DNA of 64,000 bases, from NCBI GenBank assembly GCA_000165425.1, contig CT868037.1, forward strand, positions 124,001 to 188,000, written 5' to 3'. The position numbers and the translations under genes were made by a program. The notes under the pieces are model-generated. The model ran no database searches. It saw nothing but the letters and a program-made list of their open reading frames with translations, and had not been told where the DNA came from. Shown here piece by piece: positions 1-64,000 of the stretch (its first letter is position 1; each line of letters starts with the position of its first letter). The stretch is from Paramecium tetraurelia (taxonomy: Eukaryota).

Positions 1-2805
1 AACTCAGAGCAATCAAAGATGAAATAATATTATTTTTGTACTTTATTACCGAATTCAACCATTCGTATTTTGGCTGTACACTAATACATGCTTTTTTACA
101 ACTCCTAAATATAGTAATAGCTTTACTTCTATAGCATTTAGAAAGTCAACCATTTGTTATTCTTTCTATTCGAATAGGGTTGACAAATTGTATTTCCTCT
201 CTTAATTGTAATCATTTTAGATCTATCTACTTGGATCTATTGTAAGAGGATTTTCTTATTAATTAATGGACTTTATTTCAGTAATCAATCTTTAATTCAT
301 CCCTTATTTTGGACTATGTATCATAGAACTTAGATGTTCAAATTAAGTAATTGTCTTGTTAGTTTATTCGATTTATTTAAGTGATTGAGCCTGGTAAGTT
401 GAAAATATAGATTCATGAATTTTAGATAATTTAACTAAGTCTTGGTAAATATAGAGAACCACTGACTTTTATGAGATTGTTTCTTCTTTCTTTGAGAGCA
501 TATCACTAATATACAAATGGATATGAGGTAGAAACATGTAGACATAAAATAGATCAACATTCTGTAAGAAAAATTCTAAGTTTTCTTTAGGTATCAAAAA
601 TTTACTCATTTCTTGTGTAATCCCAATTAATCTACCATACTCATCGAATAACAGATAATTTTGGGATTCTGTTATTTTAGTCAGACCACCAATTAATGTA
701 AAATCATCCAAGAAATTGTAGTTATTATAAATATTAATGTATTAAGGTATTAAAAATCCAGTCTTCGATCTACCAAACGTGATAACGTCTTTAAAAACAA
801 GGTCTGTTTTTGCTTCCTTGATATAAGATTGTAGAAATCTATCGTGTTATTAGCCGAAATGCTATGGCATCAATTCTCTGATATTAACAATTTAGTTAAT
901 TTCCATCACAGAATACCCAAAATAATTTGCTAATTGACTTTTATTGATATTTAATATTTATCCTAATTGTTTTACCATACTAAGGATGACCAGGATAGTG
1001 TTATCATTCAAAATGTTCGATCTTGACAATGTCTTTTATTGAAGTTCTGTGGTTATTAGATCTGAAATTTTCTATTCACATAAAAGTGAGATACAGTAAT
1101 CATTTAATACAAAACTGTGGAACATAGAACAAATTTTCAAAGTTAAAACGTCTTCACAAGATTTTATGAATTCTACTTTTACCACATTGATTTACTACGC
1201 TCTTAAGTATAGAATACAGTCAATTATTTTTTTGCTTAATGGTAGTGCAAATGTTTAAAATTCATATATTGATTGGCATCCTTTTATCTAAAATCTCCAA
1301 ATACTTATCTTATATTAAATAATATCAAGTAGTGCCTTTTAGAAGTACTCCTCTAATTAACAAAATTGATACAATTCAAATGTTGTGATTCTTTTCTCAT
1401 TATTGATATCATTTTTTAGTGACTAAACTTGTTTATTCTGATAAATCTTCTAAACTTCCTGAATCCTTTTCTGTAAGTGCAAATCAATTCTTTCCTTAAT
1501 TAAACTATAATAATAGGACTTCCGATAATTAACATTCTATTCAAATCTCTTAAATTGAACATAGGCTACAAGTGGTTTTTTTCTGACAAAGACCAGAAAA
1601 GTGACAAATAGTAACTGTGTTTCCTCGATTTCATTCTTTTATTCATTTAATAGTTCAATGAACATTTCAGTGATCAGATACAATCCCAATTTATAGTAAT
1701 CAGACATGTTTGTGCTTTTATTACTAATCAGAGCCTTTTGTTTGAATTTTGCAAACTTTTCATTGTTGATCAACTGAAAAATGAGTATATGTTGTCTGGT
1801 TATAGAGTTAGAATTAATATTGGAAATGCAAGAATACAATTCGTAGATTAGATTGAGTTGTCTAGTTTATGTGATGAGGTTGTATTGATAAAGAAAGGTG
1901 AATAAATGATTTCCTATAATTAATCCGAGACTGAGAACGAACATCATGTAAATTGCTATTTACTCTTCAGGGAATGTTCTATTTTTAGATGCAACATTCA
2001 AAGTGATTAAAATTGCTAATGATTCCAGGGCAAATGAAATTTGGAAGTCCATCATATTTTTATGAGGGATGTCCGATTAAAAGTATAAGTGATTTAGGCT
2101 TTTGATTATAAAGATCATATGCAAAACAAACAAACCAATTAGATTGTATAATTTTGATTAATCATCCAATGTTAAAACAATTGCAATTAAATTTAACAAT
2201 ATTACTGAACTTCTTAACTTTGTAAACTTCTATTACATAGGGTGGTATGGGGTGAATGAATAAATTCTTAAAAAATACTCGCACACGAGTACATACAAAA
2301 AATACAGAATTAATGTGCACATGTTGATTATTAGTTGATTTGTCTAATTGTTGCGGTTGGCAACAATTATTTATTATATATAAAACTTATAACATGGTAT
2401 TTGGAGAGTTTAAATAGAAAATAAGATTATTGAACACAGGAGACTCGTTCTCCCTTCCTTATAATTTGCCTTCCTAATCTTAGTGTTTAATTCTAAACTG
2501 AAAAAACTCAAGTAAAATAACACGCCTAGGAGTATTATGAGACTAAAAATTGTAAAAGGATAATAGATAAAATTATTTTGGAATTCGAAAAAGGGTGTAA
2601 TAGTGAAATATGAGGTGGCTCTTTAGATAAAAATCAAATACCCATCTTTGTATTTCCAATATTGCCATCCATGTTGAGGTGTTAGCAGAGATATGTATTG
2701 GATGTATGGTATGATGATCAATAGTTTAGAGAGCGCATCCTCTGTTGAATTTCTGTGTTGAGAATGCGCTACAATGGTTAAGTTTTCAATCAAAGTAATT
2801 CTCAT
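1..2805 (-). CDS. Large multi-pass membrane protein with PAS domain (TmcB/TmcC-like ciliate family), 3' end runs off the window
   Basis: ATG at 2805; reads as coding in code 6; N-terminal hydrophobic helices; PAS-like segment 'NIRELMPQHFGQQHDRFLQSYIKEAK...FGRSKTGFLIP' near 750-880. Confidence 0.7.
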
Positions 2806-3149
2806 TGATATTTAAATTAATTATTGTAGTAAAACAATAATTTTGTACTAATTACAAATTTTATCTCATGCTATAAACATCAATAAAGTAGCGAGATTTT
2901 GAGTTTTAATGAAAAATGTTCATACTTAAATACTATAAAGAAACTACTAATAAAGATAATTTAATTTGTTTGTTCGTAGATATCTAAATTATAAATGATC
3001 ACTTATGATGGAATAAAATTTATTAAATTAATTCAGTGATTAATAAACAATTTATTTGAACATCTCAAAAGACTAGAAGTATATACTTCTCATAGTTTAA
3101 GTATCCCAGGGTACTGATGGGGACATTGTATCAATGGAGATTCGGAAGA

Positions 3150-3187
3150 ATTTATAAGATTTTATAAGATTTATAAGATTTTATAAT
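3150..3187. repeat. Short tandem repeat (TTTATAAGAT) x~4
   Basis: Seen directly in the divergent intergenic region. Confidence 0.7.
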
Positions 3188-3378
3188 GTGAAATTAAACA
3201 CTTTATATTTAATTAGCATAATTGGCATTCAGCTTTGTGCTGGTTTGAGGTCAAGAAGGAATGTATTTGGAGTTAGAGCCAAACTAATATGTGTTATAAA
3301 TTACTTTGAAAAATCTTGAAAATATACAAATATAGCATTCGCTGACTTGCACTACTCAAATATATTATTTATTTAATA

Positions 3379-4312
3379 ATGAAACCTATTGTATTTAGGA
3401 TTGACCCAAATGTCCTTTCTCAATTCGTTAAACCCTCAGGACAGAAGAAGGAGGCTGCATCCTAAGTGAATCAAGTTTAAGATTGCTTGAAAGTAAGATT
3501 AAGTTACTTATATAGCAATTGAACATAGACGATGATGAGGAAGTTGAGTAATTTACGAATCAGCAACCTTCTTAGCCAGTCATAAAAAACAGATCAAGAA
3601 CACTCTATTCGAATGGGTCGACTCTGCCTGAGACGCTATCGAAGAACTCCAATCAGTAGATTCAGGAGATGAATCTCTCAATCAGTGGATCTTCCTTGGG
3701 TTGGGACGAAGTATTTAGTTCCACAATGCCAACCTCCTTCTAAATGTTTCAATTCAAAAACAAAAGACGCTATGAACCTTAATAGCAAACAACCCAATTC
3801 CAAATTCAATTACAGAATGTAAAAATATATAAATACTCTAAGATACCCAAAGACAACAGAACGACCCTGATGATAAAGAATATCCCAAACAAGTACTCCT
3901 AGCCTCTTCTTCTTGAGGAGATAGACTGCACTAATAAGGATACTTACAATTTCTTTTATTTACCAATTGACTTTACAGTATAATATTAATTCATGATTAT
4001 AGAACAAATGTAATGTGGGTTACGCCTTCATCAACTTTTATGATCCCTTGGACATCCCAAAGTTTTATCTGGAATTCCACAATAGAAAGTGGAGCAAATT
4101 TAATTCAGAAAAAGTAAGTGTCTTCCTCAATAATCCCTAGATTTGCTAGATCACCTATGCCAGAATCCAAGGAGTAGAAGAATTGTAGGGACATTTTCAA
4201 TATTCAACCATAATGCATGAAAAAGTACCCTTCAATTAATATCAATCATTAGGACAGAAGACTAAAACCCATTTTCAAATAAAGTTCAGAGTAGAAACTA
4301 AAAAGAAAATGA
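3379..4312 (+). CDS. Mei2-like RNA-binding protein (RRM_2 domain)
   Basis: Motifs RTTLMIKNIPNKY, FFYLPIDF, NKCNVGYAFINF, WSKFNSEKICQITYARIQG; several tiny introns; TGA at 4310-4312. Confidence 0.9.
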
Positions 4313-5019
4313 TAAAAATTTGTTTCAATTAGTTATCAATGGTTATATCTCATCATTTAAATCATCTATGCTGTCCATTTTGTTTTTATGAAATCTAAAC
4401 AAAACCCCATCTCCATACCTATGTGTTTCTTAGTTAACTAATTGTATCAATAAAGCTGAAATTCCTTCTTATGAAAATGCTAATCAAGTATTAATTGAAG
4501 TAAGACTGCTAGAAATCATCATACCCTTAGAATTCAAATGATAGTAATAATCATTTAATAATGCCAAATTTTGAATGAATCTTTTTTTCAATTGAAGTGT
4601 ATGTTAGCAATATCCACAAGATATACAATTTGATATTTAATAAGATTTAGTTATTTACATTATATTTTTCTTAATTACAAGCCCCTCATATTAACGAGTA
4701 TAGATTTGAATCTTAGTAAAGGTCATTGCCCCATTCTGTAACACATATGATTGAGAAAGGGATATAATGCTGTCTTCCTATTCCTAAATACCATTTCAAT
4801 TTACTTAGGGAAATCGAAACAATGTTTGTTGGGCTATTTCAGCAATTTATAAAATTAGAGTATAAATAAATAGGAATTTTGTTTCAATAAAGTGGAGAAC
4901 CTTAAAATAACTATTTATTGAATGTAATTAATAGTTAATAAAATTCTCACAGTTAATAAAAGAAATTAAATGAATAATTTAAATGAATTAATATTAATAT
5001 TAATTTCTATATTAATAAA

Positions 5020-6104
<1,085 letters not shown>

Positions 6105-6354
6105 TTTATATATTTTGAAAGTTTTTCATATACATGTTATTTTTATAATCATAGTCAGCATCTCTTTAATCTCTACATTCATTTATTATGCTATTTTCAC
6201 AGATCCTAAGTGGGAGTAGAATATCAGCAGTTAATTCTTTGTTTAAGTTATTATATTAATTGTAAATAGAATTGGTAATTCAATTCAAATTAGGCTAAAT
6301 AAATAATATATTATTAGAAATAGAGTCTAAATTAGACGTATAATAGGATCATCA

Positions 6355-6630
6355 ATGGAATAAATAAAGTGCAATGTCTGTGAGAATATAAATAATTATA
6401 AATGGCTTGCAAAGTTAAGTATAAGCAAGTAAAATCAAAGAAAAGAAAATAAAGAGAATTAGAAAGAAGATATTACAAATAAAGACTAAAAGATCATTTA
6501 CTCAAGTAATACTTTGCTTTCGGTCAGCATTTTCAAAATATTGTTTTTATTGTCTATTTATATTTCATTTTATATCTACCTAGCATCACTAATGGATGAG
6601 TTGATGCTATCTATTTAATTAATCGGTTGA
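6355..6630 (+). CDS. Small hypothetical protein (91 aa) with a C-terminal hydrophobic segment
   Basis: Intact ATG..TGA in code 6 (MEQIKCNVCEN...); no recognised motif. Confidence 0.35.
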
Positions 6631-6681
6631 ATTCAGAATGACTATTCATGTATTAGTGATAATTATTTATTTAAATAAAAA

Positions 6682-8266
6682 ATGGAAATTGAAGAAAAGT
6701 ATAGCTTATTGATAATTGGAGGAGGACCTGCTTCTGTAAAATTTCTATACAACTTGTTCAGGACATCGAGGTATTGGTTTTAAATTCTATAGCGGAGATT
6801 GCCTGAATATTTGAATGGATTGGGAATAGGGATTGTCGAGAAGGGGAAATGTTTTGGTTCTGGAAATCTGGAGAGTAAAATGAATTATACCACCTATCCT
6901 GCGAGTGAACTATTGAAATTGATGTACTTCCATAAAACCAACTAAATGATATCGATCTGTAAGGATCTGACAGATACTCAGGCTTACAAGACTCTGGTTC
7001 AGTATGGAGAGAAATGCCCTCCGAAATCATTGGCAGGATATTTCTTGAGATTGCTGGGGAGTGTGTTATTGAAACATATATACACATTAAAAAAAATGCA
7101 AATATTTCACCCTCAAAGAGAAGCAATAGCAATCCGACTGTTGGCTGATGGATGGTTTTAGATAAGAACGCAGAGCTTATCGTAAGAGTATTAAAATAAT
7201 TTGTAGAGCTGATACTTAAATCAAAGACAAGTATAGAACGATAAAAGCAAGAGTACAATAAATGATTGATTTTTAAGCATGTATTACTTTGCACAGGAAG
7301 AGAGCAGACCCCTGCAGACATATTTTGTTAGGAATAGGGCTTGATCGAAACTCTAAAACAGAATCCAAGACACATAGTTGGAAGTGGATAGAAAGCATTC
7401 GAGTGTGCTGAACTCTTACTAAGTGGTCCTGTCATGTACATTAACAATGAACAAATTAATGCTTACACTTAAAAAATATACACTTGTCCCTTATGCAAAT
7501 CAATGAAGTGTTCATGTTTTGGATCACTTGTACCACAAAAATATATATGGCATTACACAGTAAGACATGATAATATAAGGATGTTGCATTGCCTGAATAC
7601 AGAAAGGGAGAACTTAAAATTTATTTTGCCAAACCTCCAAGACCGTATTTTAGCAATCATCAGAATGATTACATCACTATTCCAGAGTAGTAGATAAATA
7701 AAAAAGGAGAAGCAAATTATCTTACTGGATTGAGGGGTAAATCAAAAATCCTGTATTTGAAAATGCTTGCCACTTAAGAAGTTCGTGTAGCACTCTCTCA
7801 GGATGATCCAATTTCCAACCAATTCATCGATGGAAAGGAATGCAAGTGCAATCAAATAGAAATCAAGGACACAGATGGCAATATAGTTTAATTTCAGTAT
7901 AGTTTTGGATTGTATTAATTGGATGACAAAGGCAGATTGAAGACACAAAAAGGGAGTCTAAGAAATCTATTCTGTTATGGTTCCAATTGCATAACGTAAG
8001 AGCAATTGGAGAGGGGATGCTAAGATGAGTATGGAGATTGCAGCATTGGTTTTGATGAATACGATTTATTCTTTATGAACATCAAGAATGAAATCAATAA
8101 TTAATGGTTTGACAATAATGAATTTCCCTTGACTGCACAATCTCATGTGTCCAAGGGTGGTGATTTTGATTCAGATCCAAGTGTTCATTCTGAAGTGGTG
8201 GAGACAGAAACATTTGCATTAAACTAACTATAGGAGTAATTCAAATAGAAGAAGAAAAAGAAATGA
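6682..8266 (+). CDS. FAD/NAD(P)-binding flavoprotein (two Rossmann motifs; N-hydroxylating monooxygenase-like)
   Basis: N-terminal LLIIGGGPAS, VLLCTG, second motif HIVGSGQKAFECA; intron near 6770. Confidence 0.65.
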
Positions 8267-8401
8267 ATTGATTGAAGAATATGAATTTTGTTATGATATA
8301 AATTGATAAATAGACATTACACAAGAATATTAAAATTATGTTCCCCTTGTGATATATAACACTCTTAAATTGAATACCAATTTCACAAATATATATATAT
8401 T

Positions 8402-9865
8402 TCAAATAGATCCACTTTCCTTTTGTTTGTCTTTGCCCTCGTAAAACTTAATGTATTGACTCACCATCTCATTCACTTGAGGCTGTGTGACCACCTTACT
8501 ATCCCTCTCAATCACCTTTCTGAATATGAAAAAACCAACCAATAGGAAGAACACAACAGAAGCAGTTATTACTAAGATATATAGAGCAATCGAATCATCT
8601 ATTACTGGAGGTGTATATCCTTCAACTTGTGAACTACATTAAGAAGGAGTAGTTTGAAAACCTAGGTTAAAATGTATGATTTACTGTTGCAGATCTCTCC
8701 GAAAATTCCGCTTCCTGAGAACTATCCTCTGTAAGCCAATGAATTCACATGAACTGATGGGAACCCATTAATTCCTGCAGCCTTGTAGATGTACAATTAG
8801 TGGTCTAATCTGTAGTTGTATGCATTAGATTCGTTTCTGGTCTATTAGTTAGTTTAAACATCAAGAAATGAGGTATCGAAGCATTATTGAATCTCATTTT
8901 TAGGGATCTCCAATATGTCCATCACCTATTGACTACACACAGAGTATGCTTGAGATTTGGTACATTTGAAATTGAATTGGTTCTAAGGTTTTAATAACAT
9001 TTGTACCATATAAGCAAACCATTTCTATTGGTGCAATTCGAATATGCAAAGTTATCTTAATACTTCATAGACAACGTCTCTGCCAGTTCCAATGGCTGCT
9101 CCATCAGGATCGAATGCACAATATTTATTCTAACAAATGCAATCAGAATTTGGTTGCTAGACACCATCGACTTCATTATTAAAACTCATAATAGAGTAGA
9201 CGAGTGTATAATTAATATTTTGATCCTTCAATTGGGTGTAGTATGGTTCATATTCATCAATGATTCTGAAGGATTCTCTATCTTGAATGTTCAACCCAAA
9301 TATCACTGATAGATTGTCCGATTTGACAACGTCGAATTTTAAAAGCAACATGATCTTCTCATCATTTGAATCCTCCACTCTGTTTACCTTAGCCCTCTCT
9401 CTTATCAGAGTAAAGTGTTTATTTGTAATGAATATGGAAGGGATTGATACCTAAAATAAAATACTCCATATTGTTCACCTAATATCCATGGCCGTCATCA
9501 GCCATAGCAAAGTCAGATTTAATGGGATCGTCATTGTAATTCCCAATAATTGCCAATTAATACCCAGCCCTCTCAGCATTCCTAACCTTAGTTACGAATG
9601 TGCAGTCTCCTCTCTCAATCATAATAAATTGAGCTCCATAAGTAGGTGTTAGCTCATCACATCCATTTGGTGGATAAGCCAAATCCACTGCTCCCATCAA
9701 GCGATGTCCAAATGGTATAATTCTAGTTTTCGTAAATAACAAAGACTACCCAAAATTGGCTATGCTATAATCAATTTTCTCATTAATCAGGTTTGATGGC
9801 CTAATAACCTTAAGCTTGGATTGTATAACTGCGATAATGCTTACAAGTAGGAGAATATTATACAT
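8402..9865 (-). CDS. Vacuolar sorting receptor (BP-80/VSR-like): signal peptide, PA domain, thioredoxin-like domain, TM helix, YxxPhi tail
   Basis: YSIANFG, IERGDCTFVTKVRNAERAGY, CIQNKYCAFDPDG, a TM helix, tail MVSQYIKF. Confidence 0.88.
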
Positions 9866-10354
9866 AATTTAATTAATTATGTCATTGTTTATTACTTTGT
9901 ATTAGATTAATACTAAAATACTAATGTTATAAATGTAATGAGAAATTAAAAAGAAGTGTAAAAATTGAGAGTTAGGTGGATGTATAACGGAGTACTTAAT
10001 ATTTTGATATGCTAACTTAAAGGAATTGTCGATTTTCTTAGATAGAATAAATGCAATTCAGGACTATACCAAAGAATATATATCATTTGAGAATAAAGGT
10101 TATGTTGTATATTTTATATCTGAAAGTAATTTCCTTAATCATCTTATAGTTACTCTTTACATTTCTAATCATTATTACTACTACATTTAGATTGCTATAA
10201 AAATATTCATGATGCTAATGTAATTTAAATATGAGTATTTTATATTCTAATTGAAGGGATTATATATGACAACTATTGAGTTACTCACTCTGTCCAAATA
10301 CTCTCTAATATTGCTATGTTTAATTGTTATCAATATTAATTAATTACAATAAAT

Positions 10355-11473
10355 ATGCAATTTAAATTGCTTTCTCAAAATCGAGTCCAAACACAACCCA
10401 CCTACATTCATACTCTTGACAATAAGTCATTTATCGTCAGCTATACTGATAAAACCTTCGAAGCCTACACAGAAGCGAGGAGATACAGTTTAAAACAAAA
10501 TTTCCCATCAGCTCTTTGCGGGTATAATATTTCGGAAGACACGGTTTTGATGTTCAACTGTATTTTTATAGTGCCTGTTGGGATTGGAGAATGGAAATGG
10601 ATTGCTTGTGCGAATCAGGAATGATCAAGCTGATTTCAATCTATAAGAATGGCGGGAGAAACAATACAATCTGACTTTCTCAGTTGCCATTATCTTTATT
10701 GGTATCATCCATAAAATTATGAGGCAAAATAAATTAATAATAGTACATTGCTGTCCATGAAGATGGAACACTACTTATACTCCAATAGTCGAGTGATGTT
10801 CAATTTAGTAAGATCACAAAATTAAAATACCATTTAAATATAGGGTAGGCCTATTTCAATCAAGAGATCGGAATCATCACATCCGCCAATCTTATATTCA
10901 CTTTCAATGCTAATTAAATATCCAATTACACTCACTGGGAATTAGATAAATTCAGACAGCTGAGTGCATCTCAACTCAAATTGTTTGGCTAGACCATCAA
11001 TCAATACAATGATTATTGGAAGTAGCAATGTTAAATCAATGGCACCATCTACAAGATGATCTATCACAAAACTCTAATTTACCTAATCACTGAAAAGGGA
11101 TACTTTTACACATTATCTCACAAAGTCAATTCAATTGAAATTGAAAAAATAATTGATTTGAATTACTCAAAACCACTTCAATTAAATCTTATTAATGAGG
11201 ACTCTCTGCACATATCATTTCAAGGTTCCTAATTGTTATTGTACAATCTGAAGAATAAAGTGGTCTCAACACTTTTACAGTATATTTTTAATTGGTATTC
11301 TTAGAATCAAATCAGACAAACAATTGATAGGTTCAAGAATCGAAAGAAAAGATGGCAATTTTCTGATTTTGGTTATCTATCGAAATAAGCCTTCCAACTT
11401 TTTGGAATTGTATCCACCCAAATTGTGCGATGCTCATGTCAAATTGATATCTGGTACAAATAATGTGGAATGA
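10355..11473 (+). CDS. Hypothetical protein (possibly beta-propeller-like)
   Basis: ATG at 10355, code-6 frame with tiny introns, TGA at 11471-11473. Confidence 0.55.
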
Positions 11474-11541
11474 TTTATATGAAGTGTATATATATACTGA
11501 TAACTTCTGTGTTGTATTATTTAAAATATTAAGATATCAAA

Positions 11542-12246
11542 ATGATCAAGGAATATGATTATCTGTTTAAGTTAGTGATCGTGGGCAACTCAGGAGTTGG
11601 CAAATCTTCTCTGCTCCTCAGATTTTCAGATGACACCTTTAGTGATTCCTATTTAACTACAATCGGTGTAGATTTTAGATTTAAAACTCTCGAAATAGAT
11701 GGCAAAAAAGTTAAACTCCAAATCTGGGACACTGCTGGCCAAGAGAGATTTAGAACCATCACCAGTGCGTATTACAAAGTATCCTATAACATATGAAATA
11801 AGGGTGCTGATGGTATCGTGTTGGTCTATGATGTTTGCTCCCTGGCTACCTTCGAGGATATTGACAAATTCTGGATCAATGAGGTGGATTCATATGCTGA
11901 AAAAAATGTTGAATTATTATTGCTGGGAAACAAAAGTGATATCGAGGAAAAAGTGTAATTGCCCATCTCCTCTATTATAGAGTAACTACACAAAAGGCCT
12001 TAGACTATGCTGGCATAAGGAAAATGGCACACATGGAAGTAAGTGCCAAGACTGCTGATTAAGTGTCTAAAGCCTTCCTCTCCTTAGCTAGAAAATTGAT
12101 TGCCAAAAAGGATTCTCAAGGATAAAAGGGCACAGGGTATCAATTTTCTTAATATTCCAAGGCCTCAAAAGACTCAGCAAACACCCGGCTAGAAAATTGG
12201 ATAACAGAGTGAAGAGAATAAAAAAGAAAAAGAAGGATGCTGTTGA
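11542..12246 (+). CDS. RAB1: Rab1/Ypt1-family small GTPase
   Basis: [50 protein letters not shown]-terminal GCC prenylation motif. Confidence 0.93.
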
Positions 12247-12832
12247 ATGTATAAATATATTTGAAGTATTTACTTATTTTAATAATATTTATTAATATTG
12301 AGAACACTCAAAATTCTTATCTAATTTTTAAACTCACACCAAGCAGCTAATTCTTAATTTTCAATCCAAAATATTCTCCATAGATTATGTAGGTGAGGAT
12401 TTGACTCTCCATATTTTAAAATTAAGTTTTAAGTTCCCTTTATTCTAAATTTAGATCTCATAAGAACATAATGATTTCTGTTATTTCCATTGAGGTTTAT
12501 CTGAATCTCTTAAAAATTGATCCCTCTTCCTATGGTGAGTTTAAATTGGACATCAAATTAATTCTGATGATCTATTTTTGAATTTGAGGGAGATTTAAAA
12601 ATAAAGCTTTCCTTATTGCCTTTCCTTATAAGTTATCATAGGGTTTGAGAAGTTAAACATTCCCATTGATGATGGAGTAGATATGACAGCACACTTTGAA
12701 TTATTATTAAAAATTAAATAACTGATCATAATATTGCGTTTGAAAAAATAATGGTTCGCATTAATCAGGGTTTGAAAAGTGATTCAGAGTTTGAAGCAAT
12801 TGTAATAATAAAAATATCTCAGCAACTTCAAC

Positions 12833-13388
12833 ATGTATAGATACATCTCCGAACTTGGATTTAGAACACCAGCCATCATTAATTCTCTGAAAATATTCAT
12901 CAGAGATTTCAAAGATGTGCCATCTGTCTCAGTAACAAAATTAAATTCCGAACAAATCTACTCCGCTCTTGAGATTCATTCTCTACCCTGGAAAACATCA
13001 AGTGACTCCTCCAAGCTTACCAAAGAATTCAAATTCAATTCATTCAAAGAAACCTTTGCTTTCATGGGATCAATTTCTACCATCGCCGATGAAATGCATC
13101 GTAATATTTTAAAATCTATTAACATTAGATTATCCAAAATGGACACAAAAAGAAAACGTAGTTACTGTAGAGATGACAACTTCAGAATGCTCAGGTGTTT
13201 CAGTAAAGGACATTCTTTTGGCCTACGCAATGGAATAAGTAGCAACTGAAGTCTCCGCTACTAAAATCACAACTGTGTGCGACGGCCCAAAAGTTGTTGA
13301 CTCATAAATACTACAAAATTGGAACTCAAATTTCTCTAAAACCGAGGAAATGCTCCAAAGTTTTTAGAAGACTACAGCATAACTTTGA
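12833..13388 (+). CDS. Pterin-4-alpha-carbinolamine dehydratase-like protein
   Basis: LTKEFKFNSFKETFAFM...ADEMHHYPKW...GVSVKDILLA after removing the intron near 13101. Confidence 0.85.
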
Positions 13389-13863
13389 TTTTATATCAAT
13401 ATATTATAATTTCTTTACATAATTTACACAATTAATATAAGATACAATAGAAATTATTATAAAATATATAATCAGGGATTCTGTAATTATTGAAATTTTA
13501 ATAATTTTATAAACAATCTCATCGACATAATAAACGCAAAATATTATAATAAAAACAATTGTTTTGATTTCAAAGTATTTAAACTATTAAAAGGAGGATA
13601 ATACCTATGCAATTAGGAGGGATAGTCACATAAATGAGAGAAAATAAATAAAGAATTTCATGAATGAGTCTTGGAATTGTGTAATACAAATTCAATCATC
13701 AAAATTTCTTATTCCAATTAATATTTTGAATAATTATTCATTGATTTAAGAAATACACAATCTCCTTCCTTGAATAACTATAGATTTAGTACTCTCTAAA
13801 AGGAAACTACTAATGATGGAATCTAGTTTTGGAAAGATCTGTGAATATAATTTATTAATTATA

Positions 13864-14427
13864 ATGCTAAATTCATAAAAATTAAGTTTTAATGATTAAT
13901 CTCATTTGAACGAGGAGTATGTTAGTGTGATAAAGTAAATGCATGAGATTGCTGATGAGGAAATCATCAATCGTTTGGCTTAGAAGATAACATAGAGTAA
14001 GTCATTTTTGAGGATCGCGAGGAAAGATTACGATTTTAATTTAGTTCGATTGGGATTGTATTTGATTTTGATTTTGGGAATTTGGATTTTAAGTTATGTG
14101 AAGATAATTTGGTTGTTGACTGCAATAATATATCCAATGAAATGCAAATTGAGCAATGAGTAGGACTAGATTCGCTAAATTTTGTACTATGTGGTTTTGG
14201 GTGTGATTCTGTTATTGGATCCTTTGCTATATGTGATAATTGAAAAGATGATTCCTTTGTATGGGATCGTGAGATTTTTGATGATTTATTGGTTGGTACA
14301 CAACAAATTCTACGGGTGCGGTGTGTTATATGTGCTGATATTTAAGAAGCTGAAACAATTGGATCCTGAGAGAATCAAAGAAGATTTGTTGGATGTAGTT
14401 GATAAGATGTCTGCAAGAAACTTTTGA
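13864..14427 (+). CDS. TB2/DP1/HVA22 (REEP)-like membrane protein
   Basis: Intronless 187-aa frame; IIYPM, YYVVLG, IPLYGIVRFLMIYWL and GCGVLY match the REEP pattern. Confidence 0.7.
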
Positions 14428-14449
14428 TAATAATTAGATTTAATATTTA

Positions 14450-16091
14450 ATGAAATAAGCTACGATTTTCTTGTCTGCTGCTTGTCCTTCAACAGATGTG
14501 CACTTGGCCCGTGTGATGTCAACCATTAAGGTAGCCAAACCAGACACTGAATTCCGCTTTGTTGGAATCGGAGGTCCTTAAATGGGCCATGAGGGATTAG
14601 AAACAATTGGAGTAGATTATCACGAATTCCAATACAAACCATTCTTCCCCTTCAGAAATTTCTACAGATTGGCGTACACTCTATTGCTAAGTTAGTACTG
14701 AGAATGCAATGCATCCAGTCCATATGTACAAGAGATGGATCAATAAAAAGGTTTTGAATAAACTTGATAAGTAATACTTCGAAATCGTTTAACATTACCA
14801 ACCATCAGCATTCTTGAATTTCGAAAATGAATTCTTCATGATTCAATTCTACAAGAAATTAAGAGACTCCTATCGTCACTTCAATCGCATTTGTCCTCCC
14901 ACATTCCAATATGGTTTGACCCATAAAGATTAACCTCAATATGGTTAAAAGTACGTAGATCATTGGTTCACCAGAACCCCATTGAGACAAGTACAATATC
15001 ATAAATATCTATTCAAAGAGCAATTGGGAGAAATTCACCTTCCCTCACACACAAGTTGGACCAGATGGACTTTATAGAGCATTCAGACATCTCCTGTCCA
15101 ACAGTCCTCAATACAAGGATTTAGTCACAAATGATACCATCTATCTCCCAGGAGGTGAATTCTTCAGATTTGATGACTTCCTTGCCGATAGAGTCAATGA
15201 ATAAAGAAAGAAATATAGATAATAATAAAACATTGGAGATCAGGAATTACTCATTTTTGTTGCAGGTGGTAATACATCCAAAGAAATACCATTCTGTCTC
15301 AAAACTGTAGCTGAGGGTATCTCAAGATTCCTCAAACTTGATGAAATGAAGAACTACCCAGCTGATCAAATCAAAATCATAGTGTCAGTCCCAGAGTTTG
15401 TTGAACACAAAGACAAAACCATCAAAGCTATCAATTCCTTAAAATGGCCTGCCAAAGTCATCCAAGTCGAAACTGAATCTGAAAAATTCTCAGCCCTTGC
15501 TGCCTCTGATATTGGCTTAGCTTGCAATGGATAAATTGTTGCTGAATGTGCTGCATTCCAATTACCAACTGTATACATTCTATCCCTATGCATATTAGAT
15601 CATCCTTGATCCAAAACCAACTATCCAAATGTATTACACTTCCCTCTACAATAGCATCGATAATGACCTCAACATTGCATACAATGGAATCGTCTATCCG
15701 TAATACTCCTCTTTATTATAATTAGAGAATTGGTCATGTCCACAATCCCAAATAAAATTGCTTACTCTTTATTAGAACATTATTAAGATCCAAAACTCAG
15801 ATATTTCTATGCAAAATAATATGCTCCAGTCTTACAAAAGACCTTAGCCAAAAGTCAATCTGCAGTCCCCACAGAATTAGTATCTTATTCATCAAATCTT
15901 CCTAGGCAAATAGATTCAATAGTGTCTAATTAACTGGCTACAGTTCTGCCTATCAAGTCATTGCCAATACAGTCTTGAAAGCAGCTCAAGTCTATGAACA
16001 CATCCACTCCTAAAGCAATTTTACTACTTAGTAAAATGAAAACTTAAGAATTGAAGCTTTGTAAGGTTTGGGATGGGCTAAAGGATTATGA
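14450..16091 (+). CDS. Lipid-A-disaccharide synthase (LpxB)-like GT-B protein, probably mitochondrial
   Basis: TIFLSAACPSTDVHLARVM...FRFVGIGGPQM; ALAASDIGLACNGQIVAECAAFQLPT; IVYPELV. Confidence 0.8.
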
Positions 16092-19000
16092 AAAAATGGT
16101 CACATTTATAAATCAAAATAATATAATATATATTATATTTCACATTAATGTTACATAGCAATCATTTTTTAAATCTACTCTTTTATATCTGAATGATTTA
16201 CTAAATTAAATAAAAGAAGTGCAGTAGTGGATTACTTAATTACGAAAGTATTACGAATACTATCATTTATTTTCACATATTCTCACTGAATTATCTTAAT
16301 TTATAAACTTTCAATCCATCTACAGATTCCACAATCCTTTCTGTAATATAGGTAAGATTATAATATCAAATAATAATTGGAAGTCTATAAACTAAAGGTT
16401 GAAATCAGATATCCTATCAAAGATATAAATTAATATTTAATTTCTATTTTCAAAGTTATTATAAATGAAAAACTAATGGAAAATTAAAATTCTGACTGTT
16501 TATACTCAAGATAGATAATGTTTGATATAGAAATTATATCTTAAAAGCATGAAGCAATTCAATCAAATAACCATTTAGATAGTTATTCTTCAATATATAG
16601 TCACAAAGGTTAGATTAAAATTTATCATTGTATTATATAATACTCATATGAATAAAAATTCTTTGGTTGCTTTTTAACTATCCACTATTACAATCCATTA
16701 CTGAAATATTAACTCGATATTTTAAATCTCCTCAGGCCATAATTAAAATAAATATATCGTTTATTTTTTAGGAAGATAAAATTTCCCAATAATCTGCTTA
16801 GTAATTTACTATTAGAAAGCAGATATTTAATTTTTTAATTGCAATATATTTATATTACTTTTAATTTCTAATTCAAAAATTCAAAGCATTGCTATGCAAT
16901 ATTATTGATTCGATTCATGTATTGAAGAAATTCCTTATTCAATCCAAAAATATATTTATTTCTTATTATTGACTCTAACATTATAATGCAATGACCACAT
17001 AACACTTATCATTTAATTAAAATGAATAAGCTTCATTTAGTTTATAAAAAAGATACAAAGGAGATTTTCAAAATATCTGTTTATATCTTATCTCTTTTAA
17101 AATGTCCAACTCATCAATCTATCTTAATTCTTACTCATGGAGTAACAGAAATAACTTAACCATACTTACGTTTGATAAATATGTTATAAAAGACATTTAA
17201 AATACAATAGTAAAAATCAGCTTCTAATCTTTTCGAAAAAAGACTTAATCTTACGCTCACTATACCCTGTCATTAAGTCTGTTTGAGTTCCCATGTTAAA
17301 TAAACAAACTGAGGGAACTTAAGCCTTCTAATAATAATCAATTATAACTTATACCACGCATTAATGCACCACGTCATAAAGCTCATCATTGTTCACGTTA
17401 ACTAAAACCAACTACCATTTTTCGGTATTCTTCTCAGCCTCTTAAATTAATTATGGATTGAGTTTGCGGCATGGGGCACACCTAAATATAATTTGTTCAA
17501 CAAAATACCAATCAGCAAAAAAACTGACTACGACAGGTCTCTAATTGTTGACTACCTATTCAAACCAATCCTTTAGTGTATTTATTTCTAAGCAATTCAT
17601 TAAAATATAAAATAATGCTTTGCCTTCAAAAAAATTAGAACCAGTTTAAAAGATTGGATAATATGTAATATGTATGATTTAATAACAAAATATTATATAT
17701 TTCCATAAATCAACGTATGAAAAATTAAATATTCTATGCAAAGTTTAAATAAAAGAAAGCGCTTTCTCAAACAGTTAATAAAATAATATATTCACAAATT
17801 CAAAACCAAGAATCATTAAACTAATATTCCAAGAAAATCATTGATCACATTCCACTTTTTCATAGCTAGAATTCAATTTAATCATTGTGATTCTCATATG
17901 ATAATGATTCTATATATTTTAGAAATACTTAAAATAATTTTTTTTAAATAATAATATATAGTTTATAATATAACTACAAAATTACTATTGAAAAAATATG
18001 ATTTTTAATTAGTAAATGTTTAGCAACAGTTAAAATAGCATTACAAAATGAAAAAATCCAATTCGATCACCATTCAAAAATTAACATAAGTCAAGATTTA
18101 AGATTATTTTCAATGAATCTACCTATTTTTTATTTTTCAAGTAATCATCAAAACATAGATTAAAAATATCAATTTGTTATTTCTAAATTGTTTTAAGTTA
18201 ATATAATGTAAAGTAAATCTACTAATAATGAGTCTAAATTGCAATTATATTGATATTATATGCATATTTATGAAGTTTCTTTAAAAAATCAATCTACTTT
18301 ATGATCTGGACTTTATTTTAGATGGCTCTATGAAGTCTTTTTTTATAACCGTATTGAAAGCTTATTTAATGAAAAAAAATAGGATAGAAGAATGTATTGT
18401 TATCTTTAAACAGAGTAAATTAAATTAAGAATGTTTTCAAGATTTATTTAGGCGTTTTTCTATAGGATTAATTCACTTTCACAACAACTGATTTTAAGTT
18501 AAGTCTGCATTAGTTTTCATTAGCTATTTATAGATATTCTTTAATTAGAGGGATTATTAAACTTATTATTCAAGATATATATTAGAAATTAATATTAGAC
18601 GTATTAAAAAGGAAACATATATCCTATCTCTTGCAATTGCTATGTCTTTGGATATCTAACTTTTCGGTTCTTAGACTTTCCCTTTGATAAGGGTATAAAG
18701 TTAGTTTTTATGATGAAAGGAATCAGAAATACCATCAGAAGAAATTGCTTAGTTGACGACATTTTTGAAATTCTAAATTAGAGAGAATATGAAGAATAAG
18801 TAATTTTTTATAAATCATATGATGATCTTTTGAGATGAGCTCTTGTTTGTCCGCACATTAAGATTAAAGCATTTTGTTAAGATTTAACAATATTATTGAA
18901 ATATCTTTTTTTAATAAATCTGTTCTTCCAAATAAGGCTTAGTTTAGCTTTTAGTTTTCTTAACTTATAATTTCTGTCTTTCTGTTATGAATAAATTTGA

Positions 19001-19189
19001 TATTTATAAATAAAACGTTTTTTAATATCCAACTTAGATTATACATTTCATTTATGGTGTCTTAAAAATGCTGTTTCGGCTTCCCATTATGAATTAAAGA
19101 AATGAAGCATAGAGAAGCTGAAAAGAATTAAGTGTTAGAATATTAATATTAATAAATTTAATTATTCGATCTCTAATAGAATTTGGTTC

Positions 19190-20993
19190 ATGGAAGCATT
19201 TAGTGTAATTTTAATCGTCTTGATTGCTATTGTAATATTAGGCTTTATCATTTACCTCATAAAGATAAATATTACAAAAAAATAAAGCAATTAAAAATAT
19301 CAAATTAGCGAGAAAGGTGAAAAGGGATATATTAATCCTAAAGACTAATAAACCTAAAACAAAAATAATCAAAACAAAGAAAAAAATAATTAATTAGATT
19401 ACAAACATAATTCTGAGTTGAAAAAAAATGCGAATCCAAATAATCTTTAAAATAATAGATAACAAAATAATTTATAATAAGCAGATGAATTAAAATTATA
19501 ATCACAGAATATCACTCATGAATCACCAACATTAGAAAAGTTTGACTCTCAACTACCTATTTCATAAAATAATCAATAATAGAATTATCCAGAAATGCCA
19601 TTAGGTAATCAAAATGATTATTAATAATAAATTAACCAGAATTCACAATTATACAATAGTAAAAATGACTAAGAATAAAATATTGAAAATGATTTATTAT
19701 ATAAAAATAAGGATAATTAATTACAAAATAATCTAAATGGTTATTTAATTAATGAGGATAGCTAAGAACAAAATTAAGTTAATAATTAAATATTTAGGGA
19801 AAATTAATAACCAAATAATAAGGATGCAAATAGATCAAAAAATACTCAGGATAAAGATGAAGTAGTGATAAAAATATGGGGAGAAAGTTAAGAAAACACC
19901 GTGATCAATTAAGAGTATCATCCAAAAAAATAGATTCAATAAGTCATATCCTAAATCATTAATGATAACTAATAAGATAACACTCTTTCAAGTTTTAAAT
20001 CAAAACCTGAGCCTATACCTAAACCAGAGCCTGAGCCTATACTTTAACCCAAGCCTATACCCAAATCTAAGTATATACCCAAATCTAAGTATATACCCAA
20101 ATCTAAGTATATACCTAAATCTGAGTATATACCTAAACCTGAGCCTATACCTTAACCCGAGCCGATACCTGTACCTGATCCATTAAAGCGAATAATTGCT
20201 GAGACTTCTAAAAAACGAAAAGTAGCAGTTGAATATAAATATTATATCAGAAAATTTTAGAATAAATCAGAATTAAAAAAACATTATGGCCTAACATTAA
20301 AAGCAAGTGCAGAGTTATATAAATATTGCAATGCATTTAGAGAAGTAAGAGGAGATGGTAATTGCTTTTATACTGCTTTTGGATTTTAATTCTTATCTAT
20401 TTTACTATTTAAGTATTCCTTAGACTAATTTAATGATTTTTTTAATAAAATTAGACAAATTGAGTTGCCAATGAAAATATTTGTTCCTGGTACAAATTTA
20501 AAAATTGATGATAAAGAATTAGAAAAATAACTATTAAATGAATTTTAACGTAGAATAACTAAACTAAAACTTATAAAAGATATAAACTAAAGAGAAGAAT
20601 AATTTCGTACTGAATTTGCTGCCTATGAATAATAATCAGATGAAATAGATGGATGTTTATATGGATTATCAACTTTATTTTTTAGAAATTATTCTAATTA
20701 CGCTGTCGATTTTAGTGATGCCAAAGATGCAGTATATGATAGAGTAAACTTATTAAATTGGGAAGTAGAATGTAATAGCAATGAAGTTGTTATTGCAGAA
20801 TTAGCTAAACAATTAAATATGTACATATTTATTATCTATTATAAGTTTTGTTTAATTAATTTATATAAAAAATAAAGAAAATGTAGTCATTAGGAATTAT
20901 GGAATCAATGAACATCATAAAATTATATTATTAGAGCAGCCTGGACATTATAACATTGGTTATTTTTAATCCGAAAATAACCTGAATTAATGA
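19190..20993 (+). CDS. Membrane-anchored otubain-like (peptidase C65/OTU) deubiquitinase, copy A (~592 aa)
   Basis: N-terminal TM (FSVILIVLIAIVILGFIIYLI), N/Q-rich linker, Pro-rich repeats, FREVRGDGNCFY and PGHYNIGY motifs; 25-nt intron at 20821-20845. Confidence 0.85.
20000..20182 (+). repeat. 18-nt coding minisatellite (PKPEPI/PKSKYI hexapeptides)
   Basis: Tandem units such as cctaaacctgagcctata and cccaaatctaagtatata. Confidence 0.9.
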
Positions 20994-22083
20994 TTTATTA
21001 ATTAAATAATTAATTAAATATTTTTTATATTATATTTATTTTTACTTTCTTCTTATATATATTTGTTAATTGCATATTATAATATTATTATCTGCAATAT
21101 TTAAATTATGTAACTCTATAAATGTGTTTTATAGGTATAACAAAAACCTTCAGAATGGTATAATTGAAAGAAGTAAAGTTTTTTGAGAAAAGAATGTGTT
21201 GGCAGGATAACGGAATGTAAGAAATATATTTTGTTAGGTAAGAGTTCATTTTTTAAACCAAGGAATTAGGAGTAAAAATAACAATTAAATATTAGGATTC
21301 ATTGTTAACATGTCTTTGAATTTAAATGATATTTTTTTATTAGTTCATTTAATTTTCTCAATTAGTGTACCTTGATATAGCTTTTAAGGTATGATTTTAT
21401 TCTTTCAAGTCATACAAAATTACATTCTCATCGTACTTAGTGGTTTTTATAAGAAAAAGAGTTTAGTAGTAAATTCTTATAATTTAATATTTCATAGGAA
21501 AATATTAATAAATAAATAACTTTAGGAATAATATTAATCATAGTAAATCTTTAAATGTATAATGTAAAAAATTATACATTATTTCTCTTAAATGAATATT
21601 ATTAAAAGAGAAGTAAGATCTCTAAAAATCTTTTTAATTCAGAATTGTAGATATATTAAAAAATTAATTCTCTTTAAATGAAACTAAATATGAAAAGCCT
21701 TCAATTATATTATAATCTTCGATTTAATTAATTATAATTAATAGTGTATTAGAATAATGAGTGACTTATTTCGAAATTGTTATTTATTAGAAATCTACAG
21801 CAATTTTTAAAAGAAATTACAACCAAAAAATTTAAAGAAAGAGAAGGATTCTATTAAATTGAATACTTCAAAGGGTATCTTATTTAATAATGTAATGTTT
21901 AAATAATATCAAAATTGATTTTTCTTTTTTAAGGTAAAAAATAATTCTATTAAAATATTTTAAGAGATAAGTCATAAAAGAGAACGGAATAATGATTAAT
22001 ATATGTCAAAAATTTCGAATCCACTATCTGATTGAGAATAAAAATATTATTTTTTAAGATAATTATTTAAAATAATATATATA

Positions 22084-23882
22084 ATGATGCAAAATAGTTC
22101 ATTATGTATAGACTTATCAAAGATCTCTACATTTAAGAAGGAATATAAAATGATTCTTTCTCACTTATTTCAGTAGTACTAAAAGATATAGGACAAGCTA
22201 TCGTTGAAGTATGAAAAATATCGTAAATAGAGTCCCTTATTGCAATCATTTTAAACTAGCTAAAATATTTAAAATAAGCGAGATTAATTAGGAGGATAGT
22301 TTAAAAATTGACTACTATTATGATGGTCTCAATGGAGAATAGGTGAAAATAATAATGAAGGAGCCTGAGGGGAAACAAGATGGTTTTATCAATGACTTCA
22401 AACTTGAATAATAAGACGTGTTGATGGCAAAATAAGTGTTACAATGTCTAATCGAAACATTTCATTGGACTGCTAATTTTGGGTATTCTATTGGATTAAT
22501 TTCAGGCAGTTTTTGGATCCTACAAAGGAAAATTTAATTTATCATAAGGAATAAGATTTCTTTTTGTTAATTCCAAACTTTAAATTGATCACCAAATATC
22601 TTCTTAAAGATAAGTTAGAGTTTAATTGGGAGAAGTTTGTGAATTACAGACTCTAAATGTATTAAAATGCGGTAATGAATGCATAATAATATGAAGACTT
22701 ATAAATTTTTTTAGGAATTTTTGGACACTTTCTTAAATTTTGTGAAGGAACAAGATGATGACAAACAATTTTACAAAAAATAATTTGCGATTTTACCGAG
22801 GAATATTCAGAATATCGAAGAAATATTAGAGATTAATGATTATTATGCTGGAGTTGATAGTTTGTATTCAGAGGATTCAGTCAAAAAGAAGTCATGGCGA
22901 TATAGTTTTAAATAGAGCATGATCCTGTATTAATTAGACTCGAACAAAGACCTTCGTGATTTATTTTTAGAGAAGAAACGAATTGATTAGGAACAATTTC
23001 GGATTGGGAAACAATAGCCTAATATTACAACTTAGACTGAGAATTTGCTTGCATTTTTAAGGGCTTTGTCAGATATAGAGTCAGAGAGTCATGATGTGTT
23101 GACTAGTTTTGCGTTGAAGATCAAATCTTATTTGGATACCAGAGAGGAATTAAGATTCAAAGAAAATCGAGTGGCTGCTGTTTTCAGACCTAATTACAAA
23201 CATGTTGTGAGTAGAAATAAGATGATAGATATTGCGAAGTAATAACAACAAGACAAATCAAAAATTGATAAATAGAAAATTGATATTGAGTAAAACAATG
23301 GGAATTTTGATTTTGTATGGTAATCCGACATAAATTCTTTGAACATCATTTCCTAATTTATTCAATCAGGTAGAAATGGAGGGGACGCTCAAAGCTCGAT
23401 GAAAATGGGTGCTGATGGTAAACAATTGATTTTAAAATACAAATTCGAATTATTGGAGCAAAAGAATTGCTACATTGTGAGAACTTTGATTCCAGAAATC
23501 CTGTTTACAATAGAAACTGCAGATGACATAATGTTCTTAGTGAATGTTCTTTAGAAGGAACAAGGTTAGACGAATTTGTATGTAGATGACAACAGAAGGC
23601 TTATGCTATATTCATCCATAGTTATGGTAAATTAATGATCTATGTTAGGGGTAAAAAATAGAGATACTTAGTGCCATAGTGAAGATTATAGACATACATC
23701 AGATCTATTTTTATTTGATTCTGGAATTCTATGCTAAGAACATAGCAGTAGGTAGATGTGTCCGAGAGTTGAAATACCAACATTTTGTAAGGGAGTTGTT
23801 GCATTATGTGCAAGATTATGAGAATGATTTTGAGAGTCAGATGAAAAACATAATGAGTGATAAGATATAAATTGGATTTTGA
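22084..23882 (+). CDS. Hypothetical protein
   Basis: Long code-6 frame with tiny introns; no recognised motif. Confidence 0.6.
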
Positions 23883-23933
23883 AGTTCAATACCTATTAAA
23901 TAATTGAATTTTACATTATTATTATTTATAAAA

Positions 23934-25171
23934 ATGAGTCAATAGGATGAAGGGGAAGAGAAGCAGGATGTAGAGTAAGTTGAACCAGTCGAACCTGAGG
24001 AGCCAGATGTACCACAAGATGAGTACTATGCTCCAGAAGCACTATAAATTCAAAAGTTACATAATGATATCAAGGAGGGACTTAAGAGAATTGGTAAAAC
24101 TGCCAATTTAAGTGGGTACACATTTGTGGAATTACTATGTGAAAATAAAGTACAATTTTGTTAAAGCAACCTAGAAAATAGACAAGTTGTTCAATGTCAT
24201 GCTGGATTATGTGAATTTGAGAAAAATTAGTTTCGCAAATAATCTTTTGCAAGATGTGAACAGTCTGTAGACTATAAAGTACTTAACGAATTTGAATTTG
24301 TCATTCAATCAAATAAATAATTTGGATTGTTTCAATGTTCCAAATACATTCGAATTCTTGGATGAGTTAAATTTGGACAATAACAAAATTACAAACTTTG
24401 GATAAATCAACGTCCCTAGATTAAAGAAGTTGTCATTGAAAAATAATTTAATTAAGAGTGCACAAGGATTTAATGGACATAATACCCTTGAAATTCTTGA
24501 GTTAAGAAACAATAAATTAGAATCATTTGAAGGGTAATATTGGATATAGATAAATATTTAGATTTTAGAATTTATTGAAGCTTAAACAGATATGGGCTGC
24601 CCAAAATGCCATCATTTCAATTTGGCATTTGGATCAATTACCTGAATTGCACACATTGCATTTAAGAGCAAACAAAATTGTTGTCCTAACAGAAATCCCA
24701 AATTTACCAAAATTACACCATCTTAATCTTAGAGCGAATTTGATTGAAAAATTGGATGAATTTAATAATCTCAAATCTTTGGAGAGTCTTAAATCAATTA
24801 CTATGCATGAAAATCCAATTGCAACTGAAATGGGAGATGGAATAAGAAAAGAAATTATTATGATTCTTCAGTAGATCGAAAGAGTCAATAAAGAGCCAGT
24901 CCCCCCAGAAGAAAAGGCAGATGCACTAGCAGAATTAAAGGAGAGAATAGCTGCTGCCATTCAAAAGAAGAAAGAAGAAGAAGAGGAGGCCGCAAGATTA
25001 GCTGAAGAAGCAAGATAGGCTGAGGAAGCTCGATTAGCTGAGGAGGCTGCCAAGGCTAAGGAATTAGAAGCTGAATAGGCTGCTGCTGAATAAGAGGCAG
25101 CAGATAAAGCTGCTACTGAAGGAAAGTAAAATTAACCTAAGGTGGAGTAAGAAGATGATGAGGACGCTTGA
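23934..25171 (+). CDS. Leucine-rich repeat protein, LRRC23-like (ciliary), with Ala/Glu-rich helical tail
   Basis: SDS22-type LRRs (LHTLHLRANKI, LHHLNLRANLI), LRRcap ENPIA, N-terminal 'KEGLKRIGKTANLSGYTFVEL'. Confidence 0.75.
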
Positions 25172-25201
25172 TTATTAAAAATTTAAAATAAATTTCAATA
25201 A

Positions 25202-27053
25202 ATGCATCAATAATAGGATGAGCAGAAAAGATCTCTAGTGCAGGAGAAAATGTAGATGAAGTAACAAGGAATAGACAATGGGAATTTGAGGAAAATCAAT
25301 GATGAGGACATCTAGAAGATCTAGGCTTATGAATAGATGCAAATAGAGAATGCAATGAAAAACTCAACCTGGAGTACTCTAATGTTGTTAAAAAGCAAGG
25401 AGATTGTCAAATCAAAGTAAAAATGGTGTATTGATATTTTTAGATGGAGACCAAAAAAGAAATAAAGATTGTGGGATTAATATAAAATTGATAAGATCTT
25501 GAAGAAGTATTCCATCATGATAGAAGGCAACGATCCTCCCCCTCCAATTAAATCATTCTAAGACTTACGAGTCGATCACAGAATTTTGAAAATCCTCAGC
25601 AAAATGAAAATTAAGAAACCAACTCCAATTCAAATGCAAGGATTACCAGCTGTGTATCCAATGTTCTTTATATATTTAAGCTTAATGGGAAGAGACATTA
25701 TAGGAGTGGCACCAAGTGGTTAAGGCAAAACCTTAGTGTTTTTGTTGCCCGCTTTATTATAATGCATAGAAGAAGAAATGAAAATGCCAGTAATCAGAGG
25801 TGAAGGACCATTTGCTTTGATATTGCTCCCATCCCATGAATTGGCAATTTTAACCTATGAGTTGGCAAAACAATATTGCCAGAAATTCTAAAAGAAAGTA
25901 ATGAATATATTCAATAGATAGGGATTCCCAGCTATACATTGTCTCTTAGGAATCGGAGGTATGGATATGTCATCACAGTTGCAATCAATAAGAAATGGAG
26001 TTCACATCGTAATTGGAACTCCTGGCAGAATTAGCGACATGGTAAATAAGAAAAAAATCAATATGGATTTGTGCAGATTCATAGTTCTGGATGAAGCTGA
26101 CAGAATGTTGGATTAAGTGTTTGAATTGGAAATTAGAAATATTTTAGAGCATTTCACAGTATGATAAATTAACTGATACCTTAGTTTAGGGTCCTAGATA
26201 AACTATGTTATTCAGTGCTACTCTCCCAAAGAAAATATAAGAATTCACAAAACAAACATTAGTCGACCCATTAGTGATTAATGTAGGTAGAAGTGGTTAA
26301 ATTAACTTGAATGTGATCCAGGAAATATTATATGTTAAACAGGAAGAAAAATTACATTATTTATTAGATTGTCTCAAAAAAACTACTCCCCCTGTTGTCA
26401 TATTTAGTGAGCATTAAAATGATGTTGATGACATCAATGAATATCTCTTAATCAAAGGAGTTGAAGTAGTTGGATTGCATGGAGGAAAACAATAGGAGGA
26501 TAGAACTAAGGCATTGAAGCAGTTCTTAAATGGGCAAAAAGATGTCTTGGTGGCTACTGATGTGGCTGCTAAAGGATTGGATTTTCCTGACATTAAACAT
26601 GTTATCAATTATGATATGCCAAAAGATGTACTAGATTATTCTTATTTAGATCGAATCTTACATTCACAGAATTGGAAGAACTGGAAGACAAGGCAAAACA
26701 GGTAGGGCAACAACATTTGTCAATAGATAATAGGAAGAGTCCATTCTATTAGATTTAAAGTATCTACTTGTGGAATCCAAATAAAGTAATTACATATCAT
26801 CATTTCTAGAAATTCCTTAATTTTTGGAGAAACTCAAATCAGATGAGGATTTGAATGGCTCATGTGGTTATTGTGATGGAATGGGACACAGGATGGCTAA
26901 TTGTCCAAAACTAGAAAAGTAGAAGATGAGAGTATATTCATTATTCATACTTAGATTCTAACTAATCCAAACAAAGAAAGTTGTCCAGATTTCCTCAAAG
27001 GTTAAGACTATAGAGAGAGTTAAAGTGCCGAAAGATAAAATTAAATGGGATGA
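25202..27053 (+). CDS. DDX41: DEAD-box RNA helicase DDX41/Abstrakt
   Basis: [44 protein letters not shown]-terminal Zn knuckle [17 protein letters not shown]. Confidence 0.93.
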
Positions 27054-28854
27054 TCTGAATTAATGTTCAAATTCGAATTTCAGTTATAATAACTAATTTT
27101 TTCTTGGTTTCTTCTATCTCTTGCATTAAATATTTATTAATACATTTTTAACAATATAATTCACTATAAATAATTTAAATTCAATAGTTTTTGATCATCA
27201 TCGTTAGAAGTTTGATATAATTCCATATATTAAGTTAATTATTGCAGTCAGAAAATTAATTCCTTTATAAAATAATTTTTTAAATCCTAAGGAAAATTAA
27301 TAAATTATGATATTATTAAATTTTGACTGAATCGTATGGAAAAATATTCATTTTTGATCATCAAAGTCAGTTTCGATTTATTCTATCTTACAATTTCTTC
27401 CTCATCTGAAGATTTTTCTTAGATTGCAAAATCAAGTTAATCTGAACTTATTGTGTTTTATAGTCCTCATAAGCCTGATTACCTTAGAGAGAGAGAGACT
27501 GCCACTTGTATATTCCACTATGTTTGTTTGTTTTTAATTTAAATTATAATGTTTAATATAAAAACATCATACTCAGGGTTAGAACCTAATTCCAAATTAG
27601 TAGTTTATTTAGATTTAATTACCTTCTTTTAAGTAAAACGAATCTTCTGCCATCAAATGATTTAACATATATAAGTTCCTAAATTTATTAATCGATTTAT
27701 ATTCCTTAAATTCCTTTAAGTAGATCTTTACGAATTAGATCTTAAGTTTTATTATTAATCAATTAGGTTTTCCTTTCTTTTAATTATCAATAATTCTAAT
27801 GATATTTTTAATAAAACAGTTTATGCAGATGTAAATTCGAAATATGCAAATATTCTTAGAAATTTTATTTTATAAATTTCAGCCTAGCTCTAGAATAAAT
27901 TCCAATAATATTTAGGATGGGCTCATCTTCAGACAAAAGATGGCTAAATTCAAGTTTTCTTACATTATTATATAGTTATGTCCTAAGTAATAAGGTTAAG
28001 CCAAGAGCAAAACAAATTTATAATACCATCACATGCAATTAAAAGTTACCATATATAAATATATAAGAGTCTATCAAACTAAGTTTGTATTTGCAAGTAT
28101 CAGTAACTTTCATCCATGCTCCAAAGTAATTTGCTTGATTTATGAATTTTTTTTAATTTGATCCAGTAGCATAGGTTGGTATTGATCTAAATAGTAATTA
28201 GATATTAAGCTTATACCTTTTAAATTCTGTTTATTTGAGGCATCATAATTATTATTGATAATAACTCCAAATACACCTAAATAATCTCTGGCATATAAAA
28301 TCTTTATATGGATTTTTTTTCACTTCATTATAATCAGTTAAAATAGAGGTGATATTCAAATAATCTACAATTAATCGCTAAATATCTTTATTTTAGGAAA
28401 AAACTATTTTTTGATTAAAATATGAATAAATTAAATTATAAACTTATATAGTATATATTCACAATACTGTTGGGTTAAATATGAATCTCAATTATAAATG
28501 TTGAATTAAATTAAAGGAGTTAAATAACAACCGTTACATTTATGCTGCTCTAAAGAATATTTTATAAATTTAACAGGTAGATTGATGTAAAGTCATAGAG
28601 GTGTTTAAATTTATAAGATACTTTCAGAATGGAGTCTCATAATCTCATTCTATTTATGAACTTATTAATACATAAGCACTTAAATACTTAAAAATATAAC
28701 ATCTAAGTAAGTGAGAACTTAATATTTTGATTGAATGAGAGAATATAATCTAATTCATAGAGGTATTTTGTAAGATTATTGATTCTCATATTTGATATAT
28801 TTAGTTTGTAAAATAAACAAATATTATAATATAATTGCATAATTATTCAAACTG

Positions 28855-29303
28855 TCACTTTCCTTTTCTGCTTTGTCTTTCAGCTCTTCTTTTTTTCCAC
28901 AATTAAGCACCTAGCGGAGAAGCTATTTCTTCTGGAATTTGTGGATTTTGTTAGATGAAGTCTATGACCTTTTTTGCTTCTGCATGGTTGAATTGGTAAT
29001 CAAGAACTTGTTAGCACTCGTCATTAGTATCAGCTACTTGTTGTTGAATAGCTTACATTTCATATCGACATCTTTGGAGAGAAGAATGAGTTAATCCTGC
29101 AACTTGGTCTCTGTAATTCTTTTTTGATTGTAGTCATCAATAAGCTCGAAAATATACCTATCATCCAAAATGACAAGCTATGTAATGCTAGATGGGATTA
29201 CTTTTTTGAGTGCTCTTCTTTCGATATCATTAATTCTCTTATTTCTGGACAAGGCGCAAATCTCGTAATAGAGTTGTGAGGTGGGTAGATGCAAATTTTA
29301 CAT
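28855..29303 (-). CDS. Small hypothetical protein (~134 aa, 2 introns)
   Basis: MQNLHLPTSQLYYEIC...IASPLGAQLWKKRR; canonical tiny introns restore the frame. Confidence 0.6.
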
Positions 29304-29466
29304 TAATTAATAATGTATGGTTGAATGGTTGTGTTGGTTTTTTCACAAATAAAGGATAGAGTTCTGATGTTATAATATCAAAATCAGTACTTAATTGCCT
29401 TATCGAATCAATGGCAGAAAAGGGGATCGGGGATTAAAATCCGTTTTTATTTTATAATTAAAAATT

Positions 29467-32400
29467 ATGACAAACAAAGTTGCTATCTTGCTGGTGCTTG
29501 TGGGGCTGATGAGCTGTATTTTTTGATTGTTATCTCTAGTTGCAAGTGCCTCTTTGATAAATGTGCAATCATTAGCTCAGATCGACGTAGAGAGTTATGG
29601 ATGTGACAAATCGAAGCTGTATGATGCCGAAGAAGGCCTCCAGAAACTCGGCGAGGCCCTTAATTTCGCCCAGACAGGAAAATTGGATCAAGACATAAAG
29701 GAATTGAGAGAATTACAAATGTTGGCAAGGAAAGGAATGGAAGAACAAGTGCAGGTTTCATTTGTTTAAGTTCACAATCTACAATACCTTTATATGTTGA
29801 AGCATAAATTTGATTCCTTGGCACTTATCGAAATGCCAAACTCATTTGCTCGTCCCCATATTGACGGAATGAAATCTTAAATTAACTTAGTATTGGCAGC
29901 TACCGACACCCAAACCAGAAAAGCCTGCTGCGAAATGTTGTTCAAAATGATTGAAGTTCTACTTCTAGACCTACTCGAATTGGAAGAAGAATGCTAGAAG
30001 CCCATCACAATCAACATCGAAGGAGAAATCAGAAAAATCCAAATCATCAGAGGACATTGTGATAATACACCCACTCCAGAATAACCACCAGTCATCCCTG
30101 TTGATCCCATACCAATCAAACCCAAGGATCCAACTCCTACCATTGTCATCCCTCCTAAACCAAGGGATCCAACTCCAACCATTGTAATCCCTCCAAAACC
30201 AAGGGATCCTACGCCCAAACCAGGAGACCCAACTAAGCCTGAAGATCCAACTAAACCAAGAGATCCAACACCCAAACCAGGAGATCCAACACCCAAACCA
30301 GGAGATCCAACTAAACCAGGAGATCCAACTAAACCAGGAGATCCAACTAAACCAGGAGATCCATCTAAACCAGAAGACCCAACTAAGCCAGGAGATCCAA
30401 CTAAGCCAGGAGATCCTACTAAGCCAGGAGATCCTACTAAGCCAGGAGATCCAACTAAACCAGGAGATCCTACTAAACCAGGAGATCCAACTAAACCAGA
30501 AGATCCAACTAAACCTAAGGATCCAACTCCTAAGCCAAGAGACCCAACAGCTAAACCACCCCCTAAACCAAAAACACCAAGTCCAACTCCTTAAGTCGTT
30601 ATCGATTGTGTCAAGGGGGCTAATGTCGTAGGTGACATGAGTGCAAGCTCAGATTAAGCCATTGCTGATTCAGTAATTGAAGGTAAAGACATTGCTGGAG
30701 CCACTGATTATGGTTATGGTTTCTGGATAAGATGGTTGAGTAGATATCCAGATGAATTGGTCTCAGGAAGAACAAAAAACACCTATTACTTCGTATCCAG
30801 ATTGACAACCAATCAAAAGTTCAATGATGCAGAAATGGGAGATAGAGTTCTGGCCATCTGGCATTATGATACTGGTTTCCATTTCACTACATTAGACAAA
30901 GCATCTCGTAATCCAAACGTAAATCAAAACATCCCAACAGGAGACATTGAAGGATTGTGGAGCTACGTCTACTATTCATATAGTGGAAGATTAAAGAGGG
31001 CTGTTGGTTTATTGAAATTTGGAGCCAGTGGAAAAGTACAATAACTCTCCTTAGATGTTACTCACGATATCCCAACATATTTGAGATTAGTTATAGGAGG
31101 TAGATAGTTTAGTTATCCTGGATTCAATGGGTAATTCACTAATCCAGTCTTCAAGATTGGAGATGGAGCTTATGTTAATTCTGAATTGGAATTATTCGAT
31201 TACAATCTTAAATGCAATCCTTATCCAAAATTAGATTGTACTGAAAGAGCTAAACAAACCTTAATCCACAAGGCTGTTAGATACAATGTTAAGACTACAA
31301 AAGTACAAACAGTTAAAACTAGTCTTGAAACACCATTCCCTGAAGAATACTCAGTTAGTGGTTGGTTTAAATGGAAGTAAGTAGAGAATTAGGAGCCATG
31401 GCATTTGATGTTCAGAGTCTTTGCCACAAAAGAGAATAACAATGCCAAGAACTTAGGAGACAGAGATTTGGCAGCTTGGATTGGTACCGCAAATGATGGT
31501 ATTGTGTTGTTGTCCACTTATTCATATAATAACTTATTCGGAGAAGGTAACCCAAACATTATGAATCAAATCCAACACAAGAATAGAATTTAAGAATGGA
31601 CATTTGTGTACTTTGGATATTCATTTAAATAAAAGACTGCTCATTCCATCGTTCACTTCAAGGAGGCTAGAGAAGAGAGAACATTTGAGAATGTCAACCA
31701 TTTCTTAGTTTAAAGACTCTCAATCAATTTGGCAAAGGATGACCACTATCCTTCTTGGAACGGTATCATTGGCAAATTCAGAATTGATTTGTGTAATGGT
31801 GCTTATGATCCTAAATTCCCAAGAACTGCAACACCAGTTCCAAGTCCATCACCATTAGGTCCAACTCCACCACCTTCAAAGACTGTTGAACCACCCCCCA
31901 AGACTCCAACCATCAAACCACCTCCTAAACCAGTCAAACCACCCACACCAGAAGTTGTAGTGTCACCACCTCCTCCCATCATCAAAACACCAGAAGTTAT
32001 GCAAAAATGTATTGAAGGACAAGCTGCGATCGGAGATTCCTCTTCAGCACCAGATGTTAAGCCAGTTGCTGACATCTAAGTACCAGAAGAAGCCTTGAAG
32101 GATGTAACAGAATACGGTTATGGATTCTGGAGCAGATGGTTGACCAGACATCCAGAATAATTGTTTGAAGGAATGAGTGAACCATGGTATTTCGTATCAA
32201 GATTGACATCAAATGATCCATATGACAATATTAGAATGGGAGACAGATTGTTGGCAATCTTCTTGAGTAAAGATGGATACACATTCATCACAAATGATAA
32301 AGGAACATCTAATCCAAATCTCTATAAGTAATAACCATACAAAGATATTGAAGGCGTTTGGACATACATTCATTTCAGTTTCAGTCCATTGAAAAAGAAG

Positions 32401-35400
32401 GCTGTTGCTTTTGTTCATGCCAACAAATAAACCTCATAAATTGAATTGGCTGGAGTCACACATGAAGCTCCAAAGAAATTAAGATTCATCTTGGGAGGTA
32501 ACGATCTCAAACTCTATCCTGGATTCAATGGTTAATTCACAAGACCAGTATTGAAGATCGGTCCAGGTTCATTCATTGGTTCTCCTGAAGATGTTCAAAA
32601 GTATGCCTTATCATGCAACCCATTGCCAGAACCAGATTGCAAGAAGGGAAGAGGAGTCAGCAATTTGATTGAATCAACAAAAGAATTCAACAAGGGAAGC
32701 GAAGTCACCTTGTTTGTTGCTGATAATGAAAGACCATTCCCAGATAATTATGCCGTTGGAGGTTGGTTCTTGTGGACACCAACAGAATAGGAAGACTGGC
32801 ATTTAGCTTTCAGAGTTACAATTAATGGATAAAAACACAATAAGAATGATCAATTATTGGGAGACAGAGATCTCACAACCTTTTTTGAGCAAGTCAGGTA
32901 GTTATCACTTTGCTACCTATACCTACACTGATAACTTCGGTAAGGGAATTCCCAACAAGTACATTAACACTGAACATTAAAACAAACACACTGAATGGCA
33001 TTACATTTACATGGCATATTCAAGAGAGTAAAAGAGAGTATTGACCATTCTCTTCACAAAAGGAGATAGACAAGTCAAGTACATCGATGAAGTCAATCAT
33101 TATCTTGCTCCATTGTACAAGATCTTCTTAGGAAAGGATCAATTCTACCCAGCTTATAATGGTTATTTGGCTAATGTCCAATTCTTTGCATGTGAAAGTG
33201 CATATGATCCCGATTACAAACCCCCTGGATAACCAGAAGTACCAAAGTAACCTGAAGTTCCAGTTAAGCCACCTGAGCCATAAAAGGAACCAACATGTTT
33301 GAAGGGTGACACAACCATTGGTGATAGTGCTTTTGATTCATAAAAACCATTGGTAGATTTTGTGTTAGACAAACCAGAATAATTGTAAGATGTAAGAGAA
33401 TATGGATATCAATTCTGGATGAGATACATGACTCGTCACCCTGTCCCAATGTATCAAGGTAAGAGAGCTCCTTGGTATTTCGTTGCCAGATTATCAGGCA
33501 GAAAAGACTTTGAAGATGTTGGAAAAGGTGATAGATTATTGGCAATCTATTAAGGTCAATCAGAATATACATTCGCTACTAATGATCATAAGAATAACAA
33601 CTTCAATACAATTGCTGGTCGCTTTGAATTTGGAGATATTGAAGCAGTATGGACCTTTGTTCAATTCTCATATACTTCTGCAGGTAAAGTAGTTTCATGG
33701 ATTTAATATGACAATAGTGAACCAAAGACTTTTTCAGTTGCTGTTACACATGACAAACCTGAATATTTGGAATTTGTATTAGGAGGTACCCAAGGCAATA
33801 CCTATCCAGGATTCAATGGTCAATTCACATCTGTTGTTGTCAAAGTTGGATAAGGCTCATTCATAGAAACAGCCGAATAATTCCGTAAGTTTGCCATCAA
33901 TTGCAATCCTAAACCACTCCCAGTTTGTAATAAGGCTAAGGAAGTTGTGTTGATTGAGAAGTCCAAGAGATTTGAAGCTTAAAGCAGTGAAGTTAATGAA
34001 ATCACATCTCCAGAAGAGTAAGCATTCCCAGATGAATACTTCGTTAGTGGTTGGTTCAAATGGAGATCAACAGTCATGGAACCATGGCATTTAGCTATTC
34101 GTCTTCATCAAAATAAGGGTATGGAGAATGCCAATGCTGCCAAGTTGGGAGATAGAACCATAGGTGCATTCGTTGGAAACAATGGAAACTATGCAATCAC
34201 AACCTATACATACACTAACTTGAATGGTGAAGGTGATCCAAATAAATATGTTTAAGTGCCTTATAAGGATCAATTAGCCTAATGGCATTTTGTGTTCATC
34301 GGATACAGTAGAGCTAAGAGATAAGTTGTTGGTTTCTTGTAATGGAAGGACAGAAAGGAAAATATTAACTTAGAGAACATCAATCATTATCTAACCAATT
34401 CAGTTTATGTCAATGTAGGAAAGGATAGATTTTACCCAGCATTCAATGGACACATTGGATCATTGAAATTGTAATTATGCAGTGGAGCATTCACACCAGT
34501 ATTCCCAGAAGATCCTTAACCACCTTAGGTACCATCTACTCCACCTCCTCCCAAACCAGTTGACCCAACAAAACCAGGTGATCCTACTAAACCAAGTGAT
34601 CCAACTAAACCAGGTGATCCCTCAAGACCAGAAGATCCAGTTCAACCACCCAGACCTGCAGATCCTGAAATTGTCAGAAAGTGTGTTAGTGGTTAAGTTC
34701 AAATTGGAGATATGCCTTCCAGTGGTGATAAAGTTGTTGATCTCAAGGTCACTGAGGATAAATTGGGAAGTGCAATCGAATACGGATATGGATTTTGGAC
34801 CAGATGGCTCACAAGATGGCCAGATAATCTCATTAAAGGAGCCAGTGAACCATGGTATTTCATTTCTAGATTGACAAATAATGATCCATATGACAACATT
34901 AGAATGGGAGACAGATTATTGGCTATTTGGTTAGGTTAAGCTGGTTATACATTCATCACAAATGATGTTGCTTCAGGCAATCCTAATCTTAATAAATAAA
35001 TACCTTATGGAGATATTGAAGGTGTTTGGACCTATATTCATTTCAGTTATAAATCAGGATAAGCTGTTGGTGCTATTAGAATTGGAGACAAGACTCAATT
35101 CACAGTTCTTGATGCCAAACACGACTAACCTAAATTCTTGAGATTGATTGTCGGTGGTTCTGATCTCAAATAATATCCAGGATTCAATGGTCAAATCTCA
35201 TCACCAATTCTTAAATTAGGTGCTGGTTCATTTGTAAATACTGAAGATGATTTCAATAAATTCGTGTTAGCATGTAATCCAAGACCTGAACCAGATTGCA
35301 AGGGCAAGACTGAAAGCAAATTGATTGAGGGTATCAAGAAATATGAATCTACCCAACCAGATTTTTATGAACATGTTAGAGATGAGAAATCTCTCTTCCC

Positions 35401-37523
35401 AACTATGTATGGTATTGGAGGTTGGTACAAATGGGAACCAACAAAGTAGGAACCATGGCATTTAGCATTTAGAATTACAACAAATGATTAGAAGACCAAT
35501 AAGAATGCTGAAATATTGGGAGATAGAACACTTGCAGTTTGGTTAAGTGATCAATAATTGTATGCATTTGCCACATATACTTATACAAACATGTTTGGAG
35601 CTGGATAACCAAATGCAGCCTAAGTCATTAAACACTAAGATAAACACACTGAATGGCATTATATTACATTCTAATACAACAGAGAGACCAGAGAAGCATA
35701 TGGATCCATTGTGTTTAAGGATGGTAAATTAGATTTGAAATTCCCCAATACAAACCATTACTTGGTTCCAGTGTTGAGAATATTGATAGGAAAGGATCAA
35801 TTCTACCCAGCATTCAATGGATACATTGCTGATGTGATATTTGTTAATTGCCAAGATCCATACAATCCACAATTCACTCCAGGAAACCCACCTGAATTAC
35901 CAAAACCACCTGTTATTCCAGTTGAACCACCTTAGCCATTCCCAGAACCTAAATGCTAGATGGGTGACGAAACTGTTGTGGATTCTGCATTTGATGATTT
36001 CAAACCATTGGCTGATATTGAAGCAACTCCAGAGAATTTGAAGGACATCAGAGAATACGGATACTCATTTTGGGTTAGATATTTAAGCAGACATCCTAAA
36101 CCAATGTATTAGGGCAAGAGTGAACCATGGTATTTCATGAGTAGATTGACAGTCAATAAGGAATATTAGAATGTTGAGAAGGGAGACAGATTGTTGGCCA
36201 TCTGGTAAGGTCAAGGAGCTTACACATTTATTACCAATGATTATAAGACCAGTAATTGGAATGCAGCCAAGAACATTGAATATGGAGACATTGAAGGAGT
36301 TTGGACATATATTCATTTCAGTTACAGCAGTGTTACAAGTCAATCAGTTGGTTTTGTTAAGGTACACAGGCAAAGAACCATAATCAGTCACATTTGATGT
36401 CACTCATGATAAACCAACATTCTTAAGACTCGTCATCGGAGGATCAGATCTCAAATTGTATCCAGCCATCAATGGTCAATTAACAAGAGCTGTCTTTAAG
36501 ATTGGTGCTGGTGCTCATCTTGACACTGTTGATGAATTGAATAAGTTCGCATTGGCTTGCAATCCTCAACCTAAGGAAGTCTGCTCCAAGGCTGTTGAAT
36601 AAGTCCTCATTCAAGAATCCAAGAAGTTCGAATTAGCCAAGTCTACAGTGTTGGAAATCCCATCTGATCCTGAAGCTGCTTTCCCATCTGAATACAGTGT
36701 CTCTGGTTGGTTCAAGTGGAAGGAAACAACTATGGAATAATGGCATTTGGCCTTCCGTCTCCACATCAACAAGGAAGAAGCAAACAAGAATGCTGAGAGA
36801 TTGGGAGATAGAACATTGGCTGCCTGGGTTTCACCAGCTCAAGATGGTATTTACGCCTTTGCCACTTACACCTATAAGAATTTGAATGGAGCTGGAGAAC
36901 CAAATCTGGCCAAGGTCATCCCTCAAAAACAACAATAAACCAATTGGCATTTCATCTTCTATGCTTACAACAGAGATACCAGAAAGGCAGAGGGATACGT
37001 TCAATTCAAGGACAGAAAGGAAACCATACTCTTTGAAAATGTCAACCACTTCTTGGTGCCGTAAGTTTACTTGAACATTGGTAAAGATCGTTTCTATCCT
37101 TCATGGAATGGTCATATTGGTAAATTCAGAATGAATCTATGCGGTGGAGCCTCCAGACCTGTTTTCCCCAATGGTATTCTATTCTTTCTATTATCCCCTT
37201 AGATATTGATGTTCCTCCTCCCGTGACCCCAACTCCAAAACCACCTGTCTCTGAAACTAAAGAGTAATTTATATTTAATATCTTTTAGAATCTGTCTTAT
37301 CAACACTAAATTGGTAGAGGTTACCAAGAACAACGTCAAAGATGTTATCAAATAACTTGAAGCTCTTGAAAACTCAGAACCTACTGAAAAGACATGCTAT
37401 TGTACTGTCCCCAAGAAGGCCTCCATGTTTATTGAGCTCTATGGAGAAGAATTATCCAATCATGTCGACAACCCAGTCATTTAAAGATTAATAGCTCAAA
37501 ATCAGGTGCGTTTGAGGATATGA
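29467..37523 (+). CDS. Giant secreted protein (~2,650 aa) with 10 alternating LamG/ConA-lectin-like domains and Pro-rich linkers; one apparent +1 frameshift at 32881-32886
   Basis: Signal peptide MTNKVAILLVLVGLMSFASA; five repeats of a domain pair (A: EYGYGFWxRW..GDRLLAIW..DIEGVWTY..YPGFNGQ; B: FPxEYSVxGWFKW..WHLAFR..LGDR..ATYTY..GKDxFYPAFNG); introns near 29516, 37174 and 37264. Confidence 0.85.
30110..30560 (+). repeat. 18-nt coding tandem array (PGDPTK)n
   Basis: Over 15 units of ccaggagatccaactaaa-like sequence; smaller array at about 34560-34640. Confidence 0.95.
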
Positions 37524-37539
37524 TTTATCAAATTATGTA

Positions 37540-38181
37540 TCATTCTGCAAAAAAACATGCCTTACTCTAGTATTTCAGTTATTGGTATGTCTGATACTTC
37601 CCACCTTCATTCAGATCTGGCATAAAGCTCTATAACAAAGGACTCGATTGTTTCTTAGGAGCACTGATATGCCTAGTGAATTCACTCTATCTTAATCTCA
37701 TTGTTTAAGTCAATTATTATAATTTTGAATTATTTGATATTAAGTACTTAACACAGTCAGGTTGTGAATATTCTCTTCCGTATTTTCGTAATTAAGCTGG
37801 AAATGCTTAATCTGGATGGTCTTTCCAACTTTTTAAAGACACTTATCCCCCATCATTAATCGTTACAAAATAATCTCGACCTTTTCCATCTCCAAAATAA
37901 TGCTGAATTCTTTAATGCTAAGGCGGAAGCAATCCTCTGCTTCGAGAACTAGGTTATTACAATTCATAGTACTTTGTTGCACTTTTTGGAAAGATCATCT
38001 TTGTGTAATCCGCCTTCGGAGACAAATCTAGTGAACTAATCATCTTCTGAGATAATAAACCGCCATTTGTATGCCTTACATACTGATCCCTTAAAATCTT
38101 ATATTAATCTCACCTTCCAGTGCCGTCATTGTGATAATGAAAATGCTTCGCGTCAATCTTTGGATACTTATATTCTTGCAT
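37540..38181 (-). CDS. Small protein with two HYxxDGxGRDxx VxxxxGG repeats
   Basis: HYHNDGTGRDQYVRHTNGG and HYFGDGKGRDYFVTINDGG. Confidence 0.7.
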
Positions 38182-38237
38182 AAATTATATTAATACTCTT
38201 GATACCAATAGTTATATAAATATTTATATGTATATAC

Positions 38238-39274
38238 TCAATAACTTAACTTGTAATGGTTATCCAAACTATCAAATTTGAAATCCGTCATGAACTGATT
38301 CTTGAATGTATATGCTGCCTAACTACTGCCCCTATCTGTGAATCTGAATTCTTAGACTCGAATCCAACTATTCTCATTGCATTTTATGTAGAAATTGTTT
38401 TTGAATTGTTTGCTCTTTATTAACCACAATGTGCCATTCTCAGCTGCATTGAAATGCTTCAACTGCTCTATTTCTAAGTCGTTTGCTAATGTAATGTTCT
38501 CTAAGTAGAATTCCCTTTCTTAGTATTTCAATTTCAAACTATGGAAATTTGTCCCATAAATCCCTCTGTATTAGTTATATATCTTATTTGCTGTATTGTT
38601 GAAATCTGGCCTTAAATCAGCTTGAGTAATCTTTGGTGCCTTAGTTGTCTCACTAGCATTCTGACCCAATCTTTCAAATTTGTCAAGATTTGTAATGAAT
38701 TCTTCTACTGAATCCGCTGTCAATTATGATAATTTCTATGATAACTCCTTATATCTATCGACTGCAAGGATATCAATTTCTTTTCTTAACAGGATTGCAC
38801 CTGCATCAAATCTCTAGATATTCATTAATTACTACTTATTTTTTGAAATCTCAATAAATGACACACCAGTCTTCTATTCATCATTCATTATAGCCCTTTG
38901 AATCGGAGCTGCCCCTCTATACTTTGGCAATAAGGAAGGATGAATCACGTAAACTCCCTTATTAAAAATATCAATAATCTGACTTGGAATCATGTATCCA
39001 TAATTACAAACTATTCCAAGATCAGGTTTCTCCTGAATTTCTTAAACAAAGTTGTTAGTCTTGTCTGACAAATTTGGTTGATAAATTTCTTTATTTTTAC
39101 ACTATATTTACTAAATTGCTATTAAGCAGCATAATCTTTAATTTAATTTTTCTCCTTATGTGAATGGTTTGGCACTGTTATCAGACTCAATTTGGGATCA
39201 ATTGCTGCCAACTTATGCAACCTTTAAAAGATAGGCAAGGGAAACAATCCACTCCCAAAAAATATAGTTTTCAT
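38238..39274 (-). CDS. FMT: Methionyl-tRNA formyltransferase (mitochondrial)
   Basis: IFFGS, PDLGIVCNYG, IHPSLLPKYRGAAPIQRAIMN, FDAGAIL. Confidence 0.92.
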
Positions 39275-39299
39275 ATTCTTAATATACAAAAATAAATAA

Positions 39300-40115
39300 T
39301 CAAATTTCATCTGTAAATGGATCTTGGATTGGTTCAAATGTATAAGACTATAAATGGCTGCCCTTGATTCTTAAATATTCATTCAAAAACCCTCCTACAC
39401 AGCCCAAAACCAAAATAAAAGGAATCAATAGCAATTCTTCAAATAAAATCAGTCCGACTAAAATAGTTTTGTTCTCTACGTCCTAATATTGATATACCAA
39501 GTATACTTCAATATCCAGAGAACTAAATAATAGTCCCTATAAGAATCCAATTAATGAACTTATATAAATAAAAGATATGATCTAATTCGGAGTTTCAACA
39601 ATAGTTCTATTCTAAACATTCTAACTAAAACTAAAAATAAAATTGATTAAGTCTATTGTCAAATAACAGATTGAGGAACTCAATGACACTCCCAAAATTA
39701 TATATAAAGGAATCTTGGTGAAGTAATTCAATCCTTCATGCCTATTCTATTCTAATATTTTACCATTTTTTATCAAAGTACAAACAAAAACATATGAGTC
39801 CTGATGCAATAATAACACTTGCAAAGCAAACTAAATACTTTTATTTTAAAGTCCATTGAGTAATATGATTAGTATTCATAAATATTTTAGTTCGTATCAA
39901 TATATATACTCCTGTTATGAGGAATGTGAATCCAAAATACTTCATACATAATGAAAGCAAATTACAGCGGAAAAGATTAAATTGAATCGAATCTCTATCA
40001 AAATGAAATTCCCTATTGTTGTTGATAATAGACATATTATTGCTCCAAAAAATGCAGACAGTAACAATCGAATATACTCCTTATTAGTAATCTTCCACCA
40101 AAACTTAGATTGCAT
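39300..40115 (-). CDS. Multi-pass transmembrane protein of unknown function
   Basis: Several hydrophobic helices; code-6 frame MQSKFWW...DPFTDEI*. Confidence 0.6.
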
Positions 40116-40299
40116 TAAATTAAATAATAAAATAACTTCTGATTTTTAAGACTAATTGATCAAAATAATAAAAATAAAGTTCATCTGTTTATCGTATCCT
40201 TCTACAGGTCTTATCTCTCAAGCTTATATAATGAATTAAAGTGCTCTTTAAATGTCAAAACTTAGATACTTAATTACATTTTCAAATCAATTTATTTAT

Positions 40300-41517
40300 T
40301 AAAAATATTAAATTTGCTTATATTTATTTATTTGGCATGGATATCATAAATAAATAATAATATATTATTTGAATAAAGATTCCATATTTCCCTTTTTTTA
40401 ATTAAAATAATTGCATGTTTTTAAACGAAAAGCTTTAAAGCAACATTTAATTATTTTTCAGTGTAGCTCTTCTAATGATATTAATTCTGCATATAGATAA
40501 TTGTAATACTTTAGGATAATTCAGTAATATATAATATTAATCATCAAATTATTATGATGCTGTGGCTTGGATTCAAAAAATCATCTCTTTAAATTTTGCA
40601 TTCAGATTTTTATTTTTCCTTGGTGACTTAGGAAATTATTAAGACTGGTCTAATGATTGAGAAGAAGGATCGTGAGTTATTTGTATTTTCGAAGACAATA
40701 GCAGTTAACTGCACTGATTATCAACTTAAACTTTCTCCTCTTATATTGATTTATTTATACTTAGTTAATAGAGATTTATTTTTCAATATCAAAGTATAAA
40801 TCCTCCATTTTATCATTGTCTCCCATAATATTACAAACAAGAGGAGTAAGTTTCAATTACACGATGTATTTATGCGATGATGGTGCGATATCACTCTGGT
40901 CATTTTATTTGTCCTGATTCTGAGCTTAAATTTAACAAGTTCCCATGTTGTGTTTCTTTAGAATTATTATTAATAGTGATTAAACTTTATTCAATCCAGA
41001 TAAATCCTCAATCAATTATAATCATTTGATTAATGATATTAGAGCAAAGATGATTATAATAAAATTATTATTATTAGTTTCTATTCAGTAAAGACCTAAA
41101 CCCCATTTTGGTGAGGATTTAAGTCAATTTGAACTTAACAATCGATAAATGAATAACAATCATACAAGTTTCAATTTATATCCACATATAATTTAATTTT
41201 TCATTCCACATAAACAAAAAGTCAGCCGCATTTTAGTCGAGAAACCTTAATTTCAAACATCCATGCATCCACAACTTTAGAGATCTCTATACAATTTTAA
41301 AAAGCATACTTTATTTTGATTAAGCATTCTAACTGATGATGTCCTAATTTTTAAAAAACAAAGTTCTATCAGTCCTCGCTTGATGATTAATTCTGATTAT
41401 AGGGCTTGTTCATTGCTATCATTATTTTAGGAGATCAAAAGTTTTATTTTAAGTTTTTAATAACCAATCTATTTTTAGATCTCCAGTTCAGCAAAGTTGA
41501 TAACCCCAATCATCATT
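40300..41517 (-). CDS. Possible hypothetical or degenerate gene (boundaries uncertain)
   Basis: Coding-like stretches and intron-like GT..AG segments; full frame not resolved. Confidence 0.25.
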
Positions 41518-42294
41518 CTTAAAATTTTATATTAAGGTAGAAAAGTGGATTTATTTAATTGCCTCAACAAAAATGTAATAAGTTAAAATCAATTTTTCAA
41601 TATCATTTAATGCTGAAAAAAACAAATATCAATTTTAATATTTTAAAAATGAAATCAATATAATTTTGGAGCAATGCACAAAATATTGTAATCAAATATA
41701 TATAAAATTTAATTTTTGTATAATAAAGGGCTAGATTGCATCGAGTTCTATTATATTTTGTATCAATTTTAATCTCTTAAATGATATCATCTCAGGAGAA
41801 TTAATAAAAGTGCTTGGTAATGAACTTGAAAATTTAGAAGTAAATTGACCATTTAAGCCCTTTGAATTTGTAATTACGAACTACGCTTAGAATGCAATAT
41901 AGAAATAATAAGCCATTATATAAAAACCAACACATTCTTAAAAATTATTGTGATTCAAAAATGTGCAATATACTATCTAAATTAAATGTTATCTGTTGAA
42001 AAACAATATATATATATTTTAAAAATGGCTGAATCAATGAAGTTATTTTATTATCAATGTGGATATTTTTATAACGAAATAATTTATACTATTATAAAAA
42101 TCAAATTTCTATTTTACAATATGGAATTTAATGATAATAGTTATTACTCAAATTTTATTTAGCCTTCAAAAAATATTCCCCAATATTATTATTTAATTGT
42201 AAAATCACATTAAAACCTTAGCTATGATATTGAATTAATTATTATATTTAAAAATAGGAATATGTAATTTTAAGGATGATATATTATCAACTTA

Positions 42295-44001
42295 TCATTT
42301 TCTATACTTATTTGTTTTCTTTTAAGCTGCACTAACCTATGCAGTCGAAGCTCCACTTGATTTAAATGTGTTTACTGTTTCATTTCCTGCATTGCCTCCT
42401 TAAGTTCTGCTATGAATTTATTTCTTTTTTTTCCACTCTTTTCTTTCATGTTTAGGTAACCATCTCTCAGGGTTTGGTAATGGACCAGGATTGGTTTTGT
42501 CGAAATTTTTAGGGTATCTAATTCTCTTCTTCTTTTTCTTTAAAATCTTCTTAACTTAGACTTCCACCTTCTTTGATAATCCAATATTTTTCTCTAAATT
42601 TTCAATTTCATTCATATCAGTAATCCCATCAAATTACAAAGAGTCAACAAATTTAGCTCCTTGTTAGAGTTATCCCTTTTCAATGCATAGCAAGGCAAGT
42701 TGACTCTTAATTTATTGATCCTAGGTCTAGTATAGTAAAGCTTTATCCAGATTTCCTCTTTTGATATAATAACTGCAAACCAAATCTTTATGGAATTAAG
42801 CAATTAATTGAATTTGTTTTTCATATGGAGCATCATCAGACAATTTCAGAATATGAGCCAAGATAAAAGTGCTCAAGACTTTGTTCTAATTCCAATTTTT
42901 TACATTGCATAGTTCTATTATTTTGTTTATGTTGTCATTATTAGTAGCAAATATCAGATATTGATAAGGATCTTCGATTGGTTATTCCCATTTTAATCTA
43001 TTAATTGCTATCTGAACAGGTAAAGGTAAGCCTTGTTCCTTGGCTGGTCTGTTCTTTATAATTTATAAAATAGCTTTATTAATTTTCAACACATGAAGTT
43101 ATTGAGGTGTAAATTTATAATCTAATGACAATGCTTCTTCAACTCTTTTTAATGAATCATGGTGTGGATGGATAAACTCTTAAAATACTGCCAAATTATT
43201 CAATATTACTGCTTATTCGGGAGCTTTCTCTAAAATTTCGTATCTATATATATTAATGAATATTTACTATTTAACTTTGCTTTTGTAATCTCCTGGGTTA
43301 ATTACATCTAAAATTAATTGGGCTAAAAATAAATCTTCATCCTACTCATTTTCAACTTTCACCATGTTTTCGAATCTGATAGTTAATTCTTTTGCTGTTT
43401 TTAGACTAATTGAATATTTTACAAAAATTACTCATTTAATTACAAATTAAGCAAAGCATGGTTTAGTAATAACTCTCTTGCATATTAATTTTTATTCTTT
43501 TTGATGAATTCAATTATTTGCTAATTTATTTATTTCATTTAGGTTTAGTCATTTTATTGAATTGCTGCATTTGCTATATTTGTTAAAATGTCTTGAGAGT
43601 CTTTTTGAAATTTGGTCTTAAAGATATTCGAATATTTATACTTCTTTAAGCAGCTTCTAAAATAATTGGATTGCTTGTTCAAACTCTCCTAACTTTAAAT
43701 AAGCTTGTCCCAATAATAGCTAATCTTCCGGCACATTTTTTCTACTTTCTGTTAAAACCTATTGATATTATCCTTCAGCATAGAGTAGATATAATCTAGT
43801 AAAAGGATAAAGTTAATGATCTTTCAGTCCTTTCAAAAGTTGCGAGGCTTCTTAAAAATTCTTATTATTTATTAAAAGGATTGACTTTGTCAATTGGATA
43901 TTTGGAGTTTATTCACATTGATTCGCTACTTCTAACAATTAAGCAGGTGATCCTGTGTGTAATTCTTCCACTAACCTTTGTATTGGAGTTCTTTAGTCCA
44001 T
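42295..44001 (-). CDS. SRP72: Signal recognition particle subunit SRP72
   Basis: TPR-like N-terminus; RNA-binding motif KKKRIRYPKNFD..PNPERWLPKHERK..TQGG. Confidence 0.92.
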
Positions 44002-44014
44002 AAACACGTGTTTA
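44001..44014. promoter_or_regulatory. Perfect 14-bp palindrome TAAACACGTGTTTA in a 36-bp head-to-head intergenic gap
   Basis: Self-complementary sequence between the SRP72 ATG (44001, -) and the next ATG (44038, +); regulatory role inferred. Confidence 0.45.
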
Positions 44015-44037
44015 CTAATATTTAATATAATAAATAT

Positions 44038-45064
44038 ATGGGAGATGAATTAATTTTGAAAATTGTAGAAGTTAACCCTCCATCTTCAGAATCTGGCAGT
44101 AAAAATATCATCAAAGCCACTGGTGAATGGTATACTAGAGATAAAGAAGCTAAAATTGTGATTGATTTCGGGAATGCTTTAATATCACTAATTTCTATAT
44201 GTACTTTCATTTTAATTAATTAGAATAGAGAACTATCATGCAGATTAGGTTAATATAAGACTTAAAGGAGAAAACTCAGATGAAATTTATTATGACAAAG
44301 TAATTTGGAAAAAAAATGACGAATGGAATAAATTATAAAGTGTTGATATTGAACCATTCTCTTAAGAAATATATAATTAAATGATTGTTGAGGTGTTAAA
44401 TTACACCTAGAAGGATTATAAGGGATTAAAAAGAATTAGAGTTTATGGAGAACAAGACAAAGCAGTATATAACGAAAGGAAAAAAATTCGGAAACAACAG
44501 AAGAAAGAATAAAAAAATAAAGAGAAAGCTTCGAAAGAAACTTAAAATTAAGAAAAGAGTGACCAAAAGGATCTAGCAAAGAAAACTAAAATAGATGAAT
44601 CTTCAACTAAAAAAAATGAAAATTGGGAAAAATACAAAAAACCTTAAAATCAACAGAATAAAGAGCCTATTTTTATAGATACTAGAGAAAAATTGAAAAA
44701 TATTCACAAAGGGCTATCACCTATCAAAGAAGAAACTGAATAATTTGATTAGAAGGCTGTTCAAACTCCTAAACAACCTGAAGTATTTGAAAAACTAGGC
44801 ATTAACGTAAATGAAAGAAAAATGATTAGATTCAATTTCAATTAAATTGATAAGTAATTTTTAGAGTTGCATTAGGAATGTAATTTCCCATTCATATTTT
44901 TATAGTATAACAAACTTCAGGAATCGGAAAAGATAGGTAACTAAATTATGCTAATTTTGAAACCCACTGGCTTCAATGAATTTGAATATTTATTATATAT
45001 TGATTGTTTTAAGTAATTGATATTAGATTTCTCATACTCCTAATTCATTGAAAGATTTTACTGA
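44038..45064 (+). CDS. Hypothetical protein; N-terminal galactose-binding/XRCC1-N-like beta-sandwich followed by a charged region
   Basis: SKNII..GEW..IVIDFG....GLKRIRVYG pattern; tiny introns. Confidence 0.5.
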
Positions 45065-46480
45065 TTTGAAAAGTTGAGATACTTCATTAACTCTTGTAAA
45101 TTCTATACAAAATGCTTGTAGCTTATATATAATTATAGCAAACTTACTTCAGTCAGAAGATCTTTAATCACAATCGCCTTAGTTTTTAAAAAATGGCGTA
45201 TAAAAATGCTGACATATTTAACTATTTTCGTTTATGTTGATTTTTCCTATTTGATTGTATATTATAATTTACTTTAATATTATTACAATATTAAATACAA
45301 TAATACACATAATATGTAACGAAATCAGGAGGTATTTTCATAGAATAATTTATCATCGCAATTAATTCAATTGTAGCAGGAGTAACATCAATATTGATAA
45401 AAACATCCAAGTAACTTCAATTATTAAGTACACTTACTCTTAGAAATCAGATGACTTCACATTTTTGACTAAAAAAAGGAATACTAAGTTTGCATTATTT
45501 TCTATTAAATCAGGTAATTTTTATGTAGTAAAACCACAATTTTTTAATAAAAATTCATCATTTTATAAAAAGTCTTAAATCAACTATGCTATAAATTGTT
45601 ATGTACTTTGAATTCTTGATCACTGACTTAAGTACAACAAGCTTTCTATATAATTTCCTTTACCGAACTCAATTTATCACTGTTGATTTGAAGAGTATAA
45701 TTCCATTATATATTATTAAGCATGCAATTCTCATTCCAATAAAAATTATTTGAGTTAATGAGGGAAGGAATCGGTCTTAAGTAGTCAATTGAAAACTAAT
45801 CAGAATCTAAATTAAGCTTCTTTATTTTATCCATTAGTATAAAATGAAATATTTATTATTAAAATATATTTTAATCTATGTTTATTAGGTTATTCTACAA
45901 AAAGGTTTGAAATTCATCGGCCCTAACCTTTAAATTCAAAGTCGAGTTGAATCTATCTAAATTCATACTGTTATGGATAATTTAGCAAATTCAAAGACAT
46001 GTTAACAATGAATCCTAATATTTAAAAGTTTTATTTTTACTCTTAGCTCCTATCAAAGAATCTGTCCATTAACAACAGCATTAATTTCAAGTAAACTTGT
46101 AATCATGAGGCATTTCCAAAATAGAAAAATTCAATCTTTAATATTGTTTAAAGAATGTACTCTTATATTCTTCTACGATTCAATCTAAAATTAATATTGG
46201 TGCAAGTCAAATTTAATCAAAATACACTCTTAAATTGCATTCTCCTACTTACAAATTCTTATCTCAAAAACTTTACTTCTTTCAATTATATGGATAATTA
46301 AAAAATCATAATAATACCATTCTGAAAGTTTTTGTTATACATATAAAACACACTTATTGTGTTATATAATTTAAATATTGCAGATGATAACATTATAAAA
46401 TGCACTTAAAAAATATAATTAAGAAAAAGAGTCAAAATAAATATAAAAAACAAAATTTAATTAATTATTTAATAAATAAA

Positions 46481-49400
46481 TCAATATTAGTTTTCCTCTT
46501 CTTATTAATATTCTTACTTTTCTTTTAACTATTATTAATTGTTTAGTAATAATTATTCATTTTGATTTTAAGGTTGTTAATCATTGAAATTTAAGTTATT
46601 TTCGGATTAAAAATAGCCAATGTTATAATGTCCAGGCTTAATTAATAATATAATTTTATGATTTTTATTGATTCCATACTCCCTAATTACTATATTGTTA
46701 CTATTTTCTATAAAAATTAATTAAACAAAACTTATAATAGTTAATATATATGTACGTATTTAATTGCTTAGCTAATTCTGCAATAACAACTTCATTACTA
46801 TTACATTCTACTTCCCAATTTAATAAGTTTTCTCTATCATATACTGCATCTTTGGCATCACTAAAATCGACAACGTAATTAGAATAATTTCTAAAAAATA
46901 TAGTTGATAATCCATATAACAATCCATCTATTTCTTCTGATTATTTTTCATAGGCAGCAAATTCAGTACGAAATTATTCTTCTCTTTAATTTATATCTTC
47001 TATTAGTTTTAGTTTAGTCATTCTACGTTAAAATTCATTTAATAAGTATTTTTCTAATTCTTTATCATCAATTTTTAAATCTGTACCAGGAACAAATATT
47101 TTCATTGGCAACTCAATTTGTCTAATTTTATTAAAAAAATCATTAAATTAGTCTTAGGAATACTCAAATAGTAAAATAGATAAGAATTAAAATCCAAAAC
47201 TAGTGTAAAAGCAATTACCATCTCCTCTTACTTCTCTAAATGCATTGCAATTTTTATATAATTCTGCACTTGTTTTTAATGTTAGGCCATAATGTTTTCT
47301 CAATTCTAATTTATCCTAAAATCTTCTGATATAATATTTAAATTCGTCTTATATTTGTCTATTTTAAGAGGTCTCAGCAATTATATGCTTTAAAGTGTCT
47401 AATTCATTAATTCTATTCACAGGCTGAAGTATATTGATATCATTTGAATGTTGAGGTTGGTTTATATTTTATGGTATTTCAATTTGAACTTAATTTTCTT
47501 GACTATTATCTTGTCTATTTTCTGTTTCATTTATTTGCTAAAAATAGCCAATGTTATAATGTCCAGGCTTAATTAATAATATAATTTTATGATTTTTATT
47601 GATTCCATACTCCCTAATTACTATATTGTTACTATTTTCTATAAAAATTAATTAAACAAAACTTATAATAGTTAATATATATGTACGTATTTAATTGCTT
47701 AGCTAATTCTGCAATAACAACTTCATTACTATTACATTCTACTTCCCAATTTAATAAGTTTTCTCTATCATATACTGCATCTTTGGCATCACTAAAATCG
47801 ACAACGTAATTAGAATAATTTCTAAAAAATATAGTTGATAATCCATATAACAATCCATCTATTTCTTTTGATTATTTTTCATAGGCAGCAAATTCAGTAC
47901 GAAATTATTCTTCTCTTTAATTTGTATCTTCTATTAGTTTTAGTTTAGTCAGTCTACGTTAAAATTCATCTAATAAGTATTTTTCTATTTCTTTATCATC
48001 AATTTTTAACTCTGTACCAGGAACAAATATTTTCATTGGCAACTCAATTTGTCTAATTTTATTAAAAAAATCATTAAATTAGTCTAAGGAATACTCAAAT
48101 AGTAAAATAGATAAGAATTAAAATCCAAAACTAGTGTAAAAGCAATTACCATCTCCTCTTACTTCTCTAAATGCATTGCAATTTTTATATAATTCTGCAC
48201 TTGTTTTTAATGTTAGGCCATAATGTTTTTTCAATTCTAATTTATCCTAAAATCTTCTGATATAATATTGAAATTCATCTGCTACTTTTCGTTTTTTAGA
48301 AGTCTCAGCAATTATTCGCTGTATAAACTCTAATGGATCAGGTACAGGTATCGTCTCGGGTTAAGGATTAGGCTCGGGTTAAGGATTAGGCTCAGGTGGA
48401 AGTATAGGCTCAGGTGGAAGTATAGGCTCAGGTGGAAGTATAGGCTCAGGTTTAGGTATAGGCTCAGATTTAGGTATAGGCTCGGGTTAAAGTATATGTT
48501 CAGGTTAAAGTATAGGCTCAGGCTCTGGTTTAGGTATAGGCTCAGGTTTTGATTTAAAACTTGAAAGAGTGTTATCTTATTAGTTATCATTAATGATTTA
48601 GGATATGACTTATTGAATCTATTTTTTATGGATGATACTCTTAATTGATCATAGTGTTTTCTTAAATTTCTCGCCGTATTTTTATCACTATTTCATCTTT
48701 ATCCTGAGTATTTATTGATCTATTTGCATCCTTATTATTTGGTTATTAATTTTCCGTAAATATTTAATTATTATCTTAATTTTGTTCTTAGCTATCCTCA
48801 TTAATTAAATAACCATTTAGATTATTTTGTAATTGATTATCCTTATTTTTATATAATAAATCATTTTCAATATTTTATTCTTAGTCATTTTTACTATTGT
48901 ATAATTGTGAATTCTGGTTAATTTATTATTAATAATCATTTTGATTACCTAATGGCATTTCTGGATAATTCTATTATTGATTATTTTATGAAATGGGTTG
49001 AGAGTCAAACTTTTCTAATTTTGGTGATTCATGTGTGATATTCTGTGATTAATCATATATTTCAATTTTTAGTAAATTCTATTACCCTTTATCTCTTTTT
49101 TATTATACTTATTATGATTTTAATTCTTCTGGTTATTATAAATTATTTTGTTATCTATTATTTTAAAGATTATTTGGATTCACATTTATTTTTAAATCAT
49201 CATGAGAATTATTTTTGTAATTAACATATTATTAATTTTCTTGACTGCTCTTCCTTAATTTGCTTTATTTTTTTCATAAGTTTGAGTTTCTTATTTTTTA
49301 TCATAACAATAGATATCTAATTAATTTTTTGTTTCTTTGTTTTAGGTTTATTAAACTTTATGATTTATATCTTCCATTTCAGCTTTCTCGCCAATTAGAG

Positions 49401-49509
49401 GATCTTAATTGCTTTATTTTTTTGTATTACTGTTTTTTAAACAGTAAATGATAAAGCCTAAAACTACAATACCCACTATGATGATCAATATTATTAAAGA
49501 CGGTTCCAT
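46481..49509 (-). CDS. Membrane-anchored otubain-like deubiquitinase with two tandem OTU domains, copy B (~992 aa)
   Basis: TM N-terminus MEPSLIILIIIVGIVVLGFIIY; two GDGNCFY/PGHY domains 931 bp apart joined in frame; two identical 25-nt introns. Confidence 0.85.
48335..48552 (-). repeat. 18-nt coding minisatellite (PKPEPI/PPEPIL hexapeptides)
   Basis: Tandem units; homologous to 20000-20182 but with different unit composition. Confidence 0.9.
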
Positions 49510-52500
49510 TAACCAAATTCTATAACAAAAAAATTAATGATTTTAATTAAATTTATCAATTGTAATATTTGTTTTGTTTTGTTGTGCTTTTCAATATTTC
49601 ATATTCTCGAATAAAGGTTTGCAATTCATAAGATGTATCTTTCTTTTAAGGCTTCCTATTAAATGACTATTAATTCATTAAGGAAGTTCAAAACCATTTT
49701 TAGAAAAAATATTAATGAATAATAGAATTTAATTCTAGCGCATCCAAAAACTCATTAAGAGCAATGTTACATCCATTCTTTAGCAAAGAATGGATTGTGT
49801 TTTGTATTTATTTAGTCTACAGTTTCATTATCGGTACCAAGTATTGAATTGAGGTATCATGAAAAGACCATAATAGAAGCCTATTGCACTAGTTTAAATT
49901 GGTTAAGATACGCGAGAATTAATATCGTAAGTAAATCATCCTTTATTATTATTATTTAACACATTTAAGGGAATAATACACATTAATATATCATATCATT
50001 AATTTTACTTAATCTAGTTTAATGCTAGAATTTTATATTTTTATTTCTCTCATTTTTAGATATTATTGTATGTGTAAGTATACTTACACATAATTGAAGG
50101 CGGAGTCAAAATTATTATTGTGTGAGCTAATTTTATTGAATACTTTTTCCTAAATTCTATGTGCATTACTCATGCTGGGACTAAGAATATTATGATTATT
50201 GTATATTTTTATATTATTTAAATTGTCCCAGAATTTATCAGATTAATTTATCTTTATGGTGCTAAAACCCTAACACCATACAAAGAGCATTCATGCTTAC
50301 AGAGATTATTATATCATCCAAAATAACTCTAGTGGTGATATCCCATGCAGATGCATAAGGCTTGGTGCACACTGGATCGAATTTTCTATGATCCAGGAAG
50401 CCATCACCCACACCAAGAATTCAATTAAATACAAATAATAATTCATTCTTTATTAATTGCCATTAATGTGAACTCATCATTACTTATTATGATATTTTAA
50501 GGGATTTCTTCTATTTATAATCCTTGGAACAAAGTTTTCTGTTTAATCTTGAGCTAAATGATTGTAATCTTTTTATTATTTTTCTATATAGCTTGCTTGC
50601 TAAATTGGTAGTGATTGAGTATGCTAGGAAATTTATTTAAAGGTACAACTTTAACTTCTCCAAAGTTGGGGATGATTTGACTAAAATTAGTGTTCCATGA
50701 ATCATTCAAATTTGATGAATTATGTTCTTAAATATCTGAGAATCCGATATTATAAGACATCGGTTAGTGCTTAGTTATTCTTTCATGTGCTTAAATTATT
50801 AAAAGTAATCGGCTCTAGCTTTGGGAGCGGCAATGGGTTGTAGAATTTTAATCCTTATATTTAACCTAATATGTTTATAATATATTCCCGAACATTATTT
50901 ACATCAAATATCAATTCATTTAAATCATTGACAAAACAATTCATACAAACTTGTATGCTAATTTATTAATATTATCAGAAACCTTGGCTGAAGTATGGCT
51001 ATTAGCTAATTATTAATGAAACCTACAAACTTCTTGTTTATTCGTCAAAAATTCAATTTTTTTAGAGTTTATTTAAATTCCTGCAAGATTTAGTTACCAT
51101 ACCTAATAAATATACGATGATATAATATATCATTATAATAGTATTTATAGGAATATTTTTAATAGTCATTGATAAGAAACACATATGCTTGAGATCTTCT
51201 TATTTTTGGCTTTGACAATTCTCATATAGTTCGATTGCTATTTAATTTAAGAGAGTTTTTTGATTTTTCTTAATTCTTATTAAGCTCATAAGGTTTTGGT
51301 TAATATAAATTTCACAACAGTTCGATTGCTTTATAACAAGATAAATTAGATTATAAAAAATGTAGTGAACAATATCTCTGCTTGTGAACTGCTTAAGAAT
51401 ACTGGGCAAAATCCTCCTCCTTATGTATTTGTTGATCTGAATTTATTAAAGAAATTATGGAAAGGACTAGATTATATTGCTTATCTTGTTTTTTGTTGAC
51501 AAATTATGTGGGGTGCTATTGTTTAAAACATTGAAGTATAGTGGTTTTGAAGAAGATATATTCCAAATGCTATATCTTCTCTTTAAGGCAACACCTTTTC
51601 CAAACTATTCTTTCATATCTGACTGCTCCTTTTTGAATTTAACATACATATATCACAAAGTTGAATCAATTTATCTTGAATTAAATTTTTAATTATTTTT
51701 TTTTATTTTATCTCCTCTTTTAAATTTAAAATAAAGAAATATAATTTATGGCAATAATGTAATTTATAGAATTTTTTATCAGTAATAGAAATATTTTTCC
51801 ATTGTTGTTTTTGGTTATTTAATAGTCCAATTAAATTTGATTTATAATTTTGATTCTTATTAAGATATTAATACATTAAATCTCCAAGATAAATGACTTT
51901 TATTTCATCTTTCTTATAATTAGATAATATCAAAGTTATTACTTCTAAAAATTACTATGTTTTTAGTCTTTGTATCTAGAAAGAAATCTTGAATATTTTT
52001 ACTAATAATTTTATTATTGATTAAACTAATTATTATCATTAATCCAGATAGAAATTTTAAATTAGAATTTTGATAAGTAGATTTAAGATAATAAAAGATC
52101 TTGGTACTTATCTTTTATGAAACCTATTTGTAATTAAGAATCACATTTAAAAAATAATCAGATGATTTCTTTTTATATCTGAATTTATTGTATTTTTATT
52201 ATTTTATATTTATTTCCATTTCCAAAAGTAATTATTCAAAAAATTGTTAAACTCATACTAAAAGATCATGATCAATCAAATATTCTCAATGATTTTTTTC
52301 CTTAAATTATATCATATATACTTATAACAATTTATTCTTTTTGTATATCATTTCATTCATTAAAAATATTTTAGGAGAATTTATAATCTAACTAAAAATA
52401 AATCATCAATTTATTAGTTTTTGATTATTGTATAGGTATTACTATTATTTCTTTTAAAATCTATAAATTTTTGCAGCATTTAATATATTTTAATAGTCTT

Positions 52501-53193
52501 CGTACTTTTAATGGTATCCAATAATGATAATACTTTTAGCTAAATTAGGGAACTATCATGAAATTTATAATTGAAAAAAAAAGTAAATATCGACATCTGT
52601 GTTCCATAACGTTATAAACTCTTCAAACCAAATTTTGATCTACTGTAATGGATTAATTGTTTCAACATTAGGCAATTTAATATCAATATCATTAATAATT
52701 ATTTACTCTTTAATTTTATAGGTGAGTGATTGTTTAAAGATTATAATTTAATAAATTTGTTTTTGTTTTGATTTTCATTCTGACATATTTTTAAGAATAT
52801 ATGTCTGACTATTTTCTTTAGCTAATCATGTTTCTTCATTTACTTTATTATTTGAATTATTTTTCGGTATTTACCAATTATTAACATAAGTATTAATATG
52901 ACAAAATGTTTGATTGATTATTATTACAATACTAATTAATAAACATTTTGTATCTTTATTTAATATTTCCTAATATATATATATTTCTTCCTGCCTAACA
53001 ATAACTTGATATTAATTTATATTTAATTCTATTAAATTTATATAAAAAAATATATATTTTAGTTGGAAGAAGCAAATGAATAAGCTTTGTGAAAAATGGA
53101 AAAGGCATAGAATAAAATTAGTATATTAATATGTTGCAATTAGATGACTTGAAGATTGGTTACTATGAAAATTAAGAAAATATTAATTATATT

Positions 53194-54594
53194 TCACGTT
53201 AATGGTAATAATTAAAATCCTATTATTTTGAAAGCATCTTTTTACTTCAAAGTATTATTTTGTTTCAAAATGGCAATTTCACTATATAATTTTTCTATTT
53301 TTTCTTCTGCTTCTTGCAAAGTATTCTACTGATTATTGCCATACTCATAATCTTTCCAATTTATCCCCTTTAGTTAATTTAAGAATTAGATATATTAATC
53401 AATGATGGTATCTTGTAGATAATATCCAATATTATAATGTCCAGGCTTAATTAATAATATAATTTTATGAATTTTATTGATTCCATACTCCCTAATTACT
53501 ATATTGTTACTATTTTCTATAAAAATTAATTAAACAAAACTTATAATAGTTAATATATATGTACGTATTTAATTGTTTAGCTAATTCTGCAATAACAACT
53601 TCATTACTATTACATTCTTCTTCCCAATTTAATAATTTTTCTCTATCATATACTGCATCTTTGGCATCACTAAAATCTACAACGTAATTAGAATAATTTC
53701 TAAAAAATATAGTTGATAATCCATATAAACACCCATCTATTTCTTCTGATTATTGTTCATAGGCAGCAAATTCATTACTAAATTATTCTTCTCTTTAATT
53801 TATATCTTCGATTAGTTTTAGTTTAGTCATTCTACGTTAAAATTCATCTAATAGTTATTTTTCTATTTCTTTATCATCAATTTTTAAATTTGTATTAGGA
53901 ACAAATATTTTCATTGGCAACTCAATTTGTCTAATTTTATTAAAAAAATCATTAAATTAGTCTTAGGAATACTCAAATAGTAAAATAGATAAGAATTAAA
54001 ATCCAAAAGCAGTATAAAAGCAATTACCATCTCCTCTTACTTCTCTAAATGAATTGCAATTTTTATATAATTCTGCACTTGTTTTTAATGTTAAGCCATA
54101 ATTTTTTCTCAATTCTGATTTATCCTAAAATCTTCTAATATAATATTTCTAATTTTCATCAACAGCGCGTAATTTGGAAGAATAATCATAAATTTATTTA
54201 ATTTTATTTACACTCTATTAAACAATTTGTTATGATGTTTAATATATTAAGAGATTACCGCAAGATTTATGCTAATATTCTACCTGTTTTTACAGTTTTT
54301 GAAATTATTTAACAATATTTGACATTATTAACCGATTTTGATCCATCTAAACTGTACTCTAATTTTCTTGAATTGAAAGCTTCTATTCCTCATCTTATTA
54401 AAACTTATAATACATATCTTTTGATCCTCTAACAACTTTAATTGAATACCTTCATTTTCTTTTGGTTAAATTTTCGATTGCCCACATTTTTTTCCGTAAC
54501 AGAATAACAATAATAAAAATAACACAAGTATTAAAATGTACCACAATAAATAAGAAGGTTGTTCTGTCTCTTTCTCTGGCAAATCTTCGCTCAT
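53194..54594 (-). CDS. Membrane-anchored otubain-like deubiquitinase, copy C (~451 aa)
   Basis: Different TM N-terminus (LWYILILVLFLLLLFCY), FREVRGDGNCFY, KPGHYNIGY, helical tail; 20- and 25-nt introns. Confidence 0.82.
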
Positions 54595-54716
54595 ATATTA
54601 ATAAATTCTTAATAGAAATATAAATTTAGTTAACTATTTTCAAATTAAGTGATTTATTAATATAAAGTACATAGTTAATAAAATTATAATATAAATCTCA
54701 ATATATATTGATTAGT

Positions 54717-56147
54717 TCATGTTAAAGATTTTTCAAGCTGCTTTTTCCATGCAATTTCAATATCTGCTCTTGCCATTTTTAATAAGCCGAGTTCAAATAT
54801 GTTTTTGAAATCAGTTTCACCTTCTCTAAATCCAATTAATTACAAAATTTATCTTCCTTCATCATATTATAAAATGTTGAGATTCAAAGTCTTATTTGAT
54901 TTTTAAATTGTTCTGAATTTCTCGTCATTCGGGTATTGGATAATGTTTGTAATTAATTTTATAAATAGATTATGGGAGCTCAATAATATTTATTGAGCTT
55001 TAATCTTTTTCAACCATCTGTCATAGAGATTGATGATTTCTTATTCCCTGCTCAGTTGTATTATTTCTTATTGCTTTTAATTTAATCTATTATTTTCTTG
55101 CTACTGTTATTACTAAATTAATTATTCAGGTGTAACTTAAAGTGATCTTAACTATTCATTATATTTTTAGATGTCTTCAGGATATATTAATAACCCTCTT
55201 GCCAAATATTATTCAATCGCCAACCTAGCAGCTTTCATACCTTAAGATTCTTTACTCGAATATATTAAAACAATATTGCTGCCCATTTATTGTAAATTTT
55301 GCAATTATGGTATCAGTTCCTTCACTAATTTTTACTGATTTATCTATCCAGAAGGTTATTATATTAAATTATAACATAATACTTTGTATTAATTTTATCC
55401 TAATTTTTCACTAAAATTCCCTACTTGATAGAGGAAAATGAGATTTCTGATTTATAGATTTCTATTATAGAGACTGATTTAGTTCTATCGTATTAGTATT
55501 TCGAAGGCCTCCTCGCTATGAAGGTAGATTCTAAAAGTATCATCCCCTCGTTTTGTTGCATCTTAAACATCCTTGTAATCAAATAATAACAAAGGATAAT
55601 AACTATTTAGGATGCTGATCTCGCCAAGCATCTAATAATGTTCAATAAAAGTATTCAGGGGTTTAGTGAAGAGATATATTTATTTGACCTTCACATTGAT
55701 CTCCTTGAATATATTTAACACTTATTCTATTTCCTCTTGATTATCTCTAAATACCCAGAGATTTTTAAAATCAAATAAAAATTTATATTGCTTTTTATCT
55801 TCAATTATTTTATCAGGTCTGCTAATATCAATTGGTGTGAATCCACACTCAAATATGTCAATTTTTGCTTTTTCGGAGTATAAGTAAATACACTAATAAT
55901 CCTATTCTTTTGAAACTTATTTTTGCTAATTAACGCCCAGTCTAACAATAAAATTATACGCCATCGATTCAGTTACTTCAATGATTTTAATCTGCTCAAA
56001 AAATTTGATCATAAATGGTAACCCTATGCCCAACTTGGGCTTTGGCATAGGATATTAATCCAATATCACTTAGCTTGCATTTTAAGAGATGTCAGATTTC
56101 TTATTCTATTGAACATTGTTCCTTTTAGTTGCTTAACACATTCCCAT
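54717..56147 (-). CDS. Intronless 476-aa protein with an N-terminal MGxC acylation motif; possible DUSP-like pseudophosphatase
   Basis: Open code-6 frame; 'NIVLIYSSKESQGMKAARLAIEQYL' resembles a degenerate DUSP P-loop region. Confidence 0.55.
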
Positions 56148-56825
56148 TATAATTTAATTAATAATAACATTAAATCAGTATTCTCAAAAAATATAATTTT
56201 TATTCCATAAAGATTTTTCGATTGATCAACTCATGCTTACTGTAAAAAGCAATTAAAATTAATAGGTAGCCTTAAATAGATTCCCTAAGGGATATCTATT
56301 ATTATATTTAGTTAATACTGTTGCTTAATATATTAAGGTATTTTTGGTGATTCATCGTATGTAAAATAAGTTAAGCATGATTGATTATTACTGAAGGATC
56401 TAAGTGTATGCCATTTCAAATAAGAATTTTCTATTTTGTTATTGTAATTAATTAATTTTATTAAGCTGGAAATGTTTTAGAATCCGATTTGTTAAATTAG
56501 CAAAATGTTGAAACTAAAATCTTTAAGGATGTTTCATTTTATTGTTTATGTTTCTTTAATTTAACTCGAAATCGAATATTGAAGCCAAAAGTATTGAACC
56601 AGACATTATACCTTGTAAAACAAGATCATTAGAATTGATTAATAATCAATAGAGGATGAATTTCTGCTAAATGATCAAATCAATTACTTTCTAAAAATGA
56701 AAAAATAGAAGTAAAGTTTACTCTTAAAATGTGAAATATAATGTAAATCCAGACTGAATTTATTTAATTTATATAAGAGTGTTGCCAAAAATCAGAAATA
56801 AAGATTATATATTATTAATAATATT

Positions 56826-58379
56826 ATGGATTAACATGTGGAGATGGAAGCAGAAAAACTGCATATTTTAGGTTCTTACTTCTCAATATGAGATAGATAA
56901 CTAAGAAAATGAGATGATGGGAGATGTGGAGAAATATTTTTAATCTTCTCATGCAAATTAAAAGGATATCCCTATGATTCGAGTATATGAGGATTCTGGC
57001 TCGGATTTACCGCAATCAGATTAACCTTTTGAAAATGGGGAAGCAGTCTTGGATGATTTAGGACTTGAAAAACTGAGAATCTAATCTGTTCACAGTGATG
57101 GAAGAGCAACATCTTGGAGCCACACCGATGATAACAATTCTTAGAACATGCAATATCTGAAAAGACCCAGAACCAGACAATAGTTAAGCAACAAAATTGT
57201 TGAAAGTAACTAGGAACTTTTTAATGTACACTATGCTAAAAGTCTTTACACAAGCAAAATCAGTTAGTTGGTTGACAAACAGATATCAACTAACCCAAGA
57301 TCTAACAGAGTTTCGTAAAATAAAGAATTTATAATATGTTAGGAAGAGTTAATAGAAGGTTAAAAAAAAATCATCACAATAGCTTATTGAAACTTCAGAT
57401 TAATCTGAATAAAATGAATAAAAGAGTTTCTTATAATCAGGGGGTGAAATGTCAGAAGACAGATTAGCAAGGAATAGAGTTGCTGCTAGGAATTCAAGGG
57501 CTAGAAAGCGGCTGTATTTTGAGTTGTTGGAAAACAAAGTGAAGGACCTATAAGATGAAATTGATCGGTTGAATGAGCTTTGTTAAAATTAGGCTAAATA
57601 AATATAAAAGTATAGAGAATGCAAAGAGGATGTAGAAATTTAAATATTACCTCAGTATTAGTTCAAATTGGAAACCCAGAGAAAATTAATAGAATAATTA
57701 GAGGTGTGTTAAATAAAGGAGGAAGATTCAGAAACAACAAAAATAGTTTTAGACTAACTGAAAGAATGCTAATTAAATTCTGAAAAGAACACAGTTGGAT
57801 ATTAGTATATAGAAAACCTATTGGAGATTTTGTTACCCATTGAATTAAGATATATTGCTTATAGTTCTGATGAAAATAAAGACCTATTATCAGACTTTTA
57901 GGGGTATCTTTTAAAACTAGATTTTAGGTCTTTTCTTGAATGGACCAAAGAAACATATTAGCTTATGGACATTTAGAAGGAGTAATTCAGAAAGATAAGA
58001 AAACACAAGGAAAAGCTTAATTGTGTCAAAAAAAATATCACAAGGTAATCACTGATTTTGATTAATTAAGTTGTATAAATAATCTTTACACTTCAGTAGG
58101 GACGATAATTAATGAAACTTTGAAAGTAGATTCAATTTGGAAGGTAATTTATGAGAGTTTGGAGCCATTGTAGCTGAGATCCTTGCTTTTGACGATTTAT
58201 TAAGTAAGTGAGTAGATTTAAGATTATAGAATAAACACAGATCGGTTTTAGATTGCAGCAATTTGTTTAGCGATTGTAAATATTTCAAATAAAACTCATA
58301 AGTATAAATTTCGAAAATTTTATATAGAGCTAAAATGATTCAAACTGTTAACGGCCTGCAAATCTAAGATAATATGTGA
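56826..58379 (+). CDS. bZIP transcription factor
   Basis: RRLARNRVAARNSRARKRLYFELLENKVKDLQDE. Confidence 0.88.
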
Positions 58380-58430
58380 AAAAAAATAATTGATTAATGA
58401 TATATATATATATTTTTAAACTAATAATTT

Positions 58431-60017
58431 ATGAGTGATCCTATAATTAGCGAGCAATATTATTTCAACGAGTAATTCAACTAGGTATTTTATTTAGATC
58501 GTACGATGTGAATGCTAATTAAATTGATTTTTCTGGAATACCAGATTCATTTTTGAATAATTAGCCATAAAAGAGATAACAATTTCCAAAAATCTAAATT
58601 TTCGATGAAGCTGACAGTGGGATAAATAATTTGGAACCCAATCAGATTCAATTTGAAGAAATAAAGATGGATAGGCTTCGAATAAAGAATGACAGCTCCA
58701 TAGATGCCTAGCCTAGAAGTGGGAGTGACGGGGATAACTCAATCGATGCAAGTTTGAATAACCGAAGAAGGAGGAGGTCAAGTACTTTATTGTTCAAATA
58801 TAGAAAAATATTCAAAAGAAGAATAAAAACATTTAAAAGATTCATTGTAATCTTAGATCATTTTGAATCTAGGGCAGACAAAGAGCACTTACACTAATAA
58901 AATCCAGAATTTGGTGAAAAATGAAAATAACGGGCGATTATTGATCACAACTAAAGCCAGACAATCGTATTACAATATGTTGATTCATTTTTAGAAGGAG
59001 TTAATAGAAATTGGAAAGGAAAAATGAACAGTAGCTTTAAATGAATCTTGAACATAGTGACTAGTCTTCATCTGAAAATCCAGATTCGCTTAATGATGGA
59101 AATATGGATCCTAGTCGTTTAAAACAAGTGAAGAACCGAGAATCAGCCAGGAATTCAAGAGCAAGAAAAAAAATATATTTTGAGTTATTAGAGACAAGAG
59201 TTCAAGAGTTATAGGATGAAAATGACAAACTTAGAGAATAATGTACTACTTTATCAAAATCAATTGAAAATTTCAATAAATAGCAAGATAAGGTAAATAA
59301 CGTAGTAATGGATAGTTTTCTTAATTCTTAGAATAGTAAGAGAAACTATTCGAGAGATTAGAGGATTGCATTAAATAAGGCAAAGATGCAACAGAAATCG
59401 AAATCTTGCTGGATGCATTGAAATATAGAACATCATCTAATAAATAAGAGAGAATAGATGCTGCAAAATCCTATTCCTATTCAATCTTAGATGTTTGTTT
59501 ACCCTTACAAACAAAATACTTATTTAGTATTTTAGATGACAAAGACTTCTTTTCTAAAGATTCGAGGTAAATGTGCATCTCTATTGTAGAAATTACACTG
59601 ACTATTTGAGAGATGTCTTTAAGAAAATTGATACAAAAACTGATGACTTTGGAAATAATGAAAAAATTAAATAAAAGCTAGGATCAGCAAAATAGAATAT
59701 GCATGAGTAATAACTTAAATTTAAAATTAATTAGTTCGTTTAAGAAGATAAAAAAGGAGATTAAATTAATTTAGAGTGAGGCAGGAAAGGTAGATTTGTT
59801 GTGGGAGTAATTGAAAGAGAAATTATAACCTCAAATACTGGCATAGTGTTTGATAACACTGCATAAGGTATAAAGTGCATTAAGTATGTAGAATGAATTT
59901 CGAGCAGAGTTTTAGGCATCTACCTTATTTAAGAGACAAAAAGACAAAAAAGAGTAAGTAGGAATGTCAATCGAATAATAGTTATTGTAGCGAAAGTAAG
60001 TAAAAAAATGTAATTGA
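58431..60017 (+). CDS. bZIP transcription factor (tandem paralog)
   Basis: KQVKNRESARNSRARKKIYFELLETRVQELQDENDKL. Confidence 0.88.
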
Positions 60018-61173
60018 TTTTAATCTGTTATTAATAATAATTAATTTTCTTTATCTTGGAAACATCTATTATTTATGGATACAGGAGTTGTAAAAGAGGA
60101 GAGCTGGTTCTGAGTGTAAACTTATAAATCTAGACAATTATGTTAGTAAACAACTTGCAATAGATAGATTAAGAGTTTAACATTCTCAAAAAATGAAATT
60201 ATGTTTGGGATTCAAATATCAGTAACAATATTATTTTGTAACTTTGAGTATTGAGAGACTCTAATCTACTCTGCAGTTAATTAATCTATTAATATTCTGT
60301 ATTGTAAGATTTCTATGGAAGGTTGCCTTTAATATCCAAAGTATAATTTTATGTAATACATTAATTTTAAATAAATCGATATTAAATGATATCCAATATC
60401 CAAAGTAGTAGTGCAGTGCAGTATAAACTAATCATATTTTCACTGTGGAATAATGAAATTATATTTGAAATTAAAAAATATAAGTTTAAGAATTAATGGA
60501 ATGTAGATTAAGCTGAAATGAATTTGAGAATTTGATATTAAATTATGATTAATCTACTTTTCTAAACTTTTAAAAAAAGAAAATTAGTATGAGTTTTTTC
60601 TGTAATTATTAGTAAAATTATTAAATAATATATTTGGCACATTATTTTTATCAATAGAGTAGGAATATGTATAAGATATGTTTAATTAAGCGATTTCAAT
60701 GGTTGTTACTCTAGTTCCGGTGATTGAGTGTACTGTTTACCTCCTTAGTAAAGTTAGTTACACATTTAGCTAAATATTAATAACAAAAAGTGGGAGAACT
60801 GAATTAAATTATTATTTGGTTATTATTTGTCACTCCAAAAATAGATAATATATGTAAGTCTTGACTTCATGCAATGCTTGTGAATTCAGTGGTAGTTCAA
60901 CATTGAAAAGAAGAAGGTTTTACTTTGGATGTATATTTAATTTTCTCCTAACTTTTAAGAAGGAGGATGAGTTTAGTTACTTTAGCTGTGCAGAAAGAAC
61001 CTGGTGAGGCTTAGTAAGCAAAAGGGGAATTATCTAGGATGTTTTGATGGAAGAATGAGTTCATAATATTTTGGAATATAATCAGTTAATATTCTGAAGA
61101 ATAGTTTCACAATACGATAACTCAGCATTGTTGATTTGTGATAATTGTGCGTGAATTAATTTAAATATATATT

Positions 61174-61473
61174 TCATTATTTAGTTGCTTATGGTTTGCT
61201 TTTATTTTTGAGTATCGATTGTGAAGAATTTCTGGCTAGTGGAGAAGGTGATTTGAACGATTATTGCCTTTTTGAGGATCTGTCAAAAATCCACACTTGA
61301 TTTTGTAAACTGAATCTAAGGGTTTTTATGGGTTTACCCTTACTTTCTTCAGTGTTCAAGATTTATCCGAGATCGTCTTTGTCAGATTCAGGGACTGGAG
61401 TATCTGAGTCGTCGCCATCAGTTTTGATGAGTTTCTCACTCACTTATTGTTGTGCCTATCCAATACAGCTCAT
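61174..61473 (-). CDS. Small disordered protein (99 aa) with RVxF-like and SILK motifs
   Basis: MSCIGQAQQ...KTLRFSLQNQVWIF...SILK; intact frame. Confidence 0.55.
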
Positions 61474-61593
61474 GTGAGCTATTATTTTTTGATATTTATT
61501 TGATTTATATTAATGTGTAGAATTAACTACTGGATAAGAAATTATGATAGATAACTCATTATTATTGTGTATATTGATATATTGTATATCATT

Positions 61594-63924
61594 TCATTTT
61601 TCTGCCTTTGCAAAATGTTTTTGACATGAAATTAGTAAACAGAAAACATAAATCAGATAGGGAAGCAACGGACAAGCATTGCTTTCCTCAGTGGCACAAG
61701 CATATGTGTCTCCAGACACATACATCAAATAGTGATGATCCTTCCTATTGTCCTATACTACAAACTCAATTCAAAATCATACTTTCATTATACACTCTTG
61801 AGTTTTCCAAAGTAGTTCCCTTTATCAAACCAGTGTATTAAATGAGGAATGTAGCAATGCAAGCTCCAATCATAATGGCCACACTCCCAGCATGGCCCAA
61901 AATCGATCCAAACATCAAAATCATTATTGTGACAAACAAAATGTTATAAGCAACGTACAACATACTGTGAGTATATTTGAATTTAGTAAATTCAATAATT
62001 CTTATGTCTTTCAAGTAATTGAGTTTTCCTTCTGCTTCATTAGATGGTTAGAAAATGAACTATTTATTAATTTATCAATTACATAGCTTTTCGCAACATT
62101 TATAATTCCCCAAATGTTGATGCCTCTACATACAAACATAATACTGAAACCAATGAACAATCCCAAAAATCCTTCATTTTTTACAAACAATGAATTCAAT
62201 GCAGTTGGATATTAATAGAGTTGAGCACCAATAATTCCAATGGATACAAGGAATGCTGTTCCTGCATTGGTGGCTTTGAGGAAGACCATGTAATTTTTGG
62301 CTTCCCAATAGATCTAAAAGATTTTGCCTTACACATCTGATATGAAGTGAGCAAAACATGTTAATTTATAAGAATCAGAGGAGTTGCAACCTATAAAGAA
62401 AATGACTCCATAGATAATAAATAAAGAGATGTAACCGGAAGCTGCAAATAGCAATCCAGCAAATCCTTCAATTGAATAGACTATTGATATCAATAGGAAC
62501 ATCAAGATAGTTGGAATAGCAGAAAACAAATCTCCCAAATAGTTTGAGTAGATCAAATTCATTGGCAATATACGATCACTTGTTGCTAATCCCTATTTGA
62601 TCATAATAATTTACCATATTTCTGACATTAGGGCATCCATGAGATGTATACCACTCAAACAAACTGATATGAAGTACATTGAAGATCAATCCTAACAAAT
62701 AACACCAACAAGCATGCATATCGGATTTGCCTTCAAAATCTATATCCTTTGTATTTTCGCCCTTGAGTGTAAATTTATCAATTAGAAATGAAAATGGGAA
62801 TGAAACATGAATGATGAATGAAATCAAAGCAGCTATAATGACTTACCATCTCACATTAAGTGCAGCAAATGACCCAGTCTCTTGGTCTGCACACATTGTT
62901 TTTAAAAAGTAACATACAATAGATCCCAAATATCCAATACAAACCAAATAGATGGGTCCCAAAATAAAGGCACTTCTGTTTTTGCTATCCAATACTTCAG
63001 GACTATTGATAGCAATTTATGAAACAGCACAACATAAGAACACCAGTACAAATCCTGTGTCTAAAAAGTTGACAATTGTGTTTCCTGCTTATTAAGATAC
63101 CATGTATGCCAATCTAGTCAATTATGAGATATTGTTGTTGCCAACACTCAAATTTAAGTCAGCTCTTATTAAGCCAAACGAAGCAGTCTTCATTGATCTA
63201 CACATCATCGATATGCCTTCTCTATATATAAATCCTCCGAGTATCATTCCCATCAAGAACCCAATCATCAATATTGATACCTTCTCATATTCTTCCTTCT
63301 TCATGTCGCCTCCCCAAACAGCCACATTGAAGTAATACATTAAGACATACATTCCGAATAGTAAACTGAACAATAGACTCACAATTGCAAAGCCGCATTA
63401 ATACATGTATCCAAAGCTCTCCTCCTTTGAAAATTGTGACTTTTAAATTAGTGTAATATAATTTACTTGTATCAGTGCTCTAGTCAAGGATTTACTATTT
63501 GTTGCAGTGACATAATATGCAAATAGCATCACAATCGTAGCGCCAATAATTGCATTGAATATAAATGAGAATGGATATTCTATGAACCAGATGTCCACAA
63601 CCAAAAAGAATAGAAATAAGAGTAGAATCATATACAAAAATTGTGCTAACCACAATCCATTTATTGATGTTTCAATTAAATCCACAATTCCTGATAAATA
63701 TTCTGGTTCTACTGTTGGCCTATAGGAACTAGGCTAAATATCGTCGACTCCCAAGAGTCCTCTAAGTTGATCACTTACAAAGTCTTATTCATCCTTATAC
63801 TACACTGTAAAACCCTAATAATAATGATGTGATTTCTTACTTGTGCTATCAGATGCACAAAGTACCAAACTATCCCCACAATGGAAGTCAAAATTATCAC
63901 TACCAGAGATCCTAACCAACCCAT
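61594..63924 (-). CDS. Highly divergent membrane-integral H+-translocating pyrophosphatase homologue (catalytic motifs degenerate)
   Basis: Many TM helices in mPPase order; EWYTSHGCPNV resembles EYYTS..PV; SGDTYACATEES resembles GDTVGDPLKDT. Confidence 0.7.
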
Positions 63925-64000
63925 TAATAAAAACGAATAAAAATTAATTTATTATAAATGAATAGTAGCTCAAGTTTGCTAACTCATCAAATTCTCGATT

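What the first reader, a model, noticed from the sequence alone, without database searches (positions are those of the whole stretch)
19190..54594. Locally expanded family of membrane-anchored otubain-type deubiquitinases (3 genes, 4 catalytic domains)
Seen in the sequence: three genes (19190-20993 +, 46481-49509 -, 53194-54594 -) each encode an N-terminal TM helix, a low-complexity linker and near-identical OTU domains. The Cys (GDGNCFY) and His (PGHY) motifs are intact and an intron position is shared. Established: otubains (peptidase C65) are typically soluble, low-copy enzymes. Inference: this is a young, diversifying family of membrane-tethered DUBs with swapped anchors (copy C has an unrelated N-terminus and tail), possibly acting on a specific organelle or in host-symbiont/pathogen conflict.
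Basis: partly seen in the sequence, partly recalled or inferred. Interest (0 to 1): 0.8.

Follow-up and report, generated by a model that had tools for sequence, protein, structure and literature searches.

The report
Membrane-anchored, multi-domain Paramecium otubains
These three ciliate genes most likely encode ubiquitin-removing enzymes tied to a membrane, whose anchors are old but whose catalytic parts are repeatedly copied over one another and repeated one to four times depending on the species, an unusual variant of a well-known enzyme family.

Summary
The three genes and four otubain (Pfam C65) domains are real: Cys/His motifs intact, predicted fold closest to OTUB1/2, one N-terminal hydrophobic helix each.

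The reading 'young family with swapped anchors' is mostly inverted. The genome holds 23 related domain loci, and B- and C-type genes occur across the Paramecium aurelia complex. C's anchor and tail follow old orthology, and C sits where the whole-genome-duplication twin sits. The catalytic domains instead group by species (ortholog trees rejected, p-AU 0.003 or lower), which points to gene conversion limited to the domain. B-type proteins carry 1, 2, 2, 4 and 4 domains in five species. P. bursaria has its own tandem cluster.

Most likely these are cytosol-facing deubiquitinases on signal anchors. Topology, activity and organelle are inferred. There is no significant positive selection and no data on symbiont conflict. 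Membrane OTU enzymes are known elsewhere; ten paper searches found no account of this clade. New variant of a known kind.

The parts
19190..20993 (+). Gene A: signal-anchor helix, 285-aa Q/N-rich linker with Pro-rich repeats, one otubain domain; 592 aa
19205..19261 (+). Gene A hydrophobic helix (aa 6-24), net charge -1 before, +4 after
   Evidence: hydropathy only
20213..20966 (+). Gene A otubain domain; Cys392 codon at 20363, His578 codon at 20946, Asn580
20821..20845 (+). 25-nt GT..AG intron of gene A, same position as in B1, B2, C and the ohnolog (28 nt there)
   Evidence: no spliced read seen
20988..21323 (+). 3' flank of A, inverted copy of the 3' flank of B (45987-46486), 77-89% identity
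46481..49509 (-). Gene B: signal-anchor helix, 348-aa linker, two tandem otubain domains; 991 aa once three bases absent from other runs (49247, 49243, 48622) are left out
49438..49494 (-). Gene B hydrophobic helix (aa 6-24)
47541..48294 (-). Gene B domain 1; Cys codon at 48144, His codon at 47561; intron 47662-47686
46610..47363 (-). Gene B domain 2; Cys codon at 47213, His codon at 46630; intron 46731-46755
53194..54594 (-). Gene C: different anchor, 78-aa linker, one otubain domain, 74-aa tail with predicted helices; 451 aa; introns 54394-54413 and 53540-53564; positional counterpart of the ohnolog on G000:C81
54493..54549 (-). Gene C hydrophobic helix (aa 16-34), net charge -4 before, +2 after
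53419..54172 (-). Gene C otubain domain; Cys185 codon at 54022, His371 codon at 53439; 94-99% DNA identity to B domain 2 with sharp edges
54717..56174 (-). Neighbouring PUB-domain gene; synteny marker for C (also beside the ohnolog, and merged with C in one P. sonneborni annotation)

Best explanation
A, B and C belong to a Paramecium-specific clade of otubain-type deubiquitinases. Each is a single-pass protein with an uncleaved N-terminal signal anchor (short N-end in the lumen or outside, the rest in the cytosol). A disordered tether of 80-350 residues holds one or more Cys-His-Asn otubain domains that remove ubiquitin from proteins on or near that membrane; tandem domains would raise local activity or avidity. 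History: C is the ancestral position (its twin from the last whole-genome duplication survives with one copy); B, and then A as an inverted copy of B, arose on this chromosome. Since then gene conversion has kept overwriting the catalytic domain, intron included, among the neighbours within each species, while anchors and tails diverged along old lines; unequal exchange changed B's domain number. Shown: family, motifs, fold model, hydrophobic helix, tree conflict, mosaic identity, domain counts in annotations, low sense-strand transcription of B and C. Inferred: topology, catalytic activity, substrate, organelle, order of duplications.
For: Pfam C65 over cut-off for 4 of 4 domains; model of C (pLDDT mostly above 85 over aa 121-380) matches OTUB1 at Z 19.4, rmsd 2.9, 216 aligned, OTULIN at Z 15.5 or less. 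25 of 74 clade proteins have a hydrophobic 19-mer of 2.0 or more before the domain; in 21 of the 25 the C-side is more positive, 4 tie, none is reversed. Domain tree groups by species with starred support for sonneborni B+C, primaurelia/pentaurelia, octaurelia and tetraurelia+octaurelia; AU test rejects C-orthologs as a clade (p 0.0002), tetC+octC (0.003), tetB+octB (4e-32). C's N-terminus and tail match octaurelia C (z 36 and 29-36) but not B (z under 3). dS among the window's domains 0.007-0.12 against 0.73-0.87 to the ohnolog. Identity steps: C vs B2 54-72% outside, 94-99% inside the domain; A vs B 72% over the first 200 nt, 95-100% in the linker; 328 identical bases between B1 and B2 across the intron. 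RNA lies in one orientation only, depth about 1-10 on B and 0.5-3 on C.
Against: No dedicated TM/signal-peptide predictor was available; AlphaFold confidence over the helix is low (33-45). The four window domains as one clade have weak support (80/55); A is the least homogenised. Orthologs were compared as proteins only, and 'same contig' in other species rests on equal contig lengths in the listing. No spliced read was seen and A was outside the laid stretch. The 48622 indel lies in a stretch shared with A, where DNA contigs are collapsed. The four identical domains of P. sonneborni P0023 could be inflated by assembly. dN/dS of 0.6-1.0 among copies also fits relaxed selection.
Confidence: 0.65

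Rival explanations
1. Largely neutral by-products: C is the functional gene; A and B are weakly expressed local duplicates under relaxed selection, kept alike and open by conversion that follows from proximity alone.
For: Low RNA depth; dN/dS 0.6-1.0 among copies; the twin scaffold does without A and B; gene conversion is reported as common in Paramecium paralogs (PMC10195154, passages).
Against: B-type genes with an intact anchor and open frame persist in five species spanning both aurelia subclades; anchors outside the converted tract stay hydrophobic with the same charge bias.
Confidence: 0.2
2. Conflict role: the enzymes sit on digestive-vacuole or symbiont-containing membranes and counter bacterial manipulation of ubiquitin; conversion spreads adaptive changes through all copies.
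For: Domain dN to the ohnolog (0.29) is the highest of the 21 frame rows listed for this region, others 0.006-0.27; dN/dS 0.34-0.40 against a reported genome average of 0.05 (PMC10195154); B1 vs B2 differ by 11 non-synonymous and 1 synonymous change; independent tandem cluster of 7 genes in symbiont-bearing P. bursaria; Legionella uses membrane-bound OTU enzymes on vacuoles (PMC7830128).
Against: B1/B2 excess is not significant (Fisher p 0.48); a neighbouring gene has dN/dS 0.30; no expression or localisation data link the genes to infection.
Confidence: 0.12
3. One reading: a young family in which one recent catalytic domain was attached to different, swapped anchors.
For: Domains 84-94% identical while C's ends are unrelated to A/B; P. 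primaurelia C-type P0006 lacks the C tail, which may be a crossover chimera.
Against: C's anchor and tail are shared with octaurelia and, more weakly, sonneborni and primaurelia; C is at the ancestral position beside the PUB gene; it would need the same anchors to be recruited independently in each species.
Confidence: 0.05
4. The helix is a cleaved signal peptide and the enzymes are secreted or luminal, or they act on another modifier (NEDD8, Atg8) or as OTUB1-like E2 inhibitors.
For: The helix is N-terminal and single; protist OTUs acting on NEDD8 or Atg8 are reported (PMC10038098, passages); a conserved helix precedes each domain (aa 115-130 in the model) near where OTUB1's N-terminal region aligns.
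Against: Neutral or acidic N-side and basic C-side in 21 of 25 proteins is the opposite of a typical signal peptide (rule recalled); ubiquitin conjugates are cytosolic or nuclear (established).
Confidence: 0.1

Closest known systems
Human OTUB1 / OTUB2 (peptidase C65)
   Same: Best sequence hits among solved structures (E 8e-7 to 1e-6) and best fold (Z 18-19.4); DGNCFY and PGHY motifs align.
   Different: About 19% identity in the structural alignment; N-terminal anchor and long tether; up to four tandem domains; Asn where OTUB1 has Asp after the His (OTUB2 has Asn, recalled); 23 loci per genome beside three higher-scoring canonical-type loci.
FAM105A/OTULINL (C101)
   Same: OTU fold (Z 13.9); reported at the ER and nuclear envelope (PMC10318531, passage).
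   Different: Inactive pseudo-enzyme of the OTULIN family; the window's proteins keep the catalytic residues and score as C65.
Toxoplasma OTU DUBs with predicted TM segments
   Same: Alveolate, expanded OTU set, long disordered regions, three members with predicted TM (PMC10038098, passages).
   Different: That paper counts one OTUB1 and puts the rest in the OTUD subfamily; which three carry TM I did not see. No tandem catalytic repeats in the passages read.
Legionella LotA and LotB/Ceg23
   Same: LotA has two OTU domains and is membrane-bound; LotB has a TM segment (PMC7830128, passages).
   Different: Bacterial effectors; LotA binds through PI3P and its two domains differ in role, LotB's TM is C-terminal; here a host gene with an N-terminal anchor and near-identical domains.
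Concerted evolution of Paramecium paralogs
   Same: Gene conversion is described as common between ohnologs (PMC10195154, passages).
   Different: Here it acts between local duplicates and is confined to one domain; the same paper says single-gene duplications are rare in these species.

Membership tests
Otubain / peptidase C65 (PF10275) | Profile score above the curated cut-off (24.3 bits) | tested here: met
   33.9, 37.2, 36.8, 36.4 bits for A, B1, B2, C first exons; 46.2 for whole C
Otubain / peptidase C65 (PF10275) | Catalytic Cys loop (D-x-x-C) and His-x-Asp/Asn in register with OTUB1 | tested here: met
   GDGNCFY and PGHYN in 4 of 4 domains; aligned to OTUB1 motifs
Otubain / peptidase C65 (PF10275) | OTUB-type fold rather than OTULIN or OTUD type | tested here: met
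   Predicted model: OTUB1/2 Z 16.5-19.4, OTULIN 14.2-15.5, OTUD 10.2 or less; a bacterial OTU (8cmr) ties at 18.1
Otubain / peptidase C65 (PF10275) | Isopeptidase activity on ubiquitin chains | not testable with these tools
   needs assay
OTUB1 proper | Lys48 preference and non-catalytic E2 inhibition through the N-terminal helix (recalled) | not testable with these tools
   a conserved helix precedes the domain but equivalence is not shown
OTUB1 proper | Orthology to canonical otubain | tested here: inconclusive
   Canonical-type loci scoring higher on PF10275 exist elsewhere in the genome, and the clade is set apart by long branches in a fast tree that did not include those loci
Single-pass signal-anchor (type III) membrane protein | One N-terminal hydrophobic helix of about 19-23 residues | tested here: met
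   hydropathy 3.51, 3.33, 2.72, next best 1.5; helix 15-33 in the model at low confidence
Single-pass signal-anchor (type III) membrane protein | Uncleaved, C-terminal side in the cytosol | tested here: inconclusive
   charge bias fits in 21 of 25; no cleavage predictor or experiment
OTULIN/FAM105 (C101) | PF16218 profile match | tested here: not met
   no PF16218 hit at E up to 0.1 for any of the domain-bearing proteins scanned
Concerted evolution by gene conversion | Paralogs within a species closer than orthologs over a bounded tract, flanks keeping orthology | tested here: met
   cross-species part at protein level only

The most novel reading that the evidence does not exclude
Paramecium keeps a set of fixed membrane addresses (old anchors and tethers) loaded with an exchangeable otubain cassette. 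Conversion spreads each new catalytic version to all addresses and unequal exchange tunes the number of active sites per chain (1-4), as a host-side answer to bacteria that rewrite ubiquitin on vacuole membranes, a eukaryotic mirror of Legionella LotA/LotB.
Probability: 0.12. Interest if true: 0.75.

Novelty: new variant of a known kind. Interest (0 to 1): 0.48.

Why it matters
Otubains are known as soluble enzymes with one or two copies per genome. A clade of about twenty, a third of them with membrane anchors and some with up to four catalytic domains in a row, widens what this family can look like and offers natural constructs for asking how tethering and repeated active sites change ubiquitin-chain editing. 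The locus is also a clean example of domain-limited concerted evolution that makes old genes look young, and shows a real gene hidden by three extra bases in a reference assembly.

Tried and rejected
Introns as the cause of B's frame changes: no GT..AG stretch of the right length and phase by inspection; other runs show missing bases instead. B as a pseudogene: rejected for the runs laid; a true broken allele in the assembled strain cannot be excluded. Remnants of A or B N-termini on the twin scaffold: none by tblastn at E 0.01 over C81:70001-170000. Positive selection: not significant. TM otubains as widespread: 2 of 57 unlabelled hits outside the clade reached hydropathy 2.0 (only the best 150 of 541 hits were listed, 74 had enough sequence before the motif, many are fragments), so not supported but not excluded. 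Close relatives outside Paramecium: one search gave 57 proteins, 55 named Paramecium and 2 unnamed weak hits; weak evidence of absence. Papers: Paramecium + otubain 0 hits; six gene-identifier forms of four family members 0 hits; searches listed nothing on this clade by title or abstract start; subscription papers are not covered. Symbiont transcriptome PMC13134042: the held supplement is cut, no otubain rows were found and the differential-expression table was not seen; it may bear on the conflict reading. Earlier scan notes: none. Atlas feature search with C gave no usable hit. No complex prediction was run: enzyme-substrate jobs are uninformative and the PUB neighbour is only a neighbour. 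The large gene at 28.9-38.5 kb was not identified.
Full report
Observation. A six-frame translation under code 6 finds four GDGNCFY and four PGHYN motifs, in the three genes named. Gene A (19190-20993, +) gives 592 aa after removal of a 25-nt intron; gene C (54594-53194, -) gives 451 aa after removal of a 20-nt and a 25-nt intron, identical to database protein P0003, labelled Paramecium tetraurelia. All four domains pass the Pfam Peptidase_C65 cut-off. A model of C (mean pLDDT 72, mostly above 85 over residues 121-380) matches OTUB1 at Z 19.4, rmsd 2.9 over 216 residues; OTUB2 and a bacterial OTU are nearly tied, OTULIN reaches 15.5, OTULINL 13.9. Each gene has one strongly hydrophobic 19-mer near the N-terminus (3.51, 3.33, 2.72; next best about 1.5), followed by a linker of 285, 348 or 78 aa with about 30% Gln+Asn.

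Gene B. In the window's letters the frame from the ATG stops at codon 110 and two frame changes are needed to reach the domains. Four public runs were laid on 45600-56400. Both DNA runs lack one base at 49243 and one at 49247, each in a single contig at single-copy depth; no RNA covers that spot. At 48622 one base is missing in 12 of 16 RNA reads of X23 and 2 of 7 of X24; 0 of 13 X23 reads show the A-type deletion at 48628, so these reads come from B. The DNA contigs there are collapsed with A and are less telling. Leaving out the three bases gives 991 aa without a stop, and the repaired stretch reads like the P. octaurelia protein P0001. Assembly error is the likeliest cause; a strain difference is not excluded. 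RNA lies in one orientation only, as expected for minus-strand genes in the common stranded protocol, at depth about 1-10 on B and 0.5-3 on C from 1.1-1.3 billion letters: expressed, but weakly. No spliced read was listed. A lay outside the stretch and was not tested.

Size of the family. The A domain has 25 matches in the own genome, 23 loci after merging two split pairs; two of them have Asn in place of the catalytic Cys. Three other loci score higher on the Pfam model and look like canonical otubains. Protein searches gave 21 and 57 hits; of the 57, 54 are from P. aurelia species, one from P. bursaria, two are unnamed and weak. P. bursaria has seven related genes on one contig, three with a hydrophobic segment of 2.0 or more. 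Over the clade, 25 of 74 proteins examined (75 given, one without the motif; seven placed by tree only, species not looked up) have such a segment before the domain; in 21 the C-side is more positive, 4 tie, none is reversed. Among 57 unlabelled, more distant hits only 2 reach 2.0 (best 150 of 541 listed, many fragments). Anchored members are scattered over several subclades of a fast tree (that tree mislabels P0006 as unanchored and left out the Cys-less rows).

History of the locus. G000:C81 is colinear with the window, the twin from the last whole-genome duplication, and carries one otubain gene in this interval, at C's place beside the twin of the PUB-domain gene; nothing matches at A's or B's place. 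That twin (P0011) is also anchored and has the shared intron. B-type and C-type proteins occur together, on contigs of equal listed length, in P. octaurelia, P. primaurelia and P. sonneborni. B-type proteins have 2 domains in the window and in octaurelia, 4 in primaurelia (P0022) and sonneborni (P0023), and 1 in pentaurelia (P0005, with a repeated linker instead). C's N-terminus and tail match octaurelia C strongly (shuffle z 36 and 29-36), primaurelia C (N-terminus z 4-6, tail absent) and sonneborni C (tail z 6, N-terminus z 2) weakly, and B not at all. The domains behave the other way. In a 28-row tree they group by species, while the twin gene gives one copy per species. Trees that hold orthologs together are rejected: all C types p-AU 0.0002, tetraurelia+octaurelia C 0.003, tetraurelia+octaurelia B 4e-32; the four window domains form a clade with weak support (80/55). 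Within the window dS is 0.007 (B1-B2) to 0.12, against 0.73-0.87 to the twin. Identity has sharp steps: C against B2 is 54-72% outside and 94-99% inside the domain; A against B is 72% over the first 200 nt and 95-100% in the linker; B1 and B2 share 328 identical bases across the intron. This is the pattern of gene conversion: old anchors, overwritten domain. A is an inverted copy of B with its 3' flank; whether it predates the tetraurelia-octaurelia split is open, since each species' A resembles its own B most.

Selection. dN/dS is 0.34-0.40 against the twin and 0.6-1.0 among copies, with 11 non-synonymous and 1 synonymous change between B1 and B2 (Fisher p 0.48). The domain's dN to its twin, 0.29, is the highest among 21 listed frame rows in the region (others 0.006-0.27; rows with ratio 0.6 or more were not printed and some rows are non-coding frames); a published average for twins is 0.05 (PMC10195154, passages). 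So the domain evolves fast, but neither adaptation nor relaxation is shown.

Mechanism. Most likely (0.65) these are single-pass signal-anchor proteins with the domain in the cytosol, trimming ubiquitin from membrane proteins within reach of the tether, with tandem domains adding local activity. Family, motifs, fold, hydrophobic helix and charge bias are shown; topology, activity, substrate and compartment are inferred. Rivals: near-neutral duplicates (0.2), symbiont or pathogen conflict (0.12), secreted enzyme or other modifier (0.1), young family with swapped anchors (0.05).

What is known. Membrane-associated OTU proteins are in print: three Toxoplasma OTUs with predicted TM (PMC10038098, passages), the inactive ER protein OTULINL (PMC10318531, passages), Legionella LotB with a TM and LotA with two OTU domains (PMC7830128, passages). 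Databases already label these Paramecium proteins as OTU-domain proteins. Ten searches of the open library found no paper on the clade (listings only, except the five papers cited by passage); subscription papers are not covered. In the Megaera infection study (PMC13134042, passages and a cut supplement) the expression table could not be seen.

Verdict. Real, a member of peptidase C65 by profile, motifs and fold, and a new variant of a known kind: anchored, apparently active otubains with a species-variable number of tandem domains under domain-limited concerted evolution. Interest 0.48; 0.75 if the conflict reading (probability 0.12) proves true.

Noticed in passing
window 28885-38462 (+): A large GC-rich gene (open frames 29527-32931 and 32669-36397) with internal repeats of several hundred residues, Pro-rich spacers and no Pfam hit at E 0.1; 80-93% DNA identity to its twin on C81. 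Looks like a conserved secreted repeat protein; not identified.
   Followed up: partly
window 54717-56174 (-): PUB-domain gene directly upstream of C, also beside the twin gene and merged with C in a P. sonneborni annotation (P0008). PUB domains bind p97 and OTULIN in animals (recalled); probably plain synteny.
   Followed up: partly
G000:C546:1586-2086 (L021) and G000:C3:149437-149937 (L022): Two clade members with Asn in place of the catalytic Cys, with similar proteins in other aurelia species (P0044, P0047, P0049, P0050, P0052): a conserved pseudo-deubiquitinase subfamily.
   Followed up: no
G000:C81:150145-151746 (L008, L024); C291:36642-48629; C40:130457-139348: Further local groups of two or three otubain domains of the same clade, more diverged from each other than those of the window.
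   Followed up: no
window 48641: A fourth difference between the window and other runs in gene B (9 of 9 RNA reads in X23, 3 of 4 in X24, one DNA contig), synonymous and not from gene A.
   Followed up: partly
P. bursaria proteins P0073, P0075, P0078, P0079, P0192-P0194: Seven related otubain genes on one 172,924-base contig, an independent tandem cluster, three with a hydrophobic segment; P0075 lacks the Cys motif pattern.
   Followed up: partly
window 49932-51736 (-): Transcribed region between B and C (RNA depth up to 2.8) with no match on the twin scaffold.
   Followed up: no
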